60,043 bases of DNA from a virus (taxonomy: Duplodnaviria > Caudoviricetes), in the IMG/VR virus record IMGVR_UViG_3300018035_000100, positions 1 to 60,043 of that record; one strand, given 5' to 3'. Both the position numbers and the translations under genes were made by a program. The notes under the pieces were generated by a model that saw only the letters and a program-made list of their open reading frames with translations, did not search any database and was not told where the DNA came from. This document shows positions 1-60,043 of this stretch, in pieces. Every line of letters begins with the position of its first letter. Position 1 is the first letter of the stretch.

Positions 1-72
1 CATTTAACATGGGGTGGGGATTCTACTATATTATTATCTTACTCAAATCCATTATTTTATACAATAGGAGAT

Positions 73-519
73 ATGACTTCTTATATTAATACTAATGTTC
101 CAGGTTTAATATCTACTTCAAATTATAGTTATGAAAATGCGTGTTTTCAACCTGTATCAATAAGTGAAGTTTCTAATTCTCAACTTTTTGCAGGTCTAAG
201 AGATTGTACGATAACTTATGAAACTATTGATATGGACAATTTAAATGGAAGATTAAATGAAGTTACTGCACGAATAGCAACAACCCAAAATAGACAAACA
301 TTTTTAAATACTGTTCGAGAGTCAGGAATTATCCAAAATATTTTGTCTGAAGAAAGTTTTGTTTCACAAAACGGAAGCACGGGAAATTTATATGATTGGA
401 TAAATAATAAATTTAATCGTAGTACAGGATCGGATGCAAAATTAGCACAAATTCAAGCTCAAATTTCTAGAATGCAAAATGATACAAAAGTAAATCAAAA
501 ACTTTTATACGATACTTAA
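73..519 (+). CDS. hypothetical protein (structural region)
   Basis: 148-aa ORF with AGGAG RBS immediately upstream; no recognisable motif. Confidence 0.6.
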   Translation: MTSYINTNVPGLISTSNYSYENACFQPVSISEVSNSQLFAGLRDCTITYETIDMDNLNGRLNEVTARIATTQNRQTFLNTVRESGIIQNILSEESFVSQNGSTGNLYDWINNKFNRSTGSDAKLAQIQAQISRMQNDTKVNQKLLYDT

Positions 520-522
520 ACT

Positions 523-699
523 ATGGATATAAATTTAGATTCTACATCAACTGAATTGCAATGGATCAAAATTGGTCCAAATAATCTTCTAGTACAGTCT
601 TTAAAAGACTTAACTAGACAATATGGGCATAATTTAGAGTTGAAAATGAAAAAATCTTTAAAAGATATTGAAAAGGCAAAAAAAATATATGGCAAATAA
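523..699 (+). CDS. small hypothetical protein (58 aa, MDINLDSTSTELQWIKIG...IYGK)
   Basis: Hand-translated ORF, absent from the track, filling the gap between two + strand genes; its stop overlaps the next start. Confidence 0.5.
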   Translation: MDINLDSTSTELQWIKIGPNNLLVQSLKDLTRQYGHNLELKMKKSLKDIEKAKKIYGK

Positions 700-2272
700 A
701 TGGGCATCTATAGGGTTTACAAATGTTTTTCCTACTGGGATTATAAATCAGCTTAATACTGGCTTACAAAAAGTTAGCGCAGCAGTTAATATTTTAAGCA
801 AAATTACTTCCTTATTACAATTATTTGTTACTTCATTTAATTCTTTTTCTGCTATACTCGAGACTTTTATTAATTATGCATCAAATAAAATAGGATCATT
901 CGCAACAAATTTTTCAACAGGTCCTGGAGTTTATTATAATGTATTAGTTCCCCCGGCTTTTTTACAAGCTTCAAAAAATAATAATTTATTTTCAAATATG
1001 GCGTATGGAGGTTTTCAGGGATTTATAAATCGACTTACAGTATCTCTTACAAATAAAGCTGATCCTAATATTCCCACTTTTTCCAATGACGCCGTAGTGG
1101 GGGGATGTTTAATAGTTCTTGATACGTCTGGTTTATATGATTTTTTTAATGGGTGGAATTTTTTATCAGGGATGTTTAATTTTTTAAATTTTGTACCAGT
1201 AAATATGACGCCTCCCCCACCTGTACATATTAAAGTATTTCCAGGTATTTATCCTGACCCGTCTGGAAAAACTTCCGGAAAATTTGGAATAAAAATAGAA
1301 TGGGATGCTCCACCTTTGGGGCTTACTACAACTAGAATTTTTAGATCTCAAATATCAGGAGGAGTTTATACCCCCAATTCTAATCCTCCTGTACAATTAA
1401 TTGGACCTCAGGGGCATCCAGAAGATGGAATTATAACATATTGGAGCCACCAAATTTCTGGAGGCAATCCCCCAGATAGATATACATATGAATATAATGA
1501 TCCTACTTTTAATAAGGGGCAACCAGTAGTAGTGGAGGGAAATGTTATTACTGGAAATGGATCATACATAGACTACGATGTGGATACAAAAACTGGAAAT
1601 AAAAAATATTATTATGTTTTACAAACAGGGGTTATAGGGGCATCATCAGCCGGAATTTGGGGTCCGCAATCTAAAGAAATAGCAGTCTTAGCCAGAGCCC
1701 AAAATTGTATTGCACAAAACGAATATGCTTTTACGACCCATCAAACATCTCAAGGACCGTTCGTGGAAACTGTGATTTCGGGAGTTCCTTCTCTTGGTCG
1801 GTGGGGTTCCATACAAATAAAAAGTGTATTACCGTTTATGGGTCCTTTAACAGATTTATTTACTAATTTTTTAACTGCTTTATCCGGATCTTTAAAAACA
1901 AATAGCAGTGCTTTTTCAGATTTTTTACAGGGGGTTGCACAAAAGTTTAAACAACAAATTGCAGTTTTAACTGCTTTATCAGGGTTAATAAACGGGGTAG
2001 ACAATTTTTTTGCAAAAACCCCTAATATTTCTTTTTTAAATATTCCTCCTACATCTGGAGGTATTTCAAATTTTATTAATCAAATTAATAATGCAAAACT
2101 TCCTGCAGGGGGATTTTCTGGCCCAAATGGTCTTACAGCAGGAATTGTTTTGATTTATGGATATGATGCCGTAAACGCTATAAGTACAACAGGACAGGAT
2201 TTACAAGCTGCTTCTCAAGGAATATCAAAATCGTTTTCTCTTATACAAACTTTTTTAGCATCTAAAAGCTAA
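689..2272 (+). CDS. putative virion/baseplate-hub protein with central FnIII/Ig-like segment
   Basis: Likely start MANKW at 689; IKIEWDAP...IFRS...YIDYDV...YYYVLQ resembles FnIII; lies upstream of lysozyme and gp25-like genes. Confidence 0.55.
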   Translation: MANKWASIGFTNVFPTGIINQLNTGLQKVSAAVNILSKITSLLQLFVTSFNSFSAILETFINYASNKIGSFATNFSTGPGVYYNVLVPPAFLQASKNNNLFSNMAYGGFQGFINRLTVSLTNKADPNIPTFSNDAVVGGCLIVLDTSGLYDFFNGWNFLSGMFNFLNFVPVNMTPPPPVHIKVFPGIYPDPSGKTSGKFGIKIEWDAPPLGLTTTRIFRSQISGGVYTPNSNPPVQLIGPQGHPEDGIITYWSHQISGGNPPDRYTYEYNDPTFNKGQPVVVEGNVITGNGSYIDYDVDTKTGNKKYYYVLQTGVIGASSAGIWGPQSKEIAVLARAQNCIAQNEYAFTTHQTSQGPFVETVISGVPSLGRWGSIQIKSVLPFMGPLTDLFTNFLTALSGSLKTNSSAFSDFLQGVAQKFKQQIAVLTALSGLINGVDNFFAKTPNISFLNIPPTSGGISNFINQINNAKLPAGGFSGPNGLTAGIVLIYGYDAVNAISTTGQDLQAASQGISKSFSLIQTFLASKS

Positions 2273-2274
2273 TT

Positions 2275-4209
2275 ATGAGTAATATATATAAAACATCCTA
2301 TAAAGAATTTCTTGATAAAATAACTTTTGTTCAATCAATAAAGTTGCGTCGATTACGGGCTGAAGTAGCTTTTTATAAATCAAAAATATTGTCTGCACAA
2401 AACCATTTGGAATCTCTTAAACTTGTAGAAGCTCAAATATTACAAAAGCTAAATCCAACTCAAGACACAATTTATTTACAAACATATTATACAGCAGACG
2501 CAAACCAGCAAACCAACCCTAAACAGTCTATTGCCCCTCTTATACCTTATGATATGTATGGCTTTCATCCGTCTATTTCGTTGTATGAAAAAAAAGTAAT
2601 GGTTGGAACGGAGAAGATTATTTCGGAACAATATCGTATAGGAAATGAAATACAACATTTAAATAGAAATATAATGCAATGGACAAATGAATTATCAAAT
2701 AAAACAACGGAATTAATTTCCCTTCAAGTAACAAACTCTAATAGTGAACAAACTGTATTAAGTTTGGATAATATTTCTGCAATTTGTTATCAAGAAATTT
2801 ATGCCCTAAATGAAATTAGTATACATTATAAAAACATTACTAGGGACGCAAATGGAAATATTGCTTTCCAAACTGATCCTAAATCTTTACGGGATTATAA
2901 TAATTTACGTATAAAATTTAAAAATTTAGCCTCTAAAAATCAATTTGTAATTAATGGGCAATTGCCTTTAGAATATGATGACCCGGGATCAGAATTGACT
3001 CGTTTATCCCTTATAACTTTTTTATCAATAGCAACTCAAGTTTTATCCCAGAGTACTCAAGATTGGAAAGACCCTATACAGAAGTATCAAAAACAATTAT
3101 CAGCTTTAATAAATGATCCTAGTTTTAATGTAAATATAGAGTCAGATTTTTACACTATTGGTGCTGACGAACAAATATCTTCTCAATTAGCGTCTCAACC
3201 AGCAGCCACTAATTTTGTAAACACTACTGTTGGAAATGCCGGATCAAACGAACTTATATCGGGAACCAATATAAGTAATGTTATAAATAATATTAATTCA
3301 AACCCACAAGATCAAAATAAAGTGGGGGTCCCGGTGCGACAAACAACATTACTTACTTTTTCCAATACAAGTTTAGTTGCTAGTATTCAAAGTTTTATGT
3401 CTAATAAAATTTCTCAACTTAATAGTTCTCTTATTAACGGGGTAACAGGAACCACCCCAATTTGCTCAGCCCCTACTAAATCGGTCCCAGAACAAACTAT
3501 AAGTTTATCGAATTCAGATATTGTTACAGCTGAGGCAAATGCATCTGCTTTATTTTCTTCGCAAATTGCATCTGCAGAAGCTCAATACACAGATGTTATG
3601 TCTTCCGTTAGCTCACAAATACAACAAGAAGAAACATCTCCCGCACCTGTAATTGCTACTGTAATTTCAAACCCATCAACAGATAATCTCGATCCATCAA
3701 CTTATAGAATTTTACAAAATTATTTAAATATTGCTGAGGGAAATGTATTAACCGCATACCTTGATACTAATGGGGTCCTAGCAATCGGAAGGGGGCATCA
3801 AGTAGATGGGGGGTCTTTGCCCAATGTGGATATAAACGGGGCTCCAATTACAATGCAAGGGCAAATGATCTCTCAAGCTCAAAGTGATGCATTTTTTGCT
3901 CAAGACATACAAATAGCTATAGATGGGGCTCGCTCTGTTCTTTCAACTATCGGTCTTATATATGATAGTCAACAACCTAATGTTCAAGTTGTTTTAGCTG
4001 AATTAGCCTATGAAATGGGAGAAGGAGGATTAGCAACATTTAGCAGAGGAATTATCCCCTTACTGTGTGATAATCAATTTTCTACTGCAGCAGATTCTTT
4101 CTCAGAACAGTTTAATAAAGGATTAATTAATATGCCTGCTGCTCGAGCAGATAGTACTATTCAGCTTATAAATATGTCGGGTATATGGACTCAAATCTCA
4201 ACACCTTAA
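2275..4209 (+). CDS. tail/baseplate protein with C-terminal GH24 (T4-type) lysozyme domain
   Basis: AEGNVLTAYLDTNGVLAIGRGH and VLAELAYEMGEGGLATF match phage lysozyme motifs; coiled-coil N-terminus. Confidence 0.75.
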   Translation: MSNIYKTSYKEFLDKITFVQSIKLRRLRAEVAFYKSKILSAQNHLESLKLVEAQILQKLNPTQDTIYLQTYYTADANQQTNPKQSIAPLIPYDMYGFHPSISLYEKKVMVGTEKIISEQYRIGNEIQHLNRNIMQWTNELSNKTTELISLQVTNSNSEQTVLSLDNISAICYQEIYALNEISIHYKNITRDANGNIAFQTDPKSLRDYNNLRIKFKNLASKNQFVINGQLPLEYDDPGSELTRLSLITFLSIATQVLSQSTQDWKDPIQKYQKQLSALINDPSFNVNIESDFYTIGADEQISSQLASQPAATNFVNTTVGNAGSNELISGTNISNVINNINSNPQDQNKVGVPVRQTTLLTFSNTSLVASIQSFMSNKISQLNSSLINGVTGTTPICSAPTKSVPEQTISLSNSDIVTAEANASALFSSQIASAEAQYTDVMSSVSSQIQQEETSPAPVIATVISNPSTDNLDPSTYRILQNYLNIAEGNVLTAYLDTNGVLAIGRGHQVDGGSLPNVDINGAPITMQGQMISQAQSDAFFAQDIQIAIDGARSVLSTIGLIYDSQQPNVQVVLAELAYEMGEGGLATFSRGIIPLLCDNQFSTAADSFSEQFNKGLINMPAARADSTIQLINMSGIWTQISTP

Positions 4210-4211
4210 AA

Positions 4212-4225
4212 ATATTCTTCTAATA
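4212..4225 (+). promoter_or_regulatory. putative phage late-promoter motif (ATATTCTTCTAATA)
   Basis: Copy of the ATAATCYYYTAATA motif, 13 nt before the gp25-like ATG. Confidence 0.55.
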
Positions 4226-4238
4226 ATAATGATCTAAT

Positions 4239-4964
4239 ATGTCTTATGATCTTAATCTTACAACTTTATGTGATCATCTCGTTTTTAAAGAACTTACATT
4301 TTTAGAAACAGATGCTCAAACTATATATTTATCTAGACCTGTGGCTTCTTCCACGGCGTTAACTGTTTGGATAACAGGTAATGTTTTGCCTTTTAGTTTT
4401 TATAATCTTATAACAAATCCGGATACAACAAATCCTAGTCAAGTTCGATACATAAAATTAAATCAACCTTGGCCTTCACCAACAGATTATTTTGAAATTA
4501 ATTATATTACCAGATCTCCATTTTGTACTAAATGCCAAGGATTTAATTATTTAGATGATATATCTTATGATATAAATGGGGATATAGTAGAAATTTCAAA
4601 TGAGCCGTTATTAATGCAAAATATAGAGAAGTTTGTAATTACAGAAATAGGAAGCAATCCATTTTTTACATTTATAGGGTCAGGTCTTGGGGCTTTAATT
4701 GGAACAAGAGTTACCAACCCCCAATTTTTAATTTCTCAAATTACAAGTCAAATTACAAACAGTCTTAATCAGTTAAAATCTTTACAACAACAATATGCTT
4801 TAACTGGAAGACCAATGACTCCTGGTGAACTTTTAGCTACAATAAATAATATTTCAGTACAACAAGATAATAATGATCCAACTATTTTTAGAGCAGATAT
4901 ATCGGTAACAGCACAATCAGGAAATACTGTACAAACCACACAAGTTATTAAAGCAATAGGTTAA
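4239..4964 (+). CDS. baseplate wedge gp25/GPW-like protein with N-terminal extension
   Basis: QNIEKFVITEIGSNPFFTFIGSGL resembles the gp25 signature; CTKC motif; adjacent to baseplate J. Confidence 0.75.
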   Translation: MSYDLNLTTLCDHLVFKELTFLETDAQTIYLSRPVASSTALTVWITGNVLPFSFYNLITNPDTTNPSQVRYIKLNQPWPSPTDYFEINYITRSPFCTKCQGFNYLDDISYDINGDIVEISNEPLLMQNIEKFVITEIGSNPFFTFIGSGLGALIGTRVTNPQFLISQITSQITNSLNQLKSLQQQYALTGRPMTPGELLATINNISVQQDNNDPTIFRADISVTAQSGNTVQTTQVIKAIG

Positions 4965-4967
4965 ATA

Positions 4968-7900
4968 ATGTCAGATTCAACTGTAACTCTTATTAGTCCT
5001 TTAAACGATTCTACTGGACAACTTTTAGAGACTAATTTTTCGTGGTCGTTATATCCCACAGATTCAAGTGCAACTTATGAACTTCAAGTTGCTACTGATA
5101 GTTCATTTTCTAATATAATTTTTGATTTAACAGAAATACCTTTTACATCGAGAATAGTTAGTAATTTAGATTCTGGGATCGAATATTATTGGCAAGTTAT
5201 AGCTTTTTCAGACTCTAGTTATTTTGATTCTTCTACTTGGTCTTTTACAACAGCTTCAATTGCTGCTCCTAATATTATTCTTCTTTCTGGAGGAACGGAT
5301 TATAGCACGGATGATGCTATACAGACTATTTCTGGAATGGCCCCCTCTAATACAGTTCAAATTCAAGTTAATGGCTCTCTTTTTGGAGTATCTTATACTG
5401 CTGGTGAAAATATATGGTCTTGGACTGGGACTCTTTCTTTGGGAGTAAATGAAATACAAGTTACTGCAATCATTCAAGTCGGATCTACGTATGTCACATC
5501 AGCCCCAGCTTTTATTAATATTACTTTAGTTCAACAACAAGAATCATTTTTAACGGTGTCGGCTCCTACAGGTGTTAGTCTCAGGTCATATCAAAATATG
5601 GTACAGATTATAACATCTGAAAGCATTAACCAAAATATAGTAGGTTATAATTTTTATGTAAGTTATCAAAGTGGTGGAGTTAATGGATCTTACGTTAAAA
5701 TAAATAGTTCTGCTATAACTGAAATGTCTTTTTATCAAGATTCTACGTCACTTATTAATTCCTCAACTGAAACCGTTGGTGAAATAAGTGTGACTACTCT
5801 TACTCAACAAATTACTAGAAATTATTATTATTCAACGAATTTTGATAGTACTGCATATAATACAATGGTTCAAAATAATCAACTTCCTAATGTAGGATTC
5901 AATCAAGGGACAGATTTTTATTTTGTTGTAACTGAAACTATTTATGATCCTACACAAGGAAAAGTTACAGAAAGTCCTTATTCTATAGAATTAGAAGGTT
6001 CGCCATTAACTATTTTAAGTGGATTGACTGATCTTCCTGCAAGAACTAGACAAGACATAAGTTTAACTTTTAATACTGAACTTATGAGTGCTGATACTGG
6101 AATAGATTCGATGTCTGGAACTGTTTTTAGAGATATTACAGATCCAATAGCAGAAGAAAATGCTCGTTTGTATGTAATACAAGATTTTTTATCAATAGCA
6201 AATTCAGTAAGTACTTTACAGGATTTTGATGATCCAACTGGATCGGGAGTGAGTATTCCCCCATCAAACTCCCCTGCAAAAACTGCTTTGCAAATAGCCC
6301 TTAATTTGACAACAGCCGATGCCGTTCAAGCCCTTATAGATAATCAATTTGATAAACTTGCTTCAAATTGTAATACTTATCGTTTACCAGCAACATCTGC
6401 AGTTGGATCGGTAGTGTTTTATACCGTCACTGCTCCTATCAGGGATATGCAAGTATCGGCTGGAGCAATAGTTTCAACTCTCGGAGATGTAAACAATAAT
6501 ATTCAAGCCCAATCATATAGTGTACTAGAAACAAAGGTTTTATCAGCAGCAAACAAAGCCCAATATTTTAATAGTTCTACACAACAATATGAATTAGAAT
6601 GTGCTGTGCAAGCTATAACTCCTGGGTCGGCTGGAAATACCGATGCGGATACGATTAGGGCTATTGGAACAGGAGTAGATTCCGGATTCTCTGTTGAAAA
6701 TCCTAATCCAATATCTTTTGGAACAGATTTAGAAAGTAACTATGAATTAGCGGGTCGTATGCAATTAGCTTTTTTTGCGGATACTGGAACCAAAGGTGGA
6801 TACGCTAAAACAACAATTGCAGTTCCCTATGTACAAAATGTGGTTGTGCAAGGAGCGGGTGATCCCCTTATGATAAGAGATTATGATCCAACCACTGAAG
6901 AACATATAGGAGGTAAAGTCGATATTTATGTTCAGGGATCTATCGTTCAACAAGAAGTTGATAATATTTCATTTGCTTTTAGTTCAAGTGAAAATATGGG
7001 TCAACAAATAGGGGAACGTTTTGATATCGTGAATGCTGTAGCTTTCCAAATAGAATCTTTAAATCCATTAGTTACAGCTCATACTCCTATTTTTGATGTT
7101 TTAAATGTATATAATGCTACTCGAGGGGCATCATACAATCTCGGTGGGTTAACAATTATTGGAGACGGAAATATTATTGCTTTAAATGTTGCACTAAATT
7201 CCAGTATAGGAATGGCTACTACAGATATTATTTATGTTGATTATTTATATCGAAGTTCGGATACTATTATTTTGCAAAATCAACCTGTTATCGATATTGT
7301 GTCTATAGTCGGTCAATTATCTGGTGTTTTAACTTCCGATAACTGGGAACTTGTTAAGTTACAAGACCCGTTAGATACGGGAAATTCTACTATTTCACAA
7401 GATGGGGTTCTTATACAATATGCAAATGGAATTCCTGGAGACGCAACTCAAGCTATTTCTCAAGAACAACACGTTCTTATATACGGAGTTACGGAACCTT
7501 TAGATCTTTTGGGAATTATTCCGTCTACCATAGTAGTAACTAGTACCACTTTTCCTACTGTAACTTACACTGAAAATTTAGATTATAATATTTTTCCTGG
7601 TAGTAATACAACAGCAATAAATATAGAGCCTATTACATCTGGAGCTATTAAAAATGGAGAAACTGTTTATGTTAATTATTCAGCTTTTGAAAATTTTGCA
7701 ATAACATATACAACTAATGCTCTACTTGAAAATGTTCAAACTAAAATCAATTTAATGAAACATGCTTGTGCTGATGTTATAGTTAAACAAGCTGTTAATA
7801 ATAATGTAAATATTACTATGACAGTTGTTCCATTACCTATGGTTATAACGACTCCAAACTCGTCCCTTGCTTTAACTTCTCAAATTACATCAACACTTGC

Positions 7901-8438
7901 AAATTTTATAAGTAATCTTGGAGTGGGGGTTTCTTTAACACAAAGCGATGTAGTAAAAACTGTTAATTCTGTTACTGGGGTTGATTATGTTGTGTTGCCC
8001 TTTTCAACTATGATTAAAGCTGACGGGTCGTTTATTACACGAGATAATATAGGATCCCCAACATTTGAAATATATATAAGTGGAAATTCAATCGCATATA
8101 TTACAACTGAACCCGTACTATCATACTCAACGATAGATCAAGGTGGTCCATCAACTTTATTTAAAGCTATTTTTGAGAATAATGTGCCATTAATTTTACA
8201 GACAGATCCATTAGCTGTTTCAAAGGGTCCTGGTCTTGGTTATATTCTCAGTACAGGGCAAATTATAATTAGTACTATAGATGGGTCATTACCAGATATT
8301 AATTCTTATCAAGTTGCATATTGGGTGTACGGAGAAACTGGATCAAATGATATTCAAGTTAACGAACTAGAATATTTGTCTTTAGGTGTATGCAATATTT
8401 CTTATGGTCCAGTCAGAACAATTAAACAAACTTTATAA
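4968..8438 (+). CDS. baseplate J/gp6-like wedge protein with N-terminal FnIII/Ig domains
   Basis: RLPATSAVGSVVF, VQAITPGSAGN, NPNPISFGTDLESNYELAGR and GKVDIYV are baseplate-J-type motifs. Confidence 0.85.
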   Translation: MSDSTVTLISPLNDSTGQLLETNFSWSLYPTDSSATYELQVATDSSFSNIIFDLTEIPFTSRIVSNLDSGIEYYWQVIAFSDSSYFDSSTWSFTTASIAAPNIILLSGGTDYSTDDAIQTISGMAPSNTVQIQVNGSLFGVSYTAGENIWSWTGTLSLGVNEIQVTAIIQVGSTYVTSAPAFINITLVQQQESFLTVSAPTGVSLRSYQNMVQIITSESINQNIVGYNFYVSYQSGGVNGSYVKINSSAITEMSFYQDSTSLINSSTETVGEISVTTLTQQITRNYYYSTNFDSTAYNTMVQNNQLPNVGFNQGTDFYFVVTETIYDPTQGKVTESPYSIELEGSPLTILSGLTDLPARTRQDISLTFNTELMSADTGIDSMSGTVFRDITDPIAEENARLYVIQDFLSIANSVSTLQDFDDPTGSGVSIPPSNSPAKTALQIALNLTTADAVQALIDNQFDKLASNCNTYRLPATSAVGSVVFYTVTAPIRDMQVSAGAIVSTLGDVNNNIQAQSYSVLETKVLSAANKAQYFNSSTQQYELECAVQAITPGSAGNTDADTIRAIGTGVDSGFSVENPNPISFGTDLESNYELAGRMQLAFFADTGTKGGYAKTTIAVPYVQNVVVQGAGDPLMIRDYDPTTEEHIGGKVDIYVQGSIVQQEVDNISFAFSSSENMGQQIGERFDIVNAVAFQIESLNPLVTAHTPIFDVLNVYNATRGASYNLGGLTIIGDGNIIALNVALNSSIGMATTDIIYVDYLYRSSDTIILQNQPVIDIVSIVGQLSGVLTSDNWELVKLQDPLDTGNSTISQDGVLIQYANGIPGDATQAISQEQHVLIYGVTEPLDLLGIIPSTIVVTSTTFPTVTYTENLDYNIFPGSNTTAINIEPITSGAIKNGETVYVNYSAFENFAITYTTNALLENVQTKINLMKHACADVIVKQAVNNNVNITMTVVPLPMVITTPNSSLALTSQITSTLANFISNLGVGVSLTQSDVVKTVNSVTGVDYVVLPFSTMIKADGSFITRDNIGSPTFEIYISGNSIAYITTEPVLSYSTIDQGGPSTLFKAIFENNVPLILQTDPLAVSKGPGLGYILSTGQIIISTIDGSLPDINSYQVAYWVYGETGSNDIQVNELEYLSLGVCNISYGPVRTIKQTL

Positions 8439-8459
8439 TTTTTTTAAGGCGGTTTAATT

Positions 8460-11400
8460 ATGAATTTAGGTAATAAAGTTACTGTGACAAATTCAGATGA
8501 AAATTATAATTATGATTCGGTCATATTTGCTTCTCGAAAGCCTATGATTGATTCAGATTTTAATTCTGCTCAAGAGATACAAAATATTATCTCTCAGCGA
8601 GAGATATCTGATTTACCTTCAGGTTGGATAACCTCATATCCGTTTTATTTTGATTCTGATAGCACTAATGGATTTTATACTCAAAATCCTGATGGAGCTA
8701 AACCAGAAATTGCTTTAGTTAATGGAAGAACTCTTTATATAACTGGAACTAATACCACTATAGCAAACACTAATTTTATTGATCTCGGGTCCCCTCCAAC
8801 TAGCGGAAATGCTATAAATGGAATTATTCTTGAAATGTGGCGTTCTGTTATAAGTTATGATTCTTCAGCAAATCGACCCGCCCCTGAAATTGTTTTAGAT
8901 AATTTAAATAGTATTAATTTTTTAAGTGATCAAAGTACAGGGTGGTCATGTGGAAATAACGGAATTATTATACAAACTTTTGATGCTGGACAAAATTGGA
9001 CTACCCAAACTATTAATACTAGTGTGAATCTTAATAGTATAATGTTTGCAAATTCAAATACTGGGTATGTGGTAGGCGATACCGGATTTATTTCTAAAAC
9101 CGATACAGGTGGGGCGACATGGTATGATAATTTGTCAAACATTGATGCTAATTTATCCTCGGTATTTGTTTACGATGTAACGGGTAATCCATCGTCTATT
9201 TCCGTGTGGGCTGTTGGAGAATATGGAACTATTTTAAAAGCGCAACCTGACGGGGTTACTTTTATACCTGTAAATAGTAATGTTACGTTTACTCTTAATA
9301 AAGTATATTTTACAAGTCCTTTAATTGGATGGGCTGTTGGGGATTCCGGTACAATTTTAAAATCTGTAACAGGAGGAAATACTTGGACTCAATCTATAAG
9401 TGGAGTCACGGTAGATTTAAATTCAATATATTTTTATGATGAAAATTATGGTTTTGCAGTAGGGGATTCTGGTACAATTTTACGTTCTTCTGATGGCGGA
9501 GCAACTTGGATTAATCAATCCTCGAATATAATTGGGGGACCTGTTACGCAAGATCTGTTAGATATTGCAATGTTTCCTCAAATATATGTGTCTATAACAA
9601 ATGAAGAAATTACATCTCAGTTATTAAATAATAATACTACGTTTTTTACGCAACAAAAACCTATTGTAGATATTTATGGAAATACTGTTGAATTTCCATC
9701 TTCTGATGCATCAAGTTGGATTTCCGTTGTATCAGATGGAACAAATAGAACAATTTTAAATGTTGATGGACTTACTGGATTAGTGACTATTGCTGCTGCT
9801 GATACTACTTATACATCAACTTTTGTAAATTATAATTATGCCCCCACAAACGCAGTATATGCGGGGCAAGCTTGGGCTGTAGGCACAGAGGGTACGATTT
9901 TATATACATCAAATATTGGGGCTGATTGGACCCAGCAAACAAATTCATTTACAGATATAAATCTAAACGCTGTAGATTTTTTATCGCAAACCAACGGTTT
10001 TATATGTGGATCGGATGCAACTATTATTCAAACTTTAGATGGGTCTAATTGGAGCTTTGTACCTAATAATATACAACCAAATGAAATACAGAGACTATAT
10101 TTTGAAGGCAATATACAATCAAATGTTTTTCTTAATGATAATATAATTAACAGTCAACTAAACATTGGTGCTTCTCAGAGGGTTCAAGTTCAGTATCAAA
10201 TAAGAGTCTTACCTTTTGCAAACCCTGATTATGCCGAAGCGGGATTGAATTCTGATATTCTAGGGCTAGGACCGAATAGTGTTGGATATTACGGGTACGA
10301 AAATATGGGCCCCATAAATGGAGATTCTGGGTGTTGGCAAGCTGTTTGTCCAAATACTGTAGACGGGTATGTTTATGCGATACCTATAGCATTTGTAGGT
10401 CGTAGAAACACTTCTCCTTGGTCTAGTCAAAATTTAAATGGTGGACATCAACCAAATACAGAATATGTACGATTAGATCTATTAGAAGCTACAGAAATTG
10501 TAGAGTCTGATGTTCTTGATGTTAGACATCAAGTTATAATACCTTCTATAGAAGAATATTTTAATGTTTCTGTCGATCAATTATTATCTAATAACTTACA
10601 AACAGTTCTTGGAACGACAACGGGTCCTCAATATGGAATTGAACTGTTACAAGTAGATAGAGTAGATGGCGCATCAACAGATGGAGGAACTTTACTTTCT
10701 ACATCTCTTTCTAATTTATATTTATCTCCAATTCCCGGATCGGGAGATAGTACTGTCGGTCTTTTTTCAGGGTCCTCTATTATAACGGAACCTACAGATC
10801 AAACGGGTACAGCAACTTTAACTTTAAACGGATCCGGTAATGGATATTTCACTTTTGATCCTGCCCATTATTTTGTGTATGATATAGATTCCTCTGCTTT
10901 TATGCAAGGTAGTTTTACGGGATTCGGAACTCCAACCGTAACATTTCAATTTAGTGGAAATATTCCTGATTCCTCACATGTATTCTCGGCATCTGGGGAC
11001 TTTATTAGTTACGGTCTTAATACGTTAACATATACCCCATCAGAAGCACAATTAGTTAAAGTTTATGGTTCAAGTGCATCTATTTTTTATAAAGGAATTT
11101 TAGATACTGACACAAATAATATTATAGAATCTTGGGATTCTGGGGTTTATGGATACACAAATTATGCAACCATTTATCAAACCGAACAATTATCTTCCAT
11201 TCAAGCTTCTAGAGGATCTAATGTTCAGATAACATTTTATGTTCAAGCATCATCTTCTAATTTAATAAATGGGGTTTTAACAATACCTAATACATTACAG
11301 CCAAATCCTACTGATAGTGCCGTGTACACAATTTATACTCCAACTATAGTATATAATGTATTGTCTGAATTTAACCATCAAATAAGTTCTATTATTAAGA

Positions 11401-12434
11401 ATACAACCTCGATTTCTATAACCGGGGCTACAGGATATACATTTACTAATGGAATGATTCTGGAAATTACCGCCGATGTACTATCAATTCCAAGTTTGCA
11501 GAATACTCGTAATGGAGCAACTGTTAATTTTAGTCAACAACAAAGATCCATTTATAGTTTTACAGAATCGTTATCTTTAAGTGGAACAATTACTAATAAC
11601 AGTATAACATTTAATGCTTCAACAGGAGATTTTATTTTAGGATGTTCCTCTATAGGCACATCTTCAGGATCTTCTGCTGTATGTTTTTTAAACGATTCTA
11701 CAGCTCTTTTTGGAACCTTGGCTTATCCAATTTTAGATGGTACATCTTCTATAATTTTTAATATTAATAATTTTAATAATCAAACTGGGACGGCATCTAT
11801 ACAAGCTCTTATTCTTGAATATACTGTGCCTAGTACAATAGGAGATTCCTCTACAGGAGCTCTTATAGGCTATGATTATATACCAGTACAAACTGTTGTA
11901 TCAACCCCCAATCTGGAAATACAGACTATTACCGAGTATCCAGCAATGATTATAAGCAATAATGGTTGGGGGTCTTCTACTCAAGGAACTCCTTATATTA
12001 ATCCCATAGAACAAATTCCTATTACTTTAACGGGATATTATACAGATCAATTATTTTCTATGGATCTTATACAATTTTTAAATTATAATGTGGATAATGG
12101 TTTTATTAAGGTACCCGTTTTGATAGACGGTCAATTATATAATGTACCAATTACTTTATCTACTACTGCCATAGATTCTTTGGGGAGACAATATTTCACA
12201 TCCAGTACTCCACAAATTTCATTTATGTCTGAAGGTCTTCAACAAGAAACCTATAGAAAAATAATGGTCCCGGTCCTGGCCCGGGTCTTGGCCCCGTCTG
12301 GGCCCTTTTTGGCAGGGGAATGTGTATTGGTAGTTTTTACTTCTACTACGGCTTCTCTTGCAAATACAATAAACGGGAATGGAATAGCGGTTTATAAAAT
12401 AGCGGGGAGACCGTTAATTAGATTTACGAGATAG
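8460..12434 (+). CDS. baseplate/tail-fibre protein with inserted YCF48/BNR-type beta-propeller
   Basis: Repeated LNSIxF...GWAVGDSGTILxSxDGGxTW blades; scaffold paralogous to 19877..23014. Confidence 0.75.
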   Translation: MNLGNKVTVTNSDENYNYDSVIFASRKPMIDSDFNSAQEIQNIISQREISDLPSGWITSYPFYFDSDSTNGFYTQNPDGAKPEIALVNGRTLYITGTNTTIANTNFIDLGSPPTSGNAINGIILEMWRSVISYDSSANRPAPEIVLDNLNSINFLSDQSTGWSCGNNGIIIQTFDAGQNWTTQTINTSVNLNSIMFANSNTGYVVGDTGFISKTDTGGATWYDNLSNIDANLSSVFVYDVTGNPSSISVWAVGEYGTILKAQPDGVTFIPVNSNVTFTLNKVYFTSPLIGWAVGDSGTILKSVTGGNTWTQSISGVTVDLNSIYFYDENYGFAVGDSGTILRSSDGGATWINQSSNIIGGPVTQDLLDIAMFPQIYVSITNEEITSQLLNNNTTFFTQQKPIVDIYGNTVEFPSSDASSWISVVSDGTNRTILNVDGLTGLVTIAAADTTYTSTFVNYNYAPTNAVYAGQAWAVGTEGTILYTSNIGADWTQQTNSFTDINLNAVDFLSQTNGFICGSDATIIQTLDGSNWSFVPNNIQPNEIQRLYFEGNIQSNVFLNDNIINSQLNIGASQRVQVQYQIRVLPFANPDYAEAGLNSDILGLGPNSVGYYGYENMGPINGDSGCWQAVCPNTVDGYVYAIPIAFVGRRNTSPWSSQNLNGGHQPNTEYVRLDLLEATEIVESDVLDVRHQVIIPSIEEYFNVSVDQLLSNNLQTVLGTTTGPQYGIELLQVDRVDGASTDGGTLLSTSLSNLYLSPIPGSGDSTVGLFSGSSIITEPTDQTGTATLTLNGSGNGYFTFDPAHYFVYDIDSSAFMQGSFTGFGTPTVTFQFSGNIPDSSHVFSASGDFISYGLNTLTYTPSEAQLVKVYGSSASIFYKGILDTDTNNIIESWDSGVYGYTNYATIYQTEQLSSIQASRGSNVQITFYVQASSSNLINGVLTIPNTLQPNPTDSAVYTIYTPTIVYNVLSEFNHQISSIIKNTTSISITGATGYTFTNGMILEITADVLSIPSLQNTRNGATVNFSQQQRSIYSFTESLSLSGTITNNSITFNASTGDFILGCSSIGTSSGSSAVCFLNDSTALFGTLAYPILDGTSSIIFNINNFNNQTGTASIQALILEYTVPSTIGDSSTGALIGYDYIPVQTVVSTPNLEIQTITEYPAMIISNNGWGSSTQGTPYINPIEQIPITLTGYYTDQLFSMDLIQFLNYNVDNGFIKVPVLIDGQLYNVPITLSTTAIDSLGRQYFTSSTPQISFMSEGLQQETYRKIMVPVLARVLAPSGPFLAGECVLVVFTSTTASLANTINGNGIAVYKIAGRPLIRFTR
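12266..12293. repeat. 6-bp-periodic GC array (GGTC CC GGTC CT GGCC CG GGTC TT GGCC)
   Basis: Five phased cores inside an AT-rich CDS. Confidence 0.7.
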
Positions 12435-12753
12435 AAGATTTTTCAAGAAGATACCAGAATCGTTCTGTTTTTACGGGCCAATGAGAATATAATATAAGAT
12501 TTTGGGGTTCAATAAATCGTTTTAAAGAAGTTCCATGAATTCGTTGTCCGACTATAGAATTTTTTGTAAAACCCAATAAATTCCTGTAGTTTTTAGAAGC
12601 TATATCTTTAGCAATGTATGGTGGATCGTTACTTGACAGATAATCCGTATCAATATATTCTGCTATCCACTCATTTTCCTCTCCTTCATAAAATACAAGT
12701 TGACCTGGTCTATAACCAGAAGCAGAAGAATATAATAATTTTTTTGTTTTCAT
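12424..12753 (-). CDS. small protein of the LILYSHW..K...F..LL C-terminal motif family
   Basis: Ends NLILYSHWPVKTERFWYLLEK; N-terminal RPGQLVFY. Confidence 0.7.
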   Translation of the reverse strand: MKTKKLLYSSASGYRPGQLVFYEGEENEWIAEYIDTDYLSSNDPPYIAKDIASKNYRNLLGFTKNSIVGQRIHGTSLKRFIEPQNLILYSHWPVKTERFWYLLEKSSIS

Positions 12754-13877
12754 AAACCTTCTTCTGCCAATTTCTCTAAAAGTTCCCGAGCACTATGAGA
12801 AAGTTTTTCTGGTGTTTTTACATGAACTTGAACTAGTTGGTCTCCATAATCTTTTTGTTGTAATAGAGGGAGTCCTTTACCTTTAAGTTTTAGAACTTTT
12901 TCTGATTGTGTTCCTGCTGGAATTTTTAAACTAACTTTACCGTAAATAGTTTCTATTTCTTGAGATGCTCCCAAGGCTGCTTGAGAAAAAGTTATATCAA
13001 GTTTAGATAAAAGATCTGCTCCATGTCGTTGGAAAATAGGGTGTTGTTTTTCATTAATTATTACAATAAGATCCCCTATATCTCCACCATTAGCTCCTGC
13101 ATTTCCTTGATCTGGAATTGTTATATAATTTCCCTCAGAAATTCCTGCAGGTATAGAAACTTTTACTGTACTTTCTACAGATTCTATTCCTTCTCCGTTA
13201 CACTTAGAACAAGGATTAGAAATACTTGATCCGGTACCTCCACAAGTTGGGCATCCGTAATCCTGAATAGTTTGTCCAAAGATAGATTGGGAAACTTTTC
13301 TTACTCGTCCTTGGCCATTACAAGAAGTACATTTTTGTTTATGGCCATCTTTAGAACCGGATCCTGAACATACTGAACATCTATCTTTACGTTTTATTTT
13401 TAAAACTTTTTGGATTCCAGTGGATATTTCTTCTAAAGATAATGGTAATTTAATTTGAAGGTCACTACCCTTTACAGAATGGTTTTTAGTTCTACGTGAT
13501 CTACGACCAAAAATATTTCCGAAGGGGGATTCTCCAATATCATATTCAGTTTCTCCTTCAAAATCTTGCATAAAAGCACGGAGAGCGTCTGAAATATCGA
13601 ATCCTGCAAAACCAAAACCATTGCTGAACCCACCCGGTCCCCGTCCTTGCTGGAATGTAGATTTACCAAATTGATCATATTGAGATCTTTTTTGTGGATC
13701 CTTTAATATTTCATAAGCTTCTGTAACTTCGCGAAATTTTTCTTCTGCAATTTTATCTCCAGGATTTTTATCTGGATGAAGTTTCAAAGCTAGTTTTCGA
13801 TAAGCCGTTTTGATTTCTTCTTCAGAAGAATTTTTTTGTACACCTAAAATGTTATAATAGTCATTTGTGGTAGCCAT
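12750..13877 (-). CDS. dnaJ: full-length class A DnaJ co-chaperone
   Basis: J domain with HPD, G/F region, four CxxCxGxG repeats, C-terminal substrate-binding domain. Confidence 0.97.
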   Translation of the reverse strand: MATTNDYYNILGVQKNSSEEEIKTAYRKLALKLHPDKNPGDKIAEEKFREVTEAYEILKDPQKRSQYDQFGKSTFQQGRGPGGFSNGFGFAGFDISDALRAFMQDFEGETEYDIGESPFGNIFGRRSRRTKNHSVKGSDLQIKLPLSLEEISTGIQKVLKIKRKDRCSVCSGSGSKDGHKQKCTSCNGQGRVRKVSQSIFGQTIQDYGCPTCGGTGSSISNPCSKCNGEGIESVESTVKVSIPAGISEGNYITIPDQGNAGANGGDIGDLIVIINEKQHPIFQRHGADLLSKLDITFSQAALGASQEIETIYGKVSLKIPAGTQSEKVLKLKGKGLPLLQQKDYGDQLVQVHVKTPEKLSHSARELLEKLAEEGL

Positions 13878-13883
13878 AACTTA

Positions 13884-13912
13884 ATTATATAATTTTTTCT
13901 TAAAAAAGTAAA
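13884..13912 (-). promoter_or_regulatory. sigma70-like promoter TTTACT-17-TATAAT, probably leaderless dnaJ
   Basis: 17-nt spacer; the -10 ends 6 nt before the dnaJ ATG and there is no SD. Confidence 0.65.
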
Positions 13913-13919
13913 ATGTTTT

Positions 13920-16900
13920 TTATATGGGCAAAACTTCAGCTATTACTATTTGTTGCCATGCCGAGGTAATTGTTCCATCCATATAAGGAGTAAAACCTGG
14001 AAGAAAGAACGAGGAATAATCTGGCATTATTTGATAATATGTTGAATCTCTTAATATAACTGACGAATCTCCTAGGAAAGGGGCCCATATAGAAGTAGAG
14101 TCTATAAGCTGGGTTGGAGTTTCCGTTCTATAATTATATGGTACTAAAACTTGTGGGTTTTTGCTTGAAAATGAAGCTAATGTCCCGGTTAAATCCGAAG
14201 CAGGGTTATAGCTTGTAATCAATGGATTAATAAAAGGATAATATGAAATCTGCGGGGATGTTGTATCTAATGATAGATATACTAATGGTATATCATCCGC
14301 AAATCCTGGGTATAAATTACTTCCATCATAAATACACGACATTTCTTCATTGATTACTGATAAAACGGCACTATTAGCAATAAGATATGTAAATGACACA
14401 GTTTCTAATTCAAGAGAATATGCAGGATATATTAAACGTACAACATCTCCAGCTTGAATAATGTTACTATTCCAATAAATAATATCTTGATCGAAAGCAT
14501 AATCTTCCCCGTACATTTGAGGAGTCCCACCTTGTACATCAAAAATAACATCTTGCATATTTGTGGGAATTCGTGAAAGTGCAAGGGATTGTTCAATGGC
14601 CATTGTTGGGGTAATTATAAAATTTTCAATAATGACTGTTTCCCCTTGCCCTGTAAGTTGTATATAAAGATTAGTGTCATTATTAATAAACGTAGATTGA
14701 TTAATGATATTAGAATATGGCACCCCATTAATAGAAACAATTATATCTGAAGTAGTAGCTAAAGTTGTACTATCATGCAAAGCTGGGTATGCAGGAAAAT
14801 TAACCCATATTGTTGCTCCAGAAGTAGTGTCTGTGTATTGTACCGGTACCGTAGGGGGTAAAGTAAAACTAGTGACATCAGACATATTTTCATAAAAACT
14901 ATAAGTTATTTGATAGCATCCAGTAGGGAGTGAAAGACCTATATTAGTTACATCTACAGTAGCATCTTTAAGTGTAGCGACATCATAAAATTCCCACGGT
15001 GCATCGTCCAAAGGGGTTTCAGTTTGTTCATAAAGTGTAAATGCTGTAGTTAATCGAGTATCTTCAAGACTGGAAAGGCAACATGTTTCTCCGGTTGTAT
15101 TTTCTACTAATAATAGATCATTGTATAATTGTAATCTATTGTTAATTGATAAATCTTGTATTCGTTGTTCGTGGGTAAGATTAGTAATTGTTCCGTCATA
15201 TATCCATCTACTTTGATCAGACCAAGTTTTTTGAAACGGGGGAGTTCCAGGATTTAATATAATAGATGCAGGAATATTTTTTTTAAGATAATCATCGTTT
15301 AGAATTATGTTTTCTTCCGTATCAGTTAAGAACTCGGGACTGAAAAAATAATTATAATGATTAAAAGTACCTTTTAAATCTTTCGATGAAGCTTTGGGAC
15401 CCGGTTTTTGATAAGTATTTAACAATGTGTCAAAAGAATTAAAACTATCAGAACGGGATAAGAGATCTGTCCGGAATTTATACCCTATTTGTAATTGTTC
15501 TGGAAAGGGAACAGGATTAACGAAAGTCCCATCAATTAAATCTTCCCCATCATAAACTAAGTTGGTATCTAAATTTCGAGCTTCATCATCATATAAAAGC
15601 GAATACTCATCTGTTCCACTTTGAAAATAATTAAAAGTAAATGTATTGTCAATTGTTGGAGTATAACCAGCTGGAGAAGCTAACCAAAATGATTGATAAG
15701 GATTTAATGTAAGAAACCCACCTACAGGTTCTATATCCAAAACTGCATTAGGAATAATAGTCCCGTCTAATTGCACTATAACATCATTTGGAGAAGCTAA
15801 TATATTGCTTCCATCACCGTTTGAAATCGGAGGGTTTTGTAATTGCCATTGAGATATTCCAAAAACTATGTTTTCAACTGTAGTGTCTACGGTGGAATCA
15901 TTATAAATATAAGAGATATTTACCTGTAAAATATCCCCCAAAACGGGACGCATAAAATTCCAAGCTGTAGCATCTGTTTTTAATAAAACAGCTGAATTTA
16001 TACCTTCGTCAACCGTGTCTAATACTACATTTGTAAATGTAGTGTCTGTGGAAATATTTATAATTTCTGTTATTGATGGTACGAGATATGGTTCTGAAGA
16101 TCCTGTAGTTAAAAGATATGGGGTTATTAATGTACAATTTGATTGGGATAATAATTCGTAAGTTGTCCCATAAGATAAATTACCAATTGTGTTTATTGGT
16201 GTTATTCCGGTAAATCCTGGATAAGAGCTTAACGGGGTGGTTTCTATAGGAGATGAAAGTTGTGTAAATGGGGTTGTAAGAGATAATGTAAACCACGCTT
16301 CCCCTGTTATAGGATAAATAGAGGGATTAGAAATATCCCCACTAGTGGCATTAACACCAATGGTGTTTATTTGTATATTACCAAATGAGTCAACAATAAT
16401 TCCATTAGAGGGCTGTGAACTAATAATTGTCAAGGTTGCATTGTTATATATCGACGTATTTAATATTGATGTAATTGTAAGGCCATAGCCAGGACCATCA
16501 ATGCCCTCTATAAAAATCGAAAGAGGTCTCGACGCATATTGTTTTCCAGTGGACGGTTCTGTGACTTCTAAATATGTTTCGGAATTTATAATACTAGAAA
16601 AAACATTACTTGCAGCTTGAGTAGTGTAAGATGTTATATAACTCGTGGTTCCATCAATTAAAGATATAGTTGAATCAATATAAAAATAATTTGGAAGTAT
16701 AAGAGTATAAACATCTCCTAATAATTCTCTATCGTTAGAACTATCTCGAGCAATGGAAAATCTTGGATTTCCCATTCTTTCTTGTAAAATTATAATGTCA
16801 GTTTGATTAGTGTCAGAACCGCTACATAAATTATGACGTGTATCTTCATAGAACGAAGAAACAGAATGTTGAACTAAACTGTCGTACATTGTTGTGGGAG

Positions 16901-18200
16901 TAGTTTTAGAAGTATCTGCTAAACCCCAATGATAACTAACCCAAGGAGTGGTTCCATCTAAAGGACAGGTCGTGTCAATTCCTGTCCAAGTCCTTTGAAT
17001 AAATTCTTGAAAAAATGGAAGTTGATAATTACTTTGATAGAATTTTGCATAACTATTGTCCGACAACGTGGATATCTGATAATCTTCTATAGTTGTTTTA
17101 TCTTGATTTCCGTAGAAACTAATTCCATTGTATGGCAAATATGACAAATAATTATTAAATCCATTAATATTTCCAGGATAAAAGTTTACATCTCCTGGAA
17201 TTGTTAAATATTCCATTGTAAAAGTACTATCTAATAAAGAATTTAAATTTGTATCCTTTCCTGTTGCATCAAAGATTTCGGTTCCAGTCGAACTTGGGTC
17301 TATAACAATTCCGCAAGTATTATTATTCTGGTCTAGTGCAAATATTATTGAGTTTGTAGTGTCTATTGAAACTGTGGTATAAAAAGAATTTAATAATTTT
17401 GTGGAAGTCACTTCCATTATTTTTAAAGCAAGTAAGGCTTGATCTTGATTAAATAGGTCAGGTTCAGTAATAGAATTAAATGTAGTAAAATTATATCCAG
17501 GTATAGACCCTGCTCCCGGGTCACCCCATATAATATCGTGAGTTTTGTTTACATCTATTGTGTCTACCCATATTAATTTTGTATCGTATAAAACATGGGC
17601 AGGTTTAATAAGATTTATATAAAAATCAAGATTTTCTAAAATTAATGCTACATTAGATCCATTAGACAAAAGATCATCTATAAATAATTCTATGATCATT
17701 TTATTTGTGTCTTTTAACCCATATCCAGAGTTTGATTTACGGGCTTCTAAATATAATTCTTTAACTACTACATTTAAATTGATTAAGTTGTTAACAACAG
17801 TTTCTATAGTAGATACGGTACTTCCATTTAAATAGGCATTTCGTAATGTGAGTAATATGTTTCGAAGATCATAGTCGCTTATTGAAGAAGATAGTTGTTG
17901 TCCATATAAAAGACGATTTCCTAAAACCGGGTATAGAAAATCAGGTCTGGTAGTAGCATAAATTCCATCATTACTTACTAATTGCCCGGATAATTGTATA
18001 CGACCCGCTTCTCGAGCCAGAACCAAAAAGAGTTGGGATAAATTTGTATTTACATTTTTAGGATAATTGCTAGGGAGAAAAGTTAATAATGTAGATAGAA
18101 TAAGAGATGACTGGCTATTTAAAGATGCCCTGAATTGTTTATTATCGGGGAGTCGGTTTCTACCAATTTTTTCAGAATTAAAATAGTAATTTTGGGACAT
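13920..18200 (-). CDS. large baseplate wedge/tail protein (tail-protein-I/gp7-like N-terminus)
   Basis: LRNILLTLRNAYLNGST...LIKPAHV resembles P2 I/gp7-type wedge proteins; S/T-rich beta composition. Confidence 0.65.
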   Translation of the reverse strand: MSQNYYFNSEKIGRNRLPDNKQFRASLNSQSSLILSTLLTFLPSNYPKNVNTNLSQLFLVLAREAGRIQLSGQLVSNDGIYATTRPDFLYPVLGNRLLYGQQLSSSISDYDLRNILLTLRNAYLNGSTVSTIETVVNNLINLNVVVKELYLEARKSNSGYGLKDTNKMIIELFIDDLLSNGSNVALILENLDFYINLIKPAHVLYDTKLIWVDTIDVNKTHDIIWGDPGAGSIPGYNFTTFNSITEPDLFNQDQALLALKIMEVTSTKLLNSFYTTVSIDTTNSIIFALDQNNNTCGIVIDPSSTGTEIFDATGKDTNLNSLLDSTFTMEYLTIPGDVNFYPGNINGFNNYLSYLPYNGISFYGNQDKTTIEDYQISTLSDNSYAKFYQSNYQLPFFQEFIQRTWTGIDTTCPLDGTTPWVSYHWGLADTSKTTPTTMYDSLVQHSVSSFYEDTRHNLCSGSDTNQTDIIILQERMGNPRFSIARDSSNDRELLGDVYTLILPNYFYIDSTISLIDGTTSYITSYTTQAASNVFSSIINSETYLEVTEPSTGKQYASRPLSIFIEGIDGPGYGLTITSILNTSIYNNATLTIISSQPSNGIIVDSFGNIQINTIGVNATSGDISNPSIYPITGEAWFTLSLTTPFTQLSSPIETTPLSSYPGFTGITPINTIGNLSYGTTYELLSQSNCTLITPYLLTTGSSEPYLVPSITEIINISTDTTFTNVVLDTVDEGINSAVLLKTDATAWNFMRPVLGDILQVNISYIYNDSTVDTTVENIVFGISQWQLQNPPISNGDGSNILASPNDVIVQLDGTIIPNAVLDIEPVGGFLTLNPYQSFWLASPAGYTPTIDNTFTFNYFQSGTDEYSLLYDDEARNLDTNLVYDGEDLIDGTFVNPVPFPEQLQIGYKFRTDLLSRSDSFNSFDTLLNTYQKPGPKASSKDLKGTFNHYNYFFSPEFLTDTEENIILNDDYLKKNIPASIILNPGTPPFQKTWSDQSRWIYDGTITNLTHEQRIQDLSINNRLQLYNDLLLVENTTGETCCLSSLEDTRLTTAFTLYEQTETPLDDAPWEFYDVATLKDATVDVTNIGLSLPTGCYQITYSFYENMSDVTSFTLPPTVPVQYTDTTSGATIWVNFPAYPALHDSTTLATTSDIIVSINGVPYSNIINQSTFINNDTNLYIQLTGQGETVIIENFIITPTMAIEQSLALSRIPTNMQDVIFDVQGGTPQMYGEDYAFDQDIIYWNSNIIQAGDVVRLIYPAYSLELETVSFTYLIANSAVLSVINEEMSCIYDGSNLYPGFADDIPLVYLSLDTTSPQISYYPFINPLITSYNPASDLTGTLASFSSKNPQVLVPYNYRTETPTQLIDSTSIWAPFLGDSSVILRDSTYYQIMPDYSSFFLPGFTPYMDGTITSAWQQIVIAEVLPI

Positions 18201-18269
18201 TTAAAAACCTTAATGGAATAACAGGAGTAGCTATAAAATTCCATAGAATAGTGGCTTATTGCCTTATTC

Positions 18270-18283
18270 TATTAGAAGATTAT
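18270..18283 (-). promoter_or_regulatory. putative late-promoter motif ATAATCTTCTAATA
   Basis: Faces the 18200 start; back-to-back with a + strand copy. Confidence 0.6.
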
Positions 18284-18298
18284 TTTTTATTTAAGTCG

Positions 18299-18312
18299 AT
18301 AATCTTTTAATA
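18299..18312 (+). promoter_or_regulatory. putative late-promoter motif ATAATCTTTTAATA
   Basis: Upstream of structural gene 18371. Confidence 0.6.
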
Positions 18313-18370
18313 AATCCACCTATAATGAAAGCTATACATATTCCATAAATATATAAGAGGTTTCATTAAT

Positions 18371-18985
18371 ATGGTATTTAAAGACCGAATCCGAAAGATG
18401 TCTGAAAATTTTCTTAATTGTTTCAATTTTAAATCTGAGGACAAAATCAACGGATTACATGGAGAATATTGGATCCGCTTATATGACTCCACAACAAAAG
18501 AATTAGTAGAAGAACATCACGGGCACAATATAATTGTTAGTTCCGCTTCTACTCTTATTGCTTGGCTTTTAAAAGATACAGTTTATTCTTCAAGCCCAGT
18601 AACTAATAGCGTCGGTGGTATAGCATATTTGGCTGTAGGGAGTGGAAACCCAGCTTGGAACTTACAGAATCCTCCTGCCCCACAAATTACGCAAACAGCT
18701 CTAGTATCAGAAACTGCTAGAGTACCTTTTGGTTCTGAAAATACTACTTTCATAGATCCAGTTTCTGGAGATACAGTCTCATATCCCACAAATATTGTAG
18801 ATTATACGGCTACTTTTTCTGAAACTCAAGCAGTAGGTCCTATTGTCGAAATGGGGCTTATAGGCGGAGATGCTCAAGATACCCCGGATCCTTCTTCGGA
18901 TATTTTAGTTAGTTATAGAACTTTTCCTGTTATAAATAAATCCAATTCATTAATAATGTCCTTTACATATAGAATCACCTCTTAA
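18371..18985 (+). CDS. baseplate/tail-fibre attachment (tail-collar-like) protein
   Basis: HNIIV...IAYLAVGSG...TALVSE...IVEMGL...YRTFPVINK is a pattern typical of this phage family. Confidence 0.65.
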   Translation: MVFKDRIRKMSENFLNCFNFKSEDKINGLHGEYWIRLYDSTTKELVEEHHGHNIIVSSASTLIAWLLKDTVYSSSPVTNSVGGIAYLAVGSGNPAWNLQNPPAPQITQTALVSETARVPFGSENTTFIDPVSGDTVSYPTNIVDYTATFSETQAVGPIVEMGLIGGDAQDTPDPSSDILVSYRTFPVINKSNSLIMSFTYRITS

Positions 18986-18990
18986 TAAAA

Positions 18991-19857
18991 ATGAAAATTA
19001 TATCAAATATAAATTGCGATATGGGAAAATTTGTGATTGGGTCGGAAGATTCAAATGTTTCGTGTTTTTTTAACGGATCAAAAGTTTTGTCGTGTTCTTT
19101 AGAAGATTTATCTTCTATTGTTCCAATTATAGGAGTTCTAGTAAGTTCAGCGTGTAATAAACCTGATTCAGAAATAAAAATTATAGCGGATTCCACAAAT
19201 TCAGATTTTATAAAAGATATACAAGACACTATTGGGGATTCTGAATCAATGAAAATAAAAGTTCTCAAAAGCAAACCAGATGAAATAGAAGATAATAAAC
19301 CTGTAGAAGCAAGAATTTCTCACGATCAACTAGACAATTATAATACATCGATAAAAAATTGTGCAGATAGTGTAAATGATACTTTAGATTTGTTAAAAAT
19401 ATTATCAAAAACCAAACTACCTAAAAGTATATTATCTTCTACTGAACTTAATAATAAAATTGAAAATATGAAAACAAGCTCTTTGACTAACGTATCGGAT
19501 TATAGTATTCTATCCGAACAAACAGCAAAAGATATATATACATTAAAAATAATTAATAAACAAAGAATTGCCAGTACATTAAAAAAGAAAATAATGTTTA
19601 GAACATCACATCAAATAATAAAAAATTATAATGATTTAAAAACTGTTACAGCAACATTACTTCGAACTTATTACCCAATGTATAATATTAATTCCAGCTT
19701 TAAACAATATACAGGATATCCAGCGACTTGGTATTATGACCCATCAGTTTTTTATAATTTTGTAGAACGATACAAAGATGCTTCAGATAATCTTATTGAA
19801 TTAACCAAATATGATAATTCAATTATTGCTCCACTAACTCTAGTGGGACGAAAATAA
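18991..19857 (+). CDS. hypothetical protein
   Basis: 288-aa ORF in the structural operon. Confidence 0.55.
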   Translation: MKIISNINCDMGKFVIGSEDSNVSCFFNGSKVLSCSLEDLSSIVPIIGVLVSSACNKPDSEIKIIADSTNSDFIKDIQDTIGDSESMKIKVLKSKPDEIEDNKPVEARISHDQLDNYNTSIKNCADSVNDTLDLLKILSKTKLPKSILSSTELNNKIENMKTSSLTNVSDYSILSEQTAKDIYTLKIINKQRIASTLKKKIMFRTSHQIIKNYNDLKTVTATLLRTYYPMYNINSSFKQYTGYPATWYYDPSVFYNFVERYKDASDNLIELTKYDNSIIAPLTLVGRK

Positions 19858-19876
19858 ATTTTTAAGAGGTTACAAA

Positions 19877-22800
19877 ATGCCCGATAATTTAGGTTTAAAT
19901 CAAACCCGCGTTCTAGACGACACAGACAGAAATTTTGAAGCTGTTATATCTCAAATTCGCAAACCACCCTTATCTTGTGAAGCAAACCTTCAAGATAAGA
20001 TCAATATGACACGTTTACAAAATACTGTTAGATCTATTACTACGAGTGGGTGGACTTCAGTTGGAGCTATAGTAAATAATGTCCCCGTTAGTGAATGTGC
20101 TGTTGGAGATGTTCTTTGTAGTACATTCAGTGCTAATACAATAAATTTAATTGCTACTAATAATGGGCAAGAAACTTATAAAAATACAGCTTGGGTAAAT
20201 GGTTGGGAAGTTCTTGTACAAGCTTCTTCTGCTGCGGGGGATAGCGGTGCGGTTCCCATCACTAATGCTACTTTAAATAACTATATAACCCTTACTTCTC
20301 CTTCTGCAGGAAGTCCTCCGCCTTGGGGCATAGATTTTGTTTATCTTGAAGTATGGCGCGAACTTTTAGATCCTACAGACACTGTTTATCAATATGGAAA
20401 TGTTTGTGGCCCTTCCCTTACAAATGATCTTATAGATCCTGCTCGTGGTTTTGAAACTACTTTACGTATTCAAACTCAATATAGAATTAGAGCAACTAGA
20501 ATACAGGACGTCAATATTAATGTTGATCAAGGATTTGACAACATTCCTCCTCAAGGCCCTATGAGTATTCCTGTAACAGGCTCGCGAGATAGTACGTCAC
20601 CTTGGACATATAGCAAAGATATTTCTGATCCCGGGCTTTGGAAAGCCGGTTATGGGGATACAACTTCACAGGCTATTTTAGGAACCGTAGACGGATATAT
20701 TTACGCTATTCCAATGTTTGCTGTAGCACGACGAAATTCTAGCCCCTATGTTCCTGGTACAAACTCTAATGAAGCTGGAGTAAATTTAGCAGGATATTTA
20801 GATGGAACAGCTTCAGATAGACCAGATAATCTTTATAGCGATTATATTGTAGCCCAAGATATACTTGATCTTAGACATAAAGTTTTTTATAAAGAAAGTC
20901 TTACTGAAATGTGTGCCGATGCTTTTACTAGATTAGAATATAATAATTTACAAACTGCAATGTACTATAATCAATCGGGTGAAGCTTATATGTCTGTTTA
21001 TAGAACCCAATCAGATTTTATAGGGCCTGGTAATTACACGTGGGCAAATTCACTTGGAATCGGAGATGGAATTAGAAATGTATTTTCAAATGCAGGCGAC
21101 ACACAATACTTTGCTTTAAAAGAAGTCTACCCATCTCCTACTTGGACAACAGGACAAACTGTTACTATTACACCTATTGGGGCCTCATATCCAGCAGGAA
21201 CTACTTTTGATTTTCAAGCAGCTTATTTTAATGCAACCGGAGATCAAACTAATACAATAGTTGGTGATACAACTGTTAGTGTTATATTAAACTCGATAGC
21301 TTCATCACAAGATAGTACGTCACCATTAATTTTTAATTATAATATAAATTATCCAATAGGGTCCTATGGATTATCAGAAGTACCAACAAGGTTTTTGGAA
21401 GCACGTAATATGGCAGGTAGTAGTGTTGGTTTACCAATAGCTTTTCCTGGAAATCCAATCCCTGTACGCTTAGATCCTCTCAGCCAAGGGGTAAATATTG
21501 TAGTCGATACAAGTACGGGCGATTTTACAAATATGTTACAAAATATGACCGGATCAGTTTATGATTTATATAACTTTGGTCATCAAATGATTTATAATAT
21601 AGAAGGAACAGGAAGCAATTTATTTACTATAGATAGAACATTAGGTGGATACAATATTATTGGAGTAGCAGATGTCTCATATAATGGCTCTTCGGTACCA
21701 AGCAATCTATTAACTGTATCCCGAACCCCTACAGCATATACAGTAAATACAGACAATGCTGTAGCCGATGGAACTAATGTCACCTTTACATTATATACGG
21801 GCACTAAATTCTTTGAAGTTAATAAACAAGCTAGAGCTATTACTGGTTGTTATGAAATGCTAGAAATTGTAGCAGATCAAACAGGAGGAGGTGGTAGAAC
21901 GCAGTTTACTATAGACGCCTCTAATTTTTACATTATAGCTTTAGGAGCGTATTCACAATCTGACGGAACTGCTTATGCTTATGTCACATCTGGTGGGGAT
22001 TCGTCCAGAGCAATTATTACATCTCCAAATAATACTAATCTTTTTTTAAATCCTTTAAATGTAATAGACGAAAACAGTAATCCTGATTCAACCATTACAA
22101 TAACTCTCGCATCTACTCCTGCAAGCGGATCTATTATTAGTGTACCAGTTTTAAGAACAAGTGCTGTTCAACCTTCAGAAAACTATATGTTTTTCTATGA
22201 ATATCTTCCTTATCAAGGACTAATTGGAAACGATGCTATAACAGGAAATATTGTGGCTACAGGCCCGTCCATAACCACAACTTATGGTTCAGGAGCCATA
22301 ACACCTATTATATCGGGTGGGGGTGTAGGTAGTATTAGTGGAAGCACTCTAACTCTTGATGTCCCGGGTCTGGGCCCGGGCCCGTTTTTTCCTGAACGGA
22401 TAGGGGATATTATAAATATCTATGATTACTACAATTTTAGAATTACAGAAATAATAGATTCTACATCGGTGGTAATAAATTATCCAATTCCGAATACTTT
22501 TCCGGGTGGGGATAGTTTTTCTACCTACAGCTCCACAACATATTTTGATAAATATAATATAATTGATAGATTCCCAGCAGCGAACTCAGAAAATGACCCT
22601 CTGGGCACTTCTGCGGATACTTCATCCGTGTCTGGTGTATCGGACCCTGTTATCGAGAATCGAGCCGTAGCGCGACCCCAGCCCTTTAATAGCTATACAG
22701 AACCCTTGATTGGGGTAAACTCTGCAGACCGAGGTCGTACAGGTATCATTGCTAACAATTCCCCATATGGAATAAATCCAGGTGGATTAGGAATGACCTA

Positions 22801-23014
22801 TGAATCCTTATCAACCACATCTCCATATCAAAAGACTTATCAATCCTATATTATAAATAAAAATAATTCTGGGGAATTATATATGGTTGTGGTAGGGTCA
22901 GAAGACGATAATTTAGGATCTACGTGTTATTTAAATCCATATTCCCTTGATGATGTCGTGGATTATTTTGCTCTTCCAGGTCGACCTTTACTCCCTAATG
23001 TGGATCCACAATAA
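19877..23014 (+). CDS. baseplate/tail-fibre protein, paralogue of 8460..12434
   Basis: Shares VYLEVWR, RIQTQYRIR, TVDGYIYAIP..ARRN, ILDLRH and C-terminal GRPL blocks. Confidence 0.7.
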   Translation: MPDNLGLNQTRVLDDTDRNFEAVISQIRKPPLSCEANLQDKINMTRLQNTVRSITTSGWTSVGAIVNNVPVSECAVGDVLCSTFSANTINLIATNNGQETYKNTAWVNGWEVLVQASSAAGDSGAVPITNATLNNYITLTSPSAGSPPPWGIDFVYLEVWRELLDPTDTVYQYGNVCGPSLTNDLIDPARGFETTLRIQTQYRIRATRIQDVNINVDQGFDNIPPQGPMSIPVTGSRDSTSPWTYSKDISDPGLWKAGYGDTTSQAILGTVDGYIYAIPMFAVARRNSSPYVPGTNSNEAGVNLAGYLDGTASDRPDNLYSDYIVAQDILDLRHKVFYKESLTEMCADAFTRLEYNNLQTAMYYNQSGEAYMSVYRTQSDFIGPGNYTWANSLGIGDGIRNVFSNAGDTQYFALKEVYPSPTWTTGQTVTITPIGASYPAGTTFDFQAAYFNATGDQTNTIVGDTTVSVILNSIASSQDSTSPLIFNYNINYPIGSYGLSEVPTRFLEARNMAGSSVGLPIAFPGNPIPVRLDPLSQGVNIVVDTSTGDFTNMLQNMTGSVYDLYNFGHQMIYNIEGTGSNLFTIDRTLGGYNIIGVADVSYNGSSVPSNLLTVSRTPTAYTVNTDNAVADGTNVTFTLYTGTKFFEVNKQARAITGCYEMLEIVADQTGGGGRTQFTIDASNFYIIALGAYSQSDGTAYAYVTSGGDSSRAIITSPNNTNLFLNPLNVIDENSNPDSTITITLASTPASGSIISVPVLRTSAVQPSENYMFFYEYLPYQGLIGNDAITGNIVATGPSITTTYGSGAITPIISGGGVGSISGSTLTLDVPGLGPGPFFPERIGDIINIYDYYNFRITEIIDSTSVVINYPIPNTFPGGDSFSTYSSTTYFDKYNIIDRFPAANSENDPLGTSADTSSVSGVSDPVIENRAVARPQPFNSYTEPLIGVNSADRGRTGIIANNSPYGINPGGLGMTYESLSTTSPYQKTYQSYIINKNNSGELYMVVVGSEDDNLGSTCYLNPYSLDDVVDYFALPGRPLLPNVDPQ
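22361..22382. repeat. 6-bp-periodic GC array (GTCC CG GGTC TG GGCC CG GGCC)
   Basis: Four phased cores in CDS. Confidence 0.6.
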
Positions 23015-23875
23015 ATGGAATCGATACACGAATATATTAGATATTTAGCCGGTACATTTAAAAAAGCTGATGATCCAATGATCAAGGCCCCGGACCCGGG
23101 CCCTGTCCCAGAACCGACCCCTGATGGAAAGAATCCGATCGATCAAAAGACGCATAAATTAAAACTTGAAAAAATAGATATATCTTTTTTTGCCCCATAT
23201 CAAAATAATACCGAAACTTTAACTATAGAAAAGAATAAAAGCCATGAAGCTAATTTTCAATGGAATCAATACTCTTTATTGCTTTCGGATGGGAATGTAA
23301 ATCCCGTTAAAAAGCAATGGTATAGGTTTTATGAAAAATTGGAAGCTTGGGGCACTGTACAGCCTGGAAATGCCCAAATCAAACGGGTAAATGAAAAAGG
23401 TGTACCAACCGATGAGCTTACGAAACAGCCCCTTCCAGAGTCCTTAACGGTTCAATCTATTCAAGCCCAGTTCCGGGACCTGTTACAAAAACCTGATTTG
23501 GAACCTAATAAACCTGAATCTATGGTTGAATATATAAATGGGCAAAAACCTGTAAAAACCTATAGCCCAACAGAATTCAAAAATACGTATGAAAATGGGA
23601 CTTTAAATAAAGACGGGACACATTTTTATGTTCTAGTCAGTAAGAGTAATGATATACTTAGCCCATTAGGGAAAAAGTTAGGTGCAAATCCTGAAATGGA
23701 ATCCGCTAAAAAGGAACCCGTTACTAAGGAACCTCAAACGACAGGAAAACCAGAACACGGTGGTTCTCCGATTCCAGAATCTAAAGGTCCGGAAATGGCT
23801 CCAACTAATCAATCTACGGCTCCTTTATCTGCTCCGGAACAACATACTCCGAATCTTCAAAATCTTAAATCTTAA
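23015..23875 (+). CDS. hypothetical protein with Pro/Glu-rich termini
   Basis: 286-aa ORF starting directly after the previous stop. Confidence 0.55.
   Translation: MESIHEYIRYLAGTFKKADDPMIKAPDPGPVPEPTPDGKNPIDQKTHKLKLEKIDISFFAPYQNNTETLTIEKNKSHEANFQWNQYSLLLSDGNVNPVKKQWYRFYEKLEAWGTVQPGNAQIKRVNEKGVPTDELTKQPLPESLTVQSIQAQFRDLLQKPDLEPNKPESMVEYINGQKPVKTYSPTEFKNTYENGTLNKDGTHFYVLVSKSNDILSPLGKKLGANPEMESAKKEPVTKEPQTTGKPEHGGSPIPESKGPEMAPTNQSTAPLSAPEQHTPNLQNLKS
23086..23108. repeat. 6-bp-periodic GC array (GGCCCC GGACCC GGGCCC TGTCC)
   Basis: Phased GC cores in CDS. Confidence 0.55.
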
Positions 23876-23881
23876 AAATAG

Positions 23882-23910
23882 TTTATTTTTTTATTTTTTA
23901 GGTATATAAT
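23882..23910 (+). promoter_or_regulatory. sigma70-like promoter TTTATT-17-TATAAT
   Basis: Intergenic, upstream of the SNF2/glycosylation operon. Confidence 0.55.
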
Positions 23911-23958
23911 ATAATTAAGGTAGGTTTTTGTCCCTAAATAAAATAGGATTGCAGAGCG

Positions 23959-25647
23959 ATGCCTTTTGATCAAGTTCCTTCCGTTTACCCACAATTACTT
24001 GAACTTCGAAAATCTAAAACGGCAGATTTTAAACCTAATTCATATTTAAAAGAATCTACTAAACTCCGCTACTATCAAGTGATTGGAGCTTTACATATGA
24101 TTCTTTTGAATAGGATGGTTCTCGGGGATGCTACTGGAGTAGGTAAAACGGCTATGGCTATAGGGGCCTATTCTTGGATTTTGTCTAGAGAACCAACAAT
24201 GAAATTATTGGTTGTGGCACCCAAATCTGCCCTATTTCAATGGGCAGATGAGTTTGATAAATTTACGCAAAATATTTCTGTACGAGTATTAACTTTAGAA
24301 TATGCCGGTCTATCGGGGATAGATGCTAGAAAGAAACAATATGAGGATTTTAAAGAAAATGTATTAATCGTTGGGTATGCACAAATACGTTCTGATTATA
24401 TATTTTTGAAAAAAGCTTTGGGGGCTAATTATACCGTAATCTATGATGAAGCGACGGCTTTTAAAGGACGAAAAACTCAAACTTATTTTGCTGCCCAAGA
24501 ACTAGCCCAGTCCGCGTCCCGGGTTTATGGTCTTTCCGCTACTATTATAAAAAATAGTCTTGAAGAAGTTTGGTCAATATATTCAGTTATAGTCCCCGGT
24601 CTTTTTGGGAAGATCACAAACTTTCTTCGTACCTATACACATCAGAAATTATTAAAATTAAAAATAAATGGTCAAGATCGATACATACCACAAATAGATT
24701 TGACCAAGGGTCATTTAGGGCATAAGAACCTTGAACAATTTAAAAAACTTATAGATCCTTATATATTGGTTCGTAAAAAAGAAGAAGTCGAATCCGAGCT
24801 CCCGCCGATTATATCTAAAAAAGTAATTCTAGAAATGGAACCCGATCAGAAAGCTCTTTATAAAAAAGCTGTTCAAGGAATCATTTATGAAGAAAATGTA
24901 AAACGGGACTTTTTCGAGATCTCGGACAAGGTCAGGGCCGGGACCCGGGACCCGAAGATTTTAGAAAAGTATGAGGATATGAAAGAGAAATATGAAAAAC
25001 TTTTAACTGGGGAATCTAAAAAGCATGGGAAACTTGCTGCTTTAACATATTGTCAAATGATCTCTAATGGGCCTGGGCTTATAGGAGAACCGGGTGAGTC
25101 CAGTAAAGAAATAGAATTTGAAAGATTACTAACTGAAGAACTTCTTACAGAAAAGATAATTGTATTTAGTCGTTTTAAAAGGGGGATACCTAATCTTGAA
25201 ATAATATGTGATAGAAAACATATTCAATATTCAAAAATTACAGGAGATGTTTTAGATGCTCAAGAGCGGGATAATGCTAAGAAAAAATTCTTGAATAATC
25301 CAGAATGTCGGATCATTTTTATTACTATGGCCGGGGCCGAGTCTTTAAATCTACAAGCTGCTTCTGTAGTTTTATTTTATGACACGCCGTGGTCTTATGG
25401 GGATCTTGTTCAAATTATTGGTAGAGCGCAAAGAATAGGATCGATACAAAATCATATTCTATTAATACATTTTGCTAATAAAGGAACGATTGATATGCGG
25501 GTGATCGATCGTGTAAGTGGAAAAAAAGAGTTGTCGTCAGAAATTATTGGAGATACTTCTAAAGGGGCTTTAGATTTCAGTTCTGGGGAAGAAAATGTAG
25601 TAGATGATCTGTTCAATGAACTTTTAGAGGACGGGGATAAACTTTAA
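23959..25647 (+). CDS. SNF2/SWI2-family SF2 helicase-ATPase
   Basis: LGDATGVGKT, YDEA, LSAT, GAESLNLQ, QIIGRAQRIGS. Confidence 0.92.
   Translation: MPFDQVPSVYPQLLELRKSKTADFKPNSYLKESTKLRYYQVIGALHMILLNRMVLGDATGVGKTAMAIGAYSWILSREPTMKLLVVAPKSALFQWADEFDKFTQNISVRVLTLEYAGLSGIDARKKQYEDFKENVLIVGYAQIRSDYIFLKKALGANYTVIYDEATAFKGRKTQTYFAAQELAQSASRVYGLSATIIKNSLEEVWSIYSVIVPGLFGKITNFLRTYTHQKLLKLKINGQDRYIPQIDLTKGHLGHKNLEQFKKLIDPYILVRKKEEVESELPPIISKKVILEMEPDQKALYKKAVQGIIYEENVKRDFFEISDKVRAGTRDPKILEKYEDMKEKYEKLLTGESKKHGKLAALTYCQMISNGPGLIGEPGESSKEIEFERLLTEELLTEKIIVFSRFKRGIPNLEIICDRKHIQYSKITGDVLDAQERDNAKKKFLNNPECRIIFITMAGAESLNLQAASVVLFYDTPWSYGDLVQIIGRAQRIGSIQNHILLIHFANKGTIDMRVIDRVSGKKELSSEIIGDTSKGALDFSSGEENVVDDLFNELLEDGDKL
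24924..24951. repeat. 6-bp-periodic GC array (GGAC AA GGTC AG GGCC GG GACC CG GGAC)
   Basis: Five phased cores in the SNF2 CDS. Confidence 0.7.
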
Positions 25648-26096
25648 TGTTCAAAACCTCGCATCCTGAATTTTATACCACCGATATAATTAATTTTGAA
25701 AAATGGATTGGAGACAGGCCTAATTTTGTAATAGACCCATTCATAGATTTTGACGGATTTAAAAATTCAGAAGAAAATTTTGATTATAATACTAAAAAGT
25801 ATAAAGATAAGATTATAAAAATAAAAGGATATTCACAAATTGAATTAAGAAAAATTGATGGATCGTTTGATTTTATTTATATAGATGGATCGCACACAAG
25901 TTGGGATACATTAGAAGATTTGATATTATCTTTTAGAATTTTAAAACACAATGGTATAATTATTTGTGATGATTATGAATGGTATAAGCAAGATTTATAT
26001 GGCCCAAAACCAGGAATAGATGCATTTCTGAATATTTTTATAAATAGCTATGATTTATTATTCAAAGAATATCAAGTCGGAATAAAAAAGCGATGA
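25647..26096 (+). CDS. class I SAM methyltransferase (Methyltransf_24-like), apparently lacking the EIG SAM-binding loop
   Basis: IDPF, FDFIYIDGSH and LKHNGIIICDDY are present; motif I is absent. Confidence 0.7.
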   Translation: MFKTSHPEFYTTDIINFEKWIGDRPNFVIDPFIDFDGFKNSEENFDYNTKKYKDKIIKIKGYSQIELRKIDGSFDFIYIDGSHTSWDTLEDLILSFRILKHNGIIICDDYEWYKQDLYGPKPGIDAFLNIFINSYDLLFKEYQVGIKKR

Positions 26097-26836
26097 AAGA
26101 TTTAGCAATATGTTGTATTGCAAAAGACGAAAATCCATATTTAAATGAATGGATAGACCATCATTTAGCTATTGGGGTTCAACATATTTTTCTTTACGAT
26201 AATAACTCTAAAGAATCTATAAAAGATTTTTTAGGAAATCAAGATAATATTACAGTTTATAATTGGCCTGGAACAAATAGGCCACAACTTCCAGCCTACA
26301 ACAACTGTTTAGACAATAATAGAAAAGAATTTAAATGGATAGGGTTTATTGATGCAGATGAATTTATTGTTCCTAAATCAACGAATAATTTGGTAGAGTT
26401 TTTAAAAAATTATGAAAAGGAATATATTGCTGGATTATCTATTAATTGGAAAGTTTTTGGATCTAACGGACATTTAACTAGGCAAAAATCTCAAATCAGA
26501 TCTTATACCAAATGTTTTAAAGATAAACATTGTAAAGTAATAACAAGACCTGAATATACAATATCCTTTGCTAATCCTCATTTTGGAAATTTTATTGGAG
26601 GGTTTTGGAGTGTAGATGAGAACGGAAAAGAAACTCGTGGTCCGTTTAACGCGCACAGTTCCTCTCTTATTCAAATAAATCATTATGTAAATAGATCTCT
26701 AGAAGAGTTTAAAGAAAAAATACAAAAAGGTCGGGCAGATTGCGAGGATATTCGTGACATATCCCAATTTTATGGGATAGATAAAGATTGTGTTGAAGAA
26801 GATACCTATTTAAAAGATTTAAAATTATTTGTTTGA
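26093..26836 (+). CDS. glycosyltransferase family 2/92-like
   Basis: AKDENPYLNEWIDHH, LYDNNS, WIGFIDADEF, QINHY. Confidence 0.88.
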   Translation: MKDLAICCIAKDENPYLNEWIDHHLAIGVQHIFLYDNNSKESIKDFLGNQDNITVYNWPGTNRPQLPAYNNCLDNNRKEFKWIGFIDADEFIVPKSTNNLVEFLKNYEKEYIAGLSINWKVFGSNGHLTRQKSQIRSYTKCFKDKHCKVITRPEYTISFANPHFGNFIGGFWSVDENGKETRGPFNAHSSSLIQINHYVNRSLEEFKEKIQKGRADCEDIRDISQFYGIDKDCVEEDTYLKDLKLFV

Positions 26837-26856
26837 AATAAAGGAGAATTATTTTT

Positions 26857-27578
26857 ATGGACATTTTACATACCTATTTATATTGCTATAATGAAGAAAA
26901 ACTTCTTCCATATGTTTTAAATCATTATAATACAATTTTTATGATAATGGTAGTACAGATAGTAGTGATGAAATTTATAAGAGATATGATAAAATAAAAG
27001 TTATAAAATATTTTACGGATACTTTTGATGAATTAGATTTTGTTAAAAGAAAATCTAATGATTATAAACAAAGTAGAGGAGTAGCAAACTGGGTTGCCAT
27101 ATGTGATGTCGATGAAATTATAGATCACCCACAGTTAAAAAACTTTTTAAATAAATATACGGAAAATAATATAACAATGGCTGATTTAAACGCACAATGG
27201 CTAGTTGGAACAGATTGGGGCAATCCAGAAAAAGACACTATTTTTCAAATAATGAAATTTAGGTCTTGCAAAGAACCACATAATGGAAAGGCGCAACTAA
27301 TAAGTCCAAATATCGATATAGAATATGGACCCGGATGTCACACATTTAAATGTAATAAATATTTAAAATCCAAAAAAGAAATCTACACTTTTCATTGTCA
27401 AATGTACGATTCAGATTATATTTTTAAACGAAATCAAACATTTGCAAAAAGAAAAAGTGAAAGAACAAAAAAATTTGGCTATGATTTTCATTGGGGGTGG
27501 AACAAAGACCAATTATTACTTCCTATTAAGAATATTGTTGATAAGGGAATATTATTCAATTCAACTGATATAAAATAA
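26857..27578 (+). pseudogene. frameshifted GT2-like (Glyco_tranf_2_4-type) glycosyltransferase
   Basis: AAGGAG RBS, then MDILHTYLYCYNEEKLLPYVLNHY; FYDNGSTD...ICDVDE continues in another frame from about 26935 into ORF 27177..27578. Confidence 0.75.
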
Positions 27579-27584
27579 ATTTAT

Positions 27585-28478
27585 ATGAAACATTTTCTTT
27601 TAAAAAGACGAGAAACGATGGGGGATGTTTTCCTTTTAACTGTTTGTGTAAAAGCCCTTAAAAAAAGATTTCCTGATTGTAAGATAGATGTGGCTACTTA
27701 TTTTCCTGAAGTCTTACAAAATAATCCAAATATTAATGGAATCTATCGTGATCGTGATATTCTTGGTATAACATATGACAATATTTTTGATTTAAATGAT
27801 GCTTATGAAATTAATCCGCGTATAAAAATAGCTGTAAACTATTTAAATTCTTGTAATATTACTGATGAAGTTGATACAATAGGAGATATGTGGTTTAATG
27901 AAAACTTAATAAAATTTGGAAGCAATGTTTGTTCCGGAGAATTTATAGTTTTTGAAGCTTCAAAAACTAATAATAGATTACAGCAAAATAGATTTTTTCC
28001 ACGGATGAATGAAGTCCACGATAGAATAAAACAAATGGGATTTAAAACAATGATAGTAGGAATAAATAACGCTTCTAATATTATAAATTCTGATATAGAT
28101 TTTACCGGAAAATTAAATTTAATGCAAACTACTGTTGTAATAGCACAGCACGGATTAGTGTACATAGGATATCACGGTGGAATGGCTCATCTTTTACAAG
28201 CCATTCCAATGCCAACAGTAATATATTATACTGTGCACAGTGCTGAATTTACTCAAACCATTAATGATTTTCTAAAAATTATTAATGTAAAAACGGAGTG
28301 CTTTAATTGTCGAAGTAGATTTGGAAATGGAAAAATGTCACCATGGCCCTCTTGTTATCATCCTGAAATAAACTGTTCAGAAACTATATCTGTTGATGAA
28401 TTAATTGAAGGAATTTTGGAACAATACGAAAAATTTAAAGGACAGATTAATGAAAGAAGATTACAAGTACATTTCTGA
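27585..28478 (+). CDS. GT9 (heptosyltransferase-like) glycosyltransferase
   Basis: MGDVFLLT..KALKKRFPD, LQNNPNI, IDFTGKLNL, GMAHL. Confidence 0.85.
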   Translation: MKHFLLKRRETMGDVFLLTVCVKALKKRFPDCKIDVATYFPEVLQNNPNINGIYRDRDILGITYDNIFDLNDAYEINPRIKIAVNYLNSCNITDEVDTIGDMWFNENLIKFGSNVCSGEFIVFEASKTNNRLQQNRFFPRMNEVHDRIKQMGFKTMIVGINNASNIINSDIDFTGKLNLMQTTVVIAQHGLVYIGYHGGMAHLLQAIPMPTVIYYTVHSAEFTQTINDFLKIINVKTECFNCRSRFGNGKMSPWPSCYHPEINCSETISVDELIEGILEQYEKFKGQINERRLQVHF

Positions 28479-29022
28479 AACGGGGCGTCATCGTTCAATA
28501 ACTGTTCAAAAAATAGAGAAATATTTTGGATCTCTCAGTCAACTAAATGGCTTAGACATAGGATTCGGTGGAGACCCATTATTGATTAATTCTATATGTA
28601 TGGATATGCCTGAACGATATTCTATTAATGTAATAGAAACTGCTCCGCAGAATTTATTTGGAGATTGCAGAAATTTATATTGGTTTTCTGATTGTTGTTT
28701 AGATTATGTTTATTCGGCACATGTATTAGAAGACTTTCTTGAATCTGAAATAAAATTAATTCTTAAAGAATGGGTTCGGATAGTAAAAAACGGAGGTTTA
28801 TTAATCTTAGATTTGCCAAATGAAAGAAAATATAGAGATGTATGTAAACAAAGAGGCTATAGGTCTAATCCTCGACATTTAATTATTGATATGTCCCCAA
28901 ATTATATTTTAGATAAAACAAGAGATCTTGAAATTTCTTTGATAGACCTTGTGGAGGACCTTCCTCCAGACAATTATTCTTTTCTTATGATTTGGAAAAA
29001 ATTAGCAACGGATCAGTTTTAG
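28450..29022 (+). CDS. class I SAM methyltransferase (Methyltransf_11-like)
   Basis: GLDIGFGG, LDYVYSAHVLED, EWVRIVKNGG; likely start 28450. Confidence 0.85.
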   Translation: MKEDYKYISETGRHRSITVQKIEKYFGSLSQLNGLDIGFGGDPLLINSICMDMPERYSINVIETAPQNLFGDCRNLYWFSDCCLDYVYSAHVLEDFLESEIKLILKEWVRIVKNGGLLILDLPNERKYRDVCKQRGYRSNPRHLIIDMSPNYILDKTRDLEISLIDLVEDLPPDNYSFLMIWKKLATDQF

Positions 29023-29056
29023 GGATAAATAAACTACAGTTCCAAAAGGAGTTTTT

Positions 29057-29728
29057 ATGACAGTACATCACCCAGTTACGCTTATTGGAAATGATATTTT
29101 TGCAAGAAAAATTATAGAAGCGTCGTCATTTGATTTTATTCACGTAGCTGTAGATATTGGAGCTCATACAGGAGAAAGTTCCACTCATTGTATTTTTCAA
29201 GGATTGGAACAAAAGCAAATAAAAAAACTTTATGCTCTTGAACCTCAAAAAGAACCATTTAAAAAACTTTGTGAAAATTATAAAAATTATAGTTGGGTCA
29301 TTCCTGTTAATAAAATGACTGGAAAATTTTGTGATTATAATACCCCTGAAGAAATAAAAATTTTTTATGATAATCATTTTGGATCATTAAATAGAATGCC
29401 ATTTAATAATGTTATGAATATTGTAAATGAAGAAATTGGATATCTTAAACAGGAAAAAGTAGAAGAAGATGGAATTGATTGGATAATAAAAGATAATAAA
29501 GGCTTACCTGATTTAATTATGCTTGACGCCTCTTCTTTTACTCATACATATGAAATTGAATTTCCAAAATATTATGGAACAAAAGTTATTATTCTTGATG
29601 ATACGAGATGTATGAAAAATATGCTTATTCGTACTCATTTGCTTAATGATAAAACATATAATTGTTTTTTTGATAATATTAACTATAGATACGGGGTTTC
29701 TATTTTTATAAAAGAAAAGTCGATATGA
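29057..29728 (+). CDS. SAM-dependent methyltransferase (FkbM-like)
   Basis: VDIGAHTGESST, YALEP, IILDD. Confidence 0.7.
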   Translation: MTVHHPVTLIGNDIFARKIIEASSFDFIHVAVDIGAHTGESSTHCIFQGLEQKQIKKLYALEPQKEPFKKLCENYKNYSWVIPVNKMTGKFCDYNTPEEIKIFYDNHFGSLNRMPFNNVMNIVNEEIGYLKQEKVEEDGIDWIIKDNKGLPDLIMLDASSFTHTYEIEFPKYYGTKVIILDDTRCMKNMLIRTHLLNDKTYNCFFDNINYRYGVSIFIKEKSI

Positions 29729-30429
29729 AGGTTATAGGATTTTCTTGTTGCGTTAATTACGCGGATATACTTGCTCTAACTTATCCTATTAACCAAAATT
29801 TTTTAGATGATTATATAATTAGTACATCTTATGAAGATGTGGAAACTCAAACTTTTTGTTCTGAAAATAAAATAAAATATGTAATATCAGATGCATATAA
29901 AAAATATAATGCTTCTTTTAACAAATCAGCAATGCTTAATGAGTGTTTAAAATATATTTATAACAATAATTTTTATAAAGATTTCTGGAAAGTCTCTCTA
30001 GATGCAGATATAGCTATAGATAATATAAAATTTGATAAAAATAGGATTCTTAACAATGATTTTATTTATGGAACTATGCGAAAAATTATTGACGATAAAA
30101 ATTTTTTTAAAGAAAAAATTTTTACAATAAATAGTTTAAGAAAAGCCCCAAGTTGGCAACAAAATTTACCAGAGAATTTTCCTCATCCCAATGTTGGATA
30201 TTTTCAAATGTTTAAAAAAGAGGTGTTTTTTAATGAATCGTTTTTAACATGTTCTCATTGCGACACGCAATTTTTTTATGAGCATTTTTCTCGAGATAGA
30301 TCATTCACATTTTTAGAAACTGAGATTTTATCTTATCATCTTGGAAAAATAGAACAAAATTGGTGTGGAAGAAGGACAAAAAAATTAGATACTATATTAG
30401 GAAAAGATAAATGGGTTATAATCCGTTAG
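29725..30429 (+). CDS. GT-A fold glycosyltransferase
   Basis: CVNYADIL, FNKSAMLN, LDADI, GYFQMF. Confidence 0.75.
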   Translation: MKVIGFSCCVNYADILALTYPINQNFLDDYIISTSYEDVETQTFCSENKIKYVISDAYKKYNASFNKSAMLNECLKYIYNNNFYKDFWKVSLDADIAIDNIKFDKNRILNNDFIYGTMRKIIDDKNFFKEKIFTINSLRKAPSWQQNLPENFPHPNVGYFQMFKKEVFFNESFLTCSHCDTQFFYEHFSRDRSFTFLETEILSYHLGKIEQNWCGRRTKKLDTILGKDKWVIIR

Positions 30430-30977
30430 TACGGGGCGATATGTGGTCATTACAATCCTTAATAGAGACTCTACCCCAAAATATAATTATGATTGAAATA
30501 GGGGTTTATAATGGGGAATCCACTGAACAATTTCTTAAGTCTGGAAAAATTATAAAAACATATTGTATAGATCCTTTTTTAAATGGGTATGATGATAGCG
30601 ATCCAACGTCTTCTTTTGATATGTTCTTGGCAAGAAAAAATTTTTATAATTTAATTTCAAAATATAATAATATTATTCACATTGAAAAAAAATCTGATCA
30701 ATCTTTAAACGATGTACCGGATCAAGTAGATTTTGTTTATATAGACACAGTACATACCTATCAAGGGTTAAAAAAAGATATTTTGAACTATTATAAAAAG
30801 ATTAAAATTGGGGGGATTTTAGCGGGGCATGACTATGGTCATCCCACTCATCCTGGAGTAAAAGTTGCTGTCGATGAATTAATAGAAAATCCTATAACTT
30901 TTCCTGACTTTTCGTGGAGTAAACAATTAGAAGATAAAAGAGTTAAGAATTTTATTTCTATGCAAGGAAAATTATAA
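30411..30977 (+). CDS. class I SAM methyltransferase (Methyltransf_24-like)
   Basis: IEIGVYNGEST, CIDPF, DFVYID, GGILAGHDY. Confidence 0.88.
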   Translation: MGYNPLVRGDMWSLQSLIETLPQNIIMIEIGVYNGESTEQFLKSGKIIKTYCIDPFLNGYDDSDPTSSFDMFLARKNFYNLISKYNNIIHIEKKSDQSLNDVPDQVDFVYIDTVHTYQGLKKDILNYYKKIKIGGILAGHDYGHPTHPGVKVAVDELIENPITFPDFSWSKQLEDKRVKNFISMQGKL

Positions 30978-31005
30978 AAACTAAAATCTTTAAAAGGAAT
31001 TAAAA

Positions 31006-31878
31006 ATGAAACCAATCAGAGAAATGTGGGCTGGTATGATTGATATTACTTATTATTGTGGTCGCGAGTGTGTTTATTGTACCCGATGTGATAGACATTT
31101 AGGTAAAAAACGTTATCATATGTCCCTTGAAGATGTAGAAAAAGCTTTAATAAGTTATAAAGATTTTCCTGGTTGGATTGGAATTATAGGTGGAGAACCT
31201 CTTTTTTATCCTTATCTCAGTGAAGCGTGTGAGCTTATACGACACTATTTTCCAAATCCTGCTAATAAAGTAGCAATATGGACTAGTATAGATCCCCAAA
31301 AATCAAAATACGGAAATGATATTTTTCGTACTTTCGGACACGTTCATTACCATCCTCACACTAAAGAACAAGAACAGGAATTTAGTCATCAGCCATTAAC
31401 TATTTCAATAAAAGATGTAATAAAAAATGAAAAACTACGAAATGCTCTTATAGATGATTGTTGGCTTCAAAGAAAATGGTGCCCTACAATAACAAATGAC
31501 GGGGCTTTTTTTTGTGAAACAGCTGCTTCTATAGCAAAACTTTTAGGAATTAAAGGATGGGAAGTAGAACCTACATGGTGGAAAAGAAATCCATCAGAAT
31601 TTGGATATCAAAAAGATTTATGTCAATACTGCGGAATGTGCATTCCTATGGAACGACAAAAAATGGAAGAAAAACAACAAAAAATATCTCCCAGTTTTTT
31701 AAAAATTCTTCGAGATAATAATTTACCCACCGGAAATTATGAGTTATTTGATAAACAAATTACAATTAAAGAAATGGTAGAATGTGTGCCAAATTGGAAA
31801 CCCGGAGTCTATAAAACAGAATTATTATATGAAACCTTCCCTTTTAGTACTATAGATTTTTCAAAATTTGAGGATTAA
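31006..31878 (+). CDS. radical SAM protein
   Basis: CGRECVYC, GGEP, additional C-terminal cysteines (CW...WC...FC...CQYC). Confidence 0.85.
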   Translation: MKPIREMWAGMIDITYYCGRECVYCTRCDRHLGKKRYHMSLEDVEKALISYKDFPGWIGIIGGEPLFYPYLSEACELIRHYFPNPANKVAIWTSIDPQKSKYGNDIFRTFGHVHYHPHTKEQEQEFSHQPLTISIKDVIKNEKLRNALIDDCWLQRKWCPTITNDGAFFCETAASIAKLLGIKGWEVEPTWWKRNPSEFGYQKDLCQYCGMCIPMERQKMEEKQQKISPSFLKILRDNNLPTGNYELFDKQITIKEMVECVPNWKPGVYKTELLYETFPFSTIDFSKFED

Positions 31879-31936
31879 AAATCCTTTCACAAAATAATTA
31901 CTGAATCAAAAGATTTAGATCTTTCTAAAAATTGTT

Positions 31937-31965
31937 TTTAGTTTTTTTTAAAAAAAGTGTATAAT
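31937..31965 (+). promoter_or_regulatory. sigma70-like promoter TTTAGT-17-TATAAT, probably leaderless
   Basis: The -10 ends 6 nt before ATG 31972. Confidence 0.6.
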
Positions 31966-31971
31966 TAAAAT

Positions 31972-32658
31972 ATGGAAGAAGATCCTTGCCCATATTGTGA
32001 TGGTTCAGGGTATAACCTCACCGCTATAAAACACACTCAGACGGGTATAGATAAGCTTGTATCTCAGCCTTGCTTCTGCTACTGTTCCCGGCTTATATCG
32101 TCTGAAAATAGCATCCTAGGGGGTTTAGGAGGACAATATACGCACCCAGATAAATTGGATCCTCTTTTGGACGTAAATTTTTCTGATCTGGCTTTAATTC
32201 CAAATTATTTAATCGCCGGTAACACAGACGATTTTCTATTACAAATTAAAGCTTTGTTGATGAAATATCGTTTTGATTCTCGTCATATCAAAATATTATT
32301 GAGTCGATCAATTGATGTGATACAAGATTTTCATGTCCCACAAGGAATTGAAGAAGAAGCTCCTAAAAAACTCTCATTTTTAACTAATTTTGATTTAGTA
32401 ATACTAGAATTCGAAACTGCAGAGCATAATAAAGCCCTAGCTCCTGGTATGCATCAAGTAGTCTGGACCCGTATAGAAGAAAAGAAACCTGTCTGGGTTT
32501 TTTTCCGTAGTGGTTTCGGAAATATGACGTCATGTAATGAACAATCCCCGGGTCTTTTAGAGTTATTCAATAAGCATTTCCAACAAATAGAATTAAAAGC
32601 AAGTCAAAATATTATACAAAATCAAAGTGAAAGTAAAAATCTAGCCACAACCTTTTAG
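31972..32658 (+). CDS. DnaC/IstB-like helicase loader with degenerate P-loop
   Basis: N-terminal CPYCDG...PCFC zinc site; FDLVILE Walker-B-like; no GKT; directly before dnaB. Confidence 0.55.
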   Translation: MEEDPCPYCDGSGYNLTAIKHTQTGIDKLVSQPCFCYCSRLISSENSILGGLGGQYTHPDKLDPLLDVNFSDLALIPNYLIAGNTDDFLLQIKALLMKYRFDSRHIKILLSRSIDVIQDFHVPQGIEEEAPKKLSFLTNFDLVILEFETAEHNKALAPGMHQVVWTRIEEKKPVWVFFRSGFGNMTSCNEQSPGLLELFNKHFQQIELKASQNIIQNQSESKNLATTF

Positions 32659-32677
32659 AAAATATAGAGTTAATGAA

Positions 32678-34144
32678 ATGAAAAAAGTATTTAGATCAAT
32701 AATCGATATACAATCCAGTGTTCCAATGGAAGAGCTCGTTAGAAATTATCGGGCATTCATAACATCTAGAGTACAGGCAGAAGATCCCTCTTATATTAAA
32801 TTATATCATTGGATTGAAGCACATTTTAGAGAATACAAAGAAATCCCTTCCTATACTCTTTTGTATAAGAGAGCCGAAAAAGAAGGTAACGAAGGAGTAT
32901 TAGTCTCGTTAAGAGATCTTGTTTCAGAAGTTGCACAAATTCGATCTAATTATAAAGAAATCCTTAAAGATAAGTTTGAAGAACAATGTAAAAATAATCT
33001 TCAAGATTTAATGCAGAAAACATATCAAATAGCAAGTTCAGGTTTAAAAACTGGGAAAAAGGAAATAAAAGGTATAGAATCTGCTATAGAATATTTTATT
33101 TCTGAATCCCGAAACTTTAGAATGAGAAATTTAAATACTAAAACAGAAGGAAATATTAGAACAGAACAAGACCGCTCTGAATTAATGCAAGAATATCAAA
33201 AAAGTAAAACTGATCACGGTGTGACTTTAAGTATGTATTCTTTTCTTGATAAAATGGATAGTATAACAAGAGGTTTGAAGCCTGGCGAATTAATGCTAGT
33301 AGCTGGATTTGTAAAACATGGAAAAACTATTCTTGCAACTAATCTAGCTTATAATGGAATTGTTCAAGGGCTTAATGGGATGTTTGTTTCTTTGGAAATG
33401 TCTTTTGAAGAAATGCGACGCTCTTTTTATACTCTTCATACGTGTAATCCATATTGGCTTAATATTCCTAAATATAAAAATCTTATAGGAAAAATCGATA
33501 TTGAAAAAATTATAGGAGGAGAGTTATCCGAGTTAGAACATGAGTTTTATGATACAGCAGGAAAACATTTTATTAATCAACCGGACTACGGTCAATTATA
33601 TATGTATCAACCTATAGAAGATTTAACTCCATCTAGACTAGAATCTTTAGCTTATGATTACGACTCGCAATTAAAAGATCAAGGAAAGCAACTGGATTTT
33701 TTGGTAGTAGATTATGTAGGATTAATGCACGGAGATAAAAGTGGGAGTGACTGGAATAACGAACTTAATGAAATTATAAAAAAACTTAAAAATCTTGCTT
33801 TAGGTTTTGATAACGGTAGAAAAATTCGTATTATCAGTCCTTTTCAAATAAATAGAACTGGTTATAAAGAAGCGGAAAAAACCGAGGGTATGTTTAAACT
33901 TACAGCTCTTTCTAATGCAAATGAAGCCGAACGATCTGCAGATGTTGTTGTTACTACTTATATGACTGAAGAAATGAAAAAAGCAAAAATTATAAAAATA
34001 GCATGTTTGGCTCAACGTCGTGGAAGTACTTTTGATCCATTTGAAGCTCGAATAGATTTTGGCCCCAAATATATACACGATATTATTCAAACCAGAACCT
34101 TACGACCAGAAGATGAAGGTCTAACAGAAATTCCAATAGATTAA
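32678..34144 (+). CDS. dnaB: DnaB-like replicative helicase
   Basis: GLKPGELMLVAGFVKHGKT, VSLEM, VVDYVGL, QINR, ERSAD. Confidence 0.9.
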   Translation: MKKVFRSIIDIQSSVPMEELVRNYRAFITSRVQAEDPSYIKLYHWIEAHFREYKEIPSYTLLYKRAEKEGNEGVLVSLRDLVSEVAQIRSNYKEILKDKFEEQCKNNLQDLMQKTYQIASSGLKTGKKEIKGIESAIEYFISESRNFRMRNLNTKTEGNIRTEQDRSELMQEYQKSKTDHGVTLSMYSFLDKMDSITRGLKPGELMLVAGFVKHGKTILATNLAYNGIVQGLNGMFVSLEMSFEEMRRSFYTLHTCNPYWLNIPKYKNLIGKIDIEKIIGGELSELEHEFYDTAGKHFINQPDYGQLYMYQPIEDLTPSRLESLAYDYDSQLKDQGKQLDFLVVDYVGLMHGDKSGSDWNNELNEIIKKLKNLALGFDNGRKIRIISPFQINRTGYKEAEKTEGMFKLTALSNANEAERSADVVVTTYMTEEMKKAKIIKIACLAQRRGSTFDPFEARIDFGPKYIHDIIQTRTLRPEDEGLTEIPID

Positions 34145-34146
34145 AT

Positions 34147-35001
34147 ATGCAAAAAATTATATTACATTATAATAAAAAGTTATGGAAAGAAATCATTCCT
34201 AAGCCATATAACACTTTGCAAATATTTATTACCAATAAGTGTAATCTTAGGTGTAAGGGATGTTTTTATGAATCCCGTATAGAGAATTCAGAAATGTCCT
34301 TTGATAATTACAAGAATATAGTTAATCGAGCTCCAAAAGACATACATAAAATTGTACTTATGGGAGGGGAACCAACTTTACATCCAGATATTATAGAAAT
34401 GATTAAATATAATCAAAACAAAAATTTAAAAACTACTATTTATACTAATGGAGTAAATCTTTCTATTTTAGAAAAAATAAATCTTAAAAATGTTGATGTC
34501 AGAATTGGAGTTTTAGGGGCAATTACAGGAGAAAAAAATCTTAAAGATATTATGCCCTCGGATATACCAGTCACAATAGTTTATATGCTTCGAAAAAATA
34601 ATATAGGAGAATTGTTAATAGCTTCTAAAATGGCAGAGACATTTAACTGTAAACAATTCTTTTTATCGTCTATTCGAGATATAACAGTAACAGGGAACTT
34701 TTGGAAAGATACAGATGATACAGTTTCAAATGAAGAATATTGCGAAATTGTACAAAATTTTTTAAATTTTTATAATGGAAAAATAAAAAAGATTCATATA
34801 GCGTCTAGAGGAATACTTGAAACAACACAAAATAAAATGACGTGTCAGACATGTCGATTTGGTAATATTTTTCCTAATGGAGAAATTATAACTTGCCCAT
34901 TCGATATAGCATTAAATAAAATTTCTACAGATTTTGAATATGGTAGATTATGTAATAAAAATGGCTGTGTACTACAAAAAATAATACTCGAACGAAAATG
35001 A
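34147..35001 (+). CDS. radical SAM protein with Twitch/SPASM-like C-terminus
   Basis: CNLRCKGC, MGGEPTLHP, YTNG, CRFGNIFPNGEIITC. Confidence 0.88.
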   Translation: MQKIILHYNKKLWKEIIPKPYNTLQIFITNKCNLRCKGCFYESRIENSEMSFDNYKNIVNRAPKDIHKIVLMGGEPTLHPDIIEMIKYNQNKNLKTTIYTNGVNLSILEKINLKNVDVRIGVLGAITGEKNLKDIMPSDIPVTIVYMLRKNNIGELLIASKMAETFNCKQFFLSSIRDITVTGNFWKDTDDTVSNEEYCEIVQNFLNFYNGKIKKIHIASRGILETTQNKMTCQTCRFGNIFPNGEIITCPFDIALNKISTDFEYGRLCNKNGCVLQKIILERK

Positions 35002-35546
35002 AGGATATACTAAAACTAAAGGAATTAGTAATAGAACAAGTTCCACTTGCTGAAGTAATGTTATCATATGGAGTTCGGTTTCAATTAGACCCACGCATAG
35101 CAAATGAAGTTCAGTTTCAATGTCATTTTCACGGTAAAGATACAAAACCCTCTGCTAGGTTATATAACAGTACAAAAACCTGTTTCTGCTGGGTATGTAG
35201 AAAAACTTGGAATGTTATTTCATTTACAATGGATGCGGAGAGATTTACTTATAAACAAGCTATAAAATATTTAATCAACAAATACCATATAGATACTTCA
35301 TCGATTCCGGACGAACCAGTATTTGAATTCCCTAAAATTCAAATTTCCGAAACTAGAATAGCGTTAAATCTTATAGAAAAACATATTTTGGAATTACGAA
35401 GAAAAATTAAATTCGAACAATATAGAAATTTTTGTGTAGCATTGTATCTTCTTAAGTATCAGGATTTTCAAGGATTTAAAATTTTAGATGGTATAACAAA
35501 AATACAAAATAAAATTAATGAAGTAAAAGGAACATTAGCCTTATGA
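34998..35546 (+). CDS. stand-alone CHC2 zinc-finger (primase zinc-binding domain) protein
   Basis: CHFHGKDTKPSARLY...CFCWVC...NVISF; no TOPRIM domain. Confidence 0.8.
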   Translation: MKDILKLKELVIEQVPLAEVMLSYGVRFQLDPRIANEVQFQCHFHGKDTKPSARLYNSTKTCFCWVCRKTWNVISFTMDAERFTYKQAIKYLINKYHIDTSSIPDEPVFEFPKIQISETRIALNLIEKHILELRRKIKFEQYRNFCVALYLLKYQDFQGFKILDGITKIQNKINEVKGTLAL

Positions 35547-35875
35547 AAGACGGTCTTGATCGAAAGGATTTAGAAAGTTGGGAACAATGTAAAAAAGATG
35601 ACGTGATTTTTGTATATGATAATAGAAGTGAAACAGGATTTTTATACAAAATCATAAAAGAAGGAATTCCTCCTGAATTAGAAAAAATTGCTGAAGAAAA
35701 TTTAATTAATTTTAGTAGTATATTTGTACCCATTTTTTCTAATAATTTACAGAATTTTAAAGAACAAGGGTATAAAGTAAAATTAGTTAATAAAAAAGAC
35801 TTAGTTCTTTATAGTCATTGGCAAACCAAAACAAAAAAATATTTTGATCTTTTAGAAGAAATAACAGAGGAATAG
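35543..35875 (+). CDS. small protein of the LILYSHW..K...F..LL C-terminal motif family
   Basis: Ends DLVLYSHWQTKTKKYFDLLEE. Confidence 0.7.
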   Translation: MKDGLDRKDLESWEQCKKDDVIFVYDNRSETGFLYKIIKEGIPPELEKIAEENLINFSSIFVPIFSNNLQNFKEQGYKVKLVNKKDLVLYSHWQTKTKKYFDLLEEITEE

Positions 35876-35878
35876 TAA

Positions 35879-38332
35879 ATGGGAACATCTGAAGTTCAAA
35901 CCATGACTTTAACCGAGTTTATTGAAGAAAACATGCGTTCTGCTGTTGCAGAACTTCCGTGGATGAAAGGAAAGAATATTCGACTATGTAAATCTATAGA
36001 AGATCTTCGTTCCTACATAGACCAAGGAATCAATAATGGGCGATGTGCACTCGATCTTGAAACCACCGGTCTTAATACACGATTAGATTTAAACGGCAAC
36101 CCCATAGAAAAAATAGTGGGTATAGCCCTTGCTATAAACGAAGACGATGGAATATATGTGGCTATAAATCACCAGGAAGGAAACGAAGATAATCTTCGAG
36201 AACAAGAAGTTTTGGAAGAAATTCGTCGTTTATGCTCGTGTTGTGTAATTTTAGTTTTCAACGCTAAATTTGATTTACAGTTCCTTAAAAATTACGGTAT
36301 AATTGTCTCCGATCCGTCTATGTTTGAAGATGTACTTATTCTTGCCCGTCTATATGATGCGGGACAGAAAATAAACAATCTTAAAACTTTAGGGGATACC
36401 CTTCTTAAACGTCCTCAAATTGATTTTAAAAAAGCTACCGGTGGTACTACCCGTTTTGATTTTACCCCGCCTAGTAGCGGGTATCTTTATGCCGCACCCG
36501 ATGCGATGAATACTTTTGGTTTATACAATTTTTTTATAAATCATCCAATTATAATTTCCCAGAAAAATATTTATGCCATAGAAAAGAAATTGTGCCCCGT
36601 AATAATGCAGATGGAACAAAATTTGGTACTCATAGACAAGCCATATTTAGAAGAACAAAAAATAAAAGCCACGAAAATTTTGGGTAATATAGAAAAAGAA
36701 GTTCAAGCTTTAGCCAAAAAAGATTTCAATCTAGGTTCAACTCAACAACTTGGAAAAATTCTTTTTGAAGATCTTAAATTTGATTATCCTGAAAAAGATA
36801 AGACTAAGAGTGGACAATATAAAACTGATGATGCAACTCTTAAAAAAATAGCAGATAAATATCCAATCGTTAAAAAGATAGTAGAATATAGAGAATTGGA
36901 TAAATCACTAGGAACTTATGTCACTAATTTATTAATAAATTGTGATGAAAATAATTGTATAAAACTAGGATTTAATCAGAATGGAACAGATACAGGAAGA
37001 TTTTCTTCCCCCGGGGGAATGGGACTTAAACTTGACGGATATTGTGGGGTTAATGTTCAATCTATTCCTGCTAACGATTCAGATAAAGTGTCAGATAATC
37101 TCCCTGATATACGAAGGTCATTTATTGCACGTCCGGGGAAAAAAATTCTTGCTATGGATTTTTCCGGAGAAGAACTTCGAGTAGCAGCAAATCTTTCTAA
37201 TGAGCCTGTGTGGATTAAAGAATTTTTACACGGATCAGCTGATATGCACACGGCTACGGCTTGTGCTGTGTATAATAAAGAAGCCAAAGACATTTCTAAA
37301 TCTGAAAGGAAAATTGCAAAAACTGTAAATTTTTTGATTTTATATGGTGGAGGAGTAACAAAATTATCTGAAAATGCTCATATACCTTTTAATGAAGCTA
37401 AACGTATTATTGGAACATTTTTTGAAAAATTATCAAAACTTAAAAACTGGATCGATACTGAAACTAAACTTGCAAGAAAACTGAAATATGCAGAAACTTC
37501 CTTCGGGAGACGACGTCCCCTTCATGAAATGTATGATTCTGGAGATGAGCGTCAAATGGCACACGCCGATCGATGTGCCGTAAATTTTAAAATTCAAGGA
37601 GCTTGTGCTGATATTTGTAAAATAGCTATGGTACGAGTTCAAAATTGGATATATAATAATAATTTACAAAATAGTATTAAACTTTTAGTTACAGTGCATG
37701 ATGAGTTGGTCTTTGAAATTGATAATGATAAATTAGATCAATGTATTCCAGTAATTAACAAAATTATGTGCTTGCAAGATATTCTGCAGGATAAATTTCA
37801 TTGGCCTGTGCCATTAGTAATAGATGCTGAATATGGTGATTCCTGGCATGTTGAACATAATTTTTTTAAAGAACATCCAGAACTTAGAAACTTAAATCTT
37901 GATATAAATTATGAAGCGCCCACTGCAATTAATAGATTGATGTCAGTAGATACAAAAGTTTCTCCTACAAATATTAAAGAAAATATTGAGCCCTTAATAG
38001 TTCAAGACCCAGTCGTAGAAAAAGTAATAGAAAATATTGAAATAGTAGAATCTGAAATTGAAGAACCAGTTAAAGAATCAGAGTCAGAATCACAAATAGA
38101 GATGGGGGATGACGGAGAATTGATTTACACAGTTCGAGAGATGTCCCTTCCGGTTTCTAGAAAAATAAATGATATTATAGAATTTTTAAAAAGTGAGTGT
38201 AATAACGAATTTTATAGCGGAGCAATAAAAAAAATTCGTGTCCGGGATTTGTCTGGTTATGATTTGATTATCTCGGACATACGTGTAAGAGCGGATAGTT
38301 TCTTGGCCTTGGCCAGATTCTACGGACTTTAA
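35879..38332 (+). CDS. polA: family A DNA polymerase (3'-5' exonuclease plus polymerase, no 5' nuclease)
   Basis: DLETTG, NAKFD, TGRFSS, DFSGEELR, KTVNFLILYG, VHDELVF. Confidence 0.95.
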   Translation: MGTSEVQTMTLTEFIEENMRSAVAELPWMKGKNIRLCKSIEDLRSYIDQGINNGRCALDLETTGLNTRLDLNGNPIEKIVGIALAINEDDGIYVAINHQEGNEDNLREQEVLEEIRRLCSCCVILVFNAKFDLQFLKNYGIIVSDPSMFEDVLILARLYDAGQKINNLKTLGDTLLKRPQIDFKKATGGTTRFDFTPPSSGYLYAAPDAMNTFGLYNFFINHPIIISQKNIYAIEKKLCPVIMQMEQNLVLIDKPYLEEQKIKATKILGNIEKEVQALAKKDFNLGSTQQLGKILFEDLKFDYPEKDKTKSGQYKTDDATLKKIADKYPIVKKIVEYRELDKSLGTYVTNLLINCDENNCIKLGFNQNGTDTGRFSSPGGMGLKLDGYCGVNVQSIPANDSDKVSDNLPDIRRSFIARPGKKILAMDFSGEELRVAANLSNEPVWIKEFLHGSADMHTATACAVYNKEAKDISKSERKIAKTVNFLILYGGGVTKLSENAHIPFNEAKRIIGTFFEKLSKLKNWIDTETKLARKLKYAETSFGRRRPLHEMYDSGDERQMAHADRCAVNFKIQGACADICKIAMVRVQNWIYNNNLQNSIKLLVTVHDELVFEIDNDKLDQCIPVINKIMCLQDILQDKFHWPVPLVIDAEYGDSWHVEHNFFKEHPELRNLNLDINYEAPTAINRLMSVDTKVSPTNIKENIEPLIVQDPVVEKVIENIEIVESEIEEPVKESESESQIEMGDDGELIYTVREMSLPVSRKINDIIEFLKSECNNEFYSGAIKKIRVRDLSGYDLIISDIRVRADSFLALARFYGL

Positions 38333-38374
38333 TAAAACAAAAACTTTTATAAACGACCTAAAAAGGAATCAAAC

Positions 38375-39091
38375 ATGGCTACCACTGATATAATAATAGT
38401 TTCATATCAAGATAAAGAAGATTTAGAAAAGTGTGTGGCTTCTATAGAAAAAAATTGTACAGATTATAATTTAATAATTGAAGACAATAATATTCCAGGT
38501 CAGAATATAGGATATACTAAGGCAGTTAATGCAGGAATAAAAAAAGGTTCTGGTCAGTTTTTTTGGTTATTAAATTCTGATACAATTGTATTAGAGGGGA
38601 CGCAACAAGAGCTGATAAAACAACTCTCTTATAGTGAAAAAACCGGAATTGCAGGATCGATGCAAAGAGATCCGGACAATTTAGATAGGATCCGTTTTGG
38701 TGGTGTACTCAAGCTTTTTCCTGGGGGGGTCCATGAACCGGGAAGTATGTCTAAAGGGGATTGCAGATTTCCTAAAAAACAAACTTGGACTAATTTTGCA
38801 TCAGCAATGATAAAAAATTCTGTTTTTGAAAAAATAGGGTTACTTGATGAAAGATATTTTCTTATTTTTTCAGACAGTGATTTTTGTCTTATGGCTCGAG
38901 AAAAATCTTTTGAAGTATGGTATTGCCCGACTAGCCAAGTATTACACAAACTCAAAGCATCAGCGTCATCGACTGAATGGCATCAGAAAGATATGCTCGC
39001 ATTTATGAAGAAATGGGGCATCACATATAATCAATCAACTCAAACATTTAATTATTCAGAAAGGTTCAGAAATTTGGACCTATTCCCCTGA
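38375..39091 (+). CDS. glycosyltransferase family 2
   Basis: IIIVSY, NIGYTKAVNAGI, LLNSD, IGLLDERYFLIFSDSDFC. Confidence 0.9.
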   Translation: MATTDIIIVSYQDKEDLEKCVASIEKNCTDYNLIIEDNNIPGQNIGYTKAVNAGIKKGSGQFFWLLNSDTIVLEGTQQELIKQLSYSEKTGIAGSMQRDPDNLDRIRFGGVLKLFPGGVHEPGSMSKGDCRFPKKQTWTNFASAMIKNSVFEKIGLLDERYFLIFSDSDFCLMAREKSFEVWYCPTSQVLHKLKASASSTEWHQKDMLAFMKKWGITYNQSTQTFNYSERFRNLDLFP

Positions 39092-39113
39092 TAAAAAATA
39101 ATAAAAAAACAGG

Positions 39114-39142
39114 TTGACTTTTTTTGTGGCAAGAATTATATT
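39114..39142 (+). promoter_or_regulatory. strong sigma70 (early) promoter TTGACT-17-TATATT
   Basis: Near-consensus elements with an A-rich UP region. Confidence 0.75.
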
Positions 39143-39170
39143 TAAAAACAAGCATAATAACTCCTTCTGG

Positions 39171-39256
39171 AGCGACCGGGATTATTTAAGTCCCGCCTTT
39201 AAATTTTCTTGTTTTGCATTCACGGACAATGAAAATTAAAATCTCGGTCGCTTTTT
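39171..39256 (+). ncRNA. candidate structured leader/small RNA with alternative hairpins
   Basis: 13-bp stem 39171-39183/39240-39252 followed by Ts; competing hairpin CGGGATT...AGTCCCG at 39177-39195. Confidence 0.4.
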
Positions 39257-39275
39257 AATTTTAAAGAAATAAAAA

Positions 39276-39595
39276 ATGAAATCCAATAGAAAATTTACAA
39301 AACTCCGCGAAAAAATAATTTCTTTTAGGTTACTTGAAAATGGTTGGGATTCTTATGGTGCAGAAAAACCAACCGATTCTGCAATTACTGACTACTCCCA
39401 CGGCTTAAGCCGTGGGGTTCTGATATTAATCAGATACAGTTTCAGCTATCTTTTGATCAAACTAAAATATTTCCGTCAAATGAGTATACTGAAGACTTGA
39501 TGAAACGGGTGTTGTCGGATAATGAAAAAGAAGCAAATGAATTAAATCCTGCGTCGGATAATTTTTCAAATCCAGAAAATAAAAATTTAGGTTGA
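39276..39595 (+). pseudogene. GWDSYGA-motif phage gene interrupted by an IS-end palindrome
   Basis: LENGWDSYGAEKPTDSAI is cut at 39389; an open frame SDINQIQF...NKNLG* runs after the palindrome in a different frame. Confidence 0.5.
39389..39420 (-). mobile_element. isolated IS200/IS605-type end hairpin (PATE/REP-like remnant)
   Basis: Minus strand GAACCCCACGGCTTAAGCCGTGGGAGTAGTCA; perfect 20-bp palindrome at 39397-39416 resembling tnpB right ends. Confidence 0.6.
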
Positions 39596-39620
39596 CTTTT
39601 TTTGTGGCGGAAATTATATT
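39592..39620 (+). promoter_or_regulatory. strong sigma70 promoter upstream of the phage sigma factor
   Basis: TTGACT-17-TATATT. Confidence 0.75.
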
Positions 39621-39720
39621 TAAAATAATCAAAAATAATCCGGTTCCAAAAAACTGCGACTCAATCAAAAAGTAAACCGGGACATTAAGTAAAAATTCTC
39701 ATCTTCAAGGAGTTTTATCA

Positions 39721-40434
39721 ATGGTCTTTTCGTCTGACCCACACGCGTTTATATCCAAAAATGATAGTGAAATAAAAAAAATAATATATGTGTTGTGTTT
39801 AAAAAATCATATGAATATCCATAATATAGAAGATTTTTTTCAAGACTTTTACGTTAGATTTGTAACTCAAGATGCTCTTAAAAAATATGATTCTACCCAA
39901 GTAAAAATATCCACCTATGTATATACGATAATTAAAAATATGATTCGTCAGCAAAAAAAATCTAATGAGCATAAAGTCCGTTCCCACGAAATAACCTCTT
40001 TTTTTCAAGACTCTCCAACCTCTACTTCTGTTTCCAGTATTGATACTTTTCAATTTACTGTAAAATGTGCTCCGGATTACGAAACTACTTTATCTATTAA
40101 TAATACAACCGATCAAATAGATGGTATAAATTTTGATTTTGATTTGTTTGAAGATTGGCTACAGAAACATAATAAAATTTATAAACTAACACATCGAAAA
40201 AATCAAAACATAACTATAAAAGTAACTATGCTTAAAATATTTAAAATGATGCGAAAAGGTCATACAAATCGATCAATAGCCTCGTATTTCGGAGTATCTG
40301 ATATGTTTATTACATATATACGGGATGATATAAAAGAAAAAATGAAGCGTTTTGGCTTTAGATGGGCAGAAAAGAAACGGATAGTAGAATCTAAGAAAGT
40401 TGAGAATACAAAAAAGATTTCTTATGAATATTAA
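39721..40434 (+). CDS. phage-encoded sigma70-family (ECF-like) sigma factor
   Basis: Region-2-like IEDFFQDFYVRF...KISTYVYTIIKNMIR; region-4 HTH GHTNRSIASYFGVS; AAGGAG RBS. Confidence 0.7.
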   Translation: MVFSSDPHAFISKNDSEIKKIIYVLCLKNHMNIHNIEDFFQDFYVRFVTQDALKKYDSTQVKISTYVYTIIKNMIRQQKKSNEHKVRSHEITSFFQDSPTSTSVSSIDTFQFTVKCAPDYETTLSINNTTDQIDGINFDFDLFEDWLQKHNKIYKLTHRKNQNITIKVTMLKIFKMMRKGHTNRSIASYFGVSDMFITYIRDDIKEKMKRFGFRWAEKKRIVESKKVENTKKISYEY

Positions 40435-40738
40435 TAAAGGGGAATTGGTTTTAATTAAAAAATCAAAAGAACATACTGTTATAAAAACAGAGTTTGGATA
40501 TGGATTATATGGAGTATCAATTCCCTCATCCTTATATCCCATTGCTACAGATAAATTAGAAGTTTTATATGAAAATATAGGAGAAGATTCAATTCATTTA
40601 GATGAAGAAACCGTTACCAAAGATGGAGTAATTTATAATTATAAAAAATTGTGTAATCAAGATATAATTTTGTATAGTTTTTTTAAAAATAAAATTAAAA
40701 AATTTTACGAACTTTTAAATTCTGAAAATAATCTTTAA
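40424..40738 (+). CDS. small protein of the LILYSHW..K...F..LL C-terminal motif family
   Basis: Starts MNINKGELVLI; ends DIILYSFFKNKIKKFYELLNS. Confidence 0.65.
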   Translation: MNINKGELVLIKKSKEHTVIKTEFGYGLYGVSIPSSLYPIATDKLEVLYENIGEDSIHLDEETVTKDGVIYNYKKLCNQDIILYSFFKNKIKKFYELLNSENNL

Positions 40739-40762
40739 TTTTTTATTATAAAAGTATATAAT
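40734..40762 (+). promoter_or_regulatory. sigma70-like promoter TTTAAT-17-TATAAT
   Basis: Same architecture as the other TTTA-type promoters. Confidence 0.5.
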
Positions 40763-40832
40763 ATAAGGAACAATATAATGGGAAAGCTCAATCCGCGAGT
40801 AAAGTCTATTTAACATTCTAAAGTACAACTCT

Positions 40833-41318
40833 ATGAAAACAATAAACACCAGCGCATTTAAAAAAAATAAAATAATCTGTAATGTTTGTGGTTCGGATCA
40901 AGTTAATGTTGTTAAAAATCCCGTATCAATAAGCATTCCTTTGGGGGAAGACGCTGTTTATGAGCAGATTATTACTGTGTGCAAAAAATGTGGGGAAGAA
41001 ATTGATATAACAAATAAAGAGAGTCGAAATAAAGCCATTTCAACATCAGAAAAAAAATCATTAAAAGCAATTATTCAGTTTATTGTTGATCAAGGTTATT
41101 CTTTAGCAAACATTGAAAGAGTTCTTAATCTTCCTCAAGGGACAATTTCAAAATGGAAAAATGATCATAAATTGAATCCAACTGGGCTGGCATTATTAAG
41201 ATTTATTCGAATCTTTCCGTGGCTTTTATCTGTTGCGGAAAAAAATTATGATATTTCGTTTTTACAGCAAACTCTTATAAAATCTATTAATGAATGTGAA
41301 AATCACATAAAAACTTAA
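40833..41318 (+). CDS. MqsA/YgiT-type zinc-ribbon plus HTH protein (antitoxin-like)
   Basis: CNVCG...CKKCGEE zinc ribbon; SLANIERVLNLPQGTISKWKN HTH; LALLRFIRIFP. Confidence 0.7.
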   Translation: MKTINTSAFKKNKIICNVCGSDQVNVVKNPVSISIPLGEDAVYEQIITVCKKCGEEIDITNKESRNKAISTSEKKSLKAIIQFIVDQGYSLANIERVLNLPQGTISKWKNDHKLNPTGLALLRFIRIFPWLLSVAEKNYDISFLQQTLIKSINECENHIKT

Positions 41319-41341
41319 AATCTTTTAGAAAGGAGCAGTAA

Positions 41342-41524
41342 ATGTCATTTCCAGACTCAGACATTATCATTAAAAAGGACGGATCAAAAGTTGAGCTAGA
41401 ATCTTTAGAACATAGTGAAAGATGTTTTAAGCTTCGGGACTTGGCCAAGAAACTTGGAAAAGTAACTGAAGACAAGGATAAGGACCATGTCCCGGCATAT
41501 CAGGAAACACACATTAACAACTAA
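41342..41524 (+). CDS. DUF2997-like small protein
   Basis: IIIKKDGSKVE...C...LGKV...PAYQ pattern; next to DUF1257-like and AAA genes; AAGGAG RBS. Confidence 0.6.
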   Translation: MSFPDSDIIIKKDGSKVELESLEHSERCFKLRDLAKKLGKVTEDKDKDHVPAYQETHINN

Positions 41525-41554
41525 TTAAAAACAATTTTTTACGGAGGCTTATTT

Positions 41555-41866
41555 ATGTCTATGAAAGCTGTAATACACACGGAAATTCGTAATATGTCGA
41601 TTTTAAAGGATACCTTAACCGAAATGGGGTATAAGTTTTCTGCTGTCGGGGCCGATGCTCTATCTATCCAAGCTGCCTATCCTATGTCGATTAATTGTGC
41701 TAAAGGTGAAATTAATTATGATTCATCTGATAAGACAGCGGTAGAAAAAATTATGGTCTCATATCAGAGAAAGTTTATTCGAGATCAAGCTATCGCTGAG
41801 GGATCACAAGTTTATGAAGAAGTCTTGGATAATGGAGATATTCATATTTCCATCCGTAACAGCTAA
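41555..41866 (+). CDS. DUF1257/Ycf35-like protein
   Basis: IHTEIRNMSILKDTLTEMGY...Y...A..EG..V.EE...NGDI. Confidence 0.65.
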   Translation: MSMKAVIHTEIRNMSILKDTLTEMGYKFSAVGADALSIQAAYPMSINCAKGEINYDSSDKTAVEKIMVSYQRKFIRDQAIAEGSQVYEEVLDNGDIHISIRNS

Positions 41867-41876
41867 TTTTTTAAGA

Positions 41877-41906
41877 GTCTTCCCCGAGTGTGCTGGGGTA
41901 TTTTCC
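41877..41906 (+). other. solitary degenerate type I-E-like CRISPR repeat
   Basis: GTCTTCCCCGAGTGTGCTGGGGTATTTTCC; single intergenic copy. Confidence 0.4.
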
Positions 41907-41915
41907 TTTTAACGA

Positions 41916-41954
41916 AAAACACACTCTTAAAAGAAAAACTTAAGAGTGTGTTTT
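41916..41954. terminator. 15-bp perfect inverted repeat (hairpin, terminator or operator)
   Basis: AAAACACACTCTTAA-9 nt-TTAAGAGTGTGTTTT. Confidence 0.55.
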
Positions 41955-41976
41955 ATATCCGTGATTGGAACTAAAA

Positions 41977-43560
41977 ATGCTTTCAATTAATGATTGTCTA
42001 TTAGGAAATAGACCGCTTATTTTTGTTGTGTGTGAAAATGATATAGAATTATTAAATTATTTAAACGAAAATAAAGCCCATAATTTTTTCATTTACAGTA
42101 AAACTCTTACTAATTTAGTTCCACTAGATGATCTTTTATCCACGCAATATCAACCTAAAATTGCTTCCAGAAAAACTGATATTGAAGTTCTAGACACCAT
42201 TCTTCATTGGGAATTTAAAGAAGTTAAAGCTAACGATACTTATATCTTTTTGGATTGTGATTTAAATGATAAACAAGTAATCAGAAAAATTAAAGATATA
42301 CTCGGTAGGTTTCAATTGGATACCGAATTTCTTATAAGTATGGTATTCGTGTCACAATGCATTTCCATTCCACAACCTTTAGAACGAATGGGTGAACTCG
42401 TATTTTTTGATACTACTGAAAAAGCTGCTCGAGAAAAAGTAGAGACTATAACTGCAAGAATGGATCTATCAGATGAAGAACGTCCATCAGAAGAAGTAAT
42501 AAGTAATCTTAAAGGGCTCACACTATTTGAAATAGAACAAGCTTTTACTCAAAGTTGGCAGCTTCACGGAAAGATTGATATAGATTTTATACGATCATTT
42601 AAAAAATCTGCTATTGTTAAAACTGGATTTTTAAGTCTTATAGAATCGGATGTAACATTTAATCATATAGGTGGAATGGATGTACTTAAAGAATGGATTC
42701 GAAAAAGTTCGGGTGGATGGACGGTTAAGGGACAAGAATACGGTCTCCCAAATTTAAAAGGTGTACTTTTAATAGGTTTACCTGGATGCGGAAAATCTCT
42801 TGCAGCTAAAGCTTTAGGAAATGAGTGGAAACTACCTTTAATACAATTTGACCCATCAAAAGTTTTTTCGTCTCGAGTTGGAGAAAGTGAATCTAATCTT
42901 CGCCGAGTTTTACAAATGATAGAGAATATTTCTCCTTGTATTCTTTTTATAGATGAAATTGAAAAAGGATTTGCAGGATCTCAATCCTCTTCTTTTAGTG
43001 ATGCTGGGGTTACGGCCCGGATTTTGGGTACATTCCTTACGTGGATGCAGGATTGTGTTAAACCTGTTTTTACAGTTGCCACATCAAATAATATAGCTTA
43101 TTTACCACCTGAAATGATTCAACGTTTTGACGAGAAGTTTTTTGTTAATCTTCCGTCTCCATCGGAGCAATCTGAAATTTATAATATTCAACTTAAAAAA
43201 GTTCGAAGGGATCCTGTTAAATTTGATATAGAAAAATTAGTGAAAAACAGTAAAGATTTGTCGGGTCGTGAAATCGAACAAGTTATAAAAGAATCTATGT
43301 ATGATTCTTTTTATAAAGGAAAAGAAATTGATACTGAAAATGTGTTGGAAGTTTTAAAAAAGAAGACTAATTTACTTTCTACTATGGCGGAACAATTAAA
43401 ATTTATTTTAGATTGGGTTGAGTGGGATGAAGAAAAGAAAGATGGCAAGCGAGCTCGATTTGCAAGCAAACCAGATAGCATTGAAATTTATAAAATACAA
43501 AGTGAAATTGATTCTCTTATAAAAGACATAGAAAAAAAGAAGCCGTTTTCAAGAGAATAA
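41977..43560 (+). CDS. Ycf46-like AAA+ ATPase
   Basis: IGGMDVLKEW, GVLLIGLPGCGKSL, VGESE, FIDEIEK, FLTWMQD, RFDEKFFVNLP. Confidence 0.9.
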   Translation: MLSINDCLLGNRPLIFVVCENDIELLNYLNENKAHNFFIYSKTLTNLVPLDDLLSTQYQPKIASRKTDIEVLDTILHWEFKEVKANDTYIFLDCDLNDKQVIRKIKDILGRFQLDTEFLISMVFVSQCISIPQPLERMGELVFFDTTEKAAREKVETITARMDLSDEERPSEEVISNLKGLTLFEIEQAFTQSWQLHGKIDIDFIRSFKKSAIVKTGFLSLIESDVTFNHIGGMDVLKEWIRKSSGGWTVKGQEYGLPNLKGVLLIGLPGCGKSLAAKALGNEWKLPLIQFDPSKVFSSRVGESESNLRRVLQMIENISPCILFIDEIEKGFAGSQSSSFSDAGVTARILGTFLTWMQDCVKPVFTVATSNNIAYLPPEMIQRFDEKFFVNLPSPSEQSEIYNIQLKKVRRDPVKFDIEKLVKNSKDLSGREIEQVIKESMYDSFYKGKEIDTENVLEVLKKKTNLLSTMAEQLKFILDWVEWDEEKKDGKRARFASKPDSIEIYKIQSEIDSLIKDIEKKKPFSRE

Positions 43561-43591
43561 TGAAATTTTAAAACATCTTAGGAAAAAAATT

Positions 43592-43966
43592 ATGACTACA
43601 CCATGTAGCGAGTATGAGCAAGTTATTACTGATGATAAGAGCCAAACAGATGACAAAAATCAAACAGCGTTAAAGTTCTCTGATCCTAATGAGCCTTTAA
43701 CATTGAAACAATTAGAGTTGTTTGGGGCACATTTTCAAGGTAAGCGATACTCAGGTGAAACGGTAATAAGAACATGGGAAATAAGCATCCCCGATTTCGA
43801 TTCAGATTTTAAGAAGGCTAGGACTTATTTGTCATTGGTAGATGATAGAAACCCAACGGCCAATGAAATAATAAAAGCAATATGCCTGGAGATTAAACGC
43901 GAGACGGCATTTGTGGTGACGGAAGCAATTGAGAAAACGTTAATGAAGTTTCGGTTGTGGATTTAA
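43592..43966 (+). CDS. hypothetical protein
   Basis: ORF with RBS, co-oriented with neighbours. Confidence 0.5.
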   Translation: MTTPCSEYEQVITDDKSQTDDKNQTALKFSDPNEPLTLKQLELFGAHFQGKRYSGETVIRTWEISIPDFDSDFKKARTYLSLVDDRNPTANEIIKAICLEIKRETAFVVTEAIEKTLMKFRLWI

Positions 43967-44014
43967 AGCGTATATTTTCATTGTTTTAATAAAGTAAAAA
44001 AGGAAATTAGCAAG

Positions 44015-44323
44015 GTGGAAAAAACTATAAAAGTAAAATTAGAATATGGTTTACATGCCAGACCTTCTGCTTTTATTGTAGCTAAACTTTCCAAAATGAA
44101 TCTTACTGAGGCAATTTTAATCCATAAAGAATGTGAAATAAGTCTCAAAAGTGTATTATCACTTATCGCAGAATGTATTGAAACTGATGATGAGGTTATA
44201 GTAAAAATATCGGGTCCTGATGAAATTGAAGCAATGAAAATAGTAGAAGATACTTTAGAATCTACAAATAAAAAAGATGTTTTTGGAATTGAACCTTATG
44301 AATCAAAAGAAAAGAAAAAATAA
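44015..44323 (+). CDS. ptsH: HPr phosphocarrier protein
   Basis: GLHARPSA (His15), LKSVLSL (Ser46 region), SGPDE. Confidence 0.88.
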   Translation: MEKTIKVKLEYGLHARPSAFIVAKLSKMNLTEAILIHKECEISLKSVLSLIAECIETDDEVIVKISGPDEIEAMKIVEDTLESTNKKDVFGIEPYESKEKKK

Positions 44324-44534
44324 AAAAGATATCCCTCAAATTAATGAATATTCTGTAAAATATCTGGAACATTTATGGGATTGGGATAAAAGTTGGAATG
44401 ATGTCCCGACAAATCAAGTATTTAGAACAGATTTAAAACACCGGTCCTCAAAAAAACAAAATAAAAAGAAAGTTGTACCTAAAATAAATAAAACATCACG
44501 ATACGAACTTTTAAAAAAATTATGGTCAAAATAA
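44298..44534 (+). CDS. basic hypothetical protein
   Basis: ORF fills the gap; likely ATG at 44298. Confidence 0.45.
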   Translation: MNQKKRKNKKDIPQINEYSVKYLEHLWDWDKSWNDVPTNQVFRTDLKHRSSKKQNKKKVVPKINKTSRYELLKKLWSK

Positions 44535-44546
44535 TGTGGAGCAATT

Positions 44547-44888
44547 ATGAATTTAGCTCGAATTTATCCTAATACATGTCCGATATGTGGTGGTAATAAA
44601 AAGAAAGAGCAGAAAGGTTGTTTCCATTGTGCCAGATGTGAAATCTTCGAGGCATGTAACTATACGGATGATCCTATAGCAGAATATTTAGATTTGATCA
44701 AGCAACGTCTTGTAACGTTCTACCAAAAAGTTTATGCTAAGGATATAAAGAATGGTTGCACTTATGTTGATTTTATGAAAAAATATGAAAAATATTTGCA
44801 AAAAATGGAGCGAGCGCGAAAGAAATGGGAAAAGAATCCGTTTAATCTTAAAAATTCGTATAAGAAAGTAAAAAAGAAGGATGCATAA
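44547..44888 (+). CDS. zinc-ribbon hypothetical protein
   Basis: CPICGG...CARC; GGAG RBS. Confidence 0.55.
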   Translation: MNLARIYPNTCPICGGNKKKEQKGCFHCARCEIFEACNYTDDPIAEYLDLIKQRLVTFYQKVYAKDIKNGCTYVDFMKKYEKYLQKMERARKKWEKNPFNLKNSYKKVKKKDA

Positions 44889-45009
44889 TATAATTCCTAT
44901 TTATTTTGGTATAATTATAGGATTTATCGTAGGTTGGCTGATCAATGAAACAGTTCACGTTGTGGAAACTCGAAAGGGAAAGAATATCTCAAAAAAGGAA
45001 AGGGGTTAG
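44881..45009 (+). CDS. small single-TM protein (MHNIIPIYFGIIIGFIVGWLIN...)
   Basis: Hand-translated 42-aa ORF overlapping the previous stop. Confidence 0.4.
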   Translation: MHNIIPIYFGIIIGFIVGWLINETVHVVETRKGKNISKKERG

Positions 45010-45065
45010 TATGCCTGAAGAATTTCTTACCAAAGACGATAAAAAAGGGAAGTTGTGGTTGGGTT

Positions 45066-45359
45066 ATGAAGTGTGAAGATGGCAGGTGGGTAAATGAGGA
45101 AGGAAAATACCAACCTCAACTTGAAGAAAAATCAAAAACAGAAAGAGGTTTTATAACCCTAAATGTTGGAGCTCTAGCAAGAGGAACCGCTCGTAGTTTC
45201 TTGACAAACTCGAAATTTATAGGTCGAGACATTGAATGGACAGAAACTAAAACTTTTCTTGCAAGTGAATTTTGTATTAAGGGGCCTAAAATCACCTTGC
45301 AAACTATGATGAAGGAAATAAGAGATTGGCAAAAAGGAATAGATCTTGTTCAAGGCTAA
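45066..45359 (+). CDS. hypothetical protein
   Basis: 97-aa ORF. Confidence 0.45.
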   Translation: MKCEDGRWVNEEGKYQPQLEEKSKTERGFITLNVGALARGTARSFLTNSKFIGRDIEWTETKTFLASEFCIKGPKITLQTMMKEIRDWQKGIDLVQG

Positions 45360-45483
45360 AGGGTCTTTGAAGCGATCGCTGGTTTTATACAAAAATTAGA
45401 TGAACTTTTTATTATCAGTTGTGGATTTACTATCATCAGCAGTCCAGCCTGAGATAGGAAGTAAATCAAACCCGGAGGTTTTT

Positions 45484-46860
45484 ATGATTAAAATTTCAAC
45501 GTTGTTCGATTTTGACAAAGTATCTTTTGAAAAAGAAAGTGATGTCCATCTTGATGTCATTCTCAAGGCCCCGGCCCGGGACATGTCCAAGCGCATTCCA
45601 TTACACCTGATTCTTGCAATAGATTGTTCAGGTTCTATGATAGGAACTAAACTTTCTCAAGTAAAATCCACAGTTAAAAAGTTAGTAGATCATCTTACAG
45701 AAAATGATAGCTTAGGTATTATTTCTTTTGCTAGCAATGCTCAAGAAGTCACATCTACTGTTCCTATGACAGATGCGAACAAAAAATATGCAAAAGAGCA
45801 GATAGACGGAATTCAAGCATCTAGTGTAACTAATCTTAGTGAAGCTATTACTTTTGCTACTGAACGATCGATTTCAGCAGATAAATCTAAAGTATGTAGA
45901 ATAATACTTTTAACTGATGGTCAGCCCACTTGTGGAACATGTGATCGTGATAGTCTTATAAAACTTGTAGAAACCATAAACCCCTCAATTTCTATATCTA
46001 CATTTGGATATGGCTCAGATTTTGATTCAGATCTTATGTCCTCTATTTCTACAACGGGTCGAGGAAATAATTTTTATATTAAAGAAGATTTAGATTGTAA
46101 TAGTGCTTTTGCTGCAGAACTAGGGGGATTGTTATCTCTTTATGGTCAAAACATAAAAATACGGTTATCCCCCTCTTCTAATATGTCTTTTACGGAACTT
46201 TTAAGTGAGTATAAATGCGAGCAAAAAAATGGATATCGTTTAATTACTCCTTCTAAATTTGATGTTTCTATAGACGATATATTTGCTGGAGAAAGTAAAC
46301 ATATTATTATGAAATTAAAAGTTCCTAAGGCTACAGAGGCGGTGTGTGCTAGAGAAACTTCTGTTTGTAAAATTATTGTTGATTATTTAGATGTAGAAAC
46401 AAAAGTTACTCAATCTGTTTCAGCTACCGCAAAAATACAATATGTGAAAGAAGACAAGACTTCCAAAATAGCGAATAAAACTGTCCGGGAACAATTGGCA
46501 ATTATTGAGGCTATTAAAATCCAGAAAGCTGCAAAAGAAGAAGCTGAAAAGCAGAATTATACTGCGGCACAGGAAATTCTTACTAAAGGGATTGCTTGGG
46601 CAGCCAATAATATAGATCTTGGAGCTATGGCTCCTGCCTTAACAGGGACTTATTCTGCTATGTCTATAAGTTATTCCTCAGCAACTAATTATAATTTGGT
46701 AGGTTCAAAACTATCAAATTCTTTTTATCAAACAATGGCAAAAGGTAGAGCGGCTACGTCAAATGATATTGGCAGTGGGATTATTTATGAAACTTCCACA
46801 ATGCAGGAAGTAGAAAAATCTTTTAAAGATGATACATCTAAAAAGAAAAGGAATAAATAA
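45484..46860 (+). CDS. von Willebrand factor A domain protein
   Basis: MIDAS motif IDCSGSM...TNL...LLTDG, STFGYG; GGAGG RBS before ATG 45484. Confidence 0.9.
   Translation: MIKISTLFDFDKVSFEKESDVHLDVILKAPARDMSKRIPLHLILAIDCSGSMIGTKLSQVKSTVKKLVDHLTENDSLGIISFASNAQEVTSTVPMTDANKKYAKEQIDGIQASSVTNLSEAITFATERSISADKSKVCRIILLTDGQPTCGTCDRDSLIKLVETINPSISISTFGYGSDFDSDLMSSISTTGRGNNFYIKEDLDCNSAFAAELGGLLSLYGQNIKIRLSPSSNMSFTELLSEYKCEQKNGYRLITPSKFDVSIDDIFAGESKHIIMKLKVPKATEAVCARETSVCKIIVDYLDVETKVTQSVSATAKIQYVKEDKTSKIANKTVREQLAIIEAIKIQKAAKEEAEKQNYTAAQEILTKGIAWAANNIDLGAMAPALTGTYSAMSISYSSATNYNLVGSKLSNSFYQTMAKGRAATSNDIGSGIIYETSTMQEVEKSFKDDTSKKKRNK
45567..45588. repeat. 6-bp-periodic GC array (GGCC CC GGCC CG GGAC AT GTCC)
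   Basis: Four phased cores in the vWA CDS. Confidence 0.65.
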
Positions 46861-46865
46861 ACCTT

Positions 46866-46934
46866 ATAAGAGTTACGAACGGTTCGCAACCGGAGCGGTG
46901 AACGAAGCATTTTTTCTACTAACCGCTCTCTTAT
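46866..46934 (+). ncRNA. candidate three-way-junction intergenic RNA structure
   Basis: Stems ATAAGA/TCTTAT, CGGTT/AACCG and GAGCGGT/ACCGCTC. Confidence 0.3.
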
Positions 46935-46950
46935 CTTACAGGAATAAATT

Positions 46951-47181
46951 ATGAAAATTTATTTAAGTCACGATAAGAAACATATGTGTATTCGAGAAGG
47001 AGAAGAAAATCGTTGGCTTGCTCAGGAAGATATAAATAGACCCTGTGGAACCTTCAAACCTTGTACTCTTTGGGAAGAAAGAAGAAATTGTTTATATCAA
47101 GAAATTCCTCTTTCGGATCTTATTCTTTATACACATTGGAAACAGAAAGATGAAGAATTTTTTAAATTATTAGAAAAGTAA
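46951..47181 (+). CDS. small protein of the LILYSHW..K...F..LL C-terminal motif family
   Basis: Ends DLILYTHWKQKDEEFFKLLEK; EGEENRWLA matches EGEENEWIA of 12424..12753. Confidence 0.7.
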   Translation: MKIYLSHDKKHMCIREGEENRWLAQEDINRPCGTFKPCTLWEERRNCLYQEIPLSDLILYTHWKQKDEEFFKLLEK

Positions 47182-47311
47182 TTAAAAGAGATATGATGCA
47201 AAAGCTAGTTAATGGAAGAGTTGCAGTCATTTTTACCAAAAGTAAAAAGGATAACCCCAAGTAAAATGGGAAATACTAGACCCGTCGATTGATCTCAGAG
47301 AAGGATAAAAT

Positions 47312-47488
47312 ATGAAAAATCTATTGCGATTGGGTTTATTGTTATCAGGGATTGGATTAGTTTATTTTTCCGGTCGTCATACAACCCTAACCATTATTTC
47401 TGCTGTGTTTTTCGTAGCAATTGTTGGGGTAATACAATTCAGGGAATTGGGCATATTTCTTAAAACGAAGCACGGTAAGAAAGGATAG
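47312..47488 (+). CDS. small 2-TM membrane protein (58 aa)
   Basis: Hand-translated MKNLLRLGLLLSGIGLVYFSG...; AAGGA RBS. Confidence 0.5.
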   Translation: MKNLLRLGLLLSGIGLVYFSGRHTTLTIISAVFFVAIVGVIQFRELGIFLKTKHGKKG

Positions 47489-47578
47489 ATATCGAGGTAA
47501 TTGGGTAAAATGTGAAAAGCCAAAATGGGCAGAACAAATAGTTTGCTGGGGATTGTAACAAACGAGAAAGAGGTAAAT

Positions 47579-47788
47579 ATGGGTCTAATAAAGATCTATT
47601 GCTTAATGGCTATTATAACTACAATTGTTATTTTGACGCTTAATAGCCTCAAAGTAGTGATATTGCGCCCCGGTGGTGTATGGGTAATAATAGCTTATTT
47701 GGCATTGAATATTTGCGGACTGTTGTGGATATTTCTTAAGGAGAATGCTAAGATAAATAAAATCAAATTTAGAAAGGACATACTATGA
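47579..47788 (+). CDS. small 2-TM membrane protein
   Basis: GAGGT RBS before ATG 47579; two hydrophobic stretches. Confidence 0.55.
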   Translation: MGLIKIYCLMAIITTIVILTLNSLKVVILRPGGVWVIIAYLALNICGLLWIFLKENAKINKIKFRKDIL

Positions 47789-48126
47789 ATGATTCGGGGA
47801 CTCAAACTGCAGTATTACCAGAGGAATTAAGAGGATTTAACTGGGGTGCTTTGCTTCTCACACTTATCTGGGGCTTAGTGCATCGTTGCTGGATCGTTTT
47901 ATGTATTATTCCTTTAGCTTTTCTTCCGGCTCCAATAGGGACTATAGCGCTAATTTGTTTTTACTTGTATTTTGGATTTAAAGGTAATGATATTGCCTGG
48001 AAAAATAAAAAATGGGATTCTATTGAACATTTTCAAAGGATTCAAAACCTTTGGGTTAAATGGGGAATTGGAGTTTTTGTTGTGGCGTTTATTTTTGGTG
48101 CTTTAAAAGTAATTTGTAATTTTTAA
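47785..48126 (+). CDS. conserved membrane protein (FNWGA...GN..AW family)
   Basis: GFNWGALLLTLIWG...GFKGNDIAWKNKKWDSIEHF. Confidence 0.7.
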   Translation: MNDSGTQTAVLPEELRGFNWGALLLTLIWGLVHRCWIVLCIIPLAFLPAPIGTIALICFYLYFGFKGNDIAWKNKKWDSIEHFQRIQNLWVKWGIGVFVVAFIFGALKVICNF

Positions 48127-48543
48127 ATGACTCGATTAAACAGATTTCAACTTGTAAGAAAAAATCGAGGGGGTATTTCTTCTGTTAAACCTATATCGGT
48201 TGCTTATAGATTTAAATCTTCTATTAGTATAAACACAGTATGTTCTTATATGAAGAAATGCATTCAAGAAGATGTTTTATTTGATTCATCAAATATTGAT
48301 ATAGGAATTTTAGATTCAGCCATACGAAAAATTTTAGATGAATTTAAAGTACCAATTTTAGTTGATGACACAAATGCTCTTATATTCTCTGCTTCTTATG
48401 GGATTGATCATTTATGTTCTTTTTCAAATTTTGATAAAAATAAATCGATTATAATTTTATGGAATTTAAAATCTGAAGACCTCTCCCGTTTGGGAGTAGG
48501 ACCCTCCAACATCTTTTTGAGGATTATCCGCAATGACAATTGA
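48127..48543 (+). CDS. hypothetical protein
   Basis: Translationally coupled ORF. Confidence 0.5.
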   Translation: MTRLNRFQLVRKNRGGISSVKPISVAYRFKSSISINTVCSYMKKCIQEDVLFDSSNIDIGILDSAIRKILDEFKVPILVDDTNALIFSASYGIDHLCSFSNFDKNKSIIILWNLKSEDLSRLGVGPSNIFLRIIRNDN

Positions 48544-48724
48544 AGAGGATATCAATATTTTATTAAATGATATTAAAGAATTACGTAAATCAAAATCTGG
48601 GTCCTTGGAATATCGTAATAAAATATTAGAATTGGATAAATTACGTCGTAAACAAACTCGCTTAGGAAATAAAAAGAAGAAAAACAAATCTACAGAATGG
48701 GGGGATAGAAATGCAAAATCTTAA
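48533..48724 (+). CDS. small basic hypothetical protein
   Basis: Overlaps its neighbours; GAGG RBS. Confidence 0.45.
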   Translation: MTIEEDINILLNDIKELRKSKSGSLEYRNKILELDKLRRKQTRLGNKKKKNKSTEWGDRNAKS

Positions 48725-48941
48725 AGATTTGATTTATATTAAGAACCATCTTTTAACTTTAGAAGAACGTTTTGAACTTTTAAATATTGCCAATCGAGAA
48801 GATTGGGTTGAAGGATTGATTGACTATATTATCGCGCAAAATTACACTTCTTATACTAATAAAGAATTTGAGTCTATAAAAGAAGAAAATGAAAGATTAA
48901 AAGAGATAATTGATGATGCAAGAAATACTTTGGACCGATAA
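48711..48941 (+). CDS. small coiled-coil hypothetical protein
   Basis: ORF abutting thyX. Confidence 0.5.
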   Translation: MQNLKDLIYIKNHLLTLEERFELLNIANREDWVEGLIDYIIAQNYTSYTNKEFESIKEENERLKEIIDDARNTLDR

Positions 48942-49568
48942 ATGAAAGTCATTAAACCAAGTTTTTCTATTCTTGGAAATCCTGATGGGGAAAAAATATT
49001 GCAATTTATAGAAATTGCAGGTCGAGTATGCTATAAATCAGAAGCTAAAATAACCCATGAATCTTCCAAAACTTTTGTATTGAACCTTATTAAAAATAAG
49101 CACGAATCAGTGCTTGAACATCAATCTATTTCGGTAAAAATAATATGTGATTGTGGAATATCAAAAGAAATTACACGACATCGTATTGCAAGTTTTTCTC
49201 AATTATCAACTCGATATTACAATTTTTCTAAAGAAAAAAACATAGAATTTATAAAACCTTGCTATTGGAATGAAGGTACTACTTCTTATAATGTTTGGGA
49301 AAATATTTGTATTGAAGCTGAACGAGCGTATTTCTTTTTAATAAAAAACGGATCTACTCCCCAAGAAGCCCGGTCTGTGTTGCCTAGCTCGCTGAAGACT
49401 GAACTAATAATGACCGCAAATTTAAGAGAATGGCGGCATTTTTTTAATGTTAGAGCCGCAGGAATAGTGGGAAAGCCACACCCTCAAATGTTAGAAATAA
49501 CTATTCCTATGTTAAGGGAATTCAAAAATATTATACCAATTATATTTGATGATATATTAACTACTTAA
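48942..49568 (+). CDS. thyX: FAD-dependent thymidylate synthase
   Basis: AGRVCYKS, HESVLEH, RHRIASFSQLSTRY, EARSVLP, NLREWRHF. Confidence 0.95.
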   Translation: MKVIKPSFSILGNPDGEKILQFIEIAGRVCYKSEAKITHESSKTFVLNLIKNKHESVLEHQSISVKIICDCGISKEITRHRIASFSQLSTRYYNFSKEKNIEFIKPCYWNEGTTSYNVWENICIEAERAYFFLIKNGSTPQEARSVLPSSLKTELIMTANLREWRHFFNVRAAGIVGKPHPQMLEITIPMLREFKNIIPIIFDDILTT

Positions 49569-49592
49569 AATTTAGTGAGTTTTTATCTAATT

Positions 49593-49715
49593 ATGAAATT
49601 TATTGATTTTAAAAAAGGTGATTTAATTATTTTTGAGGGTTCTATTTGTACAGAGATTTTAGAATATAATGATAGATATTCTACATATTTTGAATTATTA
49701 GAAAATAATGAATAA
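49593..49715 (+). CDS. 40-aa ORF, possible internally deleted member of the C-terminal motif family
   Basis: MKFIDFKKGDLIIFEG...YFELLENNE. Confidence 0.4.
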   Translation: MKFIDFKKGDLIIFEGSICTEILEYNDRYSTYFELLENNE

Positions 49716-50112
49716 AGATAACACAAAAAAATTGTTTGATAAATATCCTAAAATTTTTGCAGACAAACCTGGTCCAGAGTATCTAATATCCCCATGTCAA
49801 TATTATGGGATCGAGTGTGGAGATGGATGGTATAATATTATTGACGCATTGTGTTGTTCCATCCAGCATCATATCGATATTACAAAATGCCAACAAGTTA
49901 TTGTAGAACAAATAAAGGAAAAGTTTGGAGAACTTAGATTTTATATTCAAGGTGGAGACGATACTGTACGGGATTTGATATCTTTTGCAGAAATATTATC
50001 TATAAAAACTTGTGAAATATGTGGGAGCCCTGGAATAACCCGAAATAAGCAGTGGATACAAACTCTATGTAATAAATGCGAGACTTTAGAAGATGATACG
50101 TCAACAGAATAA
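49708..50112 (+). CDS. conserved phage hypothetical protein
   Basis: ECGDGW...QIKEKFGELRFY...TCEICG...TLC. Confidence 0.7.
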   Translation: MNKDNTKKLFDKYPKIFADKPGPEYLISPCQYYGIECGDGWYNIIDALCCSIQHHIDITKCQQVIVEQIKEKFGELRFYIQGGDDTVRDLISFAEILSIKTCEICGSPGITRNKQWIQTLCNKCETLEDDTSTE

Positions 50113-52735
50113 TAATATCTTCAATAAAGAATTTTTCCCCCCTATTTCTAATCCCCAAGAAAAAAATTATGGATTGAATGCGGAACAGTATTCCGCTATT
50201 TTATCTAGCCCAGTAACATATATCAATGCAAGTGCCGGGTCTGGAAAAACTAGATGTCTAATTGCTAAAATTCGTCTGCTTTTAGATTCTGGTACAAAAC
50301 CAGAAAATATTTGCGCTATCACATTTACGAATAAAGCAGCTAAAGAAATACTAGATCGGCTTTCTAAATATACTGATGTCTCAGCAATGCAAATATCAAC
50401 GATACATTCAATGTGTGTGAAAATTATTAAAAAATTTTTACACCATACTTATTTAAAATCACCTTTTTCTATTTACGATGATTCGGATTCGGAATCGATA
50501 ATCAGAACCGTTATTAAAGCAATGAAAAAAGACGAGTTAACTGTAGAAGAATGCTCAAAATTTATTAGTAAATTTAAAGAAGAAGGAATAAATGCATTAC
50601 AAGAATTTAATGGAAATGAACAAATTTTTATGGAGATTCTGAATAGATATCAGAAAATTTTACAAAAAAATAATGCTTGCGATTTTGATGACCTTTTAGT
50701 TTTAGCTTTAAATTGTTTAAAACAAGATGATTGTAGATATTATTTTACACATTTATGGACATCAATACTAGTTGATGAATTTCAAGATACTAGTACATGT
50801 CAATATGATATAATTAAATTATTATATGATCCAACTATAACAAAAGATATATTTGTTGTAGGAGATTTAAATCAATGCGTGACCGAACAAACAGTTATAG
50901 AAACTGAAAACGGGATAAAACAGTTTAAAGATTTTAATGAAAAAGACTGCATGATAAGATGTGCGACGGGATCTGGAAAAAGCGGAATGGGAAATATAAC
51001 TGGACGATACCAGAAATTTGTGGAAGATTTTCCAGTTATAACTGTAACAACAAAAGAAGGATTTACTTTAACTTCCTCCTATAACCACATTTATTTTGCA
51101 GGATTTAATAAATTATCGATGACAAAATCATTTTATGTGTATCTTATATATAAAAAAGATTTAGGCTATAGAATTGGATTAACAGGAGGGATGTTTAACG
51201 ATTTTACAGTAATATTAAATCAAAATCTGGGGGATGCTCTTTGGATCTTGGGAGTATTCAAAAAAGAAAAAGAAGCTAAATATCATGAATATTTTTATTC
51301 AATAAAATATGGGATTCCAACTTGGGCTTTTCAAATTTCTTATAGAAACCTTAATACAGGATACGATGACGAAAGTATAAAAAAACTATTTTTAAATATA
51401 GATACAAGAAAAAATGCACAAAAATTATTTGATAACTTATTTTTATCTACAGAATTTCCACATTACATATCTCAAGCAAAAAAAATAAATAAAATAGAAA
51501 GCGGAAAACTCACAGAATTTTCTTTAGCAAAAATTCCTGCATCAAATCTCATAATAGGAATGAGTTGTTTTATTTATAAAAACAATACTATAGAAATGGA
51601 TACGATAGTAAGTTTAAATAAAGATTTGTATACTGGATTTTTGTATGATATAGACGTAAACCATTCTCATAATTTTATAGGAAATGGAATTGTAACTCAT
51701 AATTCCATTTATGGGTGGAGATCAGCAAAACCAGAAAACGTACAAAAATATATAAAAGAATTCGGGGCGCAAACTCATTGGCTCACCTATAATTATAGAT
51801 CCTCTCCAGAAATATGTACTCATGCTTCTAAATTTTTACAGTTTGGACCTCCAATGGTCCCAAAAATAGTTTCTCCCGGAAAAGTATCAATTACAGTTTT
51901 TGAATCTTTTGAAGACGAAGCTAGAAAGATAACTGCAAATATATTTCAAAAAGGTAAAGAATATTATTCTGAAACTGCAATTATATATCGAATGAATTCA
52001 AGATCCTTGTTTTTTGAAAGAGAATTAACAAAAGCAAACATACCCCACAAAGTTGTTAATTCTTTACCATTTTACCAGCATAAAGTTATAAAAGATCTTT
52101 TGGCAGCCCTTAAAGCCTCTAATAATATGGAGGACCGAGAGAGTTTGGCTAGAATTATTAATAGGCCAAAAAGAGGCTTTGGTGATGCTAAAAAAGAACA
52201 ACTTTTATTACATGGTCAGGATTATATAAAAGAAATAAGAAAAGATCTTCCACATATCGATAATTTTTTACATATTTTAGAAGACATAAAAGGAAAGCGC
52301 CCTGCCGACGCCATCACGGAATATTTAAATAGAACGAAATATTTAGAAATTGTCGAAACAGATGACGATCGATCTTTAATTGATTCTTTACGAAATATAA
52401 TTTTAGAATATAATAATGTTGAAGAACTATTATTAGCCAGTACATTTTTAGAAAAAGAAAAGAAAAATGGAGTAACTTTAACAACAGCTCATGGAGCAAA
52501 AGGACTGGAATGGAAAAGAACTTTTGTTACATCCCTTGATTGTTGGCCCCACCCCAACTCTCTTGACATATTAGAGGAAAATCGACTTTACTATATGGCG
52601 ATTACTAGAGCACACGATTTTGTGAACATTAGCTATTCAAAAACCAGACCCTATAGAGGAACCATTATAGAGTGCTATCCCAGTAATCTATTCAAAAAAA
52701 GCTATAAAGAAATTTATGGCAGAGATTATAATTAA
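50093..52735 (+). CDS. uvrD: UvrD/PcrA SF1 helicase containing an intein
   Basis: ASAGSGKT, ITFTNKAA, VDEFQD, VGD.NQ|SIYGWR, NYRS, TAHGAKGLEW, YMAITRA. Confidence 0.93.
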   Translation: MIRQQNNNIFNKEFFPPISNPQEKNYGLNAEQYSAILSSPVTYINASAGSGKTRCLIAKIRLLLDSGTKPENICAITFTNKAAKEILDRLSKYTDVSAMQISTIHSMCVKIIKKFLHHTYLKSPFSIYDDSDSESIIRTVIKAMKKDELTVEECSKFISKFKEEGINALQEFNGNEQIFMEILNRYQKILQKNNACDFDDLLVLALNCLKQDDCRYYFTHLWTSILVDEFQDTSTCQYDIIKLLYDPTITKDIFVVGDLNQCVTEQTVIETENGIKQFKDFNEKDCMIRCATGSGKSGMGNITGRYQKFVEDFPVITVTTKEGFTLTSSYNHIYFAGFNKLSMTKSFYVYLIYKKDLGYRIGLTGGMFNDFTVILNQNLGDALWILGVFKKEKEAKYHEYFYSIKYGIPTWAFQISYRNLNTGYDDESIKKLFLNIDTRKNAQKLFDNLFLSTEFPHYISQAKKINKIESGKLTEFSLAKIPASNLIIGMSCFIYKNNTIEMDTIVSLNKDLYTGFLYDIDVNHSHNFIGNGIVTHNSIYGWRSAKPENVQKYIKEFGAQTHWLTYNYRSSPEICTHASKFLQFGPPMVPKIVSPGKVSITVFESFEDEARKITANIFQKGKEYYSETAIIYRMNSRSLFFERELTKANIPHKVVNSLPFYQHKVIKDLLAALKASNNMEDRESLARIINRPKRGFGDAKKEQLLLHGQDYIKEIRKDLPHIDNFLHILEDIKGKRPADAITEYLNRTKYLEIVETDDDRSLIDSLRNIILEYNNVEELLLASTFLEKEKKNGVTLTTAHGAKGLEWKRTFVTSLDCWPHPNSLDILEENRLYYMAITRAHDFVNISYSKTRPYRGTIIECYPSNLFKKSYKEIYGRDYN
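50876..51703 (+). mobile_element. intein (276 aa) in helicase motif III
   Basis: Begins CVTEQT, ends HNFIGNGIVTHN, +1 residue Ser; its removal restores VGDLNQSIYGWR. Confidence 0.92.
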
Positions 52736-52760
52736 GAAATTTATCCCGGCATTGAAATTA

Positions 52761-52774
52761 ATAATCCTTTAATA
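52761..52774 (+). promoter_or_regulatory. putative late-promoter motif ATAATCCTTTAATA
   Basis: Upstream of T/P-rich ORF 52813. Confidence 0.55.
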
Positions 52775-52812
52775 AATTATGGTTTCCGTACATTTAAACG
52801 GAGCCCAAAAAT

Positions 52813-53079
52813 ATGTCTGACGCAACAACCTACCAAACACCAATATCTATTGTGAGCCCTAGTGGTATAACTTATACACAAAATTATATTTATACTATTG
52901 ATTCTACAACCTTAGTTCCGATCCTAGGTGTCTCTACAACCTCTGTAACGACCCAGAACCCAGTTATTTCAGCACCAACCCCAGCACCCTATGGAACACC
53001 CCCAATTCAAGGCGGACAAGCTCCTATGGCTTTTACAGCGGGTCCTCAAGGCGATCTAACAACAGATACCGCAAACTAA
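52813..53079 (+). CDS. Thr/Pro-rich small protein, possibly virion-associated
   Basis: Composition like the structural proteins; late motif and GGAG upstream. Confidence 0.5.
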   Translation: MSDATTYQTPISIVSPSGITYTQNYIYTIDSTTLVPILGVSTTSVTTQNPVISAPTPAPYGTPPIQGGQAPMAFTAGPQGDLTTDTAN

Positions 53080-53081
53080 CT

Positions 53082-53246
53082 ATGACTTTCATAAAAGATA
53101 TCACATTTTTACTTGCTGGATTAACTATAGTAGGAATAATTGTAGGAGTAATAATTCAATACGGTTTTTTTTTGGGTATGGCAGTTGTAGCGTTAGTTTT
53201 AACAGTTTGTTCACCGTTTATAATCAAACATATCAAGGACTTATAG
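53082..53246 (+). CDS. small 2-TM membrane protein (holin-like size)
   Basis: Hand-translated 54 aa: MTFIKDITFLLAGLTIVGIIVGVIIQYGFFLGMAVVALVLTVCSPFIIKHIKDL. Confidence 0.45.
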   Translation: MTFIKDITFLLAGLTIVGIIVGVIIQYGFFLGMAVVALVLTVCSPFIIKHIKDL

Positions 53247-53553
53247 TTATAATTTTTATTCCCAAGTCCCGGGCCTTGGCCTCGCACACGGGACAGGGTC
53301 CTATCCGGGCCAAGGCCCCGGCCCTTCCCACTCTACATAATAATAAAGTTTTTAACGATTTTGGGTGTTCTTTCATTAGTGCCATTTCAGCATGAATTCC
53401 GCCCCCATGTCTATAAAATCTAGGACGATTTGTAGCGGTTGCAACTAATTCTCCGCGTTTATTAAACCCTAACGCTGAAATTTTATATCTACAAGATGAA
53501 GTCGCAGCTTTTTTGATTGCGATATTTATATGATTATGATGTAAACGTGACAT
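53233..53553 (-). CDS. zinc-dependent cytidine/dCMP-deaminase-fold protein
   Basis: IHAE...PCPVC catalytic motifs. Confidence 0.8.
   Translation of the reverse strand: MSRLHHNHINIAIKKAATSSCRYKISALGFNKRGELVATATNRPRFYRHGGGIHAEMALMKEHPKSLKTLLLCRVGRAGALARIGPCPVCEAKARDLGIKIITISP
53266..53323. repeat. compound 6-bp-periodic GC array
   Basis: GTCC CG GGCC TT GGCC; GGAC AG GGTC; GGCC AA GGCC CC GGCC. Confidence 0.65.
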
Positions 53554-53624
53554 AATAACGTACTTATTCCATTAAATAAATGATATAACCATAATCTTCG
53601 TTTATTAAATTTCATAGGTCTCTA

Positions 53625-54143
53625 TCAAGATTCTAAAATTTTATCCAATTCCAAATATAATTCTTCATCTTTGGTTATAGAGAGAAGATCTTTAACTTTA
53701 TCAAAATCCTTTTCTTTTTGTATAGAGACTACTGACAAAATCGCGGAAATTGAAGAATATCGATGGCCAGATAAAACTTCAGGTACATTTGGTCCCAGCG
53801 AAGTTGTAAACAACGGTAACCCACCAGTAGTTATAAGTAATCTTTCTACGTCCACATTGACATTTTCTTTTGAAAGAAGGTCATAAATATAAACACCCGT
53901 AAATAGATACTTCATTGCAGTTTCGTCACCAGAAAAGATGGTAGTATTCTTACACTTAAGAATTGAGAGTACAACAGTGAGTGAATTCGGCGTAACTTCT
54001 TTAATTGCCCCTCCATAACCAAGTTCAAAATAGAGTAAACTCCGCAATGCCTTGGCAATTGATGTAACGTGTTTCGCAGGACAATCGTTAAAGTGTTCTT
54101 CTCCACGGTCATTGTAACCTTCAATTGTAATCTGGCCTTTCAT
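53625..54143 (-). CDS. hypothetical protein
   Basis: AGGAGA RBS before MKGQ at 54143. Confidence 0.55.
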   Translation of the reverse strand: MKGQITIEGYNDRGEEHFNDCPAKHVTSIAKALRSLLYFELGYGGAIKEVTPNSLTVVLSILKCKNTTIFSGDETAMKYLFTGVYIYDLLSKENVNVDVERLLITTGGLPLFTTSLGPNVPEVLSGHRYSSISAILSVVSIQKEKDFDKVKDLLSITKDEELYLELDKILES

Positions 54144-54156
54144 AAATTCTCCTATT

Positions 54157-54480
54157 TTAATCTTTAATAAAAGAGCGGCATATTTCATCAATACCGTCGT
54201 TTGGTAATCCGAATTCGTCGTTCTTGCTTTTTAGATAATCCCTAATGACTTCAAAATTACTTCTTGGGTCCCCTTGCACTATGATAGAGCGAGCTTCCTC
54301 ATCCGTATCTGCAAAACCGAGAATTTTATACGTTACGGTCCCATCGTTCAATCTTATGATAGAATCTTCGGTTTCTTCCGCTCCCGCAGTTGTATAAAAC
54401 CTATTTCCTTCTTTTAAACCTTCCAAAACTACATATTGTTTTCGTGACATGTTAATTTGGTTTTTAAGGAGTCCTTTCAA
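54157..54480 (-). CDS. hypothetical protein (start may be 54450)
   Basis: ORF in the minus-strand operon. Confidence 0.5.
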   Translation of the reverse strand: MKGLLKNQINMSRKQYVVLEGLKEGNRFYTTAGAEETEDSIIRLNDGTVTYKILGFADTDEEARSIIVQGDPRSNFEVIRDYLKSKNDEFGLPNDGIDEICRSFIKD

Positions 54481-54496
54481 CTCCTGAGAGAAAAGA

Positions 54497-54838
54497 TTAT
54501 TTTGTTAAAAGTTCAAAAAATCTCTTGGATTTGTATGGATAATTACTATATAGAATTAAATCTTTAGGATTAATAATTTCTCCTTCTCGGTTTCTTGAGA
54601 TTTCGCACCATAATATGTCCCAATTCGAGTCTTCTTTAGCAATTGAGGCAATATTTAAAAAATTAAACATTAAAAATCGATCTCTTTTTCCCCGATTTTT
54701 TATTTTAAAATTATCAGGTATTTTCCATTGTGGATTTTTAGCAAAATTCACGACACTAATATCCACACATTCAACGATAACAAGCCGATCTCTGGTATGC
54801 TGTCGCAATAATATGTCGCCAATTTTAATGGGTTTCAT
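54497..54838 (-). CDS. small protein of the LILYSHW..K...F..LL C-terminal motif family
   Basis: Starts MKPIKIGDILL; ends DLILYSNYPYKSKRFFELLTK. Confidence 0.7.
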   Translation of the reverse strand: MKPIKIGDILLRQHTRDRLVIVECVDISVVNFAKNPQWKIPDNFKIKNRGKRDRFLMFNFLNIASIAKEDSNWDILWCEISRNREGEIINPKDLILYSNYPYKSKRFFELLTK

Positions 54839-55591
54839 TTAAAGACTACGTTTCAAATGGTCAAAAATTACTGCTATAAGACCTTTTTTCTGTTCATCTC
54901 GAAGTTCTTTTAAAACTGTATCATATAAGACACCCTTCGAAATATAAGTAAAATGTGCGTATTCTTGATCAGTTGTGGTTGTGTATTCCTTGACATATAC
55001 TTGTGCCGAATCGTTAAGCAGTCTATGATTCGGGCCTCCAACATAACATCTCAATGCTTCGTCAATTGCTTTGTGCATATTTACCGAAGATGTGTCTCCG
55101 TCTTTAATATTCATACGAACAAGTTGACTGAAATATATGCAGCCAATTCTGATCCCATCAGGTCCATATAATATTTCCGGTTTGTATTTAATTTTTAGCA
55201 TAGCACATATTGGAATTGCTGTTTGTGGCTCTACTTGCATTAGTCCCAAGGCCCCTTTATCTGAATGAGCAATAGGATTAAAATTAGACTCAATATGAGC
55301 CACTGAAGCATATGCTTGCCACGGGACATGATACTGTCTTGACATTGTATCAAAAACGGAAGCGCACATCGCTGCCATAGATGTATCAATATCATAAGCC
55401 GCGAGAATAGTATTTTGAATTATACATATTCGTGCCGCTTTCTCTTCGTGAGCGGAAAGTTTAGAATTAATTGATATTGTATAACCTATAAGTTTATAAG
55501 TTCCATAAGACAATCCAGCCAATAATAATATCAAAACTATGGTCAAAGTTTTATGGTGATGCTTTACTTTATCAAGTATTTGTCTATACAC
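54839..55591 (-). CDS. SLT-domain lytic transglycosylase with N-terminal TM anchor
   Basis: HIESNFNP.A.S..GALGLMQV; ALRCYVGG; hydrophobic N-terminal helix. Confidence 0.88.
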   Translation of the reverse strand: MYRQILDKVKHHHKTLTIVLILLLAGLSYGTYKLIGYTISINSKLSAHEEKAARICIIQNTILAAYDIDTSMAAMCASVFDTMSRQYHVPWQAYASVAHIESNFNPIAHSDKGALGLMQVEPQTAIPICAMLKIKYKPEILYGPDGIRIGCIYFSQLVRMNIKDGDTSSVNMHKAIDEALRCYVGGPNHRLLNDSAQVYVKEYTTTTDQEYAHFTYISKGVLYDTVLKELRDEQKKGLIAVIFDHLKRSL

Positions 55592-55768
55592 AATATTTGC
55601 TCCTTGTTATGGATTAAATCTACAAAAACTTCAAAAATGATCTTTTACTGTGGCCCTGAGGCTATATATGAAAACGACCTATTTATAGGTCGGAGAAGTC
55701 TAAAAACAGAAGATTTTAAAAATACAAAAAATATTAGAAGATAATTAAATTTTATACCCAGTTTATAG

Positions 55769-55782
55769 ATAATCTCCTAATA
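55769..55782 (+). promoter_or_regulatory. putative late-promoter motif ATAATCTCCTAATA
   Basis: 14 nt before the HNH ATG. Confidence 0.55.
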
Positions 55783-55796
55783 TTTTTTGTTATTAC

Positions 55797-56189
55797 ATGA
55801 AAAAATACAAAATAGACCCCGGTAGTGAAGTTATTTCTGGAAGTAGCGGAAAATTATATGTTACAACTACTCCAGACTATGAAGGCCCATCTGGTATTAA
55901 ACTAAAAGACCATGATAAAACATACGTTTACAAGCATATTCTTCTTTGTGAACAGAATAAATTACATCGGTATCTTTCAAAGGACGAAGATGTTCATCAC
56001 AAAGACGAAAATCCAAAAAATAATGCATTATCAAATCTTGAAGTTAAAACTCACGGTGAACATTCTCGAGGTCATGCTCTCAAGAAAAAGTTCTGGAAAA
56101 AAAGTCCTCGTACTAAACCCGGACAAAAAAGAAAAGCTGCTCAAAATGTAATTTCTAAATTTAGAAATATCCTATTAAATAATGATTAA
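55797..56189 (+). CDS. HNH (HNH_3-type) endonuclease
   Basis: YVYKH...EDVHHKDENPKNNALSNLEV...EHSRGH. Confidence 0.85.
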   Translation: MKKYKIDPGSEVISGSSGKLYVTTTPDYEGPSGIKLKDHDKTYVYKHILLCEQNKLHRYLSKDEDVHHKDENPKNNALSNLEVKTHGEHSRGHALKKKFWKKSPRTKPGQKRKAAQNVISKFRNILLNND

Positions 56190-56506
56190 ACGCGATCGAT
56201 TCCTATAGTTTTCCTATAAGTTTTTTCAGTTTGAAGACCCACGAGCGTGTCTCGAAGAGCACCTTTTTGAAAAACAAGAACAGTGGGAACCGCAGTAATA
56301 TTAAATCGCTCTGATAAACCTGGATTATCATCTACATTTACTTTAAACATTGAAACTTTATCGCTATCGACCAAAGAAGTATCAATACGATCTAAGATAG
56401 GACTCAATGTTTTACAGGGACCGCACCAAGAGGCCCAAAAATCTAGCACCACTGTCTCATTACTCGTAACATCTTGATCAAATGTTTTGTCTGTAGTTTC
56501 TTTCAT
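56186..56506 (-). CDS. trxA: thioredoxin
   Basis: DFWASWCGPCK, KVNVD, VPT. Confidence 0.95.
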   Translation of the reverse strand: MKETTDKTFDQDVTSNETVVLDFWASWCGPCKTLSPILDRIDTSLVDSDKVSMFKVNVDDNPGLSERFNITAVPTVLVFQKGALRDTLVGLQTEKTYRKTIGIDRV

Positions 56507-56570
56507 TTTTACTTTCCTTTCTTTAAGTTTAACACGCTTTTAAATTGATTATAACCTATCCCTTATTATA

Positions 56571-56599
56571 ATTATATAGTTTTATCACAAAAAAGTAAA
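56571..56599 (-). promoter_or_regulatory. sigma70-like promoter TTTACT-17-TATAAT
   Basis: Upstream of trxA; same -35 and T-run as the dnaJ promoter. Confidence 0.65.
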
Positions 56600-56629
56600 G
56601 AAGTTTTTTAAATCATAAATTTTCAATTA

Positions 56630-56643
56630 ATAATCTTTTTATA
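56630..56643 (+). promoter_or_regulatory. putative late-promoter motif ATAATCTTTTTATA
   Basis: 14 nt before the endonuclease ATG 56658. Confidence 0.5.
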
Positions 56644-56657
56644 AATATTTTAATTAT

Positions 56658-57398
56658 ATGGAAAGAAAATATTGTGAAAAATGTGGAATACTTTTAGGAC
56701 TTACAACAAAGGGTTCATTATGCAATAAACACAGAGATCGAGCAGGAATTAACAACCCATTTTACGGAAAAACTCATTCAAAAGAAACAATTGATAAAGC
56801 AAAAATAAAATGTAAGACCTCTTCAGAAAAATTGTGGAAAGATCCTCTTTATCGAGAAAAAGTAATAAAAGCAATTTCTAAACCTAGACCAAAGAGTTTC
56901 AAAGATGAACAAAGCCTGCGTATAAAACAATGGTATCAAAATAACCCTGAACAAAAAGAGTTTCGAAGCAAATCTATGAAAAAAAATTGGAGTGAGGGAA
57001 AAATAAAACCTAATTCATGTGCTATTCATAATTCTACTTCTAAGCAAGAAGCAAAGTTTTTTTCCGACATTAAAAGCATTTTTGGCGATTACGCTATTAA
57101 AAAATCCCTGAGATTGGGAAAAAAATGGATTATTCCAGATGTTCTTTTAAAAGATATTCATTATGTAATAGAATATTATGGAGATTTTTGGCACGCAAAT
57201 CCAGAAAAATATAAGGCTAATGATATTATTTATTTTAAAACTGCTAAAGAGGTATGGGATAGAGATGCATATCGAATAAAATTATTAAAAGAGGCTGGAT
57301 ATGAGGTTATAATTGTTTGGGACTCAGATTATAAGAAAAATAAAGAAAAAATATTAAATAACCTCTCTTATCTTTTATGGGATAGTTGCATTTTTTAA
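56658..57398 (+). CDS. homing endonuclease: NUMOD3 plus Vsr/PD-(D/E)XK-like domain
   Basis: NNPFYGKTHSKET; PD...VIEYYGDFWH...RD......GYEVIIVW. Confidence 0.82.
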   Translation: MERKYCEKCGILLGLTTKGSLCNKHRDRAGINNPFYGKTHSKETIDKAKIKCKTSSEKLWKDPLYREKVIKAISKPRPKSFKDEQSLRIKQWYQNNPEQKEFRSKSMKKNWSEGKIKPNSCAIHNSTSKQEAKFFSDIKSIFGDYAIKKSLRLGKKWIIPDVLLKDIHYVIEYYGDFWHANPEKYKANDIIYFKTAKEVWDRDAYRIKLLKEAGYEVIIVWDSDYKKNKEKILNNLSYLLWDSCIF

Positions 57399-58744
57399 TG
57401 TTCCTCTCGTATTATTTTTCCTGCTTTCATATTTATTAATGGTTTGATTCTATTTAAAATCACTGCTGTTGGTTTAAGTGCCTCTTCAATGATTCGTGAG
57501 TCTTTATATGCACTAGGAGATTCATCTAAAGTATCCGTTGCAATAGTTGTAGAATAAATCCCGGTCATTTGCCTTTTGTATGTATTAACATCAAGTGTTT
57601 TTTTGGCTTTTGCTCTAGACATATTCCTACCAGCTCCATGCGGGGCACTATAATTCCATTCCGGGTTAGATAGACCCTCACATATTAATATCCCATCTCT
57701 CATATTATAAGGTATCAACATTCGTTCCCCAATATAAGATCTGATTGCCCCCTTACGGATTATAAAATCTCTGAAATCGATATAGTTGTGTGTTGTTGAA
57801 ATAGAATCTTTAATTTCTGTTTCGGGATAATCAGATTTAATTATTTCAACAATTTTTTTAATAATTAAATTACGATTGGTTTCTGCATAATGTTGAGCAA
57901 AAATCATATCATATAAATACCCAATTGCTTGGTCACCTTCAAGCCATCGAAGCTCATCTGAACAGGGATAAGTCGGAACCGGGTCTGGGGACGCTTTATA
58001 AGCTTTGATTTGCTCATAAAGTTCTTTACCAGTATACCGGGATTTTAAATCAGCTATAGCTTCTTGGCGATCAGCTTTTGATCGTTTAGTAAAATTTTTA
58101 ATAGCTGTGCCTTGCCAATAACCACAAATAGCTTTACCAAGATTACGGGATCCAGTATGATCGGTAATCCAAATATTTTTATTCAAATCTTTTCCAATTT
58201 CAATAAAATGATTTGATCCTCCATTTGACATTAAGCTATTTAAAACTCTTTTTGGATCACACCCTATTAAATGGCATTTATCAAGGAGCCATTTAATATC
58301 ATAATAAGGGGGTGGAGGAACCGCAATAGAAAATCGATTTTGATAAGCTACAGCGAAGGACTGGGCCCGGGCCCGGGCCTCTTTCCAGTCATATTCCCGT
58401 TCCACATTTATAACTGATCGATCATTAATATCGAACCCGAATGGAATATGTTGTCGTATACGTTGCTCAATTCTTGCCAAGTCCAAATTTTCTAAACGTC
58501 CAAGATTAGTTGACAAAAGCCCACACCCTATGTCAACCGAAACGGTGTTTGGGACTATATACGGACCTATAGGCATCGTAAAACCGATCGGTGACGAAGT
58601 CCCTTGATGTATATCAGGCATCATCACCACAGAATTCGTAAACCCTTTATGATTAATGAGTTCCGTAACCTGTCCTATTGCAGACGGTTCAACATCATCG
58701 ATCATTATTTTTGCAGACGTATATTTTCCAAATAATTCAATCAT
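57395..58744 (-). CDS. rtcB: RtcB RNA-splicing/repair ligase
   Basis: MPD.H, VDIGCG, NHFIE, HTGSR, HNY, RKGA, SAPHGAGR, DESPSAYK. Confidence 0.95.
   Translation of the reverse strand: MIELFGKYTSAKIMIDDVEPSAIGQVTELINHKGFTNSVVMMPDIHQGTSSPIGFTMPIGPYIVPNTVSVDIGCGLLSTNLGRLENLDLARIEQRIRQHIPFGFDINDRSVINVEREYDWKEARARAQSFAVAYQNRFSIAVPPPPYYDIKWLLDKCHLIGCDPKRVLNSLMSNGGSNHFIEIGKDLNKNIWITDHTGSRNLGKAICGYWQGTAIKNFTKRSKADRQEAIADLKSRYTGKELYEQIKAYKASPDPVPTYPCSDELRWLEGDQAIGYLYDMIFAQHYAETNRNLIIKKIVEIIKSDYPETEIKDSISTTHNYIDFRDFIIRKGAIRSYIGERMLIPYNMRDGILICEGLSNPEWNYSAPHGAGRNMSRAKAKKTLDVNTYKRQMTGIYSTTIATDTLDESPSAYKDSRIIEEALKPTAVILNRIKPLINMKAGKIIREEH
58358..58379. repeat. 6-bp-periodic GC array (GGAC TG GGCC CG GGCC CG GGCC)
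   Basis: Four phased cores in rtcB. Confidence 0.65.
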
Positions 58745-58838
58745 ATAGTCCTTTCAATTTGGCTATTCAATGGGTATTGTTACATACTCCAAAGATTTAC
58801 AAAGCTTTCCTTCCTCTTGCCAAAATGTCAGATAGTTC

Positions 58839-59057
58839 TTACATCAGTTTCATGTTCCCTATACGCATGTTTCCCAAGTGCATGTTTGACAAGGAACTAA
58901 TAACTCCAAACGCGCTCAACAGCCACAGTATCACCAGGACGACCACCACAACATTCAAGATAGTCTTGATTTTCCCGTCCATGGGAATGTACTTGTTGAT
59001 GAGCCACAGCACGACGCCGACGATAATGAGAATGAAAAGAATAGAGATTATTGTCAT
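58839..59057 (-). CDS. small 2-TM membrane protein (Thivi_2564-like)
   Basis: LIIVGVVLWLINKYIPMDGKIKTILNVVVVVLVILWLL; visibly higher GC than its neighbours. Confidence 0.7.
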   Translation of the reverse strand: MTIISILFILIIVGVVLWLINKYIPMDGKIKTILNVVVVVLVILWLLSAFGVISSLSNMHLGNMRIGNMKLM

Positions 59058-59132
59058 GATTTTTACCCTTTCTTTGTAAATGATGAACTATCACGATTTA
59101 TTATTATACCACGCAATAGTCATGCCATAGCT

Positions 59133-59465
59133 TTAAATTCGACCTGTATTTGTTTCAACAGAAATCGCCCTATCGTCCCATAGTTCTATCATACCATAAT
59201 CTTTTTCATTCGTAATCTCCAAAAGTGGAAGACCGTGCTTCTTGAGCCAACAATGAATAAGGACTTTTTGTTCTTTACGAGTTCCTTTTATCAACTTTTT
59301 CGCAGCTCGAGCCGTAAATATTTTTACGGTTGTTCCTTCCTGAAGCCATTTTTTAATTCTTTCTACCATTGACGGAATAGGGTCTCCTATATGATTTGGA
59401 TCATTTGGATCATAATTATAAACTGCAAGAGTTCCGTCTAAATCCACTCCTATCCAAGGTTTCAT
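59133..59465 (-). CDS. minimal HAD-superfamily phosphatase
   Basis: GVDLDGTL, IFTAR, TNEK, WDDRA. Confidence 0.8.
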   Translation of the reverse strand: MKPWIGVDLDGTLAVYNYDPNDPNHIGDPIPSMVERIKKWLQEGTTVKIFTARAAKKLIKGTRKEQKVLIHCWLKKHGLPLLEITNEKDYGMIELWDDRAISVETNTGRI

Positions 59466-59499
59466 TTTATATTTTCTTTCTCAAATTTATTTTCCTTTA

Positions 59500-59769
59500 T
59501 TATCTATGGTTTATTGCTCTTACTAGTGCAAGGGTGTCTTCTGGACTCGGATTAATTACTTCCGACTGTAATTTTAAAAGAGAATTGCAACAGGGACAAT
59601 TAATTTGATAAAGTTTTCCTGTTCCAGCAGGACCTAAAAGTGTGGCTGGGGTACATCCTTCCCACATTGCAAATTCATGCTTAAGAGGTTCGAAAGGGAT
59701 TTGAGGATTTTTTTGTTGAGTATTCTCTTGATCTCCTTTATAAAAATGTTTTCTTCGTTTTTTGCTCAT
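59500..59769 (-). CDS. hypothetical protein with CPCC motif
   Basis: 89-aa ORF. Confidence 0.45.
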   Translation of the reverse strand: MSKKRRKHFYKGDQENTQQKNPQIPFEPLKHEFAMWEGCTPATLLGPAGTGKLYQINCPCCNSLLKLQSEVINPSPEDTLALVRAINHR

Positions 59770-59801
59770 AAGATTCCACCCTAATTCTAATAACCGTTAA
59801 A

Positions 59802-59859
59802 CGAATCCTCAACCTGTTGTTTTTGAAACAACCGCTTCTACCAATTGGGCTACGTGCAC
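59802..59859 (-). pseudogene. 3'-truncated tRNA-Leu(CAA)
   Basis: GTGCACG-TAGCCCAATTGGTAG..., anticodon arm GTTGT-TTCAAAA-ACAAC; tRNA-like sequence stops after T-loop TTCG. Confidence 0.6.
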
Positions 59860-59862
59860 TTA

Positions 59863-59936
59863 TAAGCGCGATGGGATTCGAACCCATGGATGTCAGATCT
59901 TAAATCTGATGTGTCTACCAATTGCACCACGCGCCT
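59863..59936 (-). tRNA. tRNA-Leu(TAA) with short variable loop, no encoded CCA
   Basis: Acceptor AGGCGCG/CGCGCTT+A; anticodon arm TCAGA-TTTAAGA-TCTGA; T arm ATGGG-TTCGAAT-CCCAT. Confidence 0.85.
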
Positions 59937-59946
59937 GTTTACGAAA

Positions 59947-59990
59947 GTGAGCGGGAAAGCCCACGACTTCAGCCGTGTGGATGAGAGCGA
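59947..59990 (+). mobile_element. IS200/IS605-family left-end-like sequence
   Basis: GTGAGCGGGAAAGCCCACGACTTCAGCCGTGTGGATGAGAGCGA hairpin; any tnpB would lie beyond the window. Confidence 0.55.
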
Positions 59991-59999
59991 ACATGTATA

Positions 60000-60013
60000 A
60001 TAGTCTTTTAATA
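60000..60013 (+). promoter_or_regulatory. putative late-promoter motif ATAGTCTTTTAATA
   Basis: One mismatch to the motif; the downstream gene is outside the window. Confidence 0.4.
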
Positions 60014-60043
60014 AAACGATTGTAATATATAAAAGACCAGAAA

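What the first reader, a model, noticed from the sequence alone, without database searches (positions are those of the whole stretch)
12266..58379. Cryptic 6-bp-periodic GGNC/GNCC arrays embedded inside unrelated genes
Seen in sequence: in this AT-rich genome, abrupt GC islands are built from 4-bp cores (GGCC, GGTC, GGAC, GTCC, GACC) spaced by exactly 2 nt. Strong arrays are at 12266-12293 (5 units), 22361-22382, 23086-23108, 24924-24951 (5 units), 45567-45588, 53266-53323 and 58358-58379. Weaker ones are at 5416, 24504, 25329, 38305 and 41437. They fall in different frames and strands, encode unrelated peptides (VPVLARVLA, DKVRAGTRD, KAPARDMS, ARARAQS), and force GC-ending codons that are rare here. 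That points to a DNA-level code overprinted on coding sequence. The cores are strand-symmetric. Inference: sites for cooperative binding of a phage DNA-binding protein (genome organisation, segregation, packaging or compartment tethering), or modification/decoy sites, since GGCC, GGNCC and CCCGGG are classic restriction targets.
Basis: partly seen in the sequence, partly recalled or inferred. Interest (0 to 1): 0.8.

Follow-up and report, generated by a model that had tools for sequence, protein, structure and literature searches.

The report
Codon-locked GC lattice in phage genes
In an AT-rich giant-phage genome, about a dozen short stretches inside ordinary genes are written with rare codons so that the DNA reads as a repeating GGNCC pattern every six bases, a real and unexplained signal laid over the protein code.

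Summary
The arrays are real. CCCGGG occurs 15 times against 3.1 expected, and the whole excess lies in about 11 GC islands.

They are not insertions. Orthologues at 69% identity or less align without indels and encode similar peptides with AT-rich codons.

The strong arrays share one codon phase, (GNC)(CNG), which puts half of the fixed bases on wobble positions. Codon choice is specific: GCC 15 to GCG 1, CCG 13 to CCC 3, CGG 9 to CGC 0.

The lattice survives a shuffle that keeps the base after each codon. It is not explained by mRNA folding. It is not conserved in position. A weaker C/G alternation at third codon positions appears in several non-sister relatives.

Function is not shown. My best guess (0.35) is a DNA-level recognition lattice for a sequence-specific protein. 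The main rival (0.25) is a lineage-specific mutation or repair bias.

The parts
12264..12306 (+). Strongest array. Codons GTC CCG GTC CTG GCC CGG GTC TTG GCC CCG TCT GGG CCC encode VPVLARVLAPSGP, near the 3' end of the 1324-aa gene 8460..12434.
   Evidence: The orthologue in L003 has LPVLARIKDPTST, with only a 1-residue gap placed after the array. Terminator-like hairpins on both strands.
22358..22387 (+). Array GTC CCG GGT CTG GGC CCG GGC CCG (VPGLGPGP) in gene 19877..23014, followed by TTTTTT.
   Evidence: Terminator-like at 22363-22384. Folding z -1.87 against dinucleotide shuffles.
23080..23116 (+). Array GCC CCG GAC CCG GGC CCT GTC CCA GAA CCG ACC CCT, an (X-Pro)n linker in gene 23015..23875.
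23468..23485 (+). Weaker run of alternating C/G third bases: GCC CAG TTC CGG GAC CTG (AQFRDL).
24502..24525 (+). Weaker array GCC CAG TCC GCG TCC CGG (AQSASR) in the SNF2 helicase gene 23959..25647.
   Evidence: No indel against 26 relatives. L046 shares CAG TCA GCC TCC CGG at this place.
24923..24958 (+). Array TCG GAC AAG GTC AGG GCC GGG ACC CGG GAC CCG AAG (SDKVRAGTRDPK) in the stretch of the SNF2 gene between its two helicase-domain matches.
   Evidence: Orthologues keep DKVRxG with AT-rich codons and no indel.
25327..25345 (+). Weak array ATG GCC GGG GCC GAG in the SNF2 gene.
38300..38320 (+). Weak array TTG GCC TTG GCC AGA at the 3' end of the family A DNA polymerase gene 35879..38332.
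45560..45589 (+). Array AAG GCC CCG GCC CGG GAC ATG TCC AAG (KAPARDMSK), just before the VWA domain in gene 45400..46860.
53261..53334 (-). Two arrays in inverted orientation (GCC GGG GCC TTG GCC CGG and GAG GCC AAG GCC CGG GAC). They flank the PCxxC zinc motif of a 106-aa deaminase-fold gene 53233..53553 and can form a 13-bp-stem hairpin.
   Evidence: z -2.49, 3 of 200 shuffles fold as well; 8 of 300 variants fold as well.
58351..58388 (-). Array GAG GCC CGG GCC CGG GCC CAG TCC TTC (EARARAQSF) in the RtcB gene 57395..58744.
   Evidence: Aligns without a gap to 6 RtcB relatives.
3321..3341 (+). Weak island GTG GGG GTC CCG GTG CGA.
13623..13653 (-). Weak island GGA CGG GGA CCG GGT GGG in gene 12750..13877.
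17506..17528 (-). Weak island GGT GAC CCG GGA GCA GGG in gene 13920..18200. Orthologues read GDTGGG with AT-rich codons.
5416..5431 (+). It is not a GC island and is in a different codon phase.

Best explanation
Shown: the islands are stretches of 4 to 11 codons in which conserved coding sequence has been rewritten in place, without indels. Third codon positions alternate C and G, and first positions are G after G and C after C where the protein allows. The double strand therefore reads (GGNCCN)n, that is, overlapping GGNCC and CCNGG sites every 3 bp with frequent CCCGGG and GGGCCC cores. The pattern uses the one codon phase that puts the free N on the second codon base. It also pushes amino acids towards Ala, Val, Asp or Gly alternating with Pro, Arg, Leu or Gln.

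Inferred: the lattice is kept by selection at the DNA level as dense, strand-symmetric recognition patches for a sequence-specific DNA-binding or DNA-modifying protein. That protein could belong to the phage or the host and would vary between lineages. What matters would be the local density of sites, not their exact place, so patches turn over quickly and settle wherever a protein tolerates them.
For: - Excess over synonymous shuffles: 9 runs against 0.38, 0 of 300 reach it.
- Excess over a shuffle that also keeps the base after each codon: 9 against 0.97, 0 of 100 reach it; alternating triples 118 against 49.7, z 10.6.
- The excess is confined to clusters. Outside the islands GGNCC is 75 against 67.7 and CCCGGG is 4 against 2.7.
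- Specific choice among GC-ending synonyms: GCC 15 to GCG 1, CCG 13 to CCC 3, CGG 9 to CGC 0. Outside the islands these pairs are 111:81, 81:108 and 36:25.
- One shared phase, which is the rarest in shuffles (12 of 131 runs).
- No indels, and orthologues use AT-rich codons.
- Long alternating peptides such as VPVLARVLAP are far longer than chance allows; 4 of the 6 compatible peptides are arrays.
- The N positions are not complementary between half-sites, and native arrays fold no better than GC3-matched synonymous variants (mean z -0.39). This speaks against a hairpin and for recognition that tolerates any N.
- The motif is strand-symmetric and occurs in genes on both strands.
- Six alternating runs lie within 3.1 kb at 22.3-25.4 kb (P about 0.002, post hoc).
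Against: - No binding or modifying protein was identified.
- Most relatives lack arrays: 51 of 58 loci have none. A core phage function is therefore unlikely.
- The C/G alternation is graded across lineages and is spread across the locus in L042. That looks more like a bias than like discrete sites.
- In L028 the alternation occurs without GG or CC doublets, so GGNCC may not be the unit that matters.
- A 6-bp step is too short for neighbouring dimers of usual size to bind side by side (general knowledge).
- There is no positional conservation.
- The population data are too clonal to test constraint: 8 substitution places in 16 kb.
Confidence: 0.35

Rival explanations
1. The pattern is a by-product of a lineage-specific, context-dependent mutation or repair bias. 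Examples would be templated short-patch conversion, or a repair bias that favours C and G three bases apart. It would act at synonymous and tolerant sites, and the arrays would be its extreme tail with no function.
For: - The alternation is graded and recurs in non-sister lineages: z 11.6, 11.0, 7.6, 6.8, 5.8 and 5.2 in WIN, L042, L028, L035, L016 and L030, among the window and 56 loci (tree).
- The whole window shows a mild preference for the third base to equal the next base: CC 350 against 263, GG 662 against 564.
- A residual excess of alternating triples remains outside the islands: 67 against 46.5.
- Positions are not conserved.
- Each array carries many changes in 30-40 bp, as a templated event would give.
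Against: - Single GGNCC and CCNGG sites are not enriched outside the clusters. This argues against a Vsr-like drive at single sites.
- The junction preference is far too weak to give GC3 of 0.80, and the arrays survive a shuffle that preserves it.
- C3 persists before A or T.
- No donor repeat or DGR-like template was found in the window.
- No known mechanism gives a 6-nt C/G alternation.
Confidence: 0.25
2. The arrays act at the RNA level. In the mRNA they would serve as stable GC hairpins, embedded terminators or roadblocks, barriers to RNases, or binding sites for an RNA-binding protein.
For: - 22363-22384 and 12290-12304 match an intrinsic-terminator pattern. 12285-12269 does so on the minus strand, just past the end of the convergent minus-strand operon.
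- 53250-53345 folds at -34.7 kcal/mol, z -2.49, and better than 292 of 300 GC3-matched variants.
- All arrays lie in transcribed coding sequence and share one phase.
Against: - 8 of 10 tested segments fold no better than dinucleotide shuffles.
- Across 11 islands the mean z against GC3-matched synonymous variants is -0.39.
- Most arrays lack a T tract.
- Terminators inside essential genes, hundreds of bases before the stop codon, would truncate the mRNA.
Confidence: 0.12
3. The arrays act at the level of translation. They would be clusters of rare codons that slow the ribosome at domain boundaries.
For: - GC3 is 0.80 inside and 0.20 outside, so all codons in the arrays are rare here.
- There is a single codon phase.
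- Some arrays lie at possible domain borders: in the stretch of SNF2 between its two helicase-domain matches, and just before the VWA domain.
Against: - A slow-codon cluster would not choose GCC over GCG 15 to 1, or CGG over CGC 9 to 0, nor alternate C and G.
- By general knowledge, NNC codons are usually well decoded.
- The places are not conserved across 60 SNF2 genes.
Confidence: 0.08
4. The arrays are restriction-related decoys or sinks: dense GGNCC, CCNGG and CCCGGG sites that titrate or mislead a host restriction enzyme.
For: The units are classic type II targets (recognition sequences recalled). The spread across lineages is sporadic, as for defence-related traits.
Against: - Extra sites would add vulnerability.
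- Single sites are neither avoided nor enriched outside the islands.
- No DNA methyltransferase was recognised in the window. The methyltransferase-domain hits are to generic families and sit among glycosyltransferases.
Confidence: 0.05
5. The arrays are mobile GC-cluster insertions, like GC clusters of yeast mitochondria or Rickettsia palindromic elements, or they are expansions of a hexanucleotide repeat.
For: They are GC-rich and partly palindromic islands in an AT-rich genome, in frame within genes. ARARA and GPGP are short tandem hexamers.
Against: - There is no length change against orthologues in SNF2 (two arrays, 26 relatives), in gene 13920..18200 or in RtcB.
- Conserved residues run through the arrays, among them the PCxxC motif.
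- In other AT-rich viral contigs the perfect lattice is mostly (Gly-Pro)n, in a different phase and with A or T at third positions.
Confidence: 0.02

Closest known systems
DNA uptake sequences (USS/DUS) of Haemophilus and Neisseria inside coding regions (recalled)
   Same: A DNA-level motif is laid over many unrelated genes. It sits preferentially in the reading frames and protein places that tolerate it, and it shapes the local peptide.
   Different: USS and DUS are single 9-12-mers present at about one per kb, with a known uptake receptor. Here the elements are arrays of a 6-bp lattice in a phage, about one per 5 kb, and no reader protein is known.
ParB/Noc-type sites (parS; Noc-binding site with a CCCGGG core) and lambda ori iterons inside gene O (recalled)
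   Same: These are palindromic protein-binding sites that lie inside coding sequence. One of them has a CCCGGG core. parS sites cluster regionally.
   Different: Those are defined 14-19-bp sites with AT-rich arms and a known partner gene. Here the elements are GC-only lattices of variable length. No ParB-like or initiator gene was recognised in the window.
Tandem short-box operators bound cooperatively (MetJ met boxes, omega repressor heptads) (recalled)
   Same: Head-to-tail short units whose number sets the affinity. The units may lie in either orientation.
   Different: Those boxes are 7-8 bp long and lie in promoters. Here the unit is 6 bp (or 3 bp for the alternating half-sites) and lies within genes.
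Rare-codon clusters
   Same: A local run of codons that are rare in this genome (GC3 0.80 against 0.20).
   Different: The codon choice is set by the nucleotide pattern, not by rarity (GCC over GCG, CGG over CGC), and C and G alternate strictly.
GC clusters of yeast mitochondria and Rickettsia palindromic elements (recalled)
   Same: GC-rich and partly palindromic islands inside genes of an AT-rich genome.
   Different: Those are insertions. These are not.
(Gly-Pro)n hexanucleotide repeats in viral genes
   Same: The same GGNCCN lattice at the DNA level.
   Different: There the phase is GGN CCN, third positions follow genome composition, and the repeat belongs to the protein. That phase holds in 23 of 28 contigs with GC under 0.45. 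Here the phase is GNC CNG, with forced C and G at third positions.

Membership tests
Mobile GC-cluster or palindromic-element insertions | The element is extra sequence compared with empty orthologous sites. | tested here: not met
   No indel at 24502, 24923, 17506 or 58351, and conserved residues run through the arrays. At 12264 there is only a 1-residue gap after the array.
Mobile GC-cluster or palindromic-element insertions | Copies share a common sequence beyond a short motif. | tested here: inconclusive
   The longest shared words are 14-15 bp (22370/58361 and 45564/53311). That is about what a four-letter lattice vocabulary allows by chance (my own rough estimate, not computed).
Protein-binding site arrays (centromere, operator, iteron) | Repeated units with fixed spacing, in excess over chance. 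| tested here: met
Protein-binding site arrays (centromere, operator, iteron) | A cognate DNA-binding protein. | tested here: inconclusive
   None was recognised among the proteins scanned (9, 30, 20 and 10 ORFs). Many ORFs have no family, and only 60 kb of a probably much larger genome is available.
Protein-binding site arrays (centromere, operator, iteron) | Sites conserved in related genomes. | tested here: not met
   51 of 58 related loci have no run, and no positional pile-up is seen across 60 SNF2 genes.
Restriction-modification target clusters | The sequence equals a known recognition site. | tested here: met
   GGNCC, CCNGG, CCCGGG, GGGCCC, GGCC and CCGG are all present in the arrays. 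The enzyme specificities are recalled.
Restriction-modification target clusters | Base modification at the sites, or a cognate enzyme in phage or host. | not testable with these tools
   No methylome data and the host is unknown. No DNA methyltransferase family was hit in the window.
Intrinsic terminators | A GC-rich hairpin followed by a T tract. | tested here: not met
   Of the 7 islands inside the 20 kb that was scanned, three show such a match: 12264-12306 and 22358-22387 with GC-rich stems, and 24502-24525 with two weak matches. The other four islands lie outside the scanned stretch. As a set the arrays fold no better than controls.
Rare-codon pause clusters | Codons chosen for rarity, whatever the nucleotide pattern. 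| tested here: not met
   GCC 15 to GCG 1, CCG 13 to CCC 3, CGG 9 to CGC 0, while the paired codons are about equally rare outside the islands.
Diversity-generating retroelement targets | A template repeat and a variable repeat with a reverse transcriptase. | tested here: not met
   No such repeat pair in the window. No reverse transcriptase among the proteins scanned.

The most novel reading that the evidence does not exclude
Some giant-phage lineages carry a second, strand-symmetric code at synonymous sites, with C and G alternating every third base, condensed into (GGNCC)n patches. A dedicated protein reads this code to organise, mark or partition the very large AT-rich genome. The cluster of six alternating runs at 22.3-25.4 kb, beside a turn in GC skew, would be a centromere-like or origin-like locus built entirely inside coding sequence.
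Probability: 0.2. Interest if true: 0.85.

Novelty: new variant of a known kind. Interest (0 to 1): 0.62.

Why it matters
If the lattice is functional, a phage can write a cis-acting DNA signal into essential genes using wobble positions, strongly enough to change amino acids. That would give a handle, in the form of a synthetic array, for fishing out an unknown genome-organising or genome-marking protein of uncultured giant phages. If it is a mutational by-product, it points to an undescribed repair or replication bias with a 3- or 6-base register. Such a bias would distort codon-usage, selection and gene-transfer inferences in these genomes. In both cases the third-position C/G alternation test used here is a simple screen that can be run on any genome.

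Tried and rejected
- Insertion or mobile-element reading: rejected by the alignments.
- Hexamer expansion: rejected for the same reason.
- DGR-type templating: no repeat pair in the window.
- Drive at single sites, as by a Vsr-like repair: single sites are not enriched outside the islands.
- Preference for equal bases at codon junctions as the sole cause: the arrays survive a shuffle that preserves it.
- mRNA hairpin stability: not better than dinucleotide shuffles or GC3-matched synonymous variants, except at 53261-53334.
- Positional conservation across SNF2 genes: none.
- Population variation: four runs laid as low-depth contigs. They gave 8 substitution places and 5 indel rows in 16 kb, none inside an array. 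That is too little variation to test constraint, and absence of a row is not proof of identity.
- Nearest phage records: no megablast match in the phage collection.
- Closer relatives: none above 69% identity for SNF2 or 40% for RtcB.
- 7-deazaguanine or other DNA-modification genes: the radical-SAM and methyltransferase hits are generic.
- Literature: 'CCCGGG' + 'phage genome' + 'overrepresented' gave 0 papers. 'GGNCC' + 'bacteriophage' gave 19 papers; the 15 listed mostly concern restriction-modification or methyltransferases, and none describes such arrays (search listings only). No paper was read, and supplements were not consulted.

Full report
**What the window is.** The 60,043-bp window has 32.5% GC and is densely coding: 68 ORFs cover 93.7% of it. 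Its genes are those of a large tailed phage:
- baseplate J-like protein, a weak match to a tape-measure protein, and a match to the endolysin family
- SNF2 helicase, family A DNA polymerase, DnaB-like helicase, and the zinc-ribbon domain of DnaG-type primases
- a UvrD helicase with a large insert that weakly matches an intein
- RtcB, ThyX, glycosyl- and methyltransferases, radical-SAM proteins and an ECF-like sigma factor

There is one tRNA-Leu(UAA) gene. The phage record collection has no near match. Relatives in IMG/VR and in metagenomes reach only 69% identity for SNF2 and 40% for RtcB, and some lie on contigs of up to 469 kb. Twenty of the 21 sequencing runs listed, mostly peat or soil metagenomes from 16 studies, hold at least half of the sampled words of a 6-kb stretch. 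Five of them may be the source of the window.

CCCGGG is the most over-represented hexamer: 15 copies against 1.1 from base composition and 3.1 from synonymous shuffles. The excess is confined to clusters. With 11 islands masked, GGNCC is 75 against 67.7, CCNGG is 86 against 83.5, and CCCGGG is 4 against 2.7. Contigs from other runs cover several arrays without differences, but depth is low.

**They are not insertions.**
- In the SNF2 gene both arrays (residues 182-189 and 322-334) align without gaps to 26 relatives.
- At the second SNF2 array, relatives encode the same DKVRxG core with codons such as GAT AAG GTA CGT AAT GGG. The window reads GAC AAG GTC AGG GCC GGG ACC CGG GAC CCG.
- The same holds for 17506 (GDPGAG against GDTGGG) and for the RtcB array. 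At 12264 (PVLAR shared with L003) the only gap is one residue after the array.
- The 74-bp island at 53261-53334 spans the PCxxC zinc motif of a small deaminase-fold protein.

So conserved coding sequence was rewritten in place, mostly at synonymous sites. At variable residues the rewriting also changed amino acids. Examples are the Arg and Pro of TRDP in SNF2, and the extension of VLAR to VPVLARVLAP.

**One codon phase, not several.** Written as codons of the coding strand, the strong arrays alternate a G-N-C codon with a C-N-G or N-N-G codon. The N of GGNCC falls on the second codon base in 6 of 9 runs. Two more (53308, 58358) read the same way in the codon display. Only 5416, which is not a GC island, differs. 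In shuffles this phase is the rarest, at 12 of 131 chance runs.

This is the one phase in which two of the four fixed bases are wobble positions. A nucleotide motif under coding constraint would be expected to sit there.

Codon choice inside the islands is specific:
- Ala: GCC 15 of 18, GCG 1
- Pro: CCG 13 of 18, CCC 3
- Arg: CGG 9 of 13, CGC 0

Outside the islands each pair is about equally rare (111:81, 81:108 and 36:25). This excludes a generic GC3 patch or a generic rare-codon cluster. Only 6 peptides in the window fit the strict alternation for 3 or more pairs, and 4 of them are arrays.

**A broader regularity.** Third codon positions alternate C and G. Triples C-G-C or G-C-G number 118 against 42.7 expected (z 11.6), while other all-GC triples are not enriched (131 against 137). 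The alternation reaches lag 4. It survives a shuffle that keeps each codon's following base: 118 against 49.7, and runs of 6 or more codons 9 against 0.41, with 0 of 100 shuffles reaching that. Outside the islands the window shows only a mild preference for the third base to equal the next base (CC 350 against 263, GG 662 against 564) and a small residual alternation (67 against 46.5).

Among 56 related loci of at least 9 kb, the same alternation is strong in L042 and L038 (two loci that carry the same three runs), and in L028, L035, L016 and L030 (z 5.2 to 11.0). It is weak or absent in the rest. 51 of 58 loci have none. In a quick SNF2 tree the window and L042 fall in different well-supported groups, so the trait arose or was lost more than once. 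Across 60 SNF2 genes neither GC3 excess nor alternating runs pile up at fixed columns: the maximum is 7 against a mean maximum of 6.8 in shuffles.

**What it is not.**
- RNA structure: only 53250-53345 folds better than dinucleotide shuffles (z -2.49, with 3 of 200 shuffles folding as well), and 22350-22400 is marginal (10 of 200). Against synonymous variants with the same GC3 but a free choice of C or G, the 11 islands have mean z -0.39. Only 53261-53334 stands out, with 8 of 300 variants folding as well.
- Terminators: terminator-like patterns with GC-rich stems occur at 12264-12306 and 22358-22387, and two weak ones at 24502-24525, among the 7 islands in the 20 kb scanned.
- Templating repeats: none found.
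In contigs with GC under 0.45 it is a (Gly-Pro)n repeat in 23 of 28 cases, with A or T at third positions. Only 1 of 28 is in the window's phase.

**Most likely mechanism.** Two things are shown. The pattern is a nucleotide-level, strand-symmetric 6-bp lattice written through wobble positions, and it is strong enough to alter peptides.

I infer, at 0.35, that it is kept as dense recognition patches for a sequence-specific DNA-binding or DNA-modifying protein that varies between lineages. Site density would matter more than site position. Supporting points are the free N, the lack of a folding advantage, the clustering, and a regional concentration of six alternating runs in 3.1 kb at 22.3-25.4 kb (P about 0.002, post hoc). 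That concentration lies next to a local minimum of cumulative GC skew near 23.5 kb.

Against this reading: no reader protein was found, the trait is graded across lineages, L028 alternates without GG or CC doublets, and a 6-bp step is short for side-by-side binding.

The main rival, at 0.25, is a lineage-specific mutation or repair bias with no function. RNA-level roles (0.12), translational pausing (0.08), restriction decoys (0.05) and insertions or repeat expansion (0.02) follow.

**Comparison with known systems (names recalled, not tested by any search).** The closest analogues are DNA motifs laid over coding sequence: uptake sequences, parS and Noc sites (one with a CCCGGG core), and lambda ori iterons inside gene O. 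Tandem short-box operators such as MetJ boxes and omega heptads are also close. The arrays meet the feature 'repeated units in excess' but fail 'conserved sites in relatives', and 'cognate protein' remains open. They fail the defining features of mobile GC clusters, intrinsic terminators, rare-codon clusters and DGR targets. My two literature searches found no description of such arrays (listings only).

**Verdict.** The signal is real, statistically strong and unexplained. Interest 0.62.

Noticed in passing
window 50093-52735 (+): The UvrD-type helicase carries an insert of about 270 residues (residues 268-537) between its N- and C-terminal helicase domains. The insert weakly matches the intein splicing domain, at 34.1 bits, just under the 35.8 cut-off.
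   Followed up: no
window 39100-39160 and 39578-39638: A 61-nt intergenic element is repeated at 80% identity. It contains AGGTTGACTTTTTTTGTGGC...ATTATATTTAAAA, which looks like a shared promoter (TTGACT, spacer, TATATT). It lies just upstream of the sigma-factor gene region.
   Followed up: no
window 44015-44323 (+): A phage-encoded homologue of the PTS phosphocarrier HPr (Pfam PTS-HPr, E 4.5e-16).
   Followed up: no
window 53233-53553 (-): A very small (106 aa) deaminase-fold protein with HAE and PCxxC motifs, matching the cytidine/dCMP deaminase family only weakly (E 6e-4, below cut-off). The largest GC island overlies its zinc motif.
   Followed up: partly
window 23000-25500: GC skew turns from about zero or negative to strongly positive near 23.5-25 kb without any change in gene orientation. 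This coincides with the densest group of arrays. It could mark a module boundary or an origin.
   Followed up: partly
whole window, coding sequence outside the islands: Third codon bases tend to equal the first base of the next codon for all four bases: AA z 7.2, CC 6.5, GG 5.8, TT 6.9 against synonymous shuffles.
   Followed up: partly
window 20587 and 20301: All four runs laid lack 15 bases at 20587 compared with the window, and one run has 9 extra bases after 20301. Both are in-frame length variants in gene 19877..23014.
   Followed up: no
L042 (and overlapping L038), whole locus: A relative with 44.5% GC has about 40 GC islands in 16.8 kb, built from the same G-run and C-run vocabulary. 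C/G alternation at third positions is spread across the locus. It may be a more advanced state of the same process.
   Followed up: partly
L028 6516 and the SNF2 alignment at window residues 323-326: Several relatives (L028, L024, L046, L003, L021) also use AAG GTC CGG/AGG at the DKVR site. This hints at an older proto-array there, but the pile-up is not significant after correction (5 against about 1.7 expected at those columns).
   Followed up: yes
window 12424-12434: The convergent genes 8460..12434 (+) and 12424..12753 (-) overlap by 11 bp, so no intergenic room is left for a terminator. The array at 12264-12306 holds terminator-like hairpins on both strands.
   Followed up: partly
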